A DNA stretch of 64,000 bases from Planctomycetota bacterium. Lineage in GTDB: Bacteria > Planctomycetota > SZUA-567 > H5-PLA8. Numbering within the stretch: position 1 is the stretch's first letter; the number at the start of each line of letters is the position of its first letter. Shown here in pieces: positions 1 to 64,000 of this stretch. A program made the position numbers and the translations under genes. Under the pieces are notes generated by a model. It was given only the letters and a program-made list of their open reading frames with translations, did not search any database and was not told where the DNA came from. The stretch covers positions 66,662 through 130,661 of the forward strand of contig DASXUX010000047.1 in the NCBI GenBank assembly GCA_036504595.1. Direction: 5' to 3'.

Positions 1-738
1 GAAGTTCATCGCTTTGTTGCCCTGTCCGCCGCCGCCGCCATCGTATTCCTGCATTGTGGAGTACCAACCGTGCGTTGCGGCCGGCAGCCAGCCGTTGTCG
101 TCGTAGGCTTTGGTGTGAGAGAGCACGTCCGGACCTTTGCGCCAGCCGCCGCTACGCATGAACGCGCGAAGCTTGGCGTCGTTTCCTTTGTAGCCGGGAT
201 TCTTCGCGCACCAATCGGCGATGCTGGCCTGGATTTCCTCGACACCGGCGATCTTGCCATCGGCTTTCGGAAAGTAACAGATGAGCGAGGCGTCCAGCAG
301 GTGCCAACTGTTGTCCCAGAAAAGTTCCGGTACGCTATGGCCCGTGATGCCCCACGCGCGGGCCTTCAGGCCAGCGTAGCGGCCGAGGGCTTCAATGTTG
401 GAGCTGGCGCAGCAGCACATGCCGTAGCCGTAGACGTTGAAGGTCTTGATCGGATCGTGCACGCAGTTTCCGTCCCCCCGCAGATACTCCTGCGGCGGCG
501 GTTCCTGATGGCGGAATTTCACGACTGTCGCCCAGACGGCGAGGCCCTTCTGTTCGTCGGTCATGCCATCCTTGATGAAGGATTTCTTCCACGCGTCCAG
601 GCTGGAGACGTCTTCGATCTTGTCCGAGAGCACTTTGATGTGGCTGACGACGGCCGGCGCCACCGGCTTGTCGGCGGCCGACACGGCGAAGGCGGAAATC
701 GCGAGAATGGATGCGAGGCGCAATCGATGCGGGAACAT
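1..738 (-). CDS. secreted transglutaminase-like (Cys/His/Asp core) domain protein; 3' end runs off the window
   Basis: Absent from the ORF track because it has no in-window stop. Own translation from ATG 738-736 gives MFPHRLRLASILAISAFAVSAADKP (signal peptide) ... YGYGMCCCASSNIEALGRYAGLKARAWGITGHSVPELFWDNSWHLLDASL. The G-x-C ... H ... D spacing resembles the transglutaminase core. Frame checked open at 1-60, 391-480 and 706-738. Confidence 0.6.
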   Translation of the reverse strand, partial: MFPHRLRLASILAISAFAVSAADKPVAPAVVSHIKVLSDKIEDVSSLDAWKKSFIKDGMTDEQKGLAVWATVVKFRHQEPPPQEYLRGDGNCVHDPIKTFNVYGYGMCCCASSNIEALGRYAGLKARAWGITGHSVPELFWDNSWHLLDASLICYFPKADGKIAGVEEIQASIADWCAKNPGYKGNDAKLRAFMRSGGWRKGPDVLSHTKAYDDNGWLPAATHGWYSTMQEYDGGGGGQGNKAMNF

Positions 739-958
739 GGCGTCCTCCTCAGGCGGCAAACGCTGTCAATCGTTGACCTGACAGGGCATACCCCGACAGT
801 GCGGCTTTGTTGTGATCGAAAAATGTACGGACAATGCTACTTTTGAGGTGAAATGATGCGTGGGCGCGCTTCGAAAGCAGGCCAGTCATATACAGACAAT
901 TGTCTTCGAAAGCGACGCCGCAGGGACTTGCGGAATTTGAAAGCAGTCCGCAATTCCT

Positions 959-1657
959 TCACTTCGCCGCCTGTTCCACGATCAAACGGACGGCGCGCTG
1001 CAGTTTATCGATGGTGTAGACGCCGCCTTCGGGATCGGCTTCCTCCAGTTGCGGGACATGCACGAAGCCACGGCGCTTGATGCCAAGCTTGCTGTCCAGC
1101 GACATAACTCGGTAGAAGCACTCGTTGCACAGATAGCCGCCGGCGTCCTCCGAAGTGCCTGCGCCAATCTTCTCGCCCTTGAGAGCTTCGACGATCGCGG
1201 TGGCGGGAAGCTGGGTCGCGAGGGTCTCCGCTGCGCCAGGAACGATCTCGTCGCGCGGCGGACGCTTCTGGTTGTTGTCCAGCGGGAGCAGGGGATGATA
1301 GCCGTTTCGAGCGATGGTTTCGACCTGGACGACCTTCGAGCCCACACCAAAGCAGATCACGATTTCGGCCTTGCAGCGCGCGACGGCGCTTTGCAGAGGT
1401 TCATGGAGCGCGTCGTAAACGACCGGAAGCTGCAGCGTCTCGATCTTGTAGCCGGCGATGGTTTGTCCAGCCAGCGGCTTGAGCATCTCCCACGACGGGT
1501 TGGTCTTCAGTTCGCCAAAGGGCTCGAAGCCGGTCAGCAGGCAGACGGGTGCGGAAGACGAACGCGGCGCGCCTTCCGTCGGAGCTTTCTGTTCAACAGC
1601 GAAGGAAATGCCGGCAGTGATGGCGAGCAGAATTGCCGCAAACTTGAGACGGCGCAT
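959..1657 (-). CDS. pcp: pyroglutamyl-peptidase I (peptidase C15) with N-terminal signal peptide
   Basis: LLTGFEPFG N-terminal motif, catalytic-Cys context AGGYLCNECFY and catalytic-His context GFVHVP. N-terminus MRRLKFAAILLAITAGISFAVEQ looks like a signal peptide. Confidence 0.85.
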   Translation of the reverse strand: MRRLKFAAILLAITAGISFAVEQKAPTEGAPRSSSAPVCLLTGFEPFGELKTNPSWEMLKPLAGQTIAGYKIETLQLPVVYDALHEPLQSAVARCKAEIVICFGVGSKVVQVETIARNGYHPLLPLDNNQKRPPRDEIVPGAAETLATQLPATAIVEALKGEKIGAGTSEDAGGYLCNECFYRVMSLDSKLGIKRRGFVHVPQLEEADPEGGVYTIDKLQRAVRLIVEQAAK

Positions 1658-1725
1658 GGAACATCCTCCGGTACGAGAGCCTCGATAGACTCGGATACAC
1701 CGGCCACGAACTCGGACTAAGGCAC

Positions 1726-1755
1726 AAAAAAACAGCGCCCGAAGGCGCCGTTTTT
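1726..1755 (-). terminator. intrinsic terminator (GC hairpin GGCGCC-TTCG-GGCGCT followed by a T-run on the minus strand)
   Basis: Forward sequence aaaaaaacagcgcccgaaggcgccgttttt lies about 20 nt downstream of the stop of the 1774-4068 gene. A-run and T-run flank the hairpin, so it could act in both directions. Confidence 0.7.
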
Positions 1756-1773
1756 CATGCGGCTGGTTTTAGC

Positions 1774-4068
1774 TTACTGGTCACGCCCGGCTTTCTTGGC
1801 GTCGCGTGCGTCCTGGCGGTCGGCTTTGCGCTGCGCGGCCGCAGCGGCGGCGTCCTGTTGGCGGGCCTGCCGGGCCGCGTCGGCAGCGGCGGATGCGGCT
1901 GCAGCGGCATCGCGGCGAGCGGCGGCGCCGGTGTCTTGCGGCGCAACCGGCTGCGGGGCAGTGGCAGTTGGCGCTGGAGCGTTGCGGCGGCCCATGTCAG
2001 CGTCGGGCTGCTGGATCACGCGGGACGGCGTTTCGTTACGCGGCGCGACATCCTGGCGAGGGGCTGCTGCTGCATCGCGGCGGGCCTGCTCGCGAGCGGC
2101 GTCCTGGGCCGCCTTGCGCTGAGCTTCGAGGGCGTCCTGGCGGGCCTCCGTGTCCTGCTTCTTCTGCAGCCGAGCCTGCTGTTCCTGAGCCTTCGCTGCT
2201 TCTTGTGCTTGCTTGCGTTGAGCTTCCTGAGTGTTCTCATGTTCAGCGGCGTTGGCACGAGCGGCGGCCTTTGCGGCGGCTTCGGCTTTGCGCTGAGCTT
2301 CGGCGGCGTCCTGGCGCGTTTCGGTATCCGATTTCTTCTGGAGGCGCGCCTGGCGTTCCTGGTCCTTGGCGGCTTCCTTCGCGGCATTTTCAGCGGCCTT
2401 ACGCTGCGCGTCGGCACGGTCCTCAGCTTGCTGCTGGAGCTTTTCGGCGTCGGCCTTCTGCTGCCGGGCGGCGGCGGCTTGTGCTTTCAACTGTGCCCGC
2501 TTTACGGCGTCCGTTTCCTGCTTGGCGGCTTTTTCGAGCCGATCGCGTTCACGATCCGCGGCGGCTGCGGCGTCGCGCTGTTTTTCGGCGTCGCGGGTGG
2601 CTAGAGCGTGCTGTTCGCGTGCGACTTTCTCATCCAGGCGCGTGTCCTTGCGTGCTTCCTCGTGCTGCTCGCGATCCGTCCGGCGGTCTTGATTGCCTTC
2701 CACGCGGGTGTCTTTGCGGGTTTCCTGGCCGTCCAGGCGTGTCTGGCGGCGCTGGTTGGCGGCTTGCTGCGCGGCGAGCTGCTTCTGGTATTCGAGCTGG
2801 CGGCGGGTCTGCACGGCCGCGGGGGTTTCCGGCGCAACATTGGCGATGGCCGGGCGATACATGGCCATCGAGTCGCCGCGCAACGCTTCGCCGCGAGTCA
2901 GGCGCTGACCGGGCTTGATGTCGGCATCGACGATGCGGGTCTGGCGGATTTCTTTGCCGCTGGCCTTTACGATAATCGTCACATCCGGTCCGCGATTGAC
3001 GATGCGGTTTTCGTGGAAATCATAGCGGCTTGCGATGGTTGTGCGGTTGAAGACGTTCACGACCACAGTGGGGGAAACGGCGTAAGTCACCAGCCGCGGC
3101 TCGTAGAAGTGTTCAACTGGCACGAAGGCGTAATCGCGTTCGACCAGGCCGAAGTTGAAGTCGAACCCGACATGCTTGTTATGGAAGCTGAAACCCACAC
3201 CGGCTTCAAAGCGTGCTGCTGGAGGCAGCGGCGCCCAACCCATGTGGGTGTCGCACGTGCGCCAGCTCACCCAGGCCGGACCCCAGACGTTGTCCGGCAT
3301 CCAGACCCAACCGTGAGCGGCGTGGTGTGTCCAGCGGCCGTAGTGGAATGGCGCCCAGCCCCAGGAATAATCGGAGTGCCACGCCCAACCGCAATCGGTG
3401 TAGACCCAGTGGCCGCTGTGGCAGTACGGACGCCAGTCCGGATTGACTGTCACTACGGTCGGCCGCCAATAATAGCCGCCATCGATCTCCAGCCAGCTTC
3501 CATAAGGCGTGAGTGAATCGTAGAAGAAGGATAGGTTCGCCTGGCCGTCCGGCGGGGCGTAGACGACGGTGTTCGGCGCATCGACCGGTACTTCGCTCAC
3601 AATTTCGCGCGGCGGAGCCTGTTGGACCACCTCGCGAACCGGTTCGGCAGGCAGCGGGTCAGGCCGCCCGATGACTGGATCCTGAGGCGGCGGTTCGATG
3701 GCGACAGGACCGACGGCCGGGCGAACGGGTTCGGCCGGTGGCGGAGGAGCGGGCTGTTCGACGGGTGCAGCCGGCGGAAGAACGGCCGGTTCCGGGGCGT
3801 TCGCCGCTGCCACGTCGCGCAGGTCCTTTCCGTGCTTCATCACTTCGGAAATGACCTTGGCGGAAACCCCGATGTCGTTGAGGTAGAGAATCTCATCCAC
3901 GCTGAGCTGATACGGAGTCCTCGAGGCTTCAACGTAAGCCAGAACGACATCTTCGGCCGCCCCAGACTTGATCAGCTTGACCAAATCGTCAAAGCCTTCG
4001 GATGCCGAGGCGCTATGAGCGGCCACGGCCAGTAGAATCGCGCAGATGACTGATGCGAGGTACCGCAT
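1774..4068 (-). CDS. secreted protein: Pro-rich linker, W/G/Y-rich module (YSWGWAPFHYGRW; DUF6600-like from memory), long K/R/E/A/Q-rich repetitive C-terminus
   Basis: ORF track 1774-4116. The longest ORF begins with TTG. ATG at 4068 (MRYLASVICAILLAVAAHSASA, a signal peptide) follows a GAGAGGA Shine-Dalgarno-like site. Confidence 0.75.
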   Translation of the reverse strand: MRYLASVICAILLAVAAHSASASEGFDDLVKLIKSGAAEDVVLAYVEASRTPYQLSVDEILYLNDIGVSAKVISEVMKHGKDLRDVAAANAPEPAVLPPAAPVEQPAPPPPAEPVRPAVGPVAIEPPPQDPVIGRPDPLPAEPVREVVQQAPPREIVSEVPVDAPNTVVYAPPDGQANLSFFYDSLTPYGSWLEIDGGYYWRPTVVTVNPDWRPYCHSGHWVYTDCGWAWHSDYSWGWAPFHYGRWTHHAAHGWVWMPDNVWGPAWVSWRTCDTHMGWAPLPPAARFEAGVGFSFHNKHVGFDFNFGLVERDYAFVPVEHFYEPRLVTYAVSPTVVVNVFNRTTIASRYDFHENRIVNRGPDVTIIVKASGKEIRQTRIVDADIKPGQRLTRGEALRGDSMAMYRPAIANVAPETPAAVQTRRQLEYQKQLAAQQAANQRRQTRLDGQETRKDTRVEGNQDRRTDREQHEEARKDTRLDEKVAREQHALATRDAEKQRDAAAAADRERDRLEKAAKQETDAVKRAQLKAQAAAARQQKADAEKLQQQAEDRADAQRKAAENAAKEAAKDQERQARLQKKSDTETRQDAAEAQRKAEAAAKAAARANAAEHENTQEAQRKQAQEAAKAQEQQARLQKKQDTEARQDALEAQRKAAQDAAREQARRDAAAAPRQDVAPRNETPSRVIQQPDADMGRRNAPAPTATAPQPVAPQDTGAAARRDAAAAASAAADAARQARQQDAAAAAAQRKADRQDARDAKKAGRDQ
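2105..2370 (-). repeat. in-frame coding direct repeat, 2 copies x 174 nt (58 aa) inside the charged C-terminal region
   Basis: ttgcgctgagcttcg recurs at 2114 and 2288. The protein copies are QERQARLQKKSDTETRQDAAEAQRKA and QEQQARLQKKQDTEARQDALEAQRKA. Confidence 0.7.
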
Positions 4069-4406
4069 GATGTTCCTCTCTTTCCGCAAAGAACCCTTCC
4101 CAACATTATCGACCAAACTCTATCACGTCCCTTTTGAAACTCTTACCTTTAGACGTTGAAACTATGGACTCATTCGATTTTTCCCACGACCACTTACCGG
4201 TGCATGCGTTTGTGTTTCAAACAAAGATGAAATCTCTGTCACCTTCTTGCAGAAGCGACGCTGCGGATTGAATAGACCCTTACAAAATCTTCACGCGCAA
4301 AAGAGACTTCACGGTTAAATTCAAAAATTCAAAACTAAAAATGGACAATAGGCGGCGGATCACCCTCTCCGAATTTCTAGATTCTAATTTTTGCTTTTTA
4401 ATTCGT

Positions 4407-5420
4407 TCACGCTTCCGTTTGCCGCAGCCACTTCCCAATAATCAGTCCCGGGACGAGCAGGCCCAGGCAGATGGCGGCGAACGGCCAGATGGGCGCGAGC
4501 ACAACCCAGTCGATCTTCGTGGCGCTGAGCGTGCCGAAGCCCAGCACCATTCCGCAATCGAGCACGCACACGCCCATCACGCCGGCGCGGACCAGATCGC
4601 GCGCGGCTTGCGGCGTGCCCAACTTGCGCAGGCGTTTGGTCAGGTAAAGGAGCACCAGCGTGAGCGGCGCGAGCGCGGCCCACGCCAGGCGCGTCCCGCC
4701 GATCGAGCCGATCCCGGCGACGAGGATTCCGCCGAAAGCCAGGATCCAACCGGCGATGATGGCCGTGGTGCGCTTGCCTTCTTCCTCCTGAGCGGAAAAC
4801 GCCGTCAGACCGGCCGCGTACAGGCCGGATGCGATGGCCGGTCCCCACGGGACTTCCAGAAATCCCGCGGTCACCAAGCTGCTGCCGAAATCCGGGTGAG
4901 CGCTGAGCCCCAACTGCATATTGAGAAATCGGCACACGCCGAGAAACAGCGGTCCCGAGAGCGCGTGGTTCTTTGAGTCAAAGTCGTATTTAAGGATCGC
5001 TGCCGCCAGCATCGCTCCGCGAATGAGCGAACTCATCCCCGCTAGCGCCGAAAGCCCCACTCCGATGGCCATCAGCACGACCCCGCACGCAATCGCGCCG
5101 TCGACGGATATTTTCCCCGACGGAATCGGGCGGTCGGCATGAAACTCCGCGTCGATTTCGCGGTCGGCGACATCGTTGAACGCCATCCCCGCCAGATACA
5201 GCGCCGCCGACGCTCCGCAAAGAATGAACAGATTCGCATAGCCCTGCCAGCCGTAAAGCCCGCACATGATGCCAAAGCCGGCGACGATATCGGCGATTGC
5301 CGTGAAAACGTTGGGAAGCCGAACGAGGCGGAAATAGGCCTTCAAGGAAAAACCGCGCGACAGCGGCGGGTTGCTCTCTGCTGGCGTGGCATCTGCGTTG
5401 GGAATGGGTTCGTCGGGCAT
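4407..5420 (-). CDS. UbiA-family aromatic/isoprenoid prenyltransferase (polytopic membrane protein)
   Basis: NDVADREID (the NDxxDxxxD motif) and multiple hydrophobic helices throughout. Confidence 0.85.
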   Translation of the reverse strand: MPDEPIPNADATPAESNPPLSRGFSLKAYFRLVRLPNVFTAIADIVAGFGIMCGLYGWQGYANLFILCGASAALYLAGMAFNDVADREIDAEFHADRPIPSGKISVDGAIACGVVLMAIGVGLSALAGMSSLIRGAMLAAAILKYDFDSKNHALSGPLFLGVCRFLNMQLGLSAHPDFGSSLVTAGFLEVPWGPAIASGLYAAGLTAFSAQEEEGKRTTAIIAGWILAFGGILVAGIGSIGGTRLAWAALAPLTLVLLYLTKRLRKLGTPQAARDLVRAGVMGVCVLDCGMVLGFGTLSATKIDWVVLAPIWPFAAICLGLLVPGLIIGKWLRQTEA

Positions 5421-5472
5421 TACGTCCTCGGAGATATCGCTGTTTGAGCAGTGTAAGAATCCGAAAAGAATT

Positions 5473-5506
5473 AGCCACAGATAAACACAGATGAACGCGG
5501 ATAGAC
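5473..5506. repeat. CACAGATGAAC-family word repeat
   Basis: agccacagataaacacagatgaacgcggatagac. Related copies at 9405-9425 and 61699-61730. Confidence 0.7.
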
Positions 5507-5526
5507 CCAGGGTGAACTCTAGAAAA

Positions 5527-5571
5527 CCCTCTGCGTCGTTCTCCGCGCCTTTGCGTCTCTGCGGTGAGAAC
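5527..5571. repeat. CTCTGCG-family word repeat abutting the serA-like stop codon
   Basis: ccctctgcgtcgttctccgcgcctttgcgtctctgcggtgagaac. Same family as 9689-9719, 38820-38850 and 53841-53875. Confidence 0.7.
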
Positions 5572-6761
5572 TATCGAGTCGTGAGCTCCGCCTGCAGCAC
5601 GTCCGCATTTTCGCGAATGGTTTTCAATGTCTCGGCGGAGGGCTCCGACGCAAGCGACAGCGTGCAGCACGCGGCTTGAGCGCCCTCGAACACCGTGTTC
5701 TGCATTTCTTCGACGTTGACTTCGTCGCGGCGCAGCCCATCGAGGATGCTGGCCAGCACGCCGACGCGGTCGTAGTGCCGCACGACCAGCGTGTACTTTG
5801 CCGGCGAGCGCGCGCAGATGTTGACCGCGTTCGGTGGAATGCCGGTTTGCTGGAAGACTTTCACGATCCGCACCGCTTCGTCCGCGATGGCTTCGGATGC
5901 CTGATCTGTGGAAGCGCCAATATGTGGCGTGCAGACGACGCTACGGGCAAGCGCCGTATCGGAGAACTCCGCTTCGCTGCCGCCAGGTTCGCCTTCGAAA
6001 ACGTCCAGCCCCGCGCGCAGTTTTCCGGTCGCGAGCGCCTTCTTCAGCGCCGCGGTATCGACGACGTTGCCGCGCGACGTGTTGATCAGGATCGCGCCGG
6101 ACTTCATTGCGGAGAGAAACGCTTCGTTGATCAGTTGCTTGGTTTCCGGCGTCGCGGCGATGTGAATGCTGACCGCGTCCGAGAACTGCGCAACTTCTTC
6201 AGGACTCTTGGCCAAACACACGCCGGCAGCGTAGGCGGCTTCGGCGGTCAGGCTGCGGCTCCAGGCGAGCACTTTCATTTCCAATCCGATGGCGCGCCGT
6301 GCGACACAGCGGCCGATGGTGCCGAAGCCGATCAGGCCGAGCGTGCGGCCCTTCAGGCCACGCGCTTTGCCGAACTCGCCCTTCTTCCATTTCCCATTGC
6401 GAAGTGAATCGGTCGCATCAACGATGCGCCGGTCCGCAGCGATCAGCAGCCCGATAGCCAGTTCGGCGACGGCGTCGGCGTTCTTGCCCGGACAGTTGGC
6501 GACGTAAATGCCGCGCGCGTTCGCCGCCTTCATGTCGATCGTATCGACGCCCGCGCCGGCGCGAATGATCAGCGAGAGGCGCGTCGCGGAATCGATCGTC
6601 TTCGCGATGACTTTCTTCGAACGCACGATCAGCACGTCCGCGTCGCCGATGCTGGCGGGCAGATCCTCGGCCTTCACCCCCGCATCCACGCGCACGTCGC
6701 CTAGAGCCTTCAATGCCGTCACTGTTTCTTCAGCGACTTTGTCCGCGATGAGAATCTTCAT
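5571..6761 (-). CDS. serA: D-3-phosphoglycerate dehydrogenase-like (D-isomer 2-hydroxyacid dehydrogenase plus C-terminal ACT-like domain)
   Basis: NAD-binding GLIGFGTIGRCVA, and typical MKILIADK...VLIVRS N-terminus. About 80 aa of C-terminal extension is consistent with an ACT domain. Confidence 0.8.
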   Translation of the reverse strand: MKILIADKVAEETVTALKALGDVRVDAGVKAEDLPASIGDADVLIVRSKKVIAKTIDSATRLSLIIRAGAGVDTIDMKAANARGIYVANCPGKNADAVAELAIGLLIAADRRIVDATDSLRNGKWKKGEFGKARGLKGRTLGLIGFGTIGRCVARRAIGLEMKVLAWSRSLTAEAAYAAGVCLAKSPEEVAQFSDAVSIHIAATPETKQLINEAFLSAMKSGAILINTSRGNVVDTAALKKALATGKLRAGLDVFEGEPGGSEAEFSDTALARSVVCTPHIGASTDQASEAIADEAVRIVKVFQQTGIPPNAVNICARSPAKYTLVVRHYDRVGVLASILDGLRRDEVNVEEMQNTVFEGAQAACCTLSLASEPSAETLKTIRENADVLQAELTTR

Positions 6762-6775
6762 GTCCCCTCCGAGTT

Positions 6776-6810
6776 AGTGCTGAGTGCGGAGTGCTGAGTG
6801 CTGAGTCGCA
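6776..6810. repeat. heptamer array AGTGCTG/AGTGCGG x5
   Basis: agtgctg agtgcgg agtgctg agtgctg agtcgca, read directly. Confidence 0.8.
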
Positions 6811-6821
6811 AGCGCGGCGAG

Positions 6822-6868
6822 GACTCCAGACTCTAGACTCCAGACTCTAGACTCCAGACTCCAGACTG
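6822..6868. repeat. heptamer array GACTCCA/GACTCTA x6.7
   Basis: gactcca gactcta gactcca gactcta gactcca gactcca gactg. It ends 5 nt from the stop of the oxidoreductase gene. Confidence 0.85.
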
Positions 6869-6873
6869 TCGTT

Positions 6874-8157
6874 TCACCACATTTTCCACGGTGCCCTCAT
6901 CGGATACGTCAGCAGCGACTCGGCCTGCGGGTCGTCGATGAAGTGCTCCGTATCCGGATTCCAGCGCAGCTTCCGGCCGAGTTTCAGCGCGATGCCGCCG
7001 AGCAGACAGGTGCTGCAGGAGCGGTGCGCGATGTCGATGGGCGTGAGCGTTTCGGCGCGCGACTTCACGCACTGGATGAAGTTCGCTTCGTGGTTGGCGC
7101 TTTCGTAAAGGTGAACTTCGCCGGGGCTGAATTTCTCGCGCATCAGCGACGGCGGGTCGCATTCGATGCCGCCGCGCGTAAAGACCGTGCCTTTGGTTCC
7201 GACGAACGTCACGCCGTGGCGATTGCGGCCGGTGTCGGTCATCGTGATCGAGAAGCCGTTGGCGTACTTGAAGTGGAGTTCGTACGTCAGCACCGTATCG
7301 AACAGGCCTTCGGCCGGGTAAACGCCAGTGCCTTCGATTTCGACCGGCCCGCTGCGTTCCATGCCGATGGCCCACTGAGCGATATCGATGTCGTGTACGC
7401 CGTAGCCCGCGACCCAGCCGCTTTTGCTGTAGTCCGAGACGAAGTACCAGCCCGGCAGGCCGCCGGCCGTTCCGACGCGCGCCGGACAGTACGGCGCCCA
7501 CGGCGCGGGGCCGAGCCACAGGTCGTAGTCGAAATCGGGCGGCACGGGCTGGGGCTGATGAAAGCCGGTCGCGATGCCCGGCGGCGACCCGATCTTGATC
7601 TCTTTGATTTCGCCGAGCCGCCCGTTGCGGACGAGTTCGCAGGCGTGGCGCGTGCCGAAACTGGACTTAAGCTGCGTGCCATGCTGGAACACGGTGCCGT
7701 AGCGATGAATCGTTTCGCGCAAGTATTGCCCTTCGGAGATCACGTTGGCCAGCGGCTTCTCGCAATAAACATCTTTGCCGGCTTTGGCCGCTGCGTTGGA
7801 GATCAGCGTGTGCCAGTGATCAGGGGTGCCGACGAGGACCGCGTCCACGTCTTTGCGGTCGAGCAGTTCGCGGAAATCGCGATGCTGGTTTTCGGGTGGG
7901 ACTTTGGCGAGGCCCGCGGCGCGCTGGCGGTGTTGAGTATTCGGGTCGGCGAGGGCGAGGATCTGGGTGTCCCTGACGCCCATGAAGTTCTGCATGCCGT
8001 TGGTGCCTTTTCCGCCGCAGCCGATGATGCCTAGCGTAATGCGATTGCTCGGTGCGACGGTGCCATCAGCGCCAATGGCGGAGCTGGGGATGAAATAGGG
8101 CGCGGCGACGGTGCCGCAGGCCAGGTTGCGCAGGAAGTTGCGCCGACTGGTTCGCAT
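6874..8157 (-). CDS. Gfo/Idh/MocA-family NAD(P)-dependent oxidoreductase with twin-arginine (TAT) signal
   Basis: MRTSRRNFLRNLACGTVAAP TAT motif, and the Rossmann segment ITLGIIGCGGKG. ATG at 8157 follows GGAGGTGAAG. The longer track ORF (to 8268) runs into repeats. Confidence 0.85.
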   Translation of the reverse strand: MRTSRRNFLRNLACGTVAAPYFIPSSAIGADGTVAPSNRITLGIIGCGGKGTNGMQNFMGVRDTQILALADPNTQHRQRAAGLAKVPPENQHRDFRELLDRKDVDAVLVGTPDHWHTLISNAAAKAGKDVYCEKPLANVISEGQYLRETIHRYGTVFQHGTQLKSSFGTRHACELVRNGRLGEIKEIKIGSPPGIATGFHQPQPVPPDFDYDLWLGPAPWAPYCPARVGTAGGLPGWYFVSDYSKSGWVAGYGVHDIDIAQWAIGMERSGPVEIEGTGVYPAEGLFDTVLTYELHFKYANGFSITMTDTGRNRHGVTFVGTKGTVFTRGGIECDPPSLMREKFSPGEVHLYESANHEANFIQCVKSRAETLTPIDIAHRSCSTCLLGGIALKLGRKLRWNPDTEHFIDDPQAESLLTYPMRAPWKMW

Positions 8158-8176
8158 AATCTTCACCTCCCTCCAA

Positions 8177-8279
8177 AATGATGAATGATGAATGCGGAAT
8201 GATGAATATGGCTGCGATGGCGCGAGAGGCAACGCCAAAGATCTAATTTCGCATTCACCATTCCTCATTCAGCATTCGG
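8177..8279. repeat. inverted pair of AATGATG-family heptamer arrays (arms 8177-8211 and 8248-8279), potential long hairpin
   Basis: aatgatg aatgatg aatgcgg aatgatg aatatgg opposite ttcgcattcaccattcctcattcagcattcgg. Confidence 0.8.
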
Positions 8280-8346
8280 CGAGCGACCGCTGCCCAGCCC
8301 GGACAAGCCGGACGTGAGCCGGTGTCCGATCGTCCAAAAGAACAGC

Positions 8347-8445
8347 CTTCAACACAGAGACGCGGAGGACACAGAGTTCACAGAGTGTTTTTTTATTCTG
8401 TTCTTTCCCTGCGCCCTGTGCGTTCTCTGTGCCTCTGTGTTGAAG
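8347..8445. repeat. inverted pair of CACAGAG/CTCTGTG-family arrays (arms 8347-8387 and 8416-8445)
   Basis: cttcaacacagagacgcggaggacacagag opposite ctgtgcgttctctgtgcctctgtgttgaag. The outer 13 nt are perfectly complementary. Confidence 0.8.
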
Positions 8446-8507
8446 TCAGTTCCGTTCGTCCACCTCCAGATCTTGCCCAAAGAGCACAAGGTTCAAGTAC
8501 GAAGGGC

Positions 8508-9515
8508 CTACTGTCGTTTTCCGTTATACACAGCCGCCTGGTCCCCCAGCGCCGCATCGTCCGCCGCTCCTTTATGTATCCACAGACGGTACTTCAGCAC
8601 GAGCGGCTTATCTTTCGTGATGGTGTAGCGGGTGCCCTTGGCGGGAAACGTGGGTTGGAGCCACGGCAGGTCGGGATACTTCACCCACTCGCCAGGATAG
8701 TCCGGGTTGCTGATGTGCTGGAGGATCCCAATGCCCGAGGCTTCGGTCTGGCCGTCGCGGATGCCGGAGTGCAGGCCCCACGTTCGCTGCGGCTGAACAT
8801 TAGCATCATTGAACGTGCGAAGCTCTTGGTGCTTTGACGGCGAGAAGCGCAGGTTCAGGCCGCCGTAAGCGTTCTGGCCGCGGCGAGCGACCTGCACGTC
8901 GGCGTCGATCGCGGTGAAGCGGAATTCGAAGTCGATCAGGCGGCCTTTGTCGTTGGCATGGAAGGCGCGGATCAAAGCGACTTCGGTCACGATGGGCGTC
9001 TTGTCCTCCCAGCGCCATTCGCTTTGGCCTTCGACAAGCGCGAAGTCCGCGGTGGTTTCGGTGCGGACTTTTCCGATCGGCCGCGCGAACACGTTCTGCA
9101 GCGCGTGCAGGTCGCCGCGTTTGCCCTGCCAGTCCACTTCGGGCCAGGCCCAATAGATGCCGCGGTGATGCGGATGGTCGGGAACCCAGTCGTTGGTCAG
9201 GACTTCGCCCGAAAGACCATACAGCGGATGGATGTAGTCGGCTCGCGCAACGGCGTATTTTTTGTTTCCCGCGGCGATTTTCGGCGCGACGTCTTCGGGG
9301 AGTGGAACGATGCCGTGGTTGTAGCGCAGGACCGGCTTGCCGTCGTCGAGGATCGTCCAAGCGTCGGCCGCAGCGTCCTCTTTGATGGTCATTTCCGCAT
9401 AAGCCACAGATGAACACAGGGCAAAACAGAGAAATCCGAAACTCGAAATTCGAAAGAAACAGAAAAACGGCAAACGGAAAAAAGCAACCGGATGAGCGCG
9501 CGCGGACGTTTGCAT
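8508..9515 (-). CDS. DUF6807/PmoA-like family protein
   Basis: DHPHHRGIYWAWPEVDW and YGGLNLRF motifs as I remember them for this family, which commonly neighbours Gfo/Idh/MocA genes. Start is uncertain: ATG 9515, or ATG 9390 (MTIKED) if the repeat-encoded N-terminus is not translated. Confidence 0.7.
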   Translation of the reverse strand: MQTSARAHPVAFFRLPFFCFFRISSFGFLCFALCSSVAYAEMTIKEDAAADAWTILDDGKPVLRYNHGIVPLPEDVAPKIAAGNKKYAVARADYIHPLYGLSGEVLTNDWVPDHPHHRGIYWAWPEVDWQGKRGDLHALQNVFARPIGKVRTETTADFALVEGQSEWRWEDKTPIVTEVALIRAFHANDKGRLIDFEFRFTAIDADVQVARRGQNAYGGLNLRFSPSKHQELRTFNDANVQPQRTWGLHSGIRDGQTEASGIGILQHISNPDYPGEWVKYPDLPWLQPTFPAKGTRYTITKDKPLVLKYRLWIHKGAADDAALGDQAAVYNGKRQ

Positions 9516-9641
9516 GTAGAGCCCCTCGCTGAACAAATATTTGAGATTAGCCTACCACGAAAACATCGTTTGTCACGATTGCTGGATTTGTGAACGACGG
9601 CTGATAGAACGAAAGCATCCCTGAGATCGAAAGGATCGCGT

Positions 9642-12600
9642 ATGCTCTTTCCTGCCTCCTGCTTCCAGCCTCCTGCCTCCCGCTTTTTCCTCTGCGTCCT
9701 CTGCGTCCTCTGCGGTGAGCTTCTCTCGGGTGAACAAATCGGTGTGCGGCCGTATGAACTGGACTGGGCCAATCGCACGGAGGACGAACACCCGGCCTTG
9801 GTGAACTTTGAAAACTTGGACGGCTGGAAAGTGGAATGCCGCGAAGCCGAGGCGAAGTTCGAGCGGACGCGCGAGCAGCAGATCTGGGGACAGTATGTGG
9901 GGAAGCTCACGTACCGCGGCACGGGAAACAACCCGCAGGTCAAAATTCTGCCGCCGGCGCCGGTGAAGATTTCGGCGGCGTTCGATGCGGTGACGTGCTG
10001 GATCTACGGCAACAACTGGGGCTGGACGCACGATCCGGAGACGCCGCAGGTCAGCGTTGCGGCGCTGTTCGACGATTCGGAGGGCAAGGAGTTCAGCATC
10101 CCGCTGGCTCACGTGAATTGGACGGAGTGGCATCTGTGCCACCGGCGGTTGACGCCCGAACAGATTGCGCGCGTGAACAAAGGCGCGGCGTTCAAGGGGT
10201 TCACAATCACCGGCGGAAAGAATCAGAAAGACCGCGCGCTGTTCTTCGACAACCTCGCAGTGTTCACCGAAAAGTTCGAACCGTTGTCGTTTCAGCCGCG
10301 GCCGGAGCGCGGGATTGCGATGTTCCCGGGGCAGAGCGCCGGAGCGAACACGGGGCCGGGGAAGCTGCCGTTTCCGACGCGGCCAGAGACGATCCTGCCG
10401 AGCAACTTAATGAAGGACTTCAAGAACGCGATCGAAAAGGACCGCGATGCTTTTCTCTTCAAGTACGACGGCAGCGATGGAAAGCTCGTTTATCGTTTCT
10501 GGCCGCGCAGCGGAATGTTGACGGACATCACGGCGCAATGGGTTGGCCACGCTGAGGCCATTGTTCCCTGCGCTGGCGGCGGGATTCGCTTTCAAACGAA
10601 GGAAGGCGTGGCGGCGCCGCGCGTTTCGGCTCATCTTGGGACGGAACAAAAAGGAGAGACGGTTGAGTCGCGCTGGCAACTGAAGGCCGGCGAGACGGCA
10701 GCGGACGTCACTTACGTCTTTCGCATCTGGGGCAAGTCGCTGGTCGTGGATGTGCTCGCGCCAGGTGGCCTGATTGAGAGCGTGCAGTTCGGCCGCGCGA
10801 CGGGCCTGCAGAATCCGCGCCTGGTGACGGTGCCGTACTATCTTTATGGCGGAACGCGGCCGGCGATTGTTGTCAGTGGGCAACCCGAGATGCCGCTCTT
10901 TCTGGCGGGGCATAGCGATTGGTGTCTTTCCAACGCGTCAACTCTTTGGGCTGCGAACGCGGTTGAAGCCAGCGGCGTAACGTACAACGGCGGGACGCGA
11001 TACATTCCAAAGACCGACGGCAAGCGCAACGATTGTTTTGAGCGCTTCTTCATTACGGTGTCGCCGCGCTTTGAAGAAGTGCTGCCGAACATTCCCAATC
11101 CAGTCTCGCCATGGAAGAAGGTCACCGGCACCAGAGTCTGGCGCGCTCACGGAGCCAGCAATCGCGAGGCGGACGTGAAGCACTGGACCGAGGCGCACCG
11201 CTACGGCATGACGGAACTGGTCATTACCGATCACGAAACGATGTGGCGCGACGGCGGGGAGAGCTTCACGTTCCGCACCAAGGCCGCTCCGAAAAAGGGC
11301 GGCGACGAAGGCGCGAAAGCCTATTCGCGGACGATGCAGGACAAACTGGGCTTCGTTTATGGCCCGTACAACAACTTCACCGATTTTGCGCCGGTCAATG
11401 AATTCTGGAGCACCGATATGGTGTCGCGGAGCTCTGACAATCAACTTCAGCATGCGTGGATGAGATGCTACGCGCCCAAGCCGGCTCGCGCGGTGGAGTA
11501 CTGCGCGAAGCTCTCGCCAATAAATCAAAGCAAGTTCGGCTTCAGCACGGCGTATTGCGATGTGCACACGGCGGTCACGCCGTGGGAGCGCGTCGATTAT
11601 GACGCTCGCGTGTCGGGCGCGGGAACGTTCGCGGCGGTGTTCTATTCGTTCGGCGAAATCATGCTGCTGCAGAAAGAGGCGTGGAAAGGGCCGGTTTATT
11701 CCGAAGGCAACAACCACTTTGAATACTGCGGGCTGACTGACGGCAATTACGCGCAGGACCAGAATTATCGGATCAGCACGCATCCGTGGCTGGTTGATTT
11801 CGATCTGCTGAAGCTGCATGAACTGTGCTGCAACTTCGGCATGGGCAACCCGGACATGTTCTATTGCAGCGATCCGAAAGATCCCGAGATGGATCGCTTT
11901 CTCGCCGCGACTGTCGCCTTCGGCCACCCGGGATTCCTGATGTACGAAGGCGGAATGAAGAACGCACTCAAGAGCTACTACATGCTTCAACAACTGCACA
12001 GCCGTTACGCGCTTTCGAGCGCGAAGGAGATTCGTTACGCGGACGCCAAAGGAAAATTTTTCGAGACGAGCGCCGCCATTGCGAACGGCGTGTTCGAGCG
12101 CTCACAGATCGTGACGCGCTATTCCGACGGAACGATCACGGGCGTGAACGGGCATCCGAGCGAGCGGCTGGTTGTCGAAGCGTTCGGCCGCAAGCTGGAT
12201 CTGCCGCCGAATGGGTATGCGGGGTGGACGGAAGACGGAAAGATCGACGTGTTCAGCGGCGATAGGGACGGACACCGCTGCGATTTCGCCTTTACTCCGG
12301 CGTACATCTACGTCGATGGGCGCGGGGAGTTCACACGTTTTCATCTGAAAGCTGATGCGGACGAGAAAGACTCCGCGCTGGCCGCTTCAAACGGAATCGG
12401 TATCTGCCGGATTTTGCCAGATAACTACGAGATTGTTCCGTTCCAGAATGCCGATTGCGGCTTTGCGATTCCGGTCAAAGATGCTGTGGCCCTCGACAAG
12501 GACGGAAAGGAACTCGGGCCGGCGACGCTGCGGGTTGCGCGCGGCCTGACGTATGTCCTTCCGGTGCAAGGGGCGTTCAGCTACAAGCTCAGCAAGGGCG

Positions 12601-13562
12601 ATGAGCAGGCTAAATCAGCGCTGAAGTGCGAGCGTGATCATGTGGTGCCCGGCGAGAAGGTGACTATTCGCGGCAAGAAGGATCATGTTCTGGAAGTTCC
12701 GCAGACTGCCAAGCCGGGCGCGCGCATCTGGCAGGAGTTCGAGAAGGAGTGGATCGATTTCACGGTCGTGCCGCTGGTCACAGCCGATGTGGGTTTGGAT
12801 GGCAACACACTGAAGCTTGCATTGAACAGCCATCTGGCCAAAGGTGAGGAGTTCACGCTTTCCGTCGGCAAGCACGAACAGAAACTGTCGCTGAAGCCGG
12901 GCAAGATCACGACGGCGACGGTCGATCTCGGCAAACCCGAAACCGAGTCGGACGAAATGCTGAAAATCATGCTCCAAGCGGGCGAGATGAGCCTGCAACT
13001 TGAGCGCGCATTGCACACACGCTTGGGGCTGCGGACGCTGGCGAAGCTGCCGGAGCGCTGGCGCGCGGGGATGCGCGTGCGCGGACAGGACGAGCGCTTC
13101 GATTTCGGGGAATCGCACGGTTACGTGCGCGCGGGTGCCGGCGCATGTGGCGGCGTCTCGCGCAACGGGCTGACGATGCATCCGCCATATCAGGGCGGGG
13201 TGGGGTATAGCTTTGCGCTCTACGATCCGCAGACGCTGCCGAAAGAGCCGGCGGCATTTCGAGCGTATGTCGGGAAGATCGACGGCGGCGATTTGGGCGA
13301 CGGGATTCTTTACAAAGTTGCGGTCGTGGACGATCGCGGCGAGGAGAAAACTGTTTCCGAGCAGACCGTCACCAAACACGAATGGCTGCCGATCGAAGCG
13401 GACCTTTCGCCGTGGGCCGGCAAGCGCGTGAGCATCAAGCTGATTGCGGACGTGGGCGTGAAGGACAATTCAAGCGGCGATTGGGCCTGCTGGGCGGAAA
13501 TGCGGATTGAAGATGGTCAGAAACGGCTGATCAGGACGTTGGAGGAGAAGAAACAGCAGTAG
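9642..13562 (+). CDS. very large (1306 aa) secreted protein of unknown function, possibly glycoside-hydrolase-like
   Basis: Single long ORF with coding-like composition. No family recognised with certainty. The N-terminal 26 codons are encoded by intergenic-type word repeats. Confidence 0.75.
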   Translation: MLFPASCFQPPASRFFLCVLCVLCGELLSGEQIGVRPYELDWANRTEDEHPALVNFENLDGWKVECREAEAKFERTREQQIWGQYVGKLTYRGTGNNPQVKILPPAPVKISAAFDAVTCWIYGNNWGWTHDPETPQVSVAALFDDSEGKEFSIPLAHVNWTEWHLCHRRLTPEQIARVNKGAAFKGFTITGGKNQKDRALFFDNLAVFTEKFEPLSFQPRPERGIAMFPGQSAGANTGPGKLPFPTRPETILPSNLMKDFKNAIEKDRDAFLFKYDGSDGKLVYRFWPRSGMLTDITAQWVGHAEAIVPCAGGGIRFQTKEGVAAPRVSAHLGTEQKGETVESRWQLKAGETAADVTYVFRIWGKSLVVDVLAPGGLIESVQFGRATGLQNPRLVTVPYYLYGGTRPAIVVSGQPEMPLFLAGHSDWCLSNASTLWAANAVEASGVTYNGGTRYIPKTDGKRNDCFERFFITVSPRFEEVLPNIPNPVSPWKKVTGTRVWRAHGASNREADVKHWTEAHRYGMTELVITDHETMWRDGGESFTFRTKAAPKKGGDEGAKAYSRTMQDKLGFVYGPYNNFTDFAPVNEFWSTDMVSRSSDNQLQHAWMRCYAPKPARAVEYCAKLSPINQSKFGFSTAYCDVHTAVTPWERVDYDARVSGAGTFAAVFYSFGEIMLLQKEAWKGPVYSEGNNHFEYCGLTDGNYAQDQNYRISTHPWLVDFDLLKLHELCCNFGMGNPDMFYCSDPKDPEMDRFLAATVAFGHPGFLMYEGGMKNALKSYYMLQQLHSRYALSSAKEIRYADAKGKFFETSAAIANGVFERSQIVTRYSDGTITGVNGHPSERLVVEAFGRKLDLPPNGYAGWTEDGKIDVFSGDRDGHRCDFAFTPAYIYVDGRGEFTRFHLKADADEKDSALAASNGIGICRILPDNYEIVPFQNADCGFAIPVKDAVALDKDGKELGPATLRVARGLTYVLPVQGAFSYKLSKGDEQAKSALKCERDHVVPGEKVTIRGKKDHVLEVPQTAKPGARIWQEFEKEWIDFTVVPLVTADVGLDGNTLKLALNSHLAKGEEFTLSVGKHEQKLSLKPGKITTATVDLGKPETESDEMLKIMLQAGEMSLQLERALHTRLGLRTLAKLPERWRAGMRVRGQDERFDFGESHGYVRAGAGACGGVSRNGLTMHPPYQGGVGYSFALYDPQTLPKEPAAFRAYVGKIDGGDLGDGILYKVAVVDDRGEEKTVSEQTVTKHEWLPIEADLSPWAGKRVSIKLIADVGVKDNSSGDWACWAEMRIEDGQKRLIRTLEEKKQQ
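9651..9719. repeat. CCTGCCT-family heptamers (9651-9683) followed by CTCTGCG-family array (9689-9719), inside the annotated 5' end of the 1306-aa ORF
   Basis: cctgcct cctgctt ccagcct cctgcct cccgc ... cctctgcgtcctctgcgtcctctgcggtgag. Confidence 0.8.
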
Positions 13563-13592
13563 GCTGTGGCAGTAAGCAGGTGGCAGGAACGG
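13563..13592. repeat. CCTGCCT-family array in reverse orientation, directly after the stop of the 1306-aa ORF
   Basis: gctgtggcagtaagcaggtggcaggaacgg is the reverse complement of ...cctgcca cctgctt actgcca cagc. Confidence 0.7.
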
Positions 13593-13627
13593 GGAACTGC
13601 GCCTTGGGCGCAAACCTAACCCCCCGG

Positions 13628-13652
13628 CCCCCTTCCCTCGGAGGGAAGGGGG
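13628..13652. repeat. near-perfect palindrome CCCCCTTCCCTC-G-GAGGGAAGGGGG
   Basis: Read directly. A 12-bp-stem hairpin, preceded by the small hairpin tgcgcc-ttg-ggcgca. Confidence 0.75.
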
Positions 13653-13726
13653 AGATGGGGATACGATAGCTCTCTTCAATTGCTGCCGATGGACAAAAAG
13701 CAGTGTGTAGAGTACATTATAAAGCG

Positions 13727-14086
13727 ATGAGTATTGCGCGCTCCACTCACCTGAAGGTTGGCGCACCGGCTGTGGTGATGCTCGCGACGATTGTCAACGT
13801 CGCGGTGGGAGATACTGCGTGCGCGGCGGCGCTGTCGGCTCAGCCGTGCCGGCCCGATCTGTCGTGGGCGCTCAAGGGCGGGGCCACGCATGCGGCTCAG
13901 TCCACGCGCGTGCTCATGGCGCGCAAAGCGGCGACGCAGATCCGTTCACTGGATGCGGACGCGGTTCCAGCGGCAGCGTGCTCACCCCAGATTGCCATTC
14001 TTCCCGAAGTGCCCAGCGCGGCAAGCGCCCAGCTTGCGCCCGCGGCCGATCATCGCACCAGCACCTATCAGCACTCAGCCCCGTAA
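13727..14086 (+). CDS. possible small Ala-rich secreted protein (hypothetical)
   Basis: ORF track 13703-14086, with an internal ATG giving MSIARSTHLKVGAPAVVMLATIVNVAVG. GC-rich third positions look coding. No homolog recognised. Confidence 0.3.
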   Translation: MSIARSTHLKVGAPAVVMLATIVNVAVGDTACAAALSAQPCRPDLSWALKGGATHAAQSTRVLMARKAATQIRSLDADAVPAAACSPQIAILPEVPSAASAQLAPAADHRTSTYQHSAP

Positions 14087-14090
14087 CTTC

Positions 14091-14191
14091 AATGATGAAT
14101 GCTGAATGATGAATGCGGAATGGGCGGAAGCGAAACCCGCCGTCCGTGTCATCGTTCATTATTCATCATTCCGAATTCCTCATTCATCATT
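14091..14191. repeat. inverted pair of AATGATG-family heptamer arrays (arms 14091-14123 and 14153-14191) 19 nt upstream of the secA ATG
   Basis: aatgatg aatgctg aatgatg aatgcgg aatgg opposite cgttcattattcatcattccgaattcctcattcatcatt. Confidence 0.8.
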
Positions 14192-14209
14192 GAATAAAGG
14201 GACTGGGCT

Positions 14210-17624
<3,415 letters not shown>

Positions 17625-17626
<2 letters not shown>

Positions 17627-17668
17627 GGCGGCTTGAGGCTTGAGACTTGAGGCTTGAGTGTGAGGTCG
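17625..17668. repeat. heptamer array GCTTGAG x about 5, starting at the secA stop codon
   Basis: gaggcg gcttgag gcttgag acttgag gcttgag tgtgagg tcgg. Confidence 0.8.
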
Positions 17669-17682
17669 GAAGCGGAGCAGTA

Positions 17683-17725
17683 GAGCCGTGTTGCCTGAAG
17701 GGGTGACACGGCTCTTTTCTTTTTG
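17683..17725 (+). terminator. intrinsic terminator of secA
   Basis: Stem gagccgtgt / acacggctc (9 bp) followed by ttttctttttg. Confidence 0.7.
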
Positions 17726-17740
17726 GGAACGGATTGCACG

Positions 17741-17780
17741 ACTTCAACACAGAGGCGCAGAGGACACGGAGGTCACAGAG
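17741..17780. repeat. CACAGAG-family array overlapping the stop of the 17773-19224 gene
   Basis: acttcaacacagaggcgcagaggacacggaggtcacagag. Close relative of 8347-8387. Confidence 0.75.
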
Positions 17781-19224
17781 AAGAGCTTTGGGTCTTGATC
17801 TGGGGTTTGGAGCGCACTCGAAGCTGCCTTCGGTCGGTGGCGGTGCTCCAGTAGAGGGCGCAGGAGAGGACGGCGGCGAGCCAGAATTCGGCGAGGGTGA
17901 GAATGCCCCAATACGAACCGGAGCGGCGGCGGGACCAGATGTGCATGTTGCCGAGGGCGTCGCCGAAGATGAGTTTGTCAGTGCCGGCGTAGAGGGCGCT
18001 GGTGGCTTTCGTTTGCGCCGGGAACGCGAGGGGTTTGCCGGTCTTGAGATCCCAGATGCGGGCTGAACCTGGGGTGAAGGTGACGACTTCGCGCGCGTCG
18101 GGAGAGAAGGAGCCGAACCCTCCCTCAAAAAGCATTTCACCTAGTTGATGCGTAAGATCATAGACGTACGTGCGCGACATATCTGTGCCAGAGACGGCGC
18201 CCCAGCGACTGTCCGGTGAGAACTCGACAATGCCCATGCTCGCGGGACTGAATGCCGCCACTTCGCCACGCTTGTCTAGATCAATGACTGACAATCGCGA
18301 ACCATGTTCAGCCGCCACAAGGCGACCTTGGGGCGAAAAGTGGATGGAATCTGCCCAGTACGCAAACACGCGTTTTCCCGTCACGGTGTCAAGGAAAGCG
18401 GTGCGCGAACTCCTGATCGAGCGAACGGCAATACGAGTGCCGTTGGCCGACCATTCCACCGGAGTGCCCGGTTCGGAGAGCTTGATGCGTTCGCCGGTTT
18501 CGATGTTCTCAATGGTGTCGTAAAGGATGCCTGGCGCATCCGCATCTTCATCCACGGACGGTGGGAGCACAATTCGCTTACCGTCTGGCGAGAGCCGCGA
18601 AACGAGAACGCCGGTATACTTGCGGGTTTCGATTTTGCGGCCGGTCTGCGCGTCCCAGACGTTGAGTGGGATCTTCCAGGGGGCTATTTGACCACTAGGT
18701 GTGAGTCTGAAGGCGTATCCCATCTGAGGCGTATAGACGCGCAAACCGTCGGCAGTGAAGGCCAGTTTTTCAAGGCTGTCCAGATCCTCCAGTTTCGCCA
18801 ATTCACGCCCGCTCAGCGTTTCGCTGATGACGGCGGTTGTGTCGGACGTGTAGGTGAGAATGCGCTGGCCGTCTTGCGAGCGGGCGGCGAAACCGGAGAT
18901 GGTGCGTTCGAGTGCCCAAGGTTCCCATCGCCACCACAGGCCGCCGAGGGCTCCGACAAGGAGAACGACGATGAGCAGGGTGCGGAGCGAGAATTGGGAT
19001 TTTCTCATGAAGTAAAGCGCAAGAGCCATGAGCGGGACGGCGTACCAGACTTTGACGACGGCTTTGGCGAGGTTCAACCAAAGGAGGAGCGCGGGCGAAA
19101 GAGATTGAGACGGGATTTGGCCGACGAGGCGCTCGAGTTCCGGCACGGCGAAGAAGCCGAGAAGCATCATCGCGGCTGCGCAAAGGAGCAGCGGGCGGAG
19201 GAAGCGGCGGGTGTCGATGGCCAT
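17773..19224 (-). CDS. membrane-anchored beta-propeller (WD40/TolB-like repeat) protein, hypothetical
   Basis: N-terminal TM segments (LLLCAAAMMLLGFFAV and others), repeated beta-strand-rich units with SPDG/SPQG motifs, and a C-terminal TM (YWGILTLAEFWLAAVLSCALYW). ATG 19224 preferred over the track start 19278. Confidence 0.65.
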   Translation of the reverse strand: MAIDTRRFLRPLLLCAAAMMLLGFFAVPELERLVGQIPSQSLSPALLLWLNLAKAVVKVWYAVPLMALALYFMRKSQFSLRTLLIVVLLVGALGGLWWRWEPWALERTISGFAARSQDGQRILTYTSDTTAVISETLSGRELAKLEDLDSLEKLAFTADGLRVYTPQMGYAFRLTPSGQIAPWKIPLNVWDAQTGRKIETRKYTGVLVSRLSPDGKRIVLPPSVDEDADAPGILYDTIENIETGERIKLSEPGTPVEWSANGTRIAVRSIRSSRTAFLDTVTGKRVFAYWADSIHFSPQGRLVAAEHGSRLSVIDLDKRGEVAAFSPASMGIVEFSPDSRWGAVSGTDMSRTYVYDLTHQLGEMLFEGGFGSFSPDAREVVTFTPGSARIWDLKTGKPLAFPAQTKATSALYAGTDKLIFGDALGNMHIWSRRRSGSYWGILTLAEFWLAAVLSCALYWSTATDRRQLRVRSKPQIKTQSSSL

Positions 19225-19340
19225 AGCTGTAGGATACAACGAGCGACGGGGCGAAAAAAATCGCGAAAAATGAAGCAACCTTTCGAAGGGCAGAGCGTTC
19301 TATATAAGGAGGATGTTTGGGGGTGGCGGCTGCGCCGGGA

Positions 19341-19499
19341 ATGCACATGTGCACTCTTGGACAGAAGAACGGCAGGGTTCGGGGTCCAGGGGTCGGGGTT
19401 CAGGGTTGGCAAGCGAGAGTTGTGACGCACTTGTGCAGTTCTGGACAAAAGAAGGGCAGGGTTCAGGGCGGACAATTTAGCAAAATGTCCTACGATGCG
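19341..19499. repeat. two copies of a composite element: palindrome TGCACATGTGCA or variant, a GGACAGAAGAA segment, a GTTCAGG heptamer array, and GGACA-N11-TGTCC
   Basis: Reverse-complement relatives of the 54951-55375 units. TGCACATGTGCA at 19342-19353 and ggacaatttagcaaaatgtcc at 19470-19490. Confidence 0.75.
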
Positions 19500-19539
19500 A
19501 AAAGTTGTAACGCGGCATGAAGCGTGATAGGTTGTAGTA

Positions 19540-19602
19540 GCGTAATCCTCCTGGATTGCGACCGATGCGCTGGGTGCGCGACGCAATCCGGGAGGATTGC
19601 GC
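19540..19602. repeat. inverted pair of GCAATCC-N3-GGATTGC mini-hairpin elements
   Basis: gcgtaatcctcctggattgcg (19540-19560) and cgcaatccgggaggattgcgc (19582-19602). Related single copies at 22819-22838 and 33476-33496. Confidence 0.75.
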
Positions 19603-19622
19603 CACAAAGAGGGGGCGCGACG

Positions 19623-20993
19623 ATGACCAGTATGGCGGTGGCCTCCACGGACTGTTTTTGGGCGCGGGAGAAACTGCGCGGGTTTGCGGCGCGGGCGTTG
19701 GCGCGGCTGCGGACGCAGATCGCCATCGATGCGACATTCGTGGTGTTCGCGGCATCGCTTTGCCTGCTGGTTATTGCGATTTTCCTGGACCGCCTGCTGT
19801 CGCTATCACGCGTCGGGATCAACATCTGGATTATCTGGGGCGGGATTTCGGCGTTGGGGATTCCATACATTCTCTGGCGAACGTATACGCCGCGTCTGCA
19901 TCAGGCTTTGGCGGCGGTGCTGGCCGACGATCGTATGGGCCTCAACGCGCGGCTCTGCACGGCGCTGAGCCTGGACCTGGAAGACCCGGCGGTCGCGCCA
20001 TTCAGCGAGCCATTTTTCGCGGAGGCGCTGGAGAAGCTGCAACGGCTGGATGTCGAGCGCGCGTTTCCAATTCGTGTGCCGCGCTTCTGGGCGTTGCTGC
20101 TGATTCCGGCGTTCACCGCGTTTGGTCTGCACCACTTCATGGAGTATCAGGATCAGCTTGGCCTGGAAGCCCGGCGCGAGCAGCGTCGCAAAGCCGAGGA
20201 GGTTCGGCAGAAAGCGGCGTCGGCTCTGGAAGGCAAGCTGGAGGACATGAAGAAGAAGATCGAGGACCGCCCCGATCAGGCCGGCGGGAACTTCAAAGTC
20301 AACCAGCTCATGAAGCAAGCCGACCAGATCGTGAAAGACTTGAAGGAAGGCAACCGCGACGCGAATGAGGCGCTGCTGGCGCTGGGGCAGCTCAAGCGCG
20401 AGATCGAGCAAGAGAAGGACAAGATCGCCGAAGGCAAAGAGTTCATGGATCGCATGAAGAAGCTCCAGGACAAGAACCTGAATTTGGACGATGGCGATCT
20501 GACAAAGGCTGTTTCGGAAGCGCTGAAGATGGGCGATCCCGGCGCGGCGGCGCGGCAACTGCGCAAGATGGCCAACGAACTGCGCAAAGACATCCTCGAC
20601 AATCCGAACAAGACCGACGCGCAGAAGCAGGCGGAGCTTGAAAAGCTGAAGAAGGAAGTCGAGAAACTCGCCGGCGCGCTGGCCGAAGACGAAGCGTTGC
20701 GCCAGAACCTGCGCGAGCTTTCTGAAAAAGTGATGGGCGCGGCGGAGTTCGAAAAGCTGAGGGAGGAACTGAAGAAGCAGGCAGAAAAGGAAGGCAAGGG
20801 CGCCGACAAGAAGATGGACGAGATCGGCAAGCAAATCGAGAAAGTGGCCGAGGAGCTGGAGCGCCTGGAAGAAGACGACGACGTGGCTTTGAACGAAAAC
20901 GAAAAGAACGAGATGGATCAGCTCGACAACATGGAGGACGGCGTGGATGACGCCATGGACGGGCTGGCTCAAAACGAACCCGGAGGTGGGTGA
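19623..20993 (+). CDS. two-TM membrane protein with long K/E-rich coiled-coil region, ending at an in-frame TGA
   Basis: Track ORF 19524-20993. ATG 19623 (MTSMAVAST) avoids the upstream hairpin repeats. TM helices IAIDATFVVFAASLCLLVIAIFL and INIWIIWGGISALGIPYILW. Confidence 0.7.
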   Translation: MTSMAVASTDCFWAREKLRGFAARALARLRTQIAIDATFVVFAASLCLLVIAIFLDRLLSLSRVGINIWIIWGGISALGIPYILWRTYTPRLHQALAAVLADDRMGLNARLCTALSLDLEDPAVAPFSEPFFAEALEKLQRLDVERAFPIRVPRFWALLLIPAFTAFGLHHFMEYQDQLGLEARREQRRKAEEVRQKAASALEGKLEDMKKKIEDRPDQAGGNFKVNQLMKQADQIVKDLKEGNRDANEALLALGQLKREIEQEKDKIAEGKEFMDRMKKLQDKNLNLDDGDLTKAVSEALKMGDPGAAARQLRKMANELRKDILDNPNKTDAQKQAELEKLKKEVEKLAGALAEDEALRQNLRELSEKVMGAAEFEKLREELKKQAEKEGKGADKKMDEIGKQIEKVAEELERLEEDDDVALNENEKNEMDQLDNMEDGVDDAMDGLAQNEPGGG

Positions 20994-21080
20994 CCCAACG
21001 GCGGCCAGGGGCAAGCCGGGTGCTCGCCCAACGGACAGCAAGGCGGACAGCAGGGCGGAAAACAAGCTGGCAAGCGTGCG

Positions 21081-21590
21081 ATGAAGGGCAAGCAGGGCAA
21101 GAAGCTCGCGCAAGGCGGCCAGCAAGGCGGGGCGAAACGAAATCAAGGCGGGCAAGACAACCAGGACGGCGACAAGGGACAAAAGCAGGGTAAGCCGGGC
21201 AACGGCCTTGGCGGCGGGCCAGGAATGGGCGCGCGGCCGTATCGCGACATCGCCGATCCGGGCTTCAAAGGCGAACACTTGAAGGGAGACATGCAGAACG
21301 GGGCGATCACGAGCTTGTCGCATTTCCGCGGACAGGGTGCGAAGAGCGACGCGCCGGCGGAGTTCGTCAAGTATCTGGACTCTGTGGAAAAGGACCCGGC
21401 CAGTTCGCTGGAGCTCGAACGCGTCCCGCGTGACGCTCGCGACGTGGTGCAAGACTATTTCTTGAACGTGAAGAAGGGCGCGGGAATTCAGCCGCCGCCG
21501 CCCGTTGCGCCGCCGCAAGCTCCGCAGCCGAAGGCTGAGCCCGCACCGAAGGCGCCGGCGGGGCCGGCGAAAGAGGCGTTGAAAGAATAG
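21081..21590 (+). CDS. Gly/Gln/Lys-rich protein, probably the C-terminal continuation of 19623-20993
   Basis: Same reading frame as the upstream ORF (both starts are 0 mod 3). Codons 20994-21080 are open with matching G/Q-rich composition. No Shine-Dalgarno site before ATG 21081. Confidence 0.5.
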   Translation: MKGKQGKKLAQGGQQGGAKRNQGGQDNQDGDKGQKQGKPGNGLGGGPGMGARPYRDIADPGFKGEHLKGDMQNGAITSLSHFRGQGAKSDAPAEFVKYLDSVEKDPASSLELERVPRDARDVVQDYFLNVKKGAGIQPPPPVAPPQAPQPKAEPAPKAPAGPAKEALKE

Positions 21591-21632
21591 AAGGGGAGAA
21601 AAGGAGAAGGGGAGACGGGGAGACGGGGGAAA
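21590..21632. repeat. purine-rich 7-8-mer array GGGGAGA
   Basis: gaagggg agaaaag gagaagg ggagacg gggagac gggggaa, followed by hairpin gcgaagca-aacagac-tgcttcgtgc (21634-21659) between convergent genes. Confidence 0.75.
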
Positions 21633-21659
21633 CAGCGAAGCAAACAGACTGCTTCGTGC

Positions 21660-22778
21660 CTACTGGTTACTTTCTCTATCAGCCGCGAAGATCCAGCCCT
21701 TATGCCAGAAGTAGCCGACGAGCGAGCAACCGGTCAGGAGCATGAAGAGGAGCAAGCCGACGTAGCCGTAGGGAGATTTGAGTTCTGGCATATTCCACGG
21801 TGAGGCATTGGTATCGAAGTTCATGCCGTAGAGGCCCGCCAAGAATGTGAGCGGAATGAAGATGGTCGAGATGATCGTCAGGACTTTCATGATTTCGTTG
21901 GTGCGGTTGGCGATCGCGGACAGGTAAACGTCGTGCAGTCCTGACGTGATTTCGCGGTAGGTTTCGACGATGTCCATGACTTGCACCGCATGGTCGTAAC
22001 AGTCGCGCAGGAAAATGCGGACCTCCTGTGGGATCAGCGGGCTGTCGTCGCGGATGAGCTGGTTCACCGTGTCGCGCTGCGGGAAGATCACGCGCCGCAG
22101 GTCGAGCAGTTCGCGCTTGGCGGTGTGAAGCTGCATGAACGTCCTGGGCGAAGGATTGGTGACGGTCTGCATTTCGAGTTCTTCGAGGAATTCGCCGTAG
22201 CGTTCGAGCACCGGGAAATAGTGATCGACGATCGTGTCGAGAATGGAATACGCGAGATAGGCCGCTCCGCTGCGGCGATGCATCCCGCCGCTGCGCCGCA
22301 CGCGCTGCCGGACGGGGTCAAGGCAATCCGGTTCGTCGTGGAGCGTGAGGACGTAGTTCTTGCCGAGGATGATGCTGAGTTGCGCGGCCTCCATGTCGTC
22401 GGCGGCTTTAAGCATAACCATGCGCGCGAGAATGAAGTGGTAGTGATCGTACAGGTCGGCTTTCGGACGCTGCGGGCTGTGCGCGATGTCTTCGAGCGTG
22501 AGCGGATGGATGTCAAAGAGCGCGGCGAGTTCGCGAAGCGTTTTCTCATCGCAGGGGCCGGCAACGTCGATCCACGTCACGCCGGGCTTGCAGAGAAACG
22601 GCGGGATGTCCGCCGGTGCGCTAAGAGTGCGCTCCTCGCAGCGGTCGAGCGCGTACGAGATCACGTTGATCGCGGGCGGCTTGGCGACGGGCTTGAGGTC
22701 CAGCGTGCCGGGCGACGCGCCGGGCACAATCGGTGACTTGTCGCGATGCAGGTGTTTGAGGCGAATGTGCTTGGCCAT
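21660..22778 (-). CDS. corA: magnesium/cobalt transporter CorA
   Basis: YGMNF (GMN) motif between two C-terminal TM helices. ATG 22778 (MAKHIRLKH) preferred over the track start 22823. Confidence 0.9.
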   Translation of the reverse strand: MAKHIRLKHLHRDKSPIVPGASPGTLDLKPVAKPPAINVISYALDRCEERTLSAPADIPPFLCKPGVTWIDVAGPCDEKTLRELAALFDIHPLTLEDIAHSPQRPKADLYDHYHFILARMVMLKAADDMEAAQLSIILGKNYVLTLHDEPDCLDPVRQRVRRSGGMHRRSGAAYLAYSILDTIVDHYFPVLERYGEFLEELEMQTVTNPSPRTFMQLHTAKRELLDLRRVIFPQRDTVNQLIRDDSPLIPQEVRIFLRDCYDHAVQVMDIVETYREITSGLHDVYLSAIANRTNEIMKVLTIISTIFIPLTFLAGLYGMNFDTNASPWNMPELKSPYGYVGLLLFMLLTGCSLVGYFWHKGWIFAADRESNQ

Positions 22779-22818
22779 AGCTGGCGTCCCGTTGTAGCGC
22801 AAGCCTCTCAGCTTAACA

Positions 22819-22838
22819 CGCAATCCCGGAGGATTGCG
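22819..22838. repeat. GCAATCC-CGG-AGGATTGC mini-hairpin directly after the murA stop
   Basis: cgcaatcccggaggattgcg, read directly. Confidence 0.7.
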
Positions 22839-24167
22839 CTACAGCGCCGGCGGCTTTTCGATCGTCTCGTCGGGCAGGCGTTTGATCACGGCGCCGAGCG
22901 ACCGCAGTTTTTGCTCGAAGCTCTCGTAGCCGCGGTCGATGTGATAGATGCGGTGCAGGTGCGTCTCGCCTTCGGCGGCCAGACCCGCGAGCGTCAGCGC
23001 GGCGCCGGCGCGCAGGTCGCTGGCCATCACCGGCGCGCCCTGGAGCTTGTCCACGCCGATGACGACGCAGGTGTTGTTGATCTTTTGGATGCGCGCGCCC
23101 ATGCGCTTGAGTTCGGCCACATGATTCAGCCGGTCGGGATAGATGCCGTCGGTCAGCACGCTCGCGCCTTTGCCCAGAGCCATCAGCGCCATCAGCGGCG
23201 CTTGAAGGTCCGTCGGAAAGCCGGGGTAGGGCAGGGTGGAAAGTTCCAGTTCGGTCGGCCGACCCGTCATGCCAAGTGCCACGACTTTGCAGTTCCGTGT
23301 GAACGCGATGCCGGCTTCGTGGAACTTATCGAAAACCGATTCGAGATGGGTGGGCTCGATGTTGTTCACGACCACTTCGCCTTGCGTGATCGCGCCGGCC
23401 ATCAGCAGCGTGGCGGCTTCAATCCGGTCGGGTATGACGCGGTGCTCGCAGCCTTCCAGCCGCCGCACGCCTTTGATGTGGATGCGATGGCTGCCCGCGC
23501 CTTCGATGCTCGCGCCCATTTCGTTCAGGAAATTCGCGAGGTCCACGACTTCCGGTTCGCACGCGGCGTGTTCGATGACGGTCTGGCCTTCGGCGAGCAC
23601 CGCGGCCATCATCACATTGCCGGTGCCGGTCACCGAGGAGCCGGTCGGCCCGCCGAGATAAATGTTCGCGCCGCGCAGCTTCTTGGCTTGAGCGATGACA
23701 TAGCCGTGCTCGATCTTGATGTCGGCGCCCAGCGCGCGCAGGCCCTTCAGGTGCAAATCGACGGGCCGGTCGCCAAACGCGCAGCCGCCAGGCAGCGAAA
23801 CTTTCGCATAGCCGCGCTTGGCCAGCAGCGGGCCGAGCACGCAGAAGCTCGCGCGCATCATGCTGACCAGTTCGTACGGCGCAATGCTGCAATCTTCGCT
23901 GACCACGCGGGTATTGATGCGGCCGGCGGTGTCGCGTTCGACGCTGACGCCCAGCTTCTTCAAAATGTTGGCGAGCGTGTCCACGTCGCGCAGGCGCGGC
24001 ACGTTGGTGATCGCGCACGGCCCTTCGGCCAGAATGGTCGCGGCGAGAATCGGCAGCGAAGAATTTTTCGATCCGCTGGCGCTGACTTCGCCCTTCAAGC
24101 GGTGCCCGCCTTCAATTACGAATTTTTCCACGGCATTTCCCCCGGCAGCATGAGACAGCGTACTCAT
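22839..24167 (-). CDS. murA: UDP-N-acetylglucosamine 1-carboxyvinyltransferase
   Basis: SGSKNSSLPILAA, LPGGCAFGDRPVDLHL (active-site Cys loop), and HIDRGYE near the C-terminus. Confidence 0.95.
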   Translation of the reverse strand: MSTLSHAAGGNAVEKFVIEGGHRLKGEVSASGSKNSSLPILAATILAEGPCAITNVPRLRDVDTLANILKKLGVSVERDTAGRINTRVVSEDCSIAPYELVSMMRASFCVLGPLLAKRGYAKVSLPGGCAFGDRPVDLHLKGLRALGADIKIEHGYVIAQAKKLRGANIYLGGPTGSSVTGTGNVMMAAVLAEGQTVIEHAACEPEVVDLANFLNEMGASIEGAGSHRIHIKGVRRLEGCEHRVIPDRIEAATLLMAGAITQGEVVVNNIEPTHLESVFDKFHEAGIAFTRNCKVVALGMTGRPTELELSTLPYPGFPTDLQAPLMALMALGKGASVLTDGIYPDRLNHVAELKRMGARIQKINNTCVVIGVDKLQGAPVMASDLRAGAALTLAGLAAEGETHLHRIYHIDRGYESFEQKLRSLGAVIKRLPDETIEKPPAL

Positions 24168-24235
24168 GGTATCGTCGGAAGAGTCGCGTGAGTTAAGGGG
24201 GAAACGCGCCGCGGACCGGAACGCCGCAAAAAGGC

Positions 24236-24285
24236 GGAGTCTGAGAGCCTGCGCAGCGACAGACTCTCAGACTCCTTTATTTTTC
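24236..24285. repeat. 12-bp-stem hairpin GGAGTCTGAGAG / CTCTCAGACTCC with a flanking T-run
   Basis: Lies between the rpmB stop and the murA start. The T-run is on the plus strand and a short A-run precedes the hairpin. Confidence 0.6.
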
Positions 24286-24300
24286 AACGAGCTGTTAATT

Positions 24301-24579
24301 TTACTTCGCAGCCTTCTCGGCCCGAATCGCCGCCATCTGCTTCTGGTTCGGCGCCTTGTTGATGCGGCCGCTCTTGATGCACTTGCTGCACACCCAGACG
24401 CGATGCACGTGGCCATTGGCCTCGACGATCTTCAGGTGCTGCAAGTTGGGCTTGAACCAGCGGCCCGTCTTGCCTGTCACCTTCACGCCGATACCGCCCT
24501 TCCATTTGGCGACACCGCGATGCACATACTTGTTCCCCGTCGCGGGCGCTTTATCACAGTAATTGCAACGACCTGGCAT
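24301..24579 (-). CDS. rpmB: 50S ribosomal protein L28, Zn-ribbon (four-Cys) form with C-terminal extension
   Basis: MPGRCNYCDKAPATGN...RWFKPNLQ...VWVCSKCIKSG matches the L28 pattern seen in Cys-containing L28 proteins. Confidence 0.9.
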   Translation of the reverse strand: MPGRCNYCDKAPATGNKYVHRGVAKWKGGIGVKVTGKTGRWFKPNLQHLKIVEANGHVHRVWVCSKCIKSGRINKAPNQKQMAAIRAEKAAK

Positions 24580-24606
24580 GGCACTTACTCCTCTTTTAAT
24601 GCGAGC

Positions 24607-24702
24607 CTAGAGTCTGGAGTCTTGGGCCTGGAGTCTACAGCAACGCCAGACGCGACTTCAGCCTCAAAGACTCCAGACTCCGGACTCCAGACTCCAGACT
24701 GG
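24607..24702. repeat. inverted pair of GACTCCA-family heptamer arrays (arms 24607-24638 and 24668-24702)
   Basis: ctagagtctggagtcttgggcctggagtctac opposite agactccagactccggactccagactccagactgg. Lies between the EF-G stop and the rpmB start. Confidence 0.8.
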
Positions 24703-24705
24703 AAT

Positions 24706-26811
24706 TTACGCTTCCGCTTCCTTTACCTGCTTCGTCTTCGCCGCCGCAATGATCGGCCCTGCGATGCTCGATGGCACGAAATCGTAGTGCGAGAACTCCA
24801 GCGTATAGAAACCTTCGCCGCCGGTGATCGCCTTTAACTCGGCCGAATAATTCAAAACTTCGGACATCGGCACTTGAGCCTTCACGACCTGCATGTCGCC
24901 GAGCTGGTCCATGCCCGAGATGCGCCCGCGGTGGCCGCTCAAATGACCCGTGATGTCGCCCATGAACTTTCCCGGCACCACTACTTCCAGATTCACGATC
25001 GGCTCGATCAGCGCCGGCTTGGCCTGCTCAAAGGCCTGCTTGAAGCACTCCCGCGCCGCGATTTGGAACGCGATGTCCTTCGAATCCACTTCGTGATGCT
25101 TGCCGTCGTTCAGCCGCACCTTCACGTCCACGACCGGAATGCCCGGCCAGACGCCTTCGGCCATCTTGTTCACAACGCCTTTTTCGCAGGACGGAATGTA
25201 CTGCCGCGGAATCACGCCGCCAACGATCTCATCGATGAACTCAAAGCCATGCCCGATGTTCGGCTCGACCTTGATCTGGCACTTGCCGTACTGCCCCGCG
25301 CCGCCGCTTTGCTTCTTATGCGCGTAGGCGACTTCCGCCGTGCCCGTGATCGTCGAACGATACGGAATCTTCGGCGGCTTGGTCAGCACTTCGATCTGCT
25401 GTTTGCGCAGCCGGTTGAGCATCAGTTCCAAATGCGTCAGGCCCATCCCGCGAATGACCAGCTCGTGCGTCTGCGGATCGACTTCCATCAGGAAGCTCGG
25501 GTCGCCTTCCGCCAAAATCTTCAGTCGCTGAGCCACCTTCGCTTCGTCGTTGCGGTTCTTGGCCTCCACGGCCAAAGCCTGCATGGGCAGCGGAATCGGA
25601 ATCGGCGCGATGTACCAGCCGCTTTCGTCCGTGCTCAGCGTGTCGTTGAAGTTCAGATTTTCGTTCTTGGCCACCGCGATGATTTCACCGCAAACCACCC
25701 CGTCGGTCTCATGCGTTTCTTTTCCCTGAACCTCCAGGAAATGCGCGAAACGGTCCGGCCGCGCCGCTGCGGAACTCTTGGCCGTGCCGCCGGCCGGCAG
25801 AGCGCCCGAGAACACGCGCAGATACGCCAGCTTGCCGATGAACGGATCGCGCTTGCTCTTGAAGACCAGCGCGTACAGCGGACCGTCCACGGTCGGCGTC
25901 ATCACTTTTTCTTCGAAGCCCACGGGCTTGACCGCGGGTTCCGCTTCCGGCTCGGCATCCTTTGCGGCTGGCTTCTCGTGGACCTTCTTGCGCAAGCGGT
26001 AGGTGATCTGCAGCGGCGACGGCCCTTGATCGGCGATCACTTGAGCCAGCTCTTTGACGCCCAAATCCTTTTCTGCGGAGACGCAAACAACGGGAACAAT
26101 CGAGCCGCTCAGCAATCCCTTCGTCAGGCAGCGAGCGATCTCTTCCGGCGCAATCTTCTCGTCGGACAGATAGCGTTCCATCACCGCGTCATCGGCGGCG
26201 ACCGCCGTTTCCGTCAGGCTCGCCTTGGCGTCCTTGGCCTCTTCCTGAAGGTCGGCTGGAGCGGCGCTGATATCGCTCAACAGATTCACGACCCCCTTGA
26301 AATTCACACCGGCGTCGATGGGAATGAAGACCGGTGTCACCGCCGCGCCGAACACTTCCTTGAGCTGCGCGACGGTCGCATCGAACTTGGCGCGCTCGTG
26401 ATCCATGCGCGTGACAACAAACATACGCGGCTTTTCCATCGCCTGAGCCATATCCCAGACTTTGCGCGTCATCACTTCCACGCCATTGGCCGCATTGACC
26501 GCGATCAGCACCAGGTCGGCGGCGGCCATGCCCTGTTCGGCGCCGGCCGAAAAATCGGGCAGACCCGGACAATCCAACCAGTTGATGCGCTTGCCGGCGA
26601 AATCAAAATGCGTGACCGCAGTTTCAATGGAATGACCTTTTTCGCGTTCATCAACATCAAAATCGCTGACGGTATTCTTTTCGGTAATTGTGCCTTTCTT
26701 CTTAATGGCCCCGGCGGCAAACAGAGCCGCTTCAGTCAACGTCGTCTTCCCGGTGCCGTTATGTCCCACCAATGCCACGTTGCGGATATTTTCTGTTGCG
26801 GGCTTTGCCAT
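24706..26811 (-). CDS. fusA: elongation factor G family GTPase (stand-alone paralog, not in an str operon context)
   Basis: G1 VGHNGTGKTTL, G3 WLDCPGLPDF, and EF-G domain IV/V-like C-terminus. Confidence 0.9.
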   Translation of the reverse strand: MAKPATENIRNVALVGHNGTGKTTLTEAALFAAGAIKKKGTITEKNTVSDFDVDEREKGHSIETAVTHFDFAGKRINWLDCPGLPDFSAGAEQGMAAADLVLIAVNAANGVEVMTRKVWDMAQAMEKPRMFVVTRMDHERAKFDATVAQLKEVFGAAVTPVFIPIDAGVNFKGVVNLLSDISAAPADLQEEAKDAKASLTETAVAADDAVMERYLSDEKIAPEEIARCLTKGLLSGSIVPVVCVSAEKDLGVKELAQVIADQGPSPLQITYRLRKKVHEKPAAKDAEPEAEPAVKPVGFEEKVMTPTVDGPLYALVFKSKRDPFIGKLAYLRVFSGALPAGGTAKSSAAARPDRFAHFLEVQGKETHETDGVVCGEIIAVAKNENLNFNDTLSTDESGWYIAPIPIPLPMQALAVEAKNRNDEAKVAQRLKILAEGDPSFLMEVDPQTHELVIRGMGLTHLELMLNRLRKQQIEVLTKPPKIPYRSTITGTAEVAYAHKKQSGGAGQYGKCQIKVEPNIGHGFEFIDEIVGGVIPRQYIPSCEKGVVNKMAEGVWPGIPVVDVKVRLNDGKHHEVDSKDIAFQIAARECFKQAFEQAKPALIEPIVNLEVVVPGKFMGDITGHLSGHRGRISGMDQLGDMQVVKAQVPMSEVLNYSAELKAITGGEGFYTLEFSHYDFVPSSIAGPIIAAAKTKQVKEAEA

Positions 26812-26914
26812 TTACAGAATCTCCCTTTGTGCTAGGGGGTGCCGCGGACCAAGGCTGTCTCCGGTCCGTGCTCGATCCTCGCTGGCGCCGCGCACGATCT
26901 TTCCCGGCGCACAG

Positions 26915-26950
26915 CAAACAAAAATGCGAGACCCAGCCGGGCCTCGCATG
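26915..26950 (-). terminator. strong intrinsic terminator on the minus strand, about 105 nt upstream of the EF-G ATG
   Basis: Minus strand reads ATGCGAGGCCC-GGCT-GGGTCTCGCAT (11-bp stem with one G-U) followed by TTTTTGTTTG. Confidence 0.65.
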
Positions 26951-27039
26951 ACGCGAGCCAAGGGCAAAAAGAGCGTCCCCCCCGGGCCGTTCTTGCCGCC
27001 CAAAAGCTCGGTTGGCCGATTACAGGCCACCCGGCTGAA

Positions 27040-27068
27040 CTTATAGCATCGGCTAACAGAAAATTCAA
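27040..27068 (-). promoter_or_regulatory. candidate sigma70-type promoter TTGAAT-17 nt-TATAAG
   Basis: Minus-strand -35 at 27068-27063 and -10 at 27045-27040, with a spacer counted as 17 nt. Together with the terminator this would give a transcript of about 115 nt. Confidence 0.3.
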
Positions 27069-27149
27069 AATGCAATTCCGGGTATTTGCCCATTTGCAGG
27101 CAGCCGCGCTCATCTCTGTGGCGAGTTTCTTCGGTCACTGAATCCAAAA

Positions 27150-27932
27150 TCACTTCAGCCCCAGCTTCCTGCAGTTCTTGTAACTGATCGCCAAGCTTTC
27201 GAAGGGGTCGCGCTGACAGGTGTCTTGTTCGACGATATACCAGCGCACGCCGGATTTCTTCGCGGCCTTGAGGATCTTCTCCCAGTTCAGGTTGCCTTCG
27301 CCAATCTCGGCCATGAGTTGCTGCGGGTGCCATTCGCCCGGCTTCGTCTTGACGCACATATCTTTTAGATGAAGCAGCGGAATGCGCCCCTTCAGGTCGC
27401 GCACCCACTGCGCCGGGTCGCCGCCGCCGTGCGTGATCCAGTACGTGTCGATCTCCGCGGTGAAGTACTTCGGGTCGCTCTCGGCGTAGAGGATTTCCAA
27501 GCCCGTGCGATCGCCGAACTTTTCGAGCTCAAAGCTGTGGTTGTGGTAGCCCCAGGTCAGGCCGCCTTTCTTGAGTTTCTTTGCGACCGCTGACGCGTCC
27601 TTCGCAAATTTCTTCCAGCCGTCGGGCGAGCGATACTGCTGCGGCATTGAGCCCACCGCCGTGTACTCGCAGCCGAGAATCTTGTGCTCCGCCAGCAGCG
27701 CCTCAGTCTTGTCGCGCATTTCCTCAAAGCTCTTGTGTGTGGCGCAAACAGTCAGGCCGTTGTCGTCGCAAAGTTTGCGGAGCTCCTTCGGATCGATCGG
27801 CCCGAGCGCAGAAAGCTGCACGGCCTGGTAGCCGATCTTGCGCACTTTCTTAAGCGTCTCTGCGATGTCCGCCGGCGTCTTCGTAAAATCGCGCAACGTA
27901 TAAAGCTGAGCCGCCAGTTGAGTCTTCGCCAT
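27150..27932 (-). CDS. sugar phosphate isomerase/epimerase (xylose-isomerase-like TIM barrel)
   Basis: MAKTQLAAQLYTLRD..., WGYHNHSFE and HLKD motifs typical of the family. ATG 27932 follows an AAGGA site. Confidence 0.8.
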   Translation of the reverse strand: MAKTQLAAQLYTLRDFTKTPADIAETLKKVRKIGYQAVQLSALGPIDPKELRKLCDDNGLTVCATHKSFEEMRDKTEALLAEHKILGCEYTAVGSMPQQYRSPDGWKKFAKDASAVAKKLKKGGLTWGYHNHSFELEKFGDRTGLEILYAESDPKYFTAEIDTYWITHGGGDPAQWVRDLKGRIPLLHLKDMCVKTKPGEWHPQQLMAEIGEGNLNWEKILKAAKKSGVRWYIVEQDTCQRDPFESLAISYKNCRKLGLK

Positions 27933-27959
27933 GATCAATTCCTTTCGCAGCCACAATCC

Positions 27960-27995
27960 CCTTAACCCTGAACCCCGACTCCTGAACCCTGTCCG
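27960..27995. repeat. CCTGAAC-family heptamer array
   Basis: ccttaac cctgaac cccgact cctgaac cctgtcc. Confidence 0.8.
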
Positions 27996-28004
27996 TTCGA
28001 CCCA

Positions 28005-28032
28005 AACAAAAAGCGGGACTTTGCATCCCGCT
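28005..28032 (-). terminator. intrinsic terminator of the cold-shock gene
   Basis: Minus strand reads cAGCGGGA-tgcaaag-TCCCGCT followed by TTTTGTTTG. Confidence 0.7.
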
Positions 28033-28059
28033 GTTAGCTGCTTTTGGAAGATGTAACGC

Positions 28060-28272
28060 TTAAGCCTTGGGGCGAACCTTCGTAGCCTTCGGGCCCTTCG
28101 TGTCTTGCACAGACTCGTATTCGACCACTTGGCCTTCTTTCAGCGTGCGAAAACCGTCCGCCTGGATCTCGCTGTGATGCACGAACAGGTCCTTACCGCC
28201 CTCATCGGGGGTGATGAACCCGAAGCCCTTCTGATCGTTGAACCACTTGACCTTGCCCGACGCCATACCCAT
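28060..28272 (-). CDS. cspA: cold-shock protein (CspA family)
   Basis: [15 protein letters not shown] (RNP1) and DLFVHHS (RNP2). AAGGAG Shine-Dalgarno site upstream. Confidence 0.92.
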
Positions 28273-28396
28273 ATCTCCTTACGACTGCGGCTTAGCCCTG
28301 CGAACTAACCGTCCCCATTGGCCGATTTATGTAACAGGAGCCAATCCCTCAACATATCGTTTTAAGCATATTTGTGGAGTGCATTTCGACCGATTT

Positions 28397-29632
28397 TTAG
28401 AAAATATTCCAAAAAACATTGAAGGTTTGCGCCAGCGCCCACGATACCGTGCCGAGAACCGCCAACACCCCGGCACAACCGGCCGTTCTGCGAGGCTTCT
28501 TGCGCGGAATTCGCGGCGGGCGGATGGAGGAGCGATGCTGGTCGAGTGTCGCGTTTAGCGGCTCTTCCTTCCGCAGTACGCGATCTATGTCGTCCATAAG
28601 TTCCTGCGCGGTCTGGTAGCGGTCTGCAGGCGCCTTTGCCATCAGCTTGGTCACGACCTGAACTACACCCAGCGAAAGGTCCGGATTCAGGTCCGCCGGA
28701 TTCTCAAGCTGTACTTCGAGATGCAACCGCATGATTTCAAGCGCGCTCGGCGCTTCGAACGGCGTGTGGCCGGTCAGCATGTGGTAAAGCGTTCCGCCCA
28801 GCGCATACAGATCGGCCCGGTGATCGATATCCTTGTCGGCGCGCACTTGCTCCGGAGAGATGTAATACGGCGTCCCGATGACCGCACCCGTCTGCGTGAG
28901 ACTTTCCTCATCGAGAAACGACTTTGCCGTTCCAAAATCGCTGATCTTTGCGATGCCCTCGCGGCTAAAGAGGATGTTCTCCGGCTTGATGTCCCGGTGC
29001 ACGATTCCCTTGCTGTGCGCGTGGAGAAGCCCCGCGGCAATATCGCGGCAGATGCGCAGACATTCGTCTTCGGGCAATTTGCCGCCCGCGTTCAGCAATC
29101 GAGTGCGCAGGGTGTCGCCCTCGACAAACTCCATCACCATGAACTGGATGCCGCGGCTGACCCCCGCGTTGTGGCAGGCGACGATATTCGGATGCGAAAG
29201 CGACCCCGCCAGTTTGGCTTCGCGCTCGAAGCGTTCGGTGAATAGCGCGTTTGCCGCCAGGTTCCTGCGCAGAACTTTCAACGCAACGACCCGGTTGGCG
29301 AGCGTCTCCTGAGCCTTGTAGACAGAACCCATTCCACCTTCGCCGAGTTTGGACAGGAGCTTGTATTCGCCGAAATATTCCATCGGCAGAATCTTGTTGG
29401 CGTCCGCCGTGCGGCGTTTGCGCTGCTCAGATAAAACCTTCTTCACCTGTTCGACGTTGAGCAGGTTCATCATGATCAGCACTTCGCCGACCCGTGTCTT
29501 CCCGCCGCCCGCATGAAGCCCGCGCTGCTTGTCCAGGGCCATATCAAGCTGGCCCTTTGTGATTAGCCCCAGTTCGATGGCCAGTTCGCCGAATCGATGC
29601 TGCTGGCTTTGAAGTCCCGTCGGTGTGTGCAT
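28397..29632 (-). CDS. Ser/Thr protein kinase with N-terminal T2SS-E-N-like helical domain and C-terminal TM anchor
   Basis: VALKVL, HRDIKPENIL, DFG and GTPYYISPE motifs. ATG 29632 preferred; the track start 29689 is a TTG 6 nt from the divergent gene. Confidence 0.85.
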   Translation of the reverse strand: MHTPTGLQSQQHRFGELAIELGLITKGQLDMALDKQRGLHAGGGKTRVGEVLIMMNLLNVEQVKKVLSEQRKRRTADANKILPMEYFGEYKLLSKLGEGGMGSVYKAQETLANRVVALKVLRRNLAANALFTERFEREAKLAGSLSHPNIVACHNAGVSRGIQFMVMEFVEGDTLRTRLLNAGGKLPEDECLRICRDIAAGLLHAHSKGIVHRDIKPENILFSREGIAKISDFGTAKSFLDEESLTQTGAVIGTPYYISPEQVRADKDIDHRADLYALGGTLYHMLTGHTPFEAPSALEIMRLHLEVQLENPADLNPDLSLGVVQVVTKLMAKAPADRYQTAQELMDDIDRVLRKEEPLNATLDQHRSSIRPPRIPRKKPRRTAGCAGVLAVLGTVSWALAQTFNVFWNIF

Positions 29633-29695
29633 GCCTGTGCGTCGATTCCTTGGTATCTGGTCATTGTATCCAAAGATCGCCTGTGTCAAAATCGC

Positions 29696-30331
29696 ATGAC
29701 GAAACGTACAAGGAGGGATCGACCATTGTCGCAGCCAACTTTGCCGTCCTCAAGGGAGATCGCACGGCTTCAAACTCGACTGACGCAGGCCTGGCACGGC
29801 GGCGAAAATGCTGAGGCGCAAAATAGCGCCCTTCTGTCGCTGATCGAACGCCAGCACCGCAGCAACTTCGACTTGTGGCACGAAGAAGACAAAGCTCGCG
29901 CTCCCGATGCCACCGACGCGCAAGTCGCGACGGTCAAGCGAGCCATCGACAAGATTAATCAGCAGCGCAACGATCAGATCGAGAAAATTGATGATTTCCT
30001 GCTCGAACAGCTCAAAGAGGTGAAACCGGCGCCCAGCGCGCCCTGGAACAGCGAAACTCCCGGCGGCATCATCGACCGCCTCTCGATTATCAGCCTGAAG
30101 ATTTATCACATGCAGGAACAGGTCGATCGCCCCGACGCCTCTGCGCAACACCGCCAGAACGCCCAGCAACGCCTGAGCATTCTTCTTGCGCAACAAAATG
30201 ATCTGACCACTGCGCTCGGTCTGTTGCTCGAAGATTTGCGCGGCGGCCGCAAGCAGATGAAGGTCTACCGTCAGTTCAAGATGTATAATGATCCGAACTA
30301 CAACCCTGCGATTTATGGGGTGAAGAAGTAG
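29696..30331 (+). CDS. DUF4254 domain protein
   Basis: HRSNFDLWHEEDKAR ... IIDRLSIISLKIYHM resembles DUF4254 as I remember it. ATG 29696 (MTKRTRRD). Confidence 0.65.
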   Translation: MTKRTRRDRPLSQPTLPSSREIARLQTRLTQAWHGGENAEAQNSALLSLIERQHRSNFDLWHEEDKARAPDATDAQVATVKRAIDKINQQRNDQIEKIDDFLLEQLKEVKPAPSAPWNSETPGGIIDRLSIISLKIYHMQEQVDRPDASAQHRQNAQQRLSILLAQQNDLTTALGLLLEDLRGGRKQMKVYRQFKMYNDPNYNPAIYGVKK

Positions 30332-30429
30332 TCGGGTCGTCTGGTGTCTGGTATTCTCGTGTCTGGTGTGCGGTAGTTTGGTCGTTTCCGCTAGCGAATG
30401 ACCAATGACTAACGACCAATGACCAACGG
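30331..30429. repeat. two adjacent heptamer arrays: GTCTGGT family (30331-30386) and AATGACC family (30394-30429)
   Basis: gtcgggt cgtctgg tgtctgg ... and aatgacc aatgact aacgacc aatgacc aacgg. Confidence 0.8.
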
Positions 30430-30436
30430 AGTTTCC

Positions 30437-32605
30437 ATGCGTTTATCCAAGACCTGTGCTTTTGCATTCGCTGTGCTGGCGGCGGTTTCTGTCGTGGCTG
30501 GGGAAGGGGATGGCGAGCGCGCGATCGTGCCGCCGTTCAAGCCCTGGAAAGAAGTGCAAAGCCCGGAGCTCAAAGCGTTCAACGCCCCGGTTGCCGAACG
30601 TTTCGAACTGCCCAACGGCATGATCCTGTTCTTGCTCGAAGATCATGAACTTCCGCTGATCGAACTGTCGATGACCACGCGCTTCGGCGACATTCATGAA
30701 CCCGCTGGACAGAACGGTATCGGCGACGCCGTCGCGACCGTGATGCGCAGCGGCGGAAGCGAAAAATATCCCGGCGATAAGCTCGACCAGATCCTCGAAG
30801 ACATGGCCGCCGAGATGCGAGTCGGCGTCAGCACCGATTCGGGTTCGGCCAGCCTCTCATGCCTGCGCGAAGACTTCGACAAAGGCCTCGGCATCTTCAT
30901 CGACGTGCTGCGGCGCCCGCTCTTCCCCGAAGACAAGATCGATCTGTATCTCTCGCAGGCTCGCACCGCGATCAGCAAGCGCAACGACTCGCCGCATTCC
31001 ATCTCCGGCCGCGAATTCCGCCGCGCTCTGTACGGCGAGAAAAGCCCGTACGCCAAAGTCACCGAATATGCGGATTTGAATCGTATCAATCGCGAATCGA
31101 TGCAGCAGTACCACAAGGACTTCTTCCATCCGAACATGTTCATCATGGGGATTGTCGGCGACTTCAAGAAAGCCGAAATGCTTGATAAGATCAAACAAGC
31201 CTTTGCCGACTGGCCCGCGGAAAAGGTCGCGCTTCCGCAAGTCGAACAAATCTCCACGAACCACAAGAAGAAGATTCTGTTCGTGGAACGCCCGCGGCTG
31301 AATCAGACGACGTTCGTCATGGGCCACACGCTCGATCTGCTCAGGAACAGCAAAGATTATCCCGCGATCCAGGTGCTCAACGAGGTGCTTTCCGGTGGCA
31401 TGTCCGCGCGCATGTTCACTGAGGTCCGGACGAAGAAAGGCCTGGCGTATTCCGTGTGGGGTTACGCCGGAATCCAGTACGACCGGCCCGGCACGTTTTA
31501 TTGCATGGCGCTGACGCGCAACGAACAGACCCTCGATGCCATCGACGCCGTCCGCCTGGAAGTCGAGCGCATGCGCGAATCCGGCATCACTGAAAACGAA
31601 CTCCAGGAGGCGCGCGAGCATATTCTCAACTCGTTCGTCTTCAACTTCGATTCGCCCTCCAAAATCATCGGCCGGCAGATCACGTATGAGTTCTACAAAT
31701 ACCCGATGAACTTCGCCGAGACGCTTCTCGAAGCGATCAAGAAGGTCAGCGTCGAAGATGTCAATAAGGCCGCCAAGAAGTATCTCGACCCCGAAAAGTT
31801 CGTGCTGCTCGGCGTCGGCACAACCGCGGGAATGGACGAAGCCAAATCGATGCGCGGCCTGAAAGACGTGCAGATGGTGGACGTGACGATTCCCATCCCG
31901 CGCACCGAGCCGATGGTCATCGATCCCAAGCGCGAACAGGACGGCAAGCGCATCCTGGCCGAATGCCTGAAGGCCGCCGGTGGCGTCGAAGCCTTCCGCA
32001 AAGTCCACAGCGTGCGCGCCGACGTGGTGCTCGATCACAAAGGCTACAAACTGAAGGCATGCCTGCGCAGCTCGTCGCTCGATTGCGTTCGTGTGGATGT
32101 GGCTGGACCCTTTGGCGCGATCACACAGGTGATGACGAAAGATTCCGCATGGAAGGCCTCCGGCAATTCAGTCAGCGATCTCAAGCCCGCCGAGGCGCGC
32201 AAAAACCTGCGCACGCTGCTGCATTCCGATCTGGGCCTGATGCGCGTGCTCGCCGCCGGCCAGGAAGGCTACAACGTTCAAGTGCTCGAACCCACTCGCG
32301 ACGGCGACCGGCAACTGGTCGGTGTGGAAATCGAATCGCAATCGCTCGGCCGCATCAAAATCTGGTTTGATGCGGAAAAGAAACTGATCTATCGCATTCG
32401 CTACGTCGCCGATGGTGTGCAGAAAGAATATGACAAACTCTTCAGCGACCACGAGACATTCGGCGGCATAACCCTGGCGCGCACGATTGTGGATAAAGAC
32501 CCCGCCGGCCCCAAGCAGATCGACATGAAGAATGTCCAGCTCAACCCAGCCCTGGACGCCGCGCTCTTCGCCCGCCCGGAGAAAGCGACACCGCCGCCGG
32601 AGTGA
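30437..32605 (+). CDS. secreted M16 (pitrilysin/insulinase) family peptidase-like protein with extra C-terminal (LolA-like?) domain
   Basis: M16 fold-type sequence (LPNGMILFLLEDHELPLIEL..., FHPNMFIMGIVGDF). No HxxEH zinc motif seen, so it may be non-catalytic. ATG 30437 (MRLSKTCAFAFAVLAAVSVVAG) follows GGAG. Confidence 0.7.
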   Translation: MRLSKTCAFAFAVLAAVSVVAGEGDGERAIVPPFKPWKEVQSPELKAFNAPVAERFELPNGMILFLLEDHELPLIELSMTTRFGDIHEPAGQNGIGDAVATVMRSGGSEKYPGDKLDQILEDMAAEMRVGVSTDSGSASLSCLREDFDKGLGIFIDVLRRPLFPEDKIDLYLSQARTAISKRNDSPHSISGREFRRALYGEKSPYAKVTEYADLNRINRESMQQYHKDFFHPNMFIMGIVGDFKKAEMLDKIKQAFADWPAEKVALPQVEQISTNHKKKILFVERPRLNQTTFVMGHTLDLLRNSKDYPAIQVLNEVLSGGMSARMFTEVRTKKGLAYSVWGYAGIQYDRPGTFYCMALTRNEQTLDAIDAVRLEVERMRESGITENELQEAREHILNSFVFNFDSPSKIIGRQITYEFYKYPMNFAETLLEAIKKVSVEDVNKAAKKYLDPEKFVLLGVGTTAGMDEAKSMRGLKDVQMVDVTIPIPRTEPMVIDPKREQDGKRILAECLKAAGGVEAFRKVHSVRADVVLDHKGYKLKACLRSSSLDCVRVDVAGPFGAITQVMTKDSAWKASGNSVSDLKPAEARKNLRTLLHSDLGLMRVLAAGQEGYNVQVLEPTRDGDRQLVGVEIESQSLGRIKIWFDAEKKLIYRIRYVADGVQKEYDKLFSDHETFGGITLARTIVDKDPAGPKQIDMKNVQLNPALDAALFARPEKATPPPE

Positions 32606-32610
32606 ACAAC

Positions 32611-32701
32611 GGCGGGGTTCAGGGTCCAGGATTCGGGGTTCGGTTGTGCATTGTCATAGGCTTTCGCCTGAGCCCTGACCCCTGAACCCTAGACCCTGCC
32701 G
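32611..32701. repeat. inverted pair of CCTGAAC-family heptamer arrays (arms 32611-32643 and 32667-32701) between convergent genes
   Basis: ggcggggttcagggtccaggattcggggttcgg opposite cctgagccctgacccctgaaccctagaccctgccg. Confidence 0.85.
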
Positions 32702-32702
32702 T

Positions 32703-33446
32703 TTAGATAATTCGCCCCGAGACCCACGCGCTGCACTGCAGCACGCCGCCAACTTTCGCGCCTTTGGGAAGCAACTCCGGATCGGCAACCACGTCAATTT
32801 CGCCGACAGAGTTCCGAATCCGCATCCACCAGAAGCGCGCTTTGCTCGTGGGATTGAGGATCTGTTCGCAATCTAAAATCACGCCGCAGATCATGGCCGT
32901 TGCGGCAGGCTCTGCGCCGGTCTTGCGCCCCTTCTCGTTCAAGCCAACGGGCATGAAGGCGTCAATGGAAAGCCGGCTGTTGGAGCGTGTGCTGGCGGCA
33001 CGAAACTCGGCCTCGCTGGGTGCAACAACGCACTGCTGAGCGAAAGCGGTCAACTGCACAGACGAGATCACCGGCAGTTTGAGTTCGGAATGCGCGTGGA
33101 AGTTCGGCGTGTCGAAGACAAAACGGAAGGTCCCGTGAATCTGCTCGTTGCCATACGGCTGCGCCAGCGCCACGAACCCGCCATCCATGGGAAATCCCGC
33201 GCGATGGACGCGCTTTTCCAGCCCGGCGCTGGTGCGCGTTTTTCCCGAGAAATGCGGATTCATGCCGATGAGTTCCTCGTTGGGTGTGAGCTGAATCCAC
33301 AACTCGATGCCGCTGCCGAGCGCCCAGACGATGTACGTTCCCTTCTCGCAGCGCGTGGCTCGTCCGTTCTGAAAACACTTGCGCGCCAGCGCTTCCAGTT
33401 CAGCGCCCGTCTGCGTGAATCCAATATCGGACAGGTTCGTAGCCAT
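32703..33446 (-). CDS. hypothetical cytoplasmic protein (247 aa)
   Basis: Track ORF 32703-33488. ATG 33446 lies 9 nt after GGGAGGG. No motif recognised. Confidence 0.55.
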   Translation of the reverse strand: MATNLSDIGFTQTGAELEALARKCFQNGRATRCEKGTYIVWALGSGIELWIQLTPNEELIGMNPHFSGKTRTSAGLEKRVHRAGFPMDGGFVALAQPYGNEQIHGTFRFVFDTPNFHAHSELKLPVISSVQLTAFAQQCVVAPSEAEFRAASTRSNSRLSIDAFMPVGLNEKGRKTGAEPAATAMICGVILDCEQILNPTSKARFWWMRIRNSVGEIDVVADPELLPKGAKVGGVLQCSAWVSGRII

Positions 33447-33475
33447 CGGCATATCCCTCCCGACCGGACATTGTA

Positions 33476-33496
33476 GCGCAATCCTCATCGATTGCG
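33476..33496. repeat. GCAATC-N-GATTGC mini-hairpin
   Basis: gcgcaatcctcatcgattgcg. Confidence 0.6.
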
Positions 33497-33596
33497 TACC
33501 GGAAACATGTGGGGCAGGCTGTTTAGCCTGCCCTTCCGTTCGGACTTCGGATTTTGCTTTTTCGACGCCGTTTTCCCGCTATCGTTGTCCTGCCGT

Positions 33597-33626
33597 TTGA
33601 CAGACGCCCATGCAAAGTGTTATAAT
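33597..33626 (+). promoter_or_regulatory. near-consensus sigma70 promoter TTGACA-18 nt-TATAAT upstream of nadE
   Basis: ttgaca at 33597-33602 and tataat at 33621-33626. GGAGG at 33636-33640 precedes ATG 33647. Confidence 0.55.
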
Positions 33627-33646
33627 AACACTAAGCGGAGGTGGAT

Positions 33647-35623
33647 ATGCAACTGCTCAAGGTCGCCGCCGGTGTGCTGAACCAGACCCCTCTGGATTGG
33701 GCCGGCAACAAAGAGAACATCCTCGGCGCAATCGCGCAGGCGCGCGAGCAGGGCGCGAGTATTCTCTGTCTGCCCGAAATGTGCATTTGTGGCTACGGCT
33801 GCGAGGACGCGTTTCACTCCCCCGGCCTGCATCGCACCGCATGGGACATTTTGAGGGAACTCGTCCCGGCGACCCGCGGCATGATCGTCTCTCTCGGGCT
33901 GCCGGTCTTCCATCAGAACGCGCTGTTCAACGCCGCGTGCCTCGTCGCCGACGGTCAAATTCTGGGCTTTGTGGCGAAACGGTTTCTGGCAGGAGACGGG
34001 ATTCATTACGAACCGCGCTGGTTCAAGCCCTGGCCCGGCGGCGTGCGTTCGAGCATCGAAATCGCCGGTGAGCGGTTTCCGATCGGCGATCTGTATTTCG
34101 ATTGTGGCGGCGTGAAAATCGGCTTTGAGATTTGCGAGGACGCGTGGGTTGCTAAGCGCCCCGGCGGTAGCCTGGCCCTCGAAGGAATCGACGTACTGCT
34201 CAACCCAAGCGCCAGCCATTTCGCGTTCGGTAAAATGGACGTGCGCAAGCGCTTCGTGCTGGAAGGATCGCGCGCCTTCGGCGTCAGCTACGTCTACGCG
34301 AATCTCCTGGGAAACGAATCGGGCCGGGTCATCTACGACGGCGGCGCGATCATCGCCTCCGGCGGACGGATCATCGCGCTGGGGCCGCGCTTCGCCCTGG
34401 GCGGCTACAGCGTCACGACAGCGGTGGTCGATCTGGACGCCACGCGCATGAGCCAGGCGCGCACGGGCAGCTTCATGCCGCAGATCGGCGCCACGCAGGA
34501 CAACGTGGTGCGAACGGAATTCTCGTTCCCTGAAGTTGCGCCTTCCTGCGAGCCAGCCGCCGCGGAGGAATGGGAACACACGCCCTACGTCAAGGGAGAG
34601 GAGTTTACGCGAGCGGTCACGCTGGCGTTGTTTGACTACATGCGCAAAAGCCGTTCGCGCGGCTTCGTCGTTTCGCTGAGCGGCGGGGCGGATTCGTCCG
34701 CCGTCTGCTGCCTGGTCGCGTTGATGGTGCAGCGCGCAAAGCAGGAACTCGGCCCGCAAGGCGCTCTGAAAACACTCTCGTATTGGAGCGATCTGCAAAC
34801 TCTGGACGTGCGCCGGATGCTCACCTGTATCTACCAGGGAACCGAAAACAGTTCGTCCGCCGGCCGCGATTCCGCACGGCAGCTCGCCGCAGCGCTCGGC
34901 GCACGCTACATGGAGTTCGACATCGGCGACATCGTCAAGGATTACGTGGGCATGGTTTCGGCGAGCGCGCAGCGGTCGATCACGTGGGATGCGGACGACA
35001 TCGCACTGCAGAACATTCAAGCGCGCGTGCGCGCTCCGGGCGTATGGATGATCGCGAATCTACAGAACTCGCTGCTGCTGGCCACCAGCGACCGCTCCGA
35101 AACCGCCGTGGGATATTGCACCATGGACGGCGACACGTGTGGCGGACTGGCTCCGATCGCGGGCATCGACAAACATTTTCTGCGGCAGTGGCTGCGCTGG
35201 ATGGAAACCGCCGGCCCTCACGGCTTGCAGCCGATTCCCACGCTAGCAGCCGTGAACGCGCTCGTGCCGACACCCGAACTGCGTCCGTTGACGATGCAGC
35301 AGACAGCCGAGCACGACTTGATGCCATACGATCTGCTTGACGCCGTGGAGCGCGCCGTGATCCGAGACAAGAAGACGCCTGTGGATGCGTTCCAGCTTCT
35401 GCATGTGCAATTCCCGCACTTTCCGCCGAAGCTGCTGGCCGGATGGATCGAGCGCTTCTTCCGGCTGTGGTGCCGCAACCAGTGGAAACGCGAACGCTAC
35501 GCGCCGTCGTTCCATCTGGATGACGAGAATCTGGATCCAAAAACGTGGTGCCGCTTCCCTATTTTGTCGGGAAATTACGATCGCGAACTGTCACAGTTGC
35601 GGGCGCTGGTTGGCGAGCTATAG
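33647..35623 (+). CDS. nadE: glutamine-dependent NAD+ synthetase (nitrilase domain plus NAD synthase domain)
   Basis: CLPEMCICGY and FEICEDAW (nitrilase-type), and SLSGGADSS (SGGxDS PP-loop). Confidence 0.9.
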   Translation: MQLLKVAAGVLNQTPLDWAGNKENILGAIAQAREQGASILCLPEMCICGYGCEDAFHSPGLHRTAWDILRELVPATRGMIVSLGLPVFHQNALFNAACLVADGQILGFVAKRFLAGDGIHYEPRWFKPWPGGVRSSIEIAGERFPIGDLYFDCGGVKIGFEICEDAWVAKRPGGSLALEGIDVLLNPSASHFAFGKMDVRKRFVLEGSRAFGVSYVYANLLGNESGRVIYDGGAIIASGGRIIALGPRFALGGYSVTTAVVDLDATRMSQARTGSFMPQIGATQDNVVRTEFSFPEVAPSCEPAAAEEWEHTPYVKGEEFTRAVTLALFDYMRKSRSRGFVVSLSGGADSSAVCCLVALMVQRAKQELGPQGALKTLSYWSDLQTLDVRRMLTCIYQGTENSSSAGRDSARQLAAALGARYMEFDIGDIVKDYVGMVSASAQRSITWDADDIALQNIQARVRAPGVWMIANLQNSLLLATSDRSETAVGYCTMDGDTCGGLAPIAGIDKHFLRQWLRWMETAGPHGLQPIPTLAAVNALVPTPELRPLTMQQTAEHDLMPYDLLDAVERAVIRDKKTPVDAFQLLHVQFPHFPPKLLAGWIERFFRLWCRNQWKRERYAPSFHLDDENLDPKTWCRFPILSGNYDRELSQLRALVGEL

Positions 35624-35665
35624 TTAGTGAGTGGTGGCTGGTGAGTGGTGGCTGGTGGTCGATGG
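35621..35665. repeat. GGTGAGT-family array (14-mer gtgagtggtggctg x2)
   Basis: tagttagtgagtggtggctggtgagtggtggctggtggtcgatgg, starting at the nadE stop. Confidence 0.8.
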
Positions 35666-35716
35666 TTCATGAAGCGTTGAGCCAACTCGCCACACGAAGT
35701 TTCTGCGGAGCAGTTA

Positions 35717-36523
35717 ATGCCTGTTGAACCGATCGCATTTCTCCTGGGGCTGGGAAGCCGGCCGATACCGCTTGTGCCGGGCTCCGTCGTCACGTTGGGG
35801 CGCGACGCTCAAAACACCATTCCCATAGACGACGCGCTGGCCAGCCGTCAGCACGCCTGTATTCACTGCGAAAACAACAGCGTTCTGGTCAGCGACATGG
35901 GTTCGCGAAATGGCACCTTCGTCAACGATCAGCGCGTCAATGGAGCTGAGCGCGTGGCGCTGCGGAGCGATGACCGCATTCGCATTGGCGGGAAGGTGCT
36001 GCATTTTGTCAGCACTCAGGCGGGGATGGAGCCGCGCAAGGCCGCGCAGAAGTGGGCCGCGCAATGCGCCCAGATGCAGACGATCGACAACGCGGTTTAC
36101 TTCAAAGACGGAAAAGTCGTGACGCAGTCTGCCCCCAAAACGGCGACGGTGCCAGTAACCCCGGAACATACACAGCCTGTCGGCGAAGATACGACATCAG
36201 CGGCCTTGTCGGGCTCACTGGAAGGCGGCTGCTTGCCGCAAATCATGCAGTATATCCATACTGCTGCGCTCACCGGCGCCCTGCGCGTTCTTGGGAAACG
36301 CAATGGCTCGATCCTCTTTCTAAATGGTCAGCTCCACGCGGCTACCAATGGCGCACAGGCGGGAGTGGACGCCGTGTACGGCTGCGCGCGCGAAACGGAA
36401 GGAAAATTCGCCTTCGAACGCTTCGAGCCCGCGCAGATTGAGTCCGTGCCGAAGACGATCACGCTGGGCACGATCAATGTGATCTTCGAATGCTGCCGCC
36501 AAATGGACGAATCGAATAAGTAA
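35717..36523 (+). CDS. FHA domain plus DUF4388 (PatA-like) domain protein
   Basis: FHA: VTLGRDAQNTIPIDDALASRQHACI...SRNGTFVND. C-terminus: GSLEGGCLPQIMQYIHTAALTGALRV. Confidence 0.8.
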   Translation: MPVEPIAFLLGLGSRPIPLVPGSVVTLGRDAQNTIPIDDALASRQHACIHCENNSVLVSDMGSRNGTFVNDQRVNGAERVALRSDDRIRIGGKVLHFVSTQAGMEPRKAAQKWAAQCAQMQTIDNAVYFKDGKVVTQSAPKTATVPVTPEHTQPVGEDTTSAALSGSLEGGCLPQIMQYIHTAALTGALRVLGKRNGSILFLNGQLHAATNGAQAGVDAVYGCARETEGKFAFERFEPAQIESVPKTITLGTINVIFECCRQMDESNK

Positions 36524-36601
36524 TGGTGAGTGGTACTTGGTGAGTGGTGAGTGGTACTCCGTGAGCGTCACCACTCACTACTCACCACTCCACCACCGAC
36601 C
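36521..36601. repeat. inverted pair of GGTGAGT-family arrays with almost no loop (arms 36521-36565 and 36566-36601) between convergent genes
   Basis: taatggtgagtggtacttggtgagtggtgagtggtactccgtgag opposite cgtcaccactcactactcaccactccaccaccgacc. Confidence 0.85.
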
Positions 36602-36606
36602 AAACT

Positions 36607-38859
36607 TCAGTTTACATTCGTCGCGCTGATGCAGAACGGCGCTCCCGGAAATTCCAGCACGCCGCCGCATTCGAAATCCGCCTTGCCGTCCGCGCCCATG
36701 CCAAAGCGCGCGCCGCCATTCGTCGCGAAGACCAGTTCGCTGTACCGGTAGTTGACGATCTTTCGGCCTTTGAAATCGGCAACCGTGATCAGCGCCGTCT
36801 GGATGCCGTGCGTGTCGGCGACTTCCACGTGCACGGGGTCGAGCAGCCGCGCGTCGCGCAGGCGCCGCGCTACCTCCGCGCCTTTTTCCGAATAATGCAC
36901 CCACGCGATCTCGCGATCGCCGCGCGAAACGGCCAGGAACGAATCGTGCGAGAATTTTTGATAAGCCAGGCACACCGGATTGCGCCCGACCTGCACGGTG
37001 CCGATGCACGCGGCGTCCTGTGCCCCAGCAGCCGCTTCGGTCGCCAGTCCGCCCACTTTGTAGATGCCGATGCGCCCGTCTTGCGACGCGACGAAGGCTC
37101 GCGCGTGCTTGCCGCCTTCCATGCTCGCCAAAACCGCCGTGGGCTGCGGCTGAGCCAGCACCGCGACAACCGGCGGCTTCCAGGACGGTTCGACATCAAA
37201 GGTCTGCGGCCACTGCTTGGGGTCGGGCCCCGAATCGCGCGTCTTCTTGTAGTTCTCGTCGCTCGTGAAGTACATTTCCCTCACACGCGCGAAGAGCGGC
37301 TGAAGATCAAGGAACGCGACTTTTCCTTCGCTGCTTGAAATCACGACCGCAAACCCGCAGCGGCTGCAGTAATGGCCGTTGTTTCCGTTGTAGAAACATT
37401 CGCGGTGGCCGGGTTGTGAGAGATCGAACGTTCGCAGCGTGGTCTGGTTCCCGTCCGGCCCGTTCAGGCGCACCATCGTTGTGTCGCCCACAGCCGAGAT
37501 CCCCGACGGAAAACTGATTCCCGGCAAGTCCACGAAGCCCAGGAGCTTCATGCGCGTGAAGACCGCCACGTTCGGCAGGCACGGGTGGTCGTCTTTCCAT
37601 TCGTGAGCAAACCCCGTCTTCTTGGCGCTGCTCTCGAGCGCGATTACAGCCACCTGTCCTTTATTCTGTTCCACGTCGCAAACGGTGATCAGCGCGAACT
37701 CGTTTTTGTTCGTGACCGAAATCGCCGTCGGAATTTTCCCGCGCGGAAGCAACAGCGCCGGATCGGAGCCCTTTCCCGTGCACGTGCCCGCGGTGGCGAC
37801 CAGCCCGGAAGAAAAAACGATCACGCCGCAATTCGACCACGTCCCCATCCCGCGCGCCATGAACACCGGCGCTCCCGGATGCCCGCCCGCCGCCTGCTGC
37901 CAGTGCTTCGACGCCGGTTCCGGCCGGAAGCCGCCCCACCACGGCGGCTCTGGCTTCTCGCTGAAGCAGTTGTTCGACATTTCCAAAACGGTCACGCGGT
38001 CCACACCGAGCCCGTTATCTGGCACGTACAGAATCTGCCCCTGCGTGCTGCTGTAATCGCCCGCGTCCTTCGACCACGGCCCGCCGACTTGGTAGTGCCT
38101 GTTCTTCGCGCCGCCGTCTTTGCTCGGCGGCATCCATATCTCCGGGATCTTCTCCGCCTGCCCTTTGTGATAGAACGCATAATCCGGCCCCAGCCGCCGG
38201 TCCGCGCCCGCGAGGCTGAAATCGGTCAGCAGACGCAGCACCGCCGAACGATCCGCTTTGCCTGCCGTGGGAGCGACACTCTTGTCGCGCTCAGTCGTTG
38301 TTTTCTCCGTGCTCTCTTTTGCCGGCCCAACGCTGTTCTGCTTTAGCCACGCCCAGCGCGCCGCTGCCGCGTCGCGCACGGTGGGGCTCAGTTCCACTGC
38401 TTTGGTGAGAACCTCGTCCGCTTTAGCGGTTTGTTTTGCTGCCGCGTAAAAATCTGCGAGCACCACCAGCCCTTCGGCATTCTTGGCGAAACAGGCTGAG
38501 GCCGTCGCAGTGAGTTGCTCCGGCTTCAATCTCTCCCAGGTGACAGTCAGAACGTTGCCGCTGACGAGAAACGAAACCTGCTTCTCATCACAGGACGTGA
38601 ATTCTGCCCAATCGGGTTTTCCAAATAGATCGATCCAGACGCGCACCTTTCCGCCGCCGCGCGTGTTCTTGATAAGCGATTCCTGCAACGCCTTGCGTGC
38701 CTGCGCTTCATCCGACGGCGTGAAATCCGCACCATCACAAAGAACGCATGCGGTGAGAATAAGAAGTCCGAAACTTCTCACCACAGAGGACACAGAGGCT
38801 CTTCTTATCAATGCATTTTCCTCCGCGCCCTCTGCGTCCTCTGCGGTAAGATTCTTCAT
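36607..38859 (-). CDS. 750-aa hypothetical secreted protein or lipoprotein (beta-propeller-like?)
   Basis: ATG 38859 overlaps the upstream stop (ATGA). Alternative GTG starts at 38784/38781 would give MRSFGLLILTAC with an LTAC lipobox. No family recognised. Confidence 0.7.
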   Translation of the reverse strand: MKNLTAEDAEGAEENALIRRASVSSVVRSFGLLILTACVLCDGADFTPSDEAQARKALQESLIKNTRGGGKVRVWIDLFGKPDWAEFTSCDEKQVSFLVSGNVLTVTWERLKPEQLTATASACFAKNAEGLVVLADFYAAAKQTAKADEVLTKAVELSPTVRDAAAARWAWLKQNSVGPAKESTEKTTTERDKSVAPTAGKADRSAVLRLLTDFSLAGADRRLGPDYAFYHKGQAEKIPEIWMPPSKDGGAKNRHYQVGGPWSKDAGDYSSTQGQILYVPDNGLGVDRVTVLEMSNNCFSEKPEPPWWGGFRPEPASKHWQQAAGGHPGAPVFMARGMGTWSNCGVIVFSSGLVATAGTCTGKGSDPALLLPRGKIPTAISVTNKNEFALITVCDVEQNKGQVAVIALESSAKKTGFAHEWKDDHPCLPNVAVFTRMKLLGFVDLPGISFPSGISAVGDTTMVRLNGPDGNQTTLRTFDLSQPGHRECFYNGNNGHYCSRCGFAVVISSSEGKVAFLDLQPLFARVREMYFTSDENYKKTRDSGPDPKQWPQTFDVEPSWKPPVVAVLAQPQPTAVLASMEGGKHARAFVASQDGRIGIYKVGGLATEAAAGAQDAACIGTVQVGRNPVCLAYQKFSHDSFLAVSRGDREIAWVHYSEKGAEVARRLRDARLLDPVHVEVADTHGIQTALITVADFKGRKIVNYRYSELVFATNGGARFGMGADGKADFECGGVLEFPGAPFCISATNVN
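38774..38850. repeat. inverted pair of CTCTGCG/CACAGAG-family arrays inside the first 85 nt of the annotated 750-aa ORF
   Basis: cttctcaccacagaggacacagagg (38774-38798) opposite cctccgcgccctctgcgtcctctgcggtaag (38820-38850). Confidence 0.8.
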
Positions 38860-41800
38860 TCCCCGAACTGGAATTCGCCCCAGTTCTTCGGCGACATCTG
38901 CAACTCAAATACTTCGTCGCTGACCAGCCCGGTGGACTGATTGCTCCAGTATGTGCGTAGAGCCGTGTCGTTCCCGGCCTTGTTGCTGTGGGTCACGCCA
39001 ACGTCGCCGCGCAGCTTCAGTCCGGCTTTCGGAGAGAAGCCCAGCGCAGCGATGGGGATCGCAGCCTCCACCGTATATTGCCGGTTCACGTTGTCTACTT
39101 TGACTTCGATGCGCGCATCCTTGAGCACCAGCACGCTCTCCATCACGTAGTCTTTGATCACGCCGGAGTTGAACGACTTCGGGTGTTTCTCGGCGGCCAC
39201 TTTGCGATAGAGCACCGCTGTTGGCTTGCCCTGGAACGGTCCAATCGATAGACGCAGGTCGCCGAGCACCGCCTCGTTGCGGTCGGCTTTCGCGGCCGGG
39301 TCGGTGCCAAGCTGCAAGTCCACCGTGTCGCCGCGCGCGTACAGGAACTCCGGCGCATCCGCGCCGTTGACCCACGGCGTGTCGTCCTTCACTTCCCATG
39401 CGACGTACAGGCTCGCGTCGTCCCACGCCACGCCGGTGCGCACGTGCGCGGACTCCATCTTTTGATACGACACGATTGTCTTGAAGTCTTTCTCAAGGCT
39501 GCCCGTAAATTGCGGCGAAGCTTTTTGCACGGCCATGGACTTCAGACCGGTAGATTCTTGCAGATATTTTTCGCGCCAACTTTGAGCGGTCTTCGCGTCG
39601 TCGTCGCTCAGTGAGACTTTTCCGCCGGTCAGCGCGCGGATGCTCTCCAGCCCGACAACTTCCAGATTCCAGAAGCTGATGTGCCCGGCCTGCACCGAAA
39701 GCTTGCCGTCCTTCTGCTGTGTGATCGATCCGCCAAACGCTTCCTCGCCGGCGCCCGGCGGGCATGTGTCCATGCTCGCGCCCGGCACGGCTTTTTCCGG
39801 CCACACGTTCTTCATCGGGTCGCCTTCGAAAAGCTTCGTCAAATAAAAGCCCTTCTCGGTCAACACGTGCCACTCGCCTTTGTTCGTCGGGATGACCCAC
39901 AGGCTGCCGACGGGTTCAGGCAGTTTCCCGGACCCGCATATATCGTACGCGCCGCGAATCATGCCGACTTCCGGCGCGCAGGCGCGGTGCGAGCCGTGGA
40001 CGCCGGTGAAGTTGCTGGGATAAGCCCACACGCGCCGGCCGCTTTGCAGGTCGAAGCACTCCACGGTCGAATGATCTTCGCCATAACAACCGTTCCATAG
40101 CATGTAGCGGCCATCCGGGGAGCCCATCCCGTGCATCGCGCCCATCCCGCCGCGCTGCTGCGCGTTCTCCGGGCCCGCCATCTTCTTGGCTTGCGAGAAA
40201 TCGTAGATCGGCGCGCCGCAAGGCGTCCAGCCGCTCACAGTCACCTGATACAAGCTGCCATAGAAGCTCATGTCGCGCGACATGGACAGATACCAGCCCT
40301 GAATCCAGCCGCCGAGGTCGATGTCGTAAGTTTTGATTTCGTCGGGCTGTTCTTGCGCGTCGTCGTTGGCGTCCGACCAGACTTCGACCACGCGGCGTTT
40401 TTTGCCTTTCTCGGCCCCCTCTTTTTCCGTTGGGGTAAGCCGCGCGCGGAGCTTGTATTGTGCGTCGCCAAGGCGTTCGTACAGGCGGACTGTGCTGATG
40501 CCGGTGCAGCCGCCGCTGGGCGAGGTCGCCAGGAATAGTTGCCTTTTGGGTCCGAAGCCAAAAGCGACGGAGCCCATTCCTTCGCGCGTGATCGCGCCCA
40601 GGCACGCTGCTTTACCGGTCTGGGGATCGATGCGCCACTCGCAGCCCTGCCCCACCATCAGGAACGGATCGAGCGGATTGATGGCACTGCCCATTGCGCC
40701 ATACGACGACGAGCCGAAGTATTCGGCCTTGAACGCGCCCGTCTGAGCGTCCCAGACGCTCACGCGCCGCGGCGAGCCGTCGTCTTCGGCGGCCCAAAGC
40801 TGCCCCTTGCCGTCAATCGCGAGTCCGCTGATGTTGAACAAGCCATCAGGCGTCCAGGGCCCGAGCAGCGCTCGCCCGCCTTTGCGGCCGATTGTGCGCG
40901 TCAGCTTTCCATCAGGCGAAAAGACCTGAACCTGATGGCTTTCGCCGCGAATGCCGACGTAGATGTTCCCCGTTTTGTCGAGCGCCAGCGCCTGGCCCCA
41001 GTCTTTACCGGCGAGCTCCAGCTTTCCGATTTCTTTCGCCTGCCCGCTCTCGACGTTCACGCGGAGAATGTTCTTGGCCTCGGAAAGCACCACGACGTCC
41101 TGGCCGTCCAGACTTTCAAGGTCGCCGGGCTTGGTAACTTCAAGTTTCTTCTGCAAGGTTCCCGTCTTCGCGTCCACGACGCAGATCACGTTCTTTTCGT
41201 GAAAGCTGATGAAGACGCGGCCTTTTGCCGCGGCCAGAGCGGTCGGCTGCTGCGGAGCATCTTTCGCATCGCCCCACAAGTCTTTCATTGTCAGGTCGGT
41301 GCTCTTGAGCGCGCTCCATTCGGTGTAACGGCCGGTTTGGGCGTCCACGCGGTAGATGCCGCGCGTCACATACGCCCCCACGTCGTTCCACGCGTAAACG
41401 GTTGTGCCATCCGACGCCAGCGGGCCTGCCGAGGCGATGCCGCCGCGAATGTTCTTCCACTTGACGTTCCCTTGTGGATCGCAGGCCAGCAGCGGTTTGT
41501 CGCCTTCGCCGCCGCCCCAGCCGCAGTAGACGCGTTCGCCGTCCGCCGCGCACGCGATCGGATTGCCATGGTCCGCGCCCCACGCCGCTCCGCCCCATGG
41601 CGCCGCCCCGCTGTTGCCGGCCCAGCCGCGCAGTTTCAGGCCGATGCCGGTGTGGAAGATGGCTTCCCAACTGTACTCGCCGGCCGGAAGCACTTCGCCA
41701 GGTTTGCGCACGGACATTGTCGTCAGGCCGTCCCACTTCACCGTGTGCGGGCCTTTCGTGTAGAACGCGCAGGACAAAAGCTGGCGCGCGACGCTGCCAT

Positions 41801-42764
41801 CGGTTTTGAAAAGATTGAGCGATACGTAGCCGTCTTCGGGAGCGGTGAAGGTGATCGGCTTGAAGCCGTCGGGTTCGCGGCTTTTCACGACGCCGGTCCA
41901 ATCGACGACCGGCACGTTTTGTTCCAGCTTCACAGCAAACTCGCGCGCGTCCGACAGGCGCACGGGCCGCGGCGAAAGCTGTCCTTTAGCTTCAAGCGAC
42001 GCGAAGCCCCAGCAGCCACTGCCCTGGAAAGTGAAAATGCGGTCGATCGCCACGCCGGGCTTGAAGACATCTTTGATCGTCAGCCGTCCGCCGCTGCCGA
42101 CGGTGAAGTTGGGTTCGAACGTCAGCAGCATGCGCTCGCCGGCCTTGGGCTTGTAGTTGGGCTTGCAGAGCAGGTCCCAGGGCATCGCGATTTCCTGCGA
42201 GTAGCCTTTGCCGTCCGGATATTTCAGGAACGCCTGCTGCGCGCCTTTTTCCTTTGCGTCCTTCAAGCCGCTTTCGTTGAAGAGCCGGCCGTAGGCGATG
42301 TCGATCACATCCAAGCCGTCGCGGTCGCGCCAGCAGGTCAGGTGAGACGTGCGCGTCATTATTGCGTCTTTGGCGTCCCGGTCGGGGTGGACAACTTCCG
42401 GCGCCGTCACGTCCGGTGCGGTGACGACCCGGAACTGCAGGCAGTCGCCGTTGAATCCGTAATCGCCTTTCACGCTGCCACGGTTGCCCATCGGCGTGGG
42501 ATCGATCCAGCGCGCGAGAATGTAGAGATTCTTGTCGTCGTACATCGCATGCAGCCAGACCGCGAACTTGTCGCGCGCATTCTCCACGTCGCCGCAGGCG
42601 AAAACACCGCCGGACAAATCCCAGTCCGTGACTTGGCCGTCGATGACGACCGGCCCGGGCGCGTGCAGCACCTGCATGTTCAGGTGCTCGGTTTCGGTGG
42701 CTCGCGAGAAATGCGAGGCGAGCACCATCACCCAGAGCATCAGCGATTTAGCGATTGGTTTCAT
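38856..42764 (-). CDS. 1302-aa secreted protein: N- and C-terminal CBM9/DOMON-like modules, FlgD-Ig-like module, central beta-propeller
   Basis: Signal peptide MKPIAKSLMLWVMVLASHFSRA. VIDGQVTDWDL...YDDKNLYILARW and WDDASLYVAWEVKDD resemble CBM9-like modules. GYVSLNLFKTDGSVARQL...HTVKWDG resembles FlgD-Ig. Confidence 0.75.
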   Translation of the reverse strand: MKPIAKSLMLWVMVLASHFSRATETEHLNMQVLHAPGPVVIDGQVTDWDLSGGVFACGDVENARDKFAVWLHAMYDDKNLYILARWIDPTPMGNRGSVKGDYGFNGDCLQFRVVTAPDVTAPEVVHPDRDAKDAIMTRTSHLTCWRDRDGLDVIDIAYGRLFNESGLKDAKEKGAQQAFLKYPDGKGYSQEIAMPWDLLCKPNYKPKAGERMLLTFEPNFTVGSGGRLTIKDVFKPGVAIDRIFTFQGSGCWGFASLEAKGQLSPRPVRLSDAREFAVKLEQNVPVVDWTGVVKSREPDGFKPITFTAPEDGYVSLNLFKTDGSVARQLLSCAFYTKGPHTVKWDGLTTMSVRKPGEVLPAGEYSWEAIFHTGIGLKLRGWAGNSGAAPWGGAAWGADHGNPIACAADGERVYCGWGGGEGDKPLLACDPQGNVKWKNIRGGIASAGPLASDGTTVYAWNDVGAYVTRGIYRVDAQTGRYTEWSALKSTDLTMKDLWGDAKDAPQQPTALAAAKGRVFISFHEKNVICVVDAKTGTLQKKLEVTKPGDLESLDGQDVVVLSEAKNILRVNVESGQAKEIGKLELAGKDWGQALALDKTGNIYVGIRGESHQVQVFSPDGKLTRTIGRKGGRALLGPWTPDGLFNISGLAIDGKGQLWAAEDDGSPRRVSVWDAQTGAFKAEYFGSSSYGAMGSAINPLDPFLMVGQGCEWRIDPQTGKAACLGAITREGMGSVAFGFGPKRQLFLATSPSGGCTGISTVRLYERLGDAQYKLRARLTPTEKEGAEKGKKRRVVEVWSDANDDAQEQPDEIKTYDIDLGGWIQGWYLSMSRDMSFYGSLYQVTVSGWTPCGAPIYDFSQAKKMAGPENAQQRGGMGAMHGMGSPDGRYMLWNGCYGEDHSTVECFDLQSGRRVWAYPSNFTGVHGSHRACAPEVGMIRGAYDICGSGKLPEPVGSLWVIPTNKGEWHVLTEKGFYLTKLFEGDPMKNVWPEKAVPGASMDTCPPGAGEEAFGGSITQQKDGKLSVQAGHISFWNLEVVGLESIRALTGGKVSLSDDDAKTAQSWREKYLQESTGLKSMAVQKASPQFTGSLEKDFKTIVSYQKMESAHVRTGVAWDDASLYVAWEVKDDTPWVNGADAPEFLYARGDTVDLQLGTDPAAKADRNEAVLGDLRLSIGPFQGKPTAVLYRKVAAEKHPKSFNSGVIKDYVMESVLVLKDARIEVKVDNVNRQYTVEAAIPIAALGFSPKAGLKLRGDVGVTHSNKAGNDTALRTYWSNQSTGLVSDEVFELQMSPKNWGEFQFGE

Positions 42765-42779
42765 TAAACCCTCTCTTTC

Positions 42780-43898
42780 CTATCTTGTGAGCAGATCTCG
42801 TGCGTCGCGCACGCTAACCAGAACGCCGGAACTCCCGCCGTTCCTTGCGCGCGGCAATTCGTCTTCAAAACGTGGCAGCACAGGAATGCTGTCGGGCACG
42901 CGCGCTCCGGCGCGCTGTTTGTCGAGCGCATCCAGACAGAGCGCCAGCAACTCGCGCACATCGTAGCCCAGCCGCCGAATGGGCAGCACGGACGGCGTCG
43001 GCCACGGGAAATTGCAGTGCCCGACGACTTCAACATCGTCTGGCGCGCGCAGGCCCGCTGCGACGATTCCGGCTGTGGCGTACTCCACCAGGTTGTCATC
43101 GGCGATCAGCAGCGCGTTGGGCCGCTCGTTGGGATTTCCCTGCAACAGCAAATGGACGGTGTTGCGGGCCCATTCGGCGGCATATTGAGCCACCGATTGC
43201 ATCCAGTATGGCTTGTGAATCATGCCGCGGCGCGCGGCTTCTTGTTGAAAGAAATTGACCAGTTGCGGCGCGTGGCCCGGCGCCATGATGGCGGCGACAC
43301 GCCGCCTGCCTTTTGCGGCGAAATGATCGAGCGCTCGGCGGACGAGCGCCTGGCCATCGAGCGTGACGACGGGAATGCCAAATTCTTTTCTGTCGTGAAC
43401 GGCGACGCGCGGAAGGTTCGGTAGGTCCAGCACCGGCGTGCCGGCGAGGCGGTAGGCCGAGGTCGGGAAGATCAGACCGGCGAGAGAATGCCGGCGCACC
43501 GCCGCTTCCAGCCGCGGGTACTCTTCCGATTGCGCGCCTTTATCGAGCCCGTGAAACAGAATGAACCGGCGCGAGGAGTTCTTCTGCAGGCGCGCCGCTT
43601 CGTTGCTCAAAGCAGTCCAGTAGCGGACCCAACGGTCTTCCTGCGATGGGAAGTACTGAAAGATGATCGCGTACTGGCAGAGGTGCGGCGGCAGAGCGCT
43701 GACGAACGTTCCATTCCGGCCGTCCGCGTACACGAAACCTTCGCTTTCGAGCGCCTCCAATGCGCGCTGCACCGTTACCAGGCTTGCGCGATAGCGGTCG
43801 CACATCTCGCGGCGGGTCGGCATGCGCTTTCCCGGGCCGAACTTCCCTGCCGCGATCTGGTTCCGCAGCAACGTCGAGAGGTCTTCGCACTTCACCAT
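42780..43898 (-). CDS. transcriptional regulator: GntR-type winged HTH fused to a LacI/PBP1-like sugar-binding domain
   Basis: PTRREMCDRYRASLVTVQRALEALESEGFVYADGRNGTFV, followed by a periplasmic-binding-protein-like fold sequence. Confidence 0.8.
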   Translation of the reverse strand: MVKCEDLSTLLRNQIAAGKFGPGKRMPTRREMCDRYRASLVTVQRALEALESEGFVYADGRNGTFVSALPPHLCQYAIIFQYFPSQEDRWVRYWTALSNEAARLQKNSSRRFILFHGLDKGAQSEEYPRLEAAVRRHSLAGLIFPTSAYRLAGTPVLDLPNLPRVAVHDRKEFGIPVVTLDGQALVRRALDHFAAKGRRRVAAIMAPGHAPQLVNFFQQEAARRGMIHKPYWMQSVAQYAAEWARNTVHLLLQGNPNERPNALLIADDNLVEYATAGIVAAGLRAPDDVEVVGHCNFPWPTPSVLPIRRLGYDVRELLALCLDALDKQRAGARVPDSIPVLPRFEDELPRARNGGSSGVLVSVRDARDLLTR

Positions 43899-43912
43899 TC
43901 AGTGTTCCGCCT

Positions 43913-43950
43913 TTGTTATATCTGTACACTCTATGTTATAGAACATTAAA
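43913..43950. promoter_or_regulatory. AT-rich divergent promoter region with TGTTATA direct repeat and ATGTT-ATAG-AACAT palindrome (candidate operator)
   Basis: TGTTATA at 43914 and 43934, and palindrome at 43933-43946. Located 15-50 nt upstream of the regulator ATG. Confidence 0.35.
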
Positions 43951-44111
43951 CAAATCTGGAAAAAAAAGAGTCTGTCGTGCTTGTCCGGTGGGATGGCGCG
44001 TTATGTTCGCAAGTACGGCAGAAGCCGGTGGATGAACTGGGGCCACTAGACCAAGCGCTTCGCCGCGGGCGCGGTGTACCTCAAGAGAAGTGAATCTCTG
44101 GAGAACTGTTT

Positions 44112-45452
44112 ATGACGACGCCCGACACCGCTGCTTCCGGCAGTCAAGGCGAGCGGCTTGAACAAGGCGCCGGTCCGGAGCTGGGCTCGTTCGAGTCGCC
44201 GGCAGATTATCAGTTCGAGGAGGAACTTCGCTCCAGGCCGCCGCGGGTTGTGCCGGCGGAACTGAGCAAGGGCCGCTTTGGCACAAAACGCCGGCGAGCA
44301 GTTTGGGCCGCGATGGCTGTGGGGCTGCTGTGTCTGGCGTTTGCGCAGATTCCCGTCATCCACTACTGGGCGCTGTTCCTTTTGCCGCTCGATTATCTTT
44401 CCTGGATCGGGCTGGCATGCGTGGCGATAGGCGCTGTCGCCTTTATCCAAAACCGAGTGGCACGCGGTCCGTACCGCTACGTAGAGGATGGAATCCCCAT
44501 TGTTGCTCGCATATGCGAGCTCACACTGACGCCCACTCTGATCATGGATGGGCAGCCCAGCACGTATCGTTTTGCTGCGACGATCCAATACCGAGACCCG
44601 CGCTCCGGGCAGATCGCCATAGCGCAAACCATGTCGGAGGAGTTTTCTAGCGATGCCAAGGATTCTCTGACGACGTCGTTTCGCGTGGGGGATCACGTCA
44701 CGGCTGTTTATCTGGAGCCGGACTTGGCGGCAACGCTTCGTCTCTATGGATTCCTGGATTTGAGGCCCAACCTGGGGCTCATTTCCCGAAAGCAGGAGTG
44801 CCCTGGCGGAGTTCTGCAACTGTGCGCTGGCATCGCGGGAATTTTTGCGCTCTTCTTCATTCTGGCGTGGAATGTCTATGCGTTCAGCGCGTATCAACCT
44901 CTCGCCATGCCGGTATCACACAGCGTAATCGCCTTCGTCATCGGAGCTGCGCTCCTGGGTGGAGCGCTCTTGGGTTTCTTCGCGTACTCCTATTTATCTG
45001 CGCGGCGGGAATTAGCGAAACGGAACGCGGAGGCGCAGACGACTGGGGAAGCCCTGCTCATCGAGCCGGCGGGCCGGCGGTTTTTCGGCTATCACGGGAA
45101 GTTCATGAGCGCTGTGATATTGGCCGGTTCACTGTTGCTGGGCGGCATTACCTTTTTGTGCTGGACGTATTCGGCCAACGCGCTGCTGGACAGTTCGCCG
45201 CCCAAGTACCAGCCGGTGACGATCGACAAGATGGTTCAAGTCACGCACTCGTTCCTGTTTCGGGAATATAAGATTGAGTATCGCACGGCAGATGGCGAGA
45301 AGCACACGCTGCTCTCCAGTCCGAAATACATGGTCTTTCTTCGGCGCGGCCCTGCCACGGCCGAGGTCCATCGTGGGCGGTTTGGCTGGCCTTGGGTGCG
45401 GATCATTTTGCCGCCGCTGATTATCAAGGACGCGGAAGAGCAGAAGTTGTGA
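44112..45452 (+). CDS. polytopic membrane protein with two TM-pair plus beta-rich modules (DUF3592-like?), hypothetical
   Basis: Long ORF with about 6 hydrophobic helices. The family assignment is tentative. Confidence 0.6.
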   Translation: MTTPDTAASGSQGERLEQGAGPELGSFESPADYQFEEELRSRPPRVVPAELSKGRFGTKRRRAVWAAMAVGLLCLAFAQIPVIHYWALFLLPLDYLSWIGLACVAIGAVAFIQNRVARGPYRYVEDGIPIVARICELTLTPTLIMDGQPSTYRFAATIQYRDPRSGQIAIAQTMSEEFSSDAKDSLTTSFRVGDHVTAVYLEPDLAATLRLYGFLDLRPNLGLISRKQECPGGVLQLCAGIAGIFALFFILAWNVYAFSAYQPLAMPVSHSVIAFVIGAALLGGALLGFFAYSYLSARRELAKRNAEAQTTGEALLIEPAGRRFFGYHGKFMSAVILAGSLLLGGITFLCWTYSANALLDSSPPKYQPVTIDKMVQVTHSFLFREYKIEYRTADGEKHTLLSSPKYMVFLRRGPATAEVHRGRFGWPWVRIILPPLIIKDAEEQKL

Positions 45453-45606
45453 CGCGGACGCGACAGAAGATGAGAGTCGCAAACACCCAAACAAGCGCCA
45501 AAATGCGCGCAGTAAAAACGGGAAAGCACCGTCATTATTGTAGCGCTCTCTGAAGCGCTGGGGTGGGTATTGCCTGGCGCGCTGCACACGTGCAACGAGC
45601 GCGATA

Positions 45607-45640
45607 GTGCACTTGTGCACTTTTGGACAGAAGAATAGCG
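45607..45640. repeat. solo copy of the GTGCAC-TT-GTGCAC / GGACAGAAGAA module
   Basis: gtgcacttgtgcacttttggacagaagaatagcggcag. Compare 19341-19370. Confidence 0.65.
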
Positions 45641-45669
45641 GCAGTTGCAGCACCATTTGAGGGACACAG

Positions 45670-46998
45670 ATGAGTTTACGGTCAAGGGTTTCGAGTATCG
45701 TTGTCTGCATGGTGGCACTCAGCGCCCCGCATCTGCTGGCTGGCTCCGCGCCAGGTGAGCTCGATCCAGCGCTGTATCCGCGGCGGCTGGGCGAACTCAA
45801 GGCGATGATGCAAGTGCTCGCGCCGGAGAAGAATGCCAGCGTCGAGAATATGTACATTCAGCGGCTGAAGCAATTTCGCTACGTCTGCGGGGTGCCGTTT
45901 GAAGACATTCAGTGGGACAGCAAGCTCTACGCGCTGGCGCAGCACGCCGCGTCGATTTGCGCCAAGCTTGGCAAGCTGACGCACACGCCCGAGCGGCCCG
46001 CGGGCATGAGCGACGAGGAATACGAACTGGGGAAGACCGGCGCGGGAAAGAGCAACCTTTATCAGGGGAAAGTGCATCCGATTGGCTGCGTCGACGGCTG
46101 GATGGATGATTCCGATCAGCACAACATCGACCGCGTCGGCCACCGCCGCTGGTGCATCAATCCCACGATGGTGAAGACGGCTTTTGGGTCGGAAGGCGGC
46201 TTCGCCGCAATGCACGCACACGACACGTCGCGATCAAATGTGCCCGATTGGGATTTTGTCTGCTATCCCGCTCGCGGCTACATGCCGATCGAGTTGTTCG
46301 GCAATAAGCACGCTTGGAGCGTCTCGCCGAACATGAACAAATATGCGACTCCGAACAAAGACAGCATTCAGGTGTCGATCAAACCGGCAAACGCGAAGTT
46401 GGAGCCGGAAGGTGCGGCGCTGAGCCTGAACTACTTCAACGTGGAGAACAGCGGCTTTGGCAGTGGCACGGCGATCATCTTCCGCCCGGAAACCATGGCG
46501 ATCGCGGGCGAAGGCAAGTACATTGTCGAGATCAACGGGCTGAAGACGAAAAAGGGCGAGGCCGCGCCGATCCGCTATCTTGTCCATTTCGTGAACGTGC
46601 AGAAAGCCGCCGACACTGCTGACGGCAAGCTGATCTACACGGCCTATTATGAGAAACGGCTGAAGGCGGCGCAGGCGCAGCCAACGAAGGTCGATCAACT
46701 CGACGCGCTGACCGCTCTGCTCGAAGAGAAATTCCTGGCCGGCGCTGATCCGAGCGTCGGAATGGCTGCGAACAGTGCGCTTAAGGAACTGCTGAAGGAT
46801 CCGGCGGTGCGCAAGGAACAAGAAACGGCGCAGCGCTACAAGAGTGTCGCGGAGTACGAGCGCAAAGCCGGGAAGAACAAGAACCAACTGGTCCAGGCCG
46901 CGCTTGGCTATCGCGACCTTTCCGCCGCGTATAAGGAAACCCGCGCCGGACAGAAGGCGGCGGACGACTTTGAGCGGCTGAAGAAAACAGTGCAGTAA
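45670..46998 (+). CDS. secreted CAP/SCP (cysteine-rich secretory protein-like) domain protein with helical C-terminal half
   Basis: Signal peptide MSLRSRVSSIVVCMVALSAPHLLAG. LKQFRYVCGVP...AQHAASICAKLGKLTH...GHRRWCINP is CAP-like from memory. Confidence 0.65.
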   Translation: MSLRSRVSSIVVCMVALSAPHLLAGSAPGELDPALYPRRLGELKAMMQVLAPEKNASVENMYIQRLKQFRYVCGVPFEDIQWDSKLYALAQHAASICAKLGKLTHTPERPAGMSDEEYELGKTGAGKSNLYQGKVHPIGCVDGWMDDSDQHNIDRVGHRRWCINPTMVKTAFGSEGGFAAMHAHDTSRSNVPDWDFVCYPARGYMPIELFGNKHAWSVSPNMNKYATPNKDSIQVSIKPANAKLEPEGAALSLNYFNVENSGFGSGTAIIFRPETMAIAGEGKYIVEINGLKTKKGEAAPIRYLVHFVNVQKAADTADGKLIYTAYYEKRLKAAQAQPTKVDQLDALTALLEEKFLAGADPSVGMAANSALKELLKDPAVRKEQETAQRYKSVAEYERKAGKNKNQLVQAALGYRDLSAAYKETRAGQKAADDFERLKKTVQ

Positions 46999-47154
46999 CA
47001 ACTTACCGAAAAACTAGAAACTCATTCTTTTCCTGCATTTATTTCACGCGCTCCGCGTCCTAACTCGCGGGAGGCGCCTCCTCATCGACAGTCCTGAGCA
47101 ACCGGCGGCTTGAAAGCCAGTCGGTGTGCTCGGGCGTGGAGAGGAGGTGCCAAG

Positions 47155-47547
47155 ATGCACGCACACATTTCAGGCGGCGTAGCACAGAAGGCCATCGTCG
47201 TGCTATTGCTCGTTGCCATCGGCTGCGGACTGCTGCGCGGGAGAGTTGGCGCCGCGACGCCCGTGGCGGCCGCTCCGAGCTACATTTCCTGCACGGTGAA
47301 AGCGGCCAGCAACAGCAAGTTCTTTCTGACGGACACCACGAAGCAGGTCATCTGCGTCTATTCGCTGCAAGGCGATCAAGTGCGGCTGGTCAGCGCGCGA
47401 GCGTTCGACCATGACCGCCGCTTGGTGGATGCGAGCGTGCCGACCGGTATGACGCGCGAGCAGGCGGCGCAGCACGTGAAGAGTTCGCAGCCTGCGCTCG
47501 ATGCGCTGGAAAAAAAGCACGGCGTCAAAATTCTGAGAGGAGAATAG
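47155..47547 (+). CDS. small secreted or anchored hypothetical protein, paralog A
   Basis: GGAGAGGAGG lies 8 nt before ATG 47155. N-terminal TM AIVVLLLVAIGCGLL. Core FLTDTTKQVICVYSLQGDQVRLVSARAFDHD. Confidence 0.55.
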   Translation: MHAHISGGVAQKAIVVLLLVAIGCGLLRGRVGAATPVAAAPSYISCTVKAASNSKFFLTDTTKQVICVYSLQGDQVRLVSARAFDHDRRLVDASVPTGMTREQAAQHVKSSQPALDALEKKHGVKILRGE

Positions 47548-47548
47548 C

Positions 47549-47911
47549 ATGGAACGAAAAAGCGCAGGGATGCAAAACGTCCTGATCGCCGTGCTGGCGT
47601 TGACGGCGCTGCTGGTCTGGCAGCGACCGGATCCGGTGCAGGCCGTCGGCGGCGGAAGTTGGGACACGGATGGCATGATGGTCAACACGACGGAGAACGA
47701 AGCCGAGCGCCTCGTGCTGGTCGATACGACCGCAAAAACAATCATGGTCTACAGAACCGAAGGCGTGGGGCAATTCCGTCTTGTCGCGGCGCGCTCGTAC
47801 CAGTTCGACGTGCTGCTGAAAGACACCTCAAAAAATGACGAGATCGAGCGCCGCAACGGAATCACATTTATGCAGGCCTTTGAGCTATATGCAAAACGGA
47901 ATGCACCTTGA
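47549..47911 (+). CDS. small secreted or anchored hypothetical protein, paralog B
   Basis: Starts 1 nt after the paralog A stop. TM VLIAVLALTALLVW. Core LVLVDTTAKTIMVYRTEGVGQFRLVAARSYQFD aligns with paralog A. Confidence 0.55.
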   Translation: MERKSAGMQNVLIAVLALTALLVWQRPDPVQAVGGGSWDTDGMMVNTTENEAERLVLVDTTAKTIMVYRTEGVGQFRLVAARSYQFDVLLKDTSKNDEIERRNGITFMQAFELYAKRNAP

Positions 47912-48137
47912 GTGAGAACGAAGCCGGCCGCAGCGGTAGAAAGCGGCAACGGTACGAAACCTTAAAGGTCTCTCTGGAAATCTCCGGCGAATGTGTTATA
48001 TAAGAAGAGCCGGAATGTGGGGGCCTTCCAAAAGCGGGGGCCTCTTTCTTTTTGCCAGCGGAAAAGATCAGCGGCTTAGGCGGGCCTTCGTGCCCGCCTC
48101 TTGGCTGTGCAGAGACGAAGGGTAGGGCGGGTTAGAC

Positions 48138-49985
48138 ATGGCAGACGTCAGTGAACGCAAAATTCGAAACATCGCAATCATCGCGCACGTTGACCACGGC
48201 AAGAGCACGCTCGTGGACCACCTGCTGCGCCAGGCCGGAACGTTCCGCGCCAATCAGGAAATGGTCGAGTGCGTGATGGACAGCAACGACCTGGAGCGCG
48301 AACGCGGGATCACGATCCTGGCGAAGAACTGCGCCATCAACTATCTGGGCACGCGCATCAACATCATCGATACGCCGGGCCACAGCGATTTCGGCGGCGA
48401 GGTCGAGCGCGTTCTGTCCATGGCCGACGGTGTGTGCCTGCTGGTCGATGCCGCCGAAGGCGTGCTGCCGCAGACCAAGTTCGTTTTGCGCAAAGCCTTT
48501 CAACACAAGCTGCGGCCGATCGTCGTCATCAACAAGATCGACCGCGCCGACGCGCGGCCCCACGAAGTGCTGAATCAGGTCTTCGACCTGTTCGTCGAAC
48601 TGGGCGCCAGCAATGAGCAGCTTGCGTTTCCGCATGTGTTCGCGGTCGGCCGGCAGGGCTTGGCCAAGCGCGAGATGGAAGACGAGGCGAAGGATTTGCG
48701 GCCATTGTTCGAACTGATCATGAGCTACGTACCGCCGCCAACCGGCGACGAGAACGAACTGCTGAAGGTGCAGATCGCGAACATCGACTACAACGATTAT
48801 GTCGGCCGCATCGGCATCGGCCGTATCGAGCAGGGCACGGTCCGCGTTGGCGACGTGTACACCATGATCAGCCAGGACGGGCGGCGGCGCAACGAACGCG
48901 TCCGTACGCTTGAAATCCATGAGGGACTCGGCCGCAGAGAAGTACAATCGGCCAGCGCCGGCGAAATCATTGCTATTTCGGGCTTTGAAGAAGTGCATAT
49001 CGGCGACACGCTTGCCGCCGGCGAAAACCCGGACCCGCTCCCGCCCGTGCCGATCGACGAACCGACGCTGACGATGATGTTCATGTCGAACAACAGCCCG
49101 TTCAGCGGACAGGACGGCAAATATGTCACCAGCCGGCAGGTTGCCGATCGCCTCGCCAAAGAAGCTTTGCGCAACGTGGCCATGCGCTTTGAGAGCACGG
49201 ACGCGCCGGACGTGTTCAAAATCTCCGGCCGCGGACTGCTGCACCTGGGCGTGCTGATCGAAAACATGCGCCGCGAAGGATACGAACTGCAAATCAGCAA
49301 GCCGCACGTGATCACGAAGGAAGTCGATGGGGAGCTTCTGGAACCGATCGAAGCGATCACCGTGGATGTGCCTGAGGAATTCATGGGCAAGACGATCGAG
49401 TTGCTCGGATCGCGCCGCTGCGTGATGGAAAATATGACGCAGCACGCCGGGCATTCCAATCTTGAATTCAAAGGCCCCAGCCGCGGCCTCATCGGCCTGC
49501 GCACGAAATTGCTGACGGCCACGAAGGGCGAAGCGGTGCTGCATCACGCCTTCTTTGAGTACGGCGAATACCGCGGACCGATCGGCGGCCGCGGCACCGG
49601 TGTTCTGGTAGCCAGCGAAGGCGGCCAGGTGACCGGCTTTGCTCTGCAGAATCTGACGGACCGCGGCGAGTTCTTCGTGGACCCCGGCGAACCGGTCTAT
49701 GAAGGGCAGGTCGTCGGCGAGCACTGCAAAGACAAGGACATTGCCGTCAACGTCGCCAAGGCCAAACATCTGACCAACATGCGCGTCGCGAACAAGGAAC
49801 AGACCTTTACGTTGAAGACCAAGCGCGCCTTCACGCTGGAAGAAGCGCTGGAGTATGTGGAAGAAGACGAACTGGTCGAAGTGACGCCGAAATCGATCCG
49901 TCTGCGCAAGCGCGTCCTGCAGGAGAAGGTGCGGCTGAAGGAAGAGCGGGCTTCGCGCGCGGAAGAGATCAGTGCGGGGAAATAA
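48138..49985 (+). CDS. typA: translational GTPase TypA/BipA
   Basis: [31 protein letters not shown] and NKIDR motifs, with BipA-type C-terminal domain length. Confidence 0.95.
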
Positions 49986-50267
49986 ATGGGGCTGCACGTA
50001 CTGGGGCGCAACTGCCCGATCTGCAACAAGAAGGGGTTGGTCATCGGCGCTGACGATGGCTACCGCTTTCGGCCGCAAGGCTGGCTCGTCAAGAGCCTCG
50101 GCGGACGGCAGGTCGCGTGCCCGCATTGCGGAGCGGTGATGGCGGCTCTGTTGCCCGAAGCCTTGCAGGACTTGCGCGCGGCGTTGCGGGACGACCGCGC
50201 TCACGAGACGATGACCTATCACGCCAAGGCGCGCAGCCGAAAAAAGACGCCGCCAGCGGCGGAGTGA
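49986..50267 (+). CDS. small zinc-ribbon protein (CPIC...CPHC) with basic tail
   Basis: The ATG directly abuts the typA TAA stop. Two CxxC pairs are 39 residues apart. C-terminus KARSRKKTPP. Confidence 0.5.
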   Translation: MGLHVLGRNCPICNKKGLVIGADDGYRFRPQGWLVKSLGGRQVACPHCGAVMAALLPEALQDLRAALRDDRAHETMTYHAKARSRKKTPPAAE

Positions 50268-50330
50268 TGGGTGACGGGTGGCGAGTGACGGGTGGAATGG
50301 ATCGTGACCCACTCGCTTTGCAAAGCGCTC

Positions 50331-50816
50331 ATGGCCGAAACTTTCAACCACAATGTCTTCATCGCCCTCGGCGCAAACTTGGGCCAGCGCGAAGCCACCC
50401 TTCGCGACGCATTGGTGCGACTTGGGCGCTGCGAGGGCATCTCCGTCGAGCGCGTCTCCAGTTTCATCGAAACAGATCCCGTGGGCGGTGAGGCCGGCCA
50501 GCCGATGTACATCAACGCGGCGGCGCAATTGCGGACTTCGTTGAACCCTCGCGAACTGCTGCACGTGCTTCTGGAAATAGAGCGCCAACTTGGCCGCATC
50601 CGCCCGATGGGACAGCGCAACGCGGCGCGTACGATTGATCTCGATCTCCTCCTCTATGATGATCTGATCGTGCGCGAGCCCGATCTCGAAATCCCTCATC
50701 CTCGCCTCCACGAGCGCCGCTTTGTCCTCGTGCCCCTGTGCGAATTGGCGCCGGAGCTCTCGCATCCTGTTCTCGGCAAAAGCATGCGCGAACTGCTCCT
50801 CGCCCTCGCGTCCTGA
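50331..50816 (+). CDS. folK: 2-amino-4-hydroxy-6-hydroxymethyldihydropteridine diphosphokinase (HPPK)
   Basis: VFIALGANLG, TIDLDLLLY and IPHPRLHERRFVLVPL motifs. ATG 50331 preferred over the track start 50292. Confidence 0.85.
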   Translation: MAETFNHNVFIALGANLGQREATLRDALVRLGRCEGISVERVSSFIETDPVGGEAGQPMYINAAAQLRTSLNPRELLHVLLEIERQLGRIRPMGQRNAARTIDLDLLLYDDLIVREPDLEIPHPRLHERRFVLVPLCELAPELSHPVLGKSMRELLLALAS

Positions 50817-50962
50817 CTCGCTACAAAACTTGACTCTGCGCGTTCTCTGGCCTCGGCGTCTCTGCGTTTGGGAGCACGCCCCGCAATCGCAATCCAACGT
50901 ATAGCATTTCTCGCCCCGCGCGTTAGCTTGTTACGAGCACGATCTGGAGGGGCCGGCCCGCG

Positions 50963-53194
50963 ATGTCCGAAAAAGCCATGCTGTCCGCCTCGCAGCTTCC
51001 GCCACCGCTGGCGGCTGCTCTGAGCGCCAAGCTCGACCAGAATGAAAGCGTTCTCTACGCGCAAGCCAGCGACCTGACGCGCGATCAGAAGTTCGGTCAA
51101 AGCTTCCTCGCTGTCACGCGCCAGCGCGTGGCGGTGATGGACGCAGCCTCGCTGTCGTTCACGCTGCTGCTTTCTGAGATCAAGGAAGTGAAGGTCGATG
51201 AGCTTTTCGGCGGCGCGCAACTTACGGCCGAAACGAAAAGCGGCGGCGAGCGGCGGTTGATCTGTTACACCAAGGCCGTCGTGCCCGAATTCGCCGTGAT
51301 CTGCCGGATCATCAACCAGCTCTGCGAAGGGCGCGAGCCCGCGGTGCCCGACAAAACGGAAGCGGCCTACTGCGCTAACTGCGGCGCGCCGTTGCCGGAA
51401 CGCGGCGCCAATTGCACAGCTTGCGTGCGGCGCTTTCAGGTGTTCTTGCGGCTGCTCGGATTGCTGAAGCCTTATCGCGCCAAGGCCACGCTGCTGGTGC
51501 TCTGCACTTTCTTCACCGTCGTCGCGCAGCTTGCGCCGCCCTACCTGACGAAGCTGATCGTCGACGGCGTCATCCGTGAGAAGAATCCGCGGCACCTGGG
51601 TCTGCTGATCGGCGCCATGCTGGGCTGCGGGCTGCTGATGCTGGCCTCGCGACTGGCCAGCGGCATCTTGATGTCCTGGCTCGGCGCGCGACTCGTGACC
51701 GATCTGCGTTCGCGGCTCCACGCGGCGCTTCAGCGGCTGCCGCTCAACTATTATCAACGGCGAGACTCGGGCGAAATCATCGGCCGCGTGATGAACGATA
51801 CCGGCGAACTGCAGCATTTTTTGATCGATGGCCTGCCGTTCTTCATGGTCAACTGCATCTCCTTTGTCGCGATTGCCGGAATTCTGCTGTGTATCGACAT
51901 GCACCTCGCCCTGCTGGTTTTTCTGCCGGTCCCATTTCTGCTCGGCGGCGGCGGCTGGTTCTGGAAGAGGCTGATTCCGCTCTTCCACAAGCATGGCTCG
52001 CGCATCGGCGCGCTGCATTCGACGCTCAACGAGTCGATCTACGGCATCAAGATCGTCAAGGCGTTCGCTCAGGAGCACGAGCGCATGTCGCGCTTCGACA
52101 ACACGAACGAAAAACTCTTCCACACGCGCTTTGCGATCGAACGCACATTCATCGGCTTTTCCGAAGTGATGTCCTGGATCATGACGGTGGGCATCGCCGC
52201 GGTCTGGTATTTCGCGGCGCGACGAATCTGCGGCGACGATCCGCGTTTGACGGTCGGCGATCTGCTGGCGTTCGTCGGCTACATCTGGCTCTTTTTCGGC
52301 CCGGTGCAGTGGTTCACGGCCGTGATGAACTGGATGACGCACGCGTTTTCCGGTGCCGAGCGCGTTTTCTCGGTGCTGGATTCGCCGCCGGAAGTGTACG
52401 AATCGCCGGCCGCCGTCTCGCTGCCCGTGATCAAGGGCGCCATCGACTTCAAGGACGTGCGCTTCAGTTACGAGCGCGGCAAGGAAATCATCAAGGGCGT
52501 TTCGTTCCACGTGGAACCCGGCGCGATGATCGGCCTGGTCGGGAAGTCCGGCGCGGGCAAGAGCACGCTCATCAGCCTGATCTGCCGCTTCTACGACCCT
52601 GATTCGGGCAGCATCGAAATCGACGGCCATCCGATTCGCGACATCAAGCTGGAGCAGCTTCGCCGCCAGATCGGCATCGTCCCGCAGGATCCGTTCCTGT
52701 TCAACGCGAGCATCCTCGAAAACATCCGCTACGGCCGCCCCGAAGCGACGTTCGATGACGTCCTGCGTTCGGCGCGAGCGGCCAATGCGCATGAGTTCAT
52801 CCTCGACAAAGAGGACGGCTACGACACGATGATCGGCGAGAAAGGCACGATGCTTTCCGGCGGCGAAAAGCAGCGGCTGGCCATCGCGCGCGCCATCCTG
52901 CATGATCCACCGATCCTGATTCTCGATGAAGCCACCTCTTCGGTGGACAGCGAAACTGAGAAGGCCATTCAGGAAGCCATCGCGGCGTTGATCAAAGGCC
53001 GCACCACGATTGCCATCGCGCACCGTCTCGCCACGCTGCGCAACGCCAAGCGTCTGATCGTCATCGAGGATGGCAAGCTCGTCGAAGAAGGCACGCACGA
53101 TCAGTTGCTCGAAAAAGACGGCACGTACGCCAAGCTGGTCAAGATGCAGACCGAGATCAATCGGATCACGGCGGAGGCCGTGGTGTGGCGTTGA
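50963..53194 (+). CDS. ABC exporter (fused TMD-NBD, MsbA-like) with N-terminal PH-like domain and zinc ribbon
   Basis: Walker A GKSGAGKST, signature LSGGEKQR and Walker B ILILDEATS. N-terminal YCANCGAPLPERGANCTAC. Confidence 0.9.
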   Translation: MSEKAMLSASQLPPPLAAALSAKLDQNESVLYAQASDLTRDQKFGQSFLAVTRQRVAVMDAASLSFTLLLSEIKEVKVDELFGGAQLTAETKSGGERRLICYTKAVVPEFAVICRIINQLCEGREPAVPDKTEAAYCANCGAPLPERGANCTACVRRFQVFLRLLGLLKPYRAKATLLVLCTFFTVVAQLAPPYLTKLIVDGVIREKNPRHLGLLIGAMLGCGLLMLASRLASGILMSWLGARLVTDLRSRLHAALQRLPLNYYQRRDSGEIIGRVMNDTGELQHFLIDGLPFFMVNCISFVAIAGILLCIDMHLALLVFLPVPFLLGGGGWFWKRLIPLFHKHGSRIGALHSTLNESIYGIKIVKAFAQEHERMSRFDNTNEKLFHTRFAIERTFIGFSEVMSWIMTVGIAAVWYFAARRICGDDPRLTVGDLLAFVGYIWLFFGPVQWFTAVMNWMTHAFSGAERVFSVLDSPPEVYESPAAVSLPVIKGAIDFKDVRFSYERGKEIIKGVSFHVEPGAMIGLVGKSGAGKSTLISLICRFYDPDSGSIEIDGHPIRDIKLEQLRRQIGIVPQDPFLFNASILENIRYGRPEATFDDVLRSARAANAHEFILDKEDGYDTMIGEKGTMLSGGEKQRLAIARAILHDPPILILDEATSSVDSETEKAIQEAIAALIKGRTTIAIAHRLATLRNAKRLIVIEDGKLVEEGTHDQLLEKDGTYAKLVKMQTEINRITAEAVVWR

Positions 53195-53208
53195 GGGAGT
53201 GTGCAATT

Positions 53209-53290
53209 CGCTCTTGGCTGTTAGCTCTTTGCTCTTTGGCCGCCAAATCCGCTTGCGAGCCAAGAGCCAAGAGCTAAGAGCAAAGAGCCA
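53209..53290. repeat. inverted pair of GAGCCAA-family heptamer arrays (arms 53209-53240 and 53257-53290) between the ABC exporter and DUF1854 genes
   Basis: cgctcttggctgttagctctttgctctttggc opposite gagccaagagccaagagctaagagcaaagagcca. Confidence 0.85.
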
Positions 53291-53306
53291 TCGGAGACGA
53301 GCGTTC

Positions 53307-53783
53307 ATGCAGCCAGTGATCAAACCTTCCGTCACACTCTTGCGCAAAGAGGGCCGCCTTTTTGTGCGCATGAATGGCAGCGAAGAGAAGCCCGCGAAGG
53401 TTGTCTGGGCGCGGCCGGTCAGCGGCATGGGCGCGGAACTCGCGATTCTCGACGATAAGAAAAAAGAAGTCTGCACGCTGCAAAGCCTCAATGAACTGGA
53501 CCCCGATTCGCGCAAGCTGGCCGAAGAGGAGCTTCTCCGCCGTTACCTGCTGGCGCGCATCACGCGGGTGCTTTCCACCACCGCGTTTGTCGGCACGCGC
53601 TACTGGAACGTGGAGACGGAACTCGGCCCGCGCCAGTTCGTTATCAAAAATGCGCACAAAGACGTCACGTGGTTGAGCGACGACCACGTCGTGCTGCGTT
53701 GCACACTCGGCAACCGGTACGAAATTCCCTCGCTGGCCAAGCTAGATCCCGTTTCACTGGAGCACGTGGAGCGGATAATATAG
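53307..53783 (+). CDS. DUF1854 domain protein (ABC-exporter-associated)
   Basis: MQPVIKPSVTLLRKEGRLFVRMNGSEEKPAKVVWARP... Size and position next to the ABC exporter fit DUF1854 as I remember it. The track ORF 53070-53783 starts inside the ABC gene. Confidence 0.6.
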   Translation: MQPVIKPSVTLLRKEGRLFVRMNGSEEKPAKVVWARPVSGMGAELAILDDKKKEVCTLQSLNELDPDSRKLAEEELLRRYLLARITRVLSTTAFVGTRYWNVETELGPRQFVIKNAHKDVTWLSDDHVVLRCTLGNRYEIPSLAKLDPVSLEHVERII

Positions 53784-53971
53784 TTGGTACTTGGTGAGTG
53801 GTACTTGGTGAGTGGTGAGTGGTAGGATTGCGGATTGAACAGCTCACCGCAGAGGACGCGGAAGACGCAGAGAAGTGACCTAAGAAACTCTGTGACCTTT
53901 GTGTTCTCTGCGCCTCTGTGTTGAAAACTGTTGCCGTTAATTCCGCAATCCGACTTCTGCAATCCGCAATT
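53781..53971. repeat. composite nested inverted repeat built from three word families (GGTGAGT array; GCGGATT/CAATCCGC; CAGAGGA/CTCTGTG)
   Basis: 53781-53826 GGTGAGT array. 53826-53840 ggattgcggattgaac pairs with 53941-53971. 53841-53875 caccgcagaggacgcggaagacgcagagaag pairs with 53888-53925. Confidence 0.8.
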
Positions 53972-53980
53972 AGGTGGGAC

Positions 53981-54955
53981 ATGGCGATCAAGTTCAGAGA
54001 CTACTACGAGATTCTTGGCGTCCCGCGCACGGCGTCGCAGGATGAGATTCGCACGGCGTACCGGAAGCTCGCGCGCAAATATCATCCCGACGTGAACAAG
54101 GCCAAGGACGCCGGCGACCGCTTCAAAGAGCTCAACGAGGCCAACGAGGTTCTCGGCGATCCGCAAAAGCGCAAGAAGTACGACCAGCTCGGCGCCAACT
54201 GGCGCATGGGCGACGAGTTCACTCCGCCGCCGGGCTGGGAACATGTCGGCCGGGGCGGGGCGGGGGCGGTCGGAGGCAGCGCGTTCAGCGATTTCTTCGA
54301 ATCGCTCTTCGGCGGAAAATTCGGGGGCTTTCGGGATTCCCGCGGCTTCGGTGGCTTCAGCGATTTCGGCCAGCACGGAGGTGTCGTCGAAGAAGAGCAG
54401 GGGCAGGGAGCCGACGAGGAAGCTCACATCGAGATTTCGCTCGACGACGCGTTCCATGGTACTGAGCGCACCATCGCGGTGCAGATGCCCGAAGGCGGTC
54501 CGGACGGCCGCGTGCGCACGACGACTCGCCATTTGCGCGTGAAAATCCCCAAAGGCATTAGCACCGGCCAGCGCATTCGCCTCGCCGGCCAGGGCGCGCC
54601 CGGCCCCGGTGGACGCGGCGATCTCTACCTGGTTGTGGAACTCGAACCGCATGCTGATTTCCGTGTCGAAGGCCGTAACTTGCACACGACGCTTTCCGTG
54701 GCGCCGTGGGAAGCCGTGCTCGGCGCGGAGATCCCCCTCAAGACCCTCGCCGGCGGCCTGACGCTGACGATTCCGCCGGGCACCAGCAGCGGCGCGAAGA
54801 TGCGCCTGAAAGGCAAAGGCCTGCCCAACCCCAGCGGTACGCCCGGCGACCTCTACGCCGAAGTCAAGATCGTCACGCCCAAGCGCCTTACTGCCGCCGA
54901 AAAGGAACTGTGGCAGAAGCTGTCGAAGGAGTCGAAGTTCAACCCGCGCTCGTAG
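53981..54955 (+). CDS. cbpA: DnaJ-class co-chaperone lacking the Zn-finger (CbpA type)
   Basis: J domain [33 protein letters not shown], a G/F-rich linker, DnaJ C-terminal domains, and no CxxCxGxG repeats. Confidence 0.85.
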
Positions 54956-55375
54956 GACATTTCGCCGAATTGTCCCGTTCCCCTCAGCTCAGCGCCTGTA
55001 AAAAATTGCACATGTGGTAGTCTGGCCACTCATCCGAATCCTGACCCTAAACCCTGAACCCCGACCCCTGAACCCTGCTGTCCTTCTGTCCAATCCTGCA
55101 CCGTGCGTCGTAGGACATTTCGCCGAATTGTCCCGTTCCCCTCAGCTCAGCGCCTGTAAAAAATTGCACATGTGGTGATGCAACCCCAGAACCCTGACCC
55201 CCGACCCCTGAACCCTGCCGTTCTCCCGTCCAATCCTGCACCGTGCGTCGTAAGCCATTCCGCTGGACTGTCCGTCGTGCCCTCCGCCCAACCCTGTAAG
55301 AAATTGCACATGTGGTGATGCAAAACCCTGAACCCTGAACCCCGACCGCCGAACCCTGCTGTTCCTGCGTCCGGG
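54951..55375. repeat. three tandem copies (periods 158 and 140 bp) of a composite unit, starting at the cbpA stop codon
   Basis: Unit is cgtaGGACAtttcgccgaatTGTCC ... aaattgcacatgtggtgatgca, then a CCTGAAC heptamer array, then ctgtccttctgtccaatcctgcaccgtgcgt. Copies start at 54951, 55109 and 55249. Confidence 0.85.
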
Positions 55376-55528
55376 CAGAGTATCTCACCCGCCCTCATAT
55401 ATACTGACGTTCCAGACGCAAAAACGTTGCAAAGATTTTGGCAAAGCTTTGCATAATAGTGAGGTTCAACAACGCCCGTCGCGTTGCCAACCTCAGTACC
55501 TATGCGCCTTTTCACCTTTCTCGATTTC

Positions 55529-55557
55529 TTGCGTTTTCTTCATCATAGCGGTATAAT
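55529..55557 (+). promoter_or_regulatory. candidate sigma70 promoter TTGCGT-17 nt-TATAAT for the giant adhesin-like gene
   Basis: -35 at 55529-55534 and a perfect -10 at 55552-55557. GGAGG at about 55657 precedes ATG 55670. Confidence 0.5.
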
Positions 55558-55669
55558 TCAGCTTGTTTATCACTCGGATCGGCAGCTTCATTTCCCAAGA
55601 AACGAAGCCGCACGTCGTAGCACGAACTTCAAGCTACGTGTTACTGCTTTTTTCGTGGAGGGAACAGCC

Positions 55670-58600
55670 ATGCGGCGCGCAGTTTTCTGCTTCGGAATAC
55701 TGGCCTTGGCCATGTGCTCGTTTTTGCCTGCCGCCACGCTTTATGTCGATGCCAGCGCCCCCGCCGGCGGCAACGGCCAGGCGTGGTCCACCGCCTTCAC
55801 CGATCTGCAAGCCGCCCTCGACATCGCGCAGAGCGGCGACGAAATCCGCGTGGCGCATGGGACGTACAAGCCGACGAAGCAAACAAATCCGCCCAACCCG
55901 CGTTCAGCAATGTTCCAGTTGATCTCCGGCACGACGCTCAAAGGAGGCTACGCAGGAGTCGCTGGACCTGATCCGGATGCAAGGGACTTCACTGCGCACG
56001 AGACGATCCTGAGCGGGGATTTGAATGGGGATGATGACCCAACTAAGGCGCTGAACGACCCAGCGAGGAACAACGAAGAAAATTGTTACCGCATAATCAA
56101 CGGGGAGACGGACATCAGCGGCTTTACAATTGAAGGCGGTAATGCGAACGGTGCCTTGTGCTCTTTCGGAGCAGCGATCGGCGATGGCGGAAGCGGAGGC
56201 ATCATACTCGATTGTACTTTTCGGGGAAACCACGGCGATGGAGATGGGGGTGCAATCTCTGCTACCGGCAATGTCCAGATAATTCGGTGCAAGTTTTTCG
56301 ACAACCACGCCAATTGTGGTGGGGCTATTTACAGCACATCCTCTATCGCTTTGATTGAAAGATGCCTGTTCTCCCAAAATAGTGCTTCGTCCAATGGTGG
56401 AGCCGTGCGATTCTATGCAAACAGCTACTCCGTTACCGTCGAAAATTCTATCTTCTTAGGAAATACATCGACAGATGGCGCGGCCATAGACTTCGGGGTT
56501 GTCGGCATTTCGCCACACGTCGTCAACTGCACGTTCTACGGGAATTCGGCCACCAATGCGGGGGGGGGCGATCTGCAACCAGTCCGCCAGCCCCACCCTC
56601 ACCAACCTCATCTGTTGGGGTGACAGCCCCGGCGAAATCTACAGCGACGCGAACAGCTACCCCTCCATCACCTACTGCTGCATCCAAGGTTGGTCCTCCG
56701 GCGGCACCGGCAACATCTCCTCCGACCCGCTCTTCGTCAACCCACTCGGAGCCGACGGCATCGCCGGCACCGAAGACGACGACCTGCGCCTCAAGCCGCG
56801 CTCGCCCTGCATCGACGCGGGCAGCAACGCCGCCGTGCGCTCGGGCGTCACGACCGATCTGGACGGCAACCCGCGTTTCGTTGACGACCCAGCGGTCGCC
56901 GACACCGGCAGCGGCAGTTCACCCGTCGTGGATATGGGCGCCTACGAGAAACAGAACCGCTCCGCACTTATCTTCTACGTGGACGCCAGCGCGCCACCGC
57001 TTGGGAACGGCCTCTCCTGGGGGACAGCTTTCAACGATCTCCAGGCCGCTCTCGACATGGCCGAACCCGGTGACGAAATCCGCGTCGCGCAAGGGATATA
57101 TAAGCCCTCGAAGCAGACGAATCCGAGCCTTCCCCGCACGGCGACGTTCCAGTTAATCGCGGGGACCACGATGAGAGGCGGGTTCGCGGGAATTGCGAGC
57201 CCCGAACCGGATTCGCGGGACCTGGCGGTGTTCGGCGCGACGCTGAGCGGCGACATCGGCACCACAGGCGATAACTCCGACAACTGCTACCACGTCTTGA
57301 GCGCCAGCGGCGACATGCAGAACGGCGCCGTTGATGGCTTCACGATCACCGCCGGGAACGCCAACGGAGCCAGTCCTTTCAATTCTGGCGGCGGTGCGTT
57401 CTTCAGCCTCGTAAACAATCTCGCCATCACAAACAGCCTCTTCAGTACCAATTGCGCCGACTCTCGCGCTGGCGCAATGTACAACGACCGCTCTTCCCCG
57501 ACGATCGTGCGATGCGCTTTCACCGGCAACACCGCAGTAAACGCAAACAGCTGTGGCGGGATGTTCAACGACAACAACGCCTCGCCTAGCATCACTGACT
57601 GCACTTTCAGCGGGAACACCGGCAATGACGGCGGCGGGATATACAACTTCAACTACTCCTCTCCCGCAATCACCAACTGCATCTTCAGAGGCAACGTCGG
57701 TAACTACGGGGCCGGGATGTTCAACTATCTGTATTCGTCACCGACCGTAGTGAACTGCGTGTTTGATGCGAATACCGCCAACTACTCTGGTGGTGGAATG
57801 TACAACCAGAACGGCTGCTCGCCTGCCATAGCAAATTGCACCTTCGCCGGCAACGATGCGACTGCCCACGATGGCGGTGGGATGTACAACTACGACGCGT
57901 CGCCCGTCGTAACGAACTGTATCTTCTGGGGCGACACTGCAGGGGGTGCTGGCCCGGAAATCTGCGATTCGTCGTCCAGTACGATCGTGGCGTACACCTG
58001 TGTCGCGGGCGGCTACATCGGCACCGGCAACATCTCCTCCGACCCACTCTTCGTCAACCCACTCGGAACGGACGGGATCGCCGGAACTGAGGATGATGAC
58101 TTGCGGCTTCGGGCCGGTTCGCCCTGCATCGACGCCGGCCAAAACGCCGCCGTTCCATCCGGCGTCACGACCGATCTCGCTGGAAACCCCCGTTTCGCAG
58201 AAGACCCCGACGCGGCCAACACCGGTAGCGGCACTGCGCCGATCGTGGACATGGGCGCTTACGAAGGCGCGTTGCGCCCCGTTGCACTTGGCGATTCGTA
58301 TGTTGTCGGCTCCAACGAAATACTCAGCGTTTCGGCGGCGGGCGTCCTGATCAACGACAGTGATCCGCTCGGAACTGTCCTCAGCGCCATTCTGGAAACC
58401 GATGTCGGCCATGGCACGCTGTCGTTGAATAGCGATGGTTCGTTCACCTATACGCCCACGACAGATTACGTCGGCCCGGATTCCTTCAAATACCGCGCGA
58501 AGAACAGTTTAGGAGACGTCTCGTTTATCGCCACCGTTTCCATCGATGTCGCCGGCCTCTTGACGATCACGCAGACTTCGCCGCAGCCGGGCTCCGTCCT

Positions 58601-61600
58601 CGCGGTCGCGCCTTCAGAGATCAAGGTCTGGTGCGACCTCGACGTTGATCCGGCCGCAGTCAATGCAGACACGGTAAAACTCGTGGGCAGCGGACCCGAC
58701 CGGGTCTTCGGTACATCAGATGACATCCAGATCACGCCATCATCGCTCACGGCCACGGGCAATACGCTGACGCTCGACGTGAACGGTCTGCTGGACCCAG
58801 GACAGCGCTACAGAGTAACCGTGAAGAGCGGCACTGGCACCGGGGGCCTGGTTTTCGGAGGCAGCCATCGCGTAATCATCCCGGACCAGACATGCTATCG
58901 GCTCACGGATCTCACGGTGGAGGCGTGGGTCAATCTGGCATCGCTGCCAAGCGATCAGGTGCAGATCTTCATCCGCGATGACGACCGCCCCGGCTATGAA
59001 CCTTTTGATTTGAGACTGGCGTCCGGTGGCATGGCGCAGTTCTGCATTGCAACCGCGACAAACGCGGAGTTTATCGCCAACTCCGGCTGGGCTCTTACGC
59101 CGGGAACTTGGACACACTTGGCCGGCGTCTTCGATTCCTCGACGAAGGTTCTGCGAATGTATGTAGACGGCCAAAGCCGGGGCTCGGCAACCGCCAGCGA
59201 TGTGCCTTTGCAGATCCTCACGGGCGGCTTTCCCAGCCTGGGGATCGGCGACCTTAGTCCGCCTGACTGCGGGCCCCAGTTCTTCAATGGGAGCATTCGC
59301 GACGTTCGAATTTGGGGCGTGGCGCGCACGCAGACTGAAATCCAGGCGAGCATGAACGGCGGCCTCATCGGCAGCGAAACAGGGCTGGTTGGCTACTGGC
59401 CGCTGAATGAAGGCGCCGGTCAGATCGTTCACGATCTCACCACGCACGCGAATAATGGCACGCTCGGTATCGACGCCAATCCTGGCAGCGACGATCCGAG
59501 TTGGCTCGCGGGTGGTGGCGTCCTGAGTTCGCATGGCAAAGTTCTGGATGGCGAATACAGCGGCACCTTCCCATCCGGAAACGGAACCGCTGGCGGAGAT
59601 TTCGTTGTCGAATTCAGCGTTAACGCCCCGCCCGTCGCCGACTCGAAAAGCATCAGTACTCATCGGAACGCCACGGTGGCGAGTACGCTTGCCGTCAGCG
59701 ACGCGGACGGCGACACGTTGAGCTACTCGATCGTCGCACAACCGCAGCACGGCGCCTTAAGCGGGACCGCGCCGAATCTCAACTACGCGCCGAATGCCGG
59801 CTATGTGGGCTCGGATAGCTTCACGTTCAAAGTCAACGATGGGCTTGCGGACAGCAATACAGCGGCAATTTCAATTGATGTGACCAACACGGTCCCTGCT
59901 GCCGCGGCCAAGAACGTCAGTACGCACGGAGGTATGGCAACAGAGATAGTGCTTAGCGCCAGCGATGCCGACAGTGACACACTAAGCTACTCGGTTGTTG
60001 CGCAGCCGCAGCACGGCGCATTAAGTGGCACCGCACCAAATCTCAGCTACACGCCGGCCGCCGGTTATCTGGGGTCGGACAGCTTTACCTTCAAGGCCAA
60101 CGATGGTCTGGTGGACAGTAACACAGCGACAGTCTCCATCGATGTGACCAACAACGCCCCAGTCGCCGCCGACCAGAACGTTAGCACGCACTGGAGTACG
60201 GTGATTGATGTAGTTCTGAGTGGCAGCGACAGTGATGGCAACCCGTTGAGCTACTCTGTCGTCGCGCAACCGCAGCACGGCAGCCTGAGCGGCACTGTGC
60301 CGAACGTCACCTACACTCCTGTCGGAAACTTCAGCGGGACGGATTCCTTCATGTTCACGGTCAACGACGGTACGTGCGACAGCAACACCGCGACCGTGTC
60401 CATCCAGGTCACGAACCGCTCTCCTGCCGCCACTGGCCAGCAGCTATCTGTCCATTCCGGCACCGCCAAGCAGATGACTCTAGCCGGCAGCGACGCCGAC
60501 AACGACGCGCTCAGCTTCGCCGTTGTGACTCAGCCACAGCACGGCACTTTGTCCGGCACTGCGCCGAACCTCACTTACGCACCCACCGGCCATTTCGCCG
60601 GCAGCGACTCCTTCACCTTCAAAGTCAACGACGGCATCACCGACAGCGCCGCCGCCACCGTCTCTATTACTGTCGCCAACTCCGCCCCGACCGTCACAGC
60701 CGGCGCGTCGCTGCTTGCTGTTCCGCCGGGAAGTGCCGCGTCTTTCTTCGCCAGCGGAAACGACCCCGACGGCGACGCCATCACCTACGCTTGGAATTTC
60801 GGCGACGGCGCGACCTCGACCGAACAGAATCCCTCGCACAGCTATCTTTCCGACGGCATCTATTCTCCGACCGTCACGGTCACCGACGGCGCGGGCGCGA
60901 GCGGTTCCAGCAGCGTGACCATCACAGTCAGCAAAGCCCCCACCGCGCGCCTGACGACCAGCGACGTCGTGGCGTTCTCGACGCAGGCGTTCACGTTCGA
61001 TGCCAGCGCGAGCACCGATCCCGAAAACCAGATCGCCTCCTATTCGTGGAATTTCGGCGACGGCACGCCGCTTGGGTCCGGGCAGGTGATCTCCAAAGTT
61101 TACGATGAGCCTGGCACCTACGCCGTGACGCTGACCATTACCGACGCGGCAGGCGTGGCCACGACGATTCAGCGCGACATCGAAGTGCTGCCTGCCTCCG
61201 AAGCCGGCCTCTTTAACGCCTACGTCCGCTACAAAGTCTCGTGGAACCGCAAAACCGAAAACGCCGACACCTTCAGCCTCGACGCGACCGTCAATGTCGG
61301 CGATCTGGTCGTCGGAAAAGGCGCAGCCGTCGCGTTCGAAGTCGCCGGCCAGCGCTTCACCGGCGTCCTCGACAAGAAACTGCGCGACACCAGCCACCGC
61401 GAAGCCAAATGGCAGGTCAAGGCCAGTCTTCGCGGCCAGCCCATCGGCACCGTCTGGATCAAGGCCGACATCAAGAAGGCCAGCCTCGGCGCCGGCTTCA
61501 ATCAGCAGGGAATCCTCGGCAACGGCGACCCGCACGATTCCGTGAGCGCCGACGTTCCGCTCAAACTCGAAATCGCCGGCCGCAGCTTTGAGATCCAGAT

Positions 61601-61661
61601 CCCCTCGGAGTTCAGATTCAACGCCGAAGGCACCAAAGCCAAAGGCACCGGCTCGTTCTAG
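55670..61661 (+). CDS. giant secreted adhesin-like protein (2 x beta-helix modules, Ig-like, LamG, 4 x cadherin/VCBS-like repeats, 2 x PKD), interrupted by a frameshift at a G9 tract
   Basis: Track ORFs 55484-56623 (frame 2) and 56499-61661 (frame 0). Signal peptide MRRAVFCFGILALAMCSFLPAA. Removing one G at 56560-56568 gives ...GNSATNAGGAICNQSASPTLTNLICWGD, colinear with the second module. Confidence 0.8.
55739..58268 (+). repeat. coding tandem duplication of a beta-helix module of about 1234 nt (about 411 aa)
   Basis: LYVDASAPAGGNGQAWSTAFTDLQAALDIAQSGDEIRVAHGTYKP vs FYVDASAPPLGNGLSWGTAFNDLQAALDMAEPGDEIRVAQGIYKP. Also GNISSDPLFVNPLGADGIAGTEDDDLRL vs GNISSDPLFVNPLGTDGIAGTEDDDLRL. Confidence 0.85.
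59622..60680 (+). repeat. four in-frame tandem repeats of about 264 nt (88 aa) encoding Ig/cadherin-like modules
   Basis: Each copy contains SDADGDTLSYS(I/V)VAQPQHG(A/S/T)LSGTAPNL.Y.P...GSDSFTFK.NDG..DSN.A..SI.V.N. Confidence 0.85.
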
Positions 61662-61663
61662 TT

Positions 61664-61730
61664 GCGGATTGTAGATTGTAGATTGCAGATTGAACAGTGG
61701 CCGCAGATGAACGCAGATGGGATAGAGCGA
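61664..61730. repeat. GCGGATT/GTAGATT heptamer array (61664-61695) followed by a CAGATGAAC-family word (61699-61730), directly after the adhesin stop
   Basis: gcggatt gtagatt gtagatt gcagatt gaac; gccgcagatgaacgcagatgggatagag. Confidence 0.8.
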
Positions 61731-61812
61731 TTCACGTTTGTTCGTGCCTGGCTGTCCCGCTCCAACTCGTCGCTCTTGGCTGCGCAAGCGACTTCCAGGC
61801 CGTTGCTCTCAA

Positions 61813-61886
61813 GAGCCAAGAGCTAAGAGCTAAGAGCCAAGAGCTAAGAGCCAAGAGCTAAGAGCTAAGAGCTAAGAGCTAGGAGC
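61813..61886. repeat. 10.6 tandem copies of heptamer GAGCCAA/GAGCTAA
   Basis: Counted copy by copy: gagccaa gagctaa gagctaa gagccaa gagctaa gagccaa gagctaa gagctaa gagctaa gagctag gagc. Confidence 0.9.
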
Positions 61887-61999
61887 ACGTTGAGCGAACG
61901 GGCTACATCCCCGGGTGAAATACTCTAGCAATCCGGCCCGGCCGGGCACTTCCCCCGCCGCGCAGCACGGCACCGATCTCGGCCGTCCACGCCGGTTGT

Positions 62000-62034
62000 C
62001 CCTGCCTCCCGCCTCCCGCCTCCTGCTTCCTGCG
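62000..62034. repeat. CCTGCCT-family heptamer array 10 nt from the 3' end of tRNA-Cys
   Basis: ccctgcc tcccgcc tcccgcc tcctgct tcctgcg. Confidence 0.8.
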
Positions 62035-62044
62035 TACTTTTGTT

Positions 62045-62119
62045 TGGAGGCCCCGCCCGGATTCGAACCGGGGTATAACGGTTTTGCAAACCGTCGCCTT
62101 ACCACTTGGCTACGGGGCC
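62045..62119 (-). tRNA. tRNA-Cys (anticodon GCA), CCA encoded
   Basis: Minus strand reads GGCCCCG-TA-GCC-AAGTGGTAA-GGC-G-ACGGT-TTGCAAA-ACCGT-TATAC-CCCGG-TTCGAAT-CCGGG-CGGGGCC-T-CCA, a clean cloverleaf with a TTCGAAT T-loop. Confidence 0.9.
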
Positions 62120-62182
62120 AGAACATTTCAATATAACAACTTAGATGCTTCCCGCTTGACTCCTGTCCAAGAGATCAAATTC

Positions 62183-62908
62183 ATGCCCGAAACCGACGAC
62201 CTTCCCGATGTCCGATGGCTGCTTTCTTCGCCACGCAAGTATGAGCCGTCCATGAGTTCAAGCGGCATTTTACAGTTCCGCCATCCCTGGGTTGTGATCC
62301 TATTGCCCTCTGGCGAACCCGGCCCTGGACTCAACATCTGCCGCTCGTTCGCCAGACTCGATCCCGCTCAGCGCGGCGAAGTCCATCTTTCAGCGCAGGC
62401 GCTGCTGAATGCCGCTCCGCGCCAGCGGGTTGCCGCCCGACCCGAAACAAATCCCAGACTTCTCGATGCGTACTTCGACCCCATCGAGGAATTGGAGGAA
62501 ATCGCCCGCGACGCTGACCTCACGGGCCGGGTCTCACCTCCAGGCGCTCCCCTTCAAGTCGACATTGGGGGCGTCGTTGTCAGCGGGCATATTCTAAAGG
62601 ATCCCGTAGAACTTTTCAAGTTGGGCCAGCACATCAAAGCGCTAACCGATGCAAATGTGGGGCATATTCAGGCCAAGACCGCAATGCGGCGCGAGATCGA
62701 GGATCTGAATCGAATTCTTGCGCAGGAAGATCGCCAACTCAACAACCACGTGACTGCCACCCTCGGCAAAGCACTCACCGCGTTTCAGAAAGACTACAAA
62801 CCCGGTGATCCACAAACCAAGACTGCTGTCGAGGCCACGCTCAGCAAGTTCGTGTACGGCGGGGGTAAATGGGGTGAAGGCGAGATCGGAGACTCGTTGA
62901 TGAGGTGA
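62183..62908 (+). CDS. hypothetical protein (241 aa), no recognisable domain
   Basis: Track ORF 62084-62908 begins inside the tRNA. The first ATG outside the tRNA is 62183 (MPETDDLPDVRW). Confidence 0.45.
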   Translation: MPETDDLPDVRWLLSSPRKYEPSMSSSGILQFRHPWVVILLPSGEPGPGLNICRSFARLDPAQRGEVHLSAQALLNAAPRQRVAARPETNPRLLDAYFDPIEELEEIARDADLTGRVSPPGAPLQVDIGGVVVSGHILKDPVELFKLGQHIKALTDANVGHIQAKTAMRREIEDLNRILAQEDRQLNNHVTATLGKALTAFQKDYKPGDPQTKTAVEATLSKFVYGGGKWGEGEIGDSLMR

Positions 62909-63169
62909 GGTTCTCGTCAGGGCTCAGCAACGTTCACGCGATCCTGATCACGAACTCTGGAAATACGGCCCAGATGAATGGCGGCACACGTTCGGCACAC
63001 TTCTTGCCGTCAGCGGCAAGAACATGAGCGGAATTGCCAAATGGATGCGCAATTCATACGAAGTCGTCGCCGCATCGTACGTGAACTTCAACCCCACCGA
63101 CGAATGCGTCAGAGGCCGGCTGAAATGGGACTGATCCGCGGACTCGCATGAGCACCTATTCGGCGCGTT

Positions 63170-64000
63170 GTGACGCAGAACACGTGGTCCCGCGCGGCGG
63201 ACCTGATCACGCCCCGCGACTCATTCATCGCCACCCTGTTGCCTAACGGCAAGGTTCTGGTGGCCGGCGGCGAGAGCCTGGATGGCTTTGGCGGCGGGTC
63301 GGTGCTTCAGAGTTCCGAGCTATACGACCCGGCTTCGAACACTTGGTCAGCAACGGGCAATCTTCCCGCCAAAACGGTGTCGTTCTCAGGCAGCTTATTG
63401 CCCAACGGAAAAGTATTAATCTCCGGTGGCGATGACGGCGTCACCACCTTGGCTTCGGCTGCACTCTATGATCCGGATTCCGGAACTTGGCGCGCGACGA
63501 CCAGCCTGAACACCGCCCGATACTTTCATACGTCTACGCTGCTGCCCAACGGACTTGTTCTTGTGAGCGGTGGGAACGACCGAAGCGCTGGCTATCGGTT
63601 AGGCGGGGAACTCTACGATTACGCCGCAGGAAGCTGGAGCGCGACGGGGAGCCTCACCACCGCGCGCCGTTCGCATACCGCGACGCTGCTGCCAAACGGC
63701 CAAGTGCTCGTTACCGGAGGCGTTAACGGCAGCGCCGTTCTTGGCACCTCCGAGCTGTATGACCCCGCCTTCGCCCAACCCGGCAGAAGTCAACCAGAGC
63801 GTTTCGTTCAGCGTCTCGGCCAGCGATTCGGATGGCGACACGCTGAGCTACAGTTGGGACTTTGGCGACGGAACGACCGGGAGCGGCGCGTCCCCGTCGC
63901 ATGCTTACGCAGCAAGCGGATCCTACAACGCAACGGTGACCGTCAGCGACGGCAAGGGTGGAAGCACGAACAGCAACGTTTCGCTGAACGTCAAAGAGAA
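63170..64000 (+). pseudogene. Kelch-repeat (frame 2) plus PKD-domain (frame 0) protein fragment with a frameshift near 63777-63783; continues past the window end
   Basis: Own translation, not in the track because there is no stop. Repeats: LLPNGKVLVAGG...ELYDPASNTWSATG, LLPNGKVLISGG...ALYDPDSGTWRAT, LLPNGLVLVSGG...ELYDYAAGSWSATG, LLPNGQVLVTGG...ELYDPA. Then, in another frame, AEVNQSVSFSVSASDSDGDTLSYSWDFGDGTTGSGASPSHAY...VTVSDGKGG. Only a GTG start, and no signal peptide. Confidence 0.5.

Follow-up and report, generated by a model that had tools for sequence, protein, structure and literature searches.

The intergenic gaps of a 64,000-nucleotide stretch of a Planctomycetota genome (hereafter the window) contain tandem arrays of short, degenerate words, and the question raised by this locus is what these arrays are and how they might act. 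The host belongs to an uncultured Planctomycetota lineage, and its BipA is 81-86% identical to that of Planctomycetota MAGs, in keeping with the PVC-like genome suspected in a first-pass annotation of the sequence. Tandem arrays were called over the window by TRF and by our own lag-7 scan, at a strict and a relaxed threshold. Period-7 arrays numbered 32 at the relaxed threshold and 22 at the strict one, against 0-2 arrays at each other period from 4 to 12 in the strict scan. In the relaxed scan, periods 5, 8, 10 and 11 gave 1, 4, 3 and 2 arrays, respectively, and the matches at periods 6, 9 and 12 were largely weak coding periodicity. When the 34 gaps of 60 nt or longer were shuffled with dinucleotides preserved, a mean of 0.2 arrays (maximum 1) arose, so the heptamer period that had been proposed is real.

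Every family listed in the first-pass annotation was recovered where it had been placed, by TRF and by direct inspection of the sequence. Most of its words are heptameric, but the CTCTGCG/CTCTGTG family has a period of about 9 in a fixed register and constitutes a separate period-9 hairpin family, the CACAGATGAAC family has a period of 10-11, and GGGGAGA one of 7-8. About 13 distinct words occur at a density of about 5 arrays per 10 kb. Arrays were found in 20 of the 34 gaps by algorithm and in about 22 by eye (roughly 60-65%), so that their presence in nearly every gap had been overstated; they make up 17% of intergenic bases and 80-93% of some gaps. Within a word, a core of 4-5 nt is kept and 2-3 positions vary. 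Some arrays display higher-order periods of 14/21 nt at 100% identity by TRF, and arrays change by duplication of 7-, 14- and 21-nt blocks. An assembly artefact is unlikely, since an independent Logan assembly (L090, run SRR11794808), which ends within a GACTCCA array, reproduced the arrays exactly, with 100% identity over 8135 bp.

By our own gene map, non-coding DNA makes up 12.3% of the window and contains all 32 arrays (binomial p = 7.5e-30). Because the JGI gene calls put two of them (9431-9481 and 9645-9685) inside ORF 5' ends, where translation would give signal-peptide-like segments, the safe non-coding count is 30/32, and the arrays can be regarded as non-coding, as first thought. For 20 of the 32 the nearest gene boundary is no more than 20 nt away, and several run over the stop codon, which agrees with the proposed placement at gene ends, often at the stop; arrays and hairpins also stand directly against Shine-Dalgarno (SD) sequences in 5' leaders. 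In 26/33 arrays (Fisher p = 0.0016), and in 5 of 6-7 held-out ones, the G-rich strand reads 5' to 3' outward from whichever gene lies closest. The genes alongside the arrays are housekeeping genes with no relation to one another. As to word content, SD-like enrichment is absent and stop triplets are just marginally above the composition expectation.

Individual elements illustrate this placement (strand in brackets; a point where none was assigned). At gene 3' ends, the GGGGAGA array (21589-21628, +) begins at the stop of a 169-aa gene and the GTGAGTG/GTGGCTG array (35625-35671, +; period 14 at 100%) at that of NadE, and the TGA stop of a zinc-ribbon gene lies inside the GGGTGAC array (50259-50294, +). 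The GCGGATT/GTAGATT array (61658-61699, +) covers the TAG stop of a 1701-aa Ig-domain protein and is followed 3' by GAACAG and two copies of CGCAGATGAA; an unpaired left arm of the period-9 family (CTTCAACACAGAGGCGCAGAGGACACGGAGG; 17738-17780,.) covers the stop of a WD-repeat gene. The GACTCCA array (6822-6874,.; 6.6 units), in which CCA and CTA alternate with a period-14 substructure, adjoins the GFO oxidoreductase stop, and a CCTGCCT/CCCGCCT array (61996-62038,.) ends 6 nt from the tRNA-Cys 3' end. On the 5' side, an AGTGCTG array of about 5 units (6774-6812,.), detected by TRF and lag scan, immediately precedes the 2-hydroxyacid dehydrogenase SD and start when read in the minus sense; a CCTGCCT array followed by three copies of TCCTCTGCG (100%) and a GGTGAG terminus (9645-9725, +) occupies the 5' leader or signal-peptide-like N-terminus of a 1306-aa protein. 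One gap holds two different words (30339-30428, +), with GTCTGGT following the stop of DUF4254 and AATGACC ahead of the SD of the M16 peptidase. In a divergent gap, a GGGTTCR array (19371-19407,.) adjoins a GCACATGTGCAC...TTGGACAGAAGAA motif; three tandem units of 140-158 nt (54950-55372, +) each carry a CCCTGAA array (55040-55077, 55183-55217 and 55318-55358); and the longest array of the window comprises 10.9 units of AAGAGCY (61810-61892,.; TRF score 124).

Long hairpins involve about half of the arrays, and the other half, roughly, is unpaired. At least ten inverted pairs form imperfect hairpins of 30-45 bp with fold z-scores of -2.8 to -7.4, which confirms the predicted folding of opposed 30-45-nt arms. 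An AATGATG hairpin (8172-8284, -; arms 8177-8207 and 8246-8280; z -2.8) ends 19 nt ahead of the GFO start, beside the SD, and a second one (14086-14196, +; z -5.9) ends 16 nt ahead of the SecA start; their loops are unrelated in sequence. The GAGTCTG/GACTCCA hairpin (24598-24707, -; -61.8 kcal/mol, z -6.5) adjoins the EF-G stop, and a GCTCTTG/GAGCCAA hairpin (53207-53294, +; z -4.7) lies in the 112-nt gap between an ABC gene and a DUF1854 gene. Two convergent gaps are filled, one from stop to stop by a GGGTTCA/CCTGAAC hairpin (32611-32700,.; -54 kcal/mol, z -5.4, 93% of the gap), the other by a TGGTGAG/TCACCAC hairpin (36524-36598,.; z -5.4). In the period-9 family, the CRCAGAG/CTCTGYG hairpin 3' of the DUF6807 stop (8338-8455, -) has arms of about 45 nt in fixed register (-54.7 kcal/mol, z -6.2), and another one past the stop of a 1302-aa gene (38774-38853, -; z -7.4) extends its 3' arm over the likely GTG start of a lipoprotein (MVRSFGLLILTAC). 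A diverged hairpin of the CTCTGCG/CACAGAT family (5468-5572, -) has its CTCTGCGGTGAGAA end at the 2-hydroxyacid dehydrogenase stop. Finally, a composite element (53785-53970, +; -64.2 kcal/mol, z -7.0) runs from a TGGTGAG/TGGTACT array at the DUF1854 stop to the DnaJ SD, with outer GCGGATT/AATCCGC arms around an inner period-9 hairpin (53843-53925).

In all 8 independent codirectional hairpins of the window, the sense fold is more stable than the antisense fold, by up to 13 kcal/mol, and carries more G.U pairs. For the hairpin at 38774-38853 the values are -44.3 (sense) vs -31.4 (antisense), with 4 vs 0 G.U pairs, and for that at 5468-5572 they are -39.4 vs -29.6. The same was observed in 4/4 hairpins of the loci L089, L004 (two) and L002, giving 12/12 in total. 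This G.U excess could reflect a transcription-associated C-to-T bias on the non-template strand and not selection on RNA structure. The heptamer stems are 'slippery': complementarity is nearly equal when the arms are shifted by 7 or 14 nt either way, as should be the case for arms that evolve like arrays and not like a fixed palindrome. They have no fixed register, and their variable positions show no compensation.

The hairpins obey a second rule. The G-rich arm is the 5' arm in 35/36 heptamer hairpins, irrespective of how the genes on either side are oriented; this count includes 6/6 in convergent gaps and 22:0 among 80 metagenome loci. Such a rule could arise from a polar process at the DNA level, in which G-rich heptamers would be made 5' to 3' outward at an intergenic break or nick and the ends then joined, with the geometry of two fused telomeres. 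The outward G-rich strands described above, the independent order of units in the two arms, the unrelated loops of same-word hairpins and gene-proximal flanks slightly more consensus-like than loop-proximal ones (p 0.025) fit this idea, which we consider distinctly unlikely: a candidate enzyme is neither seen in the window nor known, identical arrays at two loci need copying and not de novo synthesis, and selection could give the same polarity by disfavouring stop-poor C-rich sense strands after ORFs and start-codon-rich, SD-like-rich G strands before them.

The first-pass annotation had counted four canonical terminators (GC-hairpin plus T-run) and suggested that the arrays replace them. At least six strong ones are in fact present, at about 6 of about 32 gene 3' ends, a scarcity that speaks for replacement, as do the convergent gaps 32606-32702 and 36524-36606, which hold a heptamer hairpin alone. 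However, canonical terminators coexist with arrays. The GCTTGAG array (17628-17661, +) begins 1 nt past the SecA stop and is directly succeeded by a full terminator (17682-17715); the terminator 28012-28032 precedes a CCCTGAA array (27959-27991,.), an exception to the polarity rule located between this terminator and the start of a xylose-isomerase-like gene. The terminator 24236-24275 is itself made of GAGTCTG words and thus shows what the terminator version looks like, short and with a T-run, whereas none of the heptamer hairpins of the window has a U-tract. Moreover, hairpins occur within the ABC/DUF1854 operon junction, overlapping in relatives, and against leader SDs. The arrays are therefore not simple terminator substitutes; substitution is possible only at the two convergent gaps, and as a general account it is very unlikely.

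Within a family, copies at separate loci share a common descent: positions 36524-36556 and 53792-53824 are identical (33/33), 6835-6868 and 24668-24701 share 94% identity, and 9682-9724 and 38813-38855 share 88%. The GAGTCTG hairpins at 24598-24707 and in L089 (12903-13006) begin their loops with the same ACAGCAACG. The ABC and DUF1854 genes abut or overlap in 4 relatives (L083, L085, L086 and L087), and the hairpin in their gap was inserted between genes that adjoin elsewhere. The termini of the period-9 family (CTCTGCGGTGAGA / CTCTGTGTTGAAG) are conserved, and similar elements exist in the relatives L083 and L002. Array density among related genomes varies from 5.0 to 1.8 to 0.66 per 10 kb. 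Across 80 metagenome loci 131 words were counted, and TGGAGTC and AATGATG are common to Planctomycetota, Acidobacteriota and Chloroflexota.

Near-identical distant copies, two hairpins with common loop and terminal sequences, the inserted element, the conserved period-9 termini and words shared by three phyla could all point to mobile hairpins of MITE or REP type, spread by a RAYT, an IS200/IS605-family or a similar enzyme and later modified by slippage; the word GGATTGC, which equals the stem of GTAG-REPs, and the GTAG at the start of the 53822 array go in the same direction. We nevertheless regard this origin as unlikely. More than 13 unrelated words per genome and the 131 words of the metagenome loci, together with the unrelated AATGATG loops, are not what it predicts; no transposase gene was found in the 64 kb window or 17 kb of flanks, and neither target-site duplications nor array-independent terminal inverted repeats were seen at the elements.

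Several known repeats resemble these arrays. The STRR1-3 repeats of Calothrix and Anabaena were reportedly described by Mazel et al. in 1990. In the 2007 survey by Mrazek et al., as summarised in PMC4679880 and PMC4692102, heptamers outnumbered other long SSRs in the majority of genomes and were ascribed to polymerase slippage (PMC4679880). Like STRRs and long SSRs, the present arrays consist of a few to about 10 tandem 7-nt units, with multiple unrelated words per genome, a dispersed and almost wholly intergenic distribution and a preference for period 7 over neighbouring periods; the likening to STRR repeats thus holds. Unlike the STRRs of heterocystous cyanobacteria, they belong to a planctomycete; they differ from STRRs and long SSRs also in a much higher local density (about 5 arrays per 10 kb, about 60% of gaps) and in the pairing of about half of them into long hairpins.

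The GGGNATC repeats of Xanthomonas and Nostoc/Anabaena lie 0-50 bp from ORF ends, some over the stop codon, with the G-rich strand coding downstream of ORFs and non-coding upstream; they form inverted-repeat-capable pairs and are tied to neither mobile elements nor gene classes (Rehm et al. 2015, PMC4692102). The arrays of the window share all these traits, including the absence of such ties, but where GGGNATC genomes use one G4-forming word, the ~13 words here mostly contain no G-triplets, so the common position and polarity rule cannot be a G-quadruplex property. GGGTTCA, GGGGAGA and GGGTGAC could form G4 structures as GGGNATC does, in contrast to TGGAGTC, AATGATG, TGGTGAG, GCGGATT and GAGCCAA. 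That the arrays are G4 regulators, or binding sites on DNA or RNA for proteins such as those with cold-shock domains, is highly improbable, since the unrelated words are too numerous for one specific binder and flank unrelated housekeeping genes; the conserved core of each word and the precedent of CspB, which binds heptamer repeats with one protein per unit (PMC4679880), speak in its favour. TAACTGA direct repeats of marine Beggiatoaceae, Cyanobacteria and Bacteroidetes, for which no transfer mechanism is evident (MacGregor 2015, PMC4679880), are likewise intergenic heptamers near start codons with one word in distant phyla. In Maribeggiatoa, however, this single word dominates and only one set among 170 is inverted (PMC4679880), whereas words are many and inverted pairs frequent here. 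The 'global regulator sites' of Geobacter metallireducens consist of 3-5 tandem 7-9-nt units, paired on opposite strands at variable spacing in tens of copies, and were read as DNA regulator sites (Aklujkar et al. 2009, PMC2700814). Their paired short-unit layout is comparable and their consensus TCTCCGTS[Y] recalls our TCCTCTGCG family, but they comprise few families, with no reported filling of gaps from stop codon to SD.

The likening to REP/BIME elements stands on functional grounds only. REPs, including GTAG-tagged ones, are transcribed extragenic stem-loops, mostly 3' of ORFs in codirectional or convergent settings, often in opposed pairs, with proposed roles in mRNA stabilisation or termination and G.T pairing suggestive of action as RNA; each is a fixed palindrome of 20-40 bp that bears a GTAG/CGTC tag, has a stem of 6-13 bp and is mobilised by RAYT (Di Nocera et al. 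2013, PMC3733652). The arrays, by contrast, have no fixed palindrome, use many words and form 30-45-nt repetitive arms. True GTAG-type REPs are present in the window as a separate element, with GGATTGC as their stem. Correia/ERIC-type MITEs are long hairpins, co-transcribed with genes and cleaved by RNase III. Similarly, the elements described here are hairpins of ~100 nt at gene ends and inside operons, with copies related by descent, and their long double-stranded stems would be RNase III substrates; they differ in having no conserved internal sequence, separate terminal repeats or target-site duplications.

The arrays might also be a neutral or selfish by-product, slippage-prone junk that gathers at any site where sequence free of reading-frame demands is tolerated, with hairpins that arose accidentally by template switching between arms and play no role in RNA. 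That half of them are unpaired, that stems lack register and compensation, that density differs so widely among relatives and that words show next to no signal enrichment would suit this explanation, and deamination can produce the sense G.U bias. It is nonetheless doubtful in view of the 12/12 sense preference, the polarity of 35/36 hairpins, the tight placement at stop codons and SD sites and the persistence of words across phyla, hard to obtain from unconstrained drift.

We rather favour, with somewhat more than even confidence, dispersed short-period repeats that are the planctomycete counterpart of cyanobacterial STRRs and of the heptanucleotide long SSRs known from Xanthomonas, Nostoc and Geobacter, the paired ones acting post-transcriptionally. 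Arrays would be born and lengthen when replication errs through slipped strands or template switches, following the general bacterial 7-nt preference, and would be purged from ORFs because 7 is no multiple of 3. Slippage alone, however, explains neither the near-absolute G-first polarity nor the recurrence of words in three phyla. Co-transcribed with their flanking genes, the paired arrays would act as REP/BIME or Correia-type stem-loops, as 3' exonuclease barriers, double-strand RNase sites or inter-cistron insulators, and not chiefly as intrinsic terminators. Transcribed REP-like stem-loops thus appear the most likely function; the unpaired half cannot act as hairpins.

The statement that such repeats had not been characterised was too strong, as the class, its position within 0-50 bp of ORF ends, stop overlap, strand rule and paired inverted layout are already described in Xanthomonas, Nostoc and Geobacter. 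For Planctomycetota, our literature search found no account of such arrays; the nearest hint is a reported G-pattern excess in Isosphaera pallida. The window is a very dense fresh example of a known, unexplained class of bacterial repeats and no novel system. New features are the ~13 words with a density of about 5 arrays in every 10 kb, the common descent of copies, a hairpin inserted at ABC/DUF1854, the consistently stronger sense folds, the G-rich-arm-first polarity, and words held in common with Acidobacteriota and Chloroflexota.

The word arrays read by eye in the first-pass annotation were recovered at the stated coordinates; a TRF list of dozens of entries (with a 7-nt unit or 14/21-nt multiples of it) agreed with direct reading. 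Period specificity was assessed with our own lag-autocorrelation scan, in which periods 4 to 12 were compared at a strict and a relaxed threshold. At the strict threshold, 22 period-7 arrays were detected in the window, any other period giving 0-2. At the relaxed threshold, 32 period-7 arrays were obtained versus 1, 4, 3 and 2 at periods 5, 8, 10 and 11, and the matches at periods 6, 9 and 12 corresponded for the most part to weak coding periodicity. Dinucleotide-preserving shuffles of the 34 gaps yielded a mean of 0.2 arrays and a maximum of 1, so that head-to-tail 7-nt repeats exceed both chance and other unit lengths. About 11 distinct heptamer words were found, in arrays dispersed over 20 gaps spanning 4.3 to 62 kb of the window. 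These arrays occupy 17% of the intergenic bases overall, yet 80-93% in several gaps of 80-200 nt. Arrays are indeed present in the gaps, but the earlier wording that they fill nearly every one was too strong, because only 20 of the 34 gaps of at least 60 nt (algorithm), or about 22 (by eye), hold them.

The neighbouring genes were identified by Pfam as ordinary housekeeping genes (SecA, EF-G, AroA, NadE, BipA, DnaJ, CorA and an ABC exporter), and the closest BipA proteins, at 81-86% identity, come from a set of uncultured Planctomycetota MAGs, all others being 52-59% identical. The window is part of a JGI metagenome contig of 470,911 bp (3300035523, Ga0376481_000030). The concern that the arrays could result from misassembly was addressed with an independent Logan assembly (L090, run SRR11794808), which matched the window with 100% identity across 8135 bp. 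Included are the AGTGCTG array, the hairpin at 5468-5572 and the GACTCCA array up to its 30th nt, at which L090 ends. As the arrays of this stretch are reproduced exactly, an assembly artefact is unlikely; this only second assembly of the strain is identical. In practical terms, arrays break short-read assemblies, L090 terminating inside one, and they mislead start-codon calling, since several called N-termini pass through arrays.

On our own gene map, based on third-position GC, Pfam and inspection of start codons and SD sequences, 32/32 arrays lie in the non-coding 12.3% of the window (p 7.5e-30). In the JGI gene calls, which have longer N-termini, the arrays at 9431-9481 and 9645-9685 fall in ORF 5' ends, and the safe non-coding count is therefore 30/32; if coding, these two arrays would give hydrophobic, signal-peptide-like stretches. 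For the DUF6807 signal peptide (9431-9515), the coding DNA is T-rich and shows lag-7 periodicity, and the 1306-aa protein (9642-9725) would begin MLFPASCFQPPASRFFLCVLCVLCG, with LCV encoded by three copies of TCCTCTGCG. For the 750-aa protein (38781-38859), a GTG start at 38784/38781, inside a hairpin arm, is likelier, with the lipoprotein signal MVRSFGLLILTAC. C/T-rich arms may have been recruited as hydrophobic signals, or the starts may be miscalled.

Across the gaps, one layout recurred: stop codon, array(s), SD and start codon. Twenty of the 32 arrays are located no more than 20 nt from a gene boundary, and several contain the stop codon itself, e.g. 50259-50294 and 61658-61699. Three arrays start with the same stop context, TAG-TT, at 35621-35627 (TAGTTAGTGAG), 53781-53787 (TAGTTGGTACT) and 61659-61665 (TAGTTGCGGAT), which may be due to a preferred insertion site or to chance.

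It had been proposed that the arrays substitute for terminators. In our terminator scan, the lenient consensus was not in excess over shuffles in two of three 20-kb segments, and only the strongest intergenic sites were used. Six strong canonical terminators were located in gaps, at 1735-1748, 17682-17715, 24236-24275, 26924-26949, 28012-28032 and 48019-48045, and no heptamer hairpin was among the strong terminator-like sites (short GC-rich stem plus U-tract). The stem of the terminator at 24236-24275 is made of GAGTCTG units. At the SecA 3' end, a GCTTGAG array is followed by a full terminator, and after the 70-aa gene the terminator comes first and a CCCTGAA array after it. Orthologous comparison of array sites covered the ABC/DUF1854 junction: in four relatives the two genes are 1 nt apart or overlap by 4 nt, versus a 112-nt gap in the window, 79% of which is hairpin. 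Since terminators coexist with arrays, the hairpins lack terminator form and the ABC and DUF1854 genes abut in relatives, the arrays are additions to minimal gaps, some within operons and some in 5' leaders, rather than a general replacement of terminators. Two hairpin-only convergent gaps are candidates for a terminator role. The nearest DUF1854 homologue among 5.8 billion proteins was 60% identical, a protein-based metagenome scan found nothing, and none of the ten closest MAGs showed synteny with the window proteins around BipA. Upstream of NadE, in an array-free divergent gap, positions 33597-33626 match a sigma-70-type promoter perfectly (TTGACA, 18 nt, TG-TATAAT; 12/12).

An inverted-repeat search (arms of 22-44 nt, 75-94% complementarity) gave the pairs 8177/8246, 8340/8409, 14088/14161, 24598/24668, 32615/32667, 36528/36568, 38776/38829 and 53210/53255, and a nested pair, 53822/53933 enclosing 53843/53888. 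The prediction that such arms could form hairpins was borne out by RNA folds of -40 to -64 kcal/mol (z -2.8 to -7.4 versus shuffles). In Rfam, only tRNA-Cys reached its gathering score, and relaxed thresholds returned sub-threshold miRNA-precursor shapes, i.e. generic long hairpins. For the AATGATG, GACTCCA, CCTGAAC and GAGCCAA pairs, arm complementarity was 0.66-0.79 at shifts of ±7/±14 nt versus 0.76-0.82 in the best register; these heptamer stems are "slippery", and their variable positions show no unit-by-unit compensation. The CTCTGCG/CTCTGTG hairpins have one good register (0.72-0.74 versus 0.25-0.5 when shifted). This family has a TRF period of 9 (TCCTCTGCG, 100% at 9688-9714), its copies have the common termini CTCTGCGGTGAGA or CTCTGTGTTGAAG, and similar elements occur in relatives (L083 10730-10765 and L002 17995-18126). 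The window holds two kinds of element, not one. It is well supported that the heptamer arrays are heptanucleotide SSRs of the STRR/long-SSR class and that the period-9 hairpins form a family apart.

Sense and antisense folds were compared for eight independent hairpins between codirectional genes, for which the transcribed strand is known. The sense strand was more stable than its complement in 8/8 cases; the margin was 1.5 to 13 kcal/mol, and the sense fold had more G.U pairs. At 38774-38853, the values were -44.3 versus -31.4 kcal/mol, with 4 versus 0 G.U pairs. Four more codirectional hairpins, one in the held-out flank L089 and three in relatives (two in L004, one in L002), gave the same direction (pooled 12/12, sign-test p 2.4e-4). 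Such an advantage of the sense fold is a classical signature of a transcript-maintained structure. An asymmetry of this sign would, however, also arise if transcription biased the non-template strand towards C-to-T changes, and the evidence is suggestive rather than decisive. We propose that the arrays are co-transcribed with the genes, and that the paired ones would function as RNA stem-loops of the REP/BIME or Correia kind, in stability, processing or insulation; this putative RNA role is argued from their position and from the sense/antisense asymmetry.

As in the STRR/long-SSR class, the arrays are dispersed, multi-copy and mostly intergenic (30-32/32 outside ORFs), with several words in one genome (about 11 in the window). 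They belong to the same class but are not STRR proper (STRR1-3 of heterocystous cyanobacteria), because the host is a planctomycete and the words differ. With the GGGNATC type (Rehm et al. 2015, PMC4692102) they share a location at 0-50 bp of ORF ends (20/32 at 20 nt or less) and the strand rule (26/33). That type has a G-triplet in each unit, whereas only GGGTTCA, GGGGAGA and GGGTGAC qualify here, and TGGAGTC, AATGATG, TGGTGAG, GCGGATT, GAGCCAA, GCTTGAG and GTCTGGT are without one. Unlike REP/BIME elements, which are fixed 20-40-bp palindromes with a GTAG/CGTC tag, heptamer stems have neither a fixed register nor a common tag. As to phase-variation SSRs, the window neighbours are housekeeping genes (SecA, EF-G, NadE, DnaJ, BipA) and the sole second assembly is identical. 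The likeness to STRR and REP behaviour drawn in the first-pass annotation was retained, and terminator replacement and an uncharacterised class were not. Heptamer repeats have reportedly been described in bacteria since 1990 and, to our knowledge, neither the 7-nt preference nor any function of these repeats has been explained. What is new here is an unusually dense, many-word set of heptamer repeats in a phylum for which no earlier description was found. A 2007 survey, as summarised in PMC4679880, identified heptamers as the commonest type of long simple repeat.

Separate from the heptamer arrays, the window also contains true REPs with a GTAG tag (GTAGCGCAATCC-loop-GGATTGCG), at 19537-19562 (+), 19580-19605 (-), 22817-22842 (-) and 33473-33498 (+). 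The first two are head-to-head, and the AroA TAG stop (22839-22841) belongs to the GTAG tag of the third. This family type was earlier reported from Planctomycetes (Di Nocera et al. 2013, PMC3733652). The REP stem has the same sequence as the heptamer word GGATTGC, which is used by the arrays at 53822 and 61662, the former beginning with GTAG; a pre-existing stem may thus have been the seed of at least one word. A RAYT transposase was found neither in the 64 kb nor in 17 kb of flanking DNA.

Longer TRF periods, of 14 and 21 nt with 90-100% identity, indicate that blocks of two or three units were duplicated. Related copies were also found at distant loci. Positions 36524-36556 equal 53792-53824 over 33 nt, variant-unit order included, both immediately after a stop codon; 6835-6868 matches 24668-24701 at 94% identity, and 9682-9724 matches 38813-38855 at 88%, flanks included. 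Judged from their sequences, such copies are related by descent. Because of the block duplications and the related copies, local slippage and some dispersal or gene conversion are both taken to operate. With regard to Correia/ERIC-like MITE hallmarks, the two AATGATG hairpins have unrelated loops, the GAGTCTG hairpins at 24598 (window) and 12903 (L089) have the common loop start ACAGCAACG, and the GAGCCAA copies have TCGCTCTTGGCTG in common; neither a transposase gene nor a target-site duplication nor a terminal repeat distinct from the arrays was seen.

Other repeats were noted in the window. Right after the DnaJ stop, at 54950-55372, there are three tandem copies of a 140-158-nt unit, each with a CCCTGAA array, the first two being 100% identical over 69 nt. 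A 28-nt motif, TGCACWTGTGCAC-TYTTGGACAGAAGAA, occurs with 79-93% identity at 19342-19369, 19426-19453 and 45608-45635, with partial copies (TTGCACATGTGGT) at about 55006, 55164 and 55304. It lies upstream of two genes, adjoins GGGTTCA arrays in 19342-19460, and may serve as an operator or promoter, or else belong to a larger repeat unit. The in-frame coding repeats of the 1701-aa Ig/cadherin-domain protein (59687-60478, 264 nt x3; 56702-56947/58019-58264, 246 nt x2) and of the DUF6600 protein (2111-2202/2285-2376, 92 nt x2) are ordinary domain repeats, unrelated to the heptamers.

A scan for (TGGAGTC)x3 in public metagenome contigs gave at least 120 stretches, and 80 loci among the matches listed were analysed (531 kb, GC 0.41-0.67). 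In these 80 loci, we counted 287 period-7 arrays (5.4 per 10 kb), periods 5, 8, 10 and 11 giving 15, 41, 24 and 26; the loci were recovered via one word, and their arrays use 131 distinct words. Window words recurred among them, AATGATG 13 times, together with AAACCCT, AATCCGC and ACTCAGC. In these loci, 22 of 23 same-word inverted pairs had the G-rich arm as the 5' arm (G-first), none was C-first and one was neutral; the contexts of these 22 pairs were codirectional in 11, convergent in 4, divergent in 3 and unknown in 4. Two of the richest loci were assigned to phyla. One with 22 arrays in 11 kb (L169) belongs to Chloroflexota, its NusA being 83% identical to Dehalococcoidia, and another with 12 arrays (L130) to Acidobacteriota, its Ffh being 90-96% identical to Pyrinomonadaceae. 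TGGAGTC and AATGATG were found in Planctomycetota, Acidobacteriota and Chloroflexota. L169/L120 (contig BBPD01000027.1) carries 16 words and many short-loop G-first hairpins around RNase III and NusA, and is denser than the window.

In BipA-anchored loci, period 7 was the top non-triplet period everywhere. With 5.0 arrays per 10 kb in the window, against 1.8 in close MAGs and 0.66 in the other loci, the window genome is an extreme case of a widespread phenomenon. To the right of tRNA-Cys (62120-64000, and 17446-25106 of the flank L088, 7.7 kb past the edge), there are no period-7 arrays, versus seven in the 9-kb left flank, with few gaps to judge from; this array-free DNA beside a tRNA gene could have been acquired more recently.

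The arrays follow a strand rule. In the window, G-rich + strands mark arrays near the left gap edge and C-rich ones those near the right edge, in 26/33 cases (Fisher p 0.0016); the held-out left flank of 9 kb added 6-7 arrays, 5 of which obey this rule. In all four gap types, the G-rich strand runs 5'->3' away from the nearest gene, whatever the gene orientation, and paired arrays therefore carry the G-rich arm 5' on both strands. When all pairs were pooled, including those of the 80 metagenome loci, 41/44 were G-first, as were 35/36 true heptamer hairpins. The period-9 family differs, with its purine-rich arm first. A small family of C-first palindromes, CCCCCGGCCCCCTTCCCTC-G-GAGGGAAGGGGGAG (window 13610-13670) and CCCCTCTCCCTCGCGGGGGAGAGGGG (L089 20343-20385), has a polarity opposite to that of the heptamer hairpins.

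Several ideas were set aside. A keto-rich-arm-first or purine-rich-arm-first rule is weaker (37/44 versus 41/44). Transcription direction as the source of the polarity was rejected by logic: a palindromic hairpin read on either strand is G-first, and for unpaired arrays all that the rule says, in each of the four gap types, is that the G-rich strand leaves the nearest gene. Chi-site-like protection of the arms was dropped because word variety is far too great. On permutation of 166 words, SD-like cores were not enriched in G-rich words (4-mers, 47 versus 47.0 expected, p 0.53; 5-mers, 17 versus 12.3, p 0.09), and stop triplets on the G-rich strand were in only marginal excess (77 versus 67.8, p 0.045). 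Arrays past ORFs close 1.59 of 3 frames with stops as observed and 0.73 if inverted, and arrays before ORFs have 1.1 SD-like 4-mers per 100 nt versus 3.2 if inverted; selection is one candidate cause of the polarity. The rule itself is not new, GGGNATC of Xanthomonas and Anabaena lying on the coding strand past stops, on the non-coding strand before starts, and overlapping stops (Rehm et al. 2015). Here it extends to words unable to form G-quadruplexes, which removes the only published mechanistic idea for it.

The arrays may have originated by slippage, as hypothesised in PMC4679880, and purifying selection against frame-breaking units would then restrict them to intergenic DNA. Slippage accounts for neither the G-first rule nor the cross-phylum vocabulary. 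The other candidate for the polarity is a polar synthesis, in which G-rich heptamers would be made 5'->3' away from the genes flanking an intergenic lesion and the two ends joined, in the geometry of fused telomeres. What it would explain best is the G-first rule, near-absolute at 35/36 hairpins whatever the gene orientation, and the independent order of units in the two arms. It would also agree with a weak decay gradient toward genes (p 0.025), but it has no known enzyme and we regard it as improbable. The broader proposal, that the arrays are an active strand-polar DNA footprint common to distant phyla rather than passive slippage debris, seems to us just as doubtful; such a process would use a common word vocabulary, and this would imply a dedicated, possibly horizontally transferred enzyme system. 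With the three rules drawn from the window and the loci around it (G-rich arm first, sense folds more stable, words common to three phyla), "why heptamers, and why there?" becomes testable on complete genomes and metatranscriptomes.
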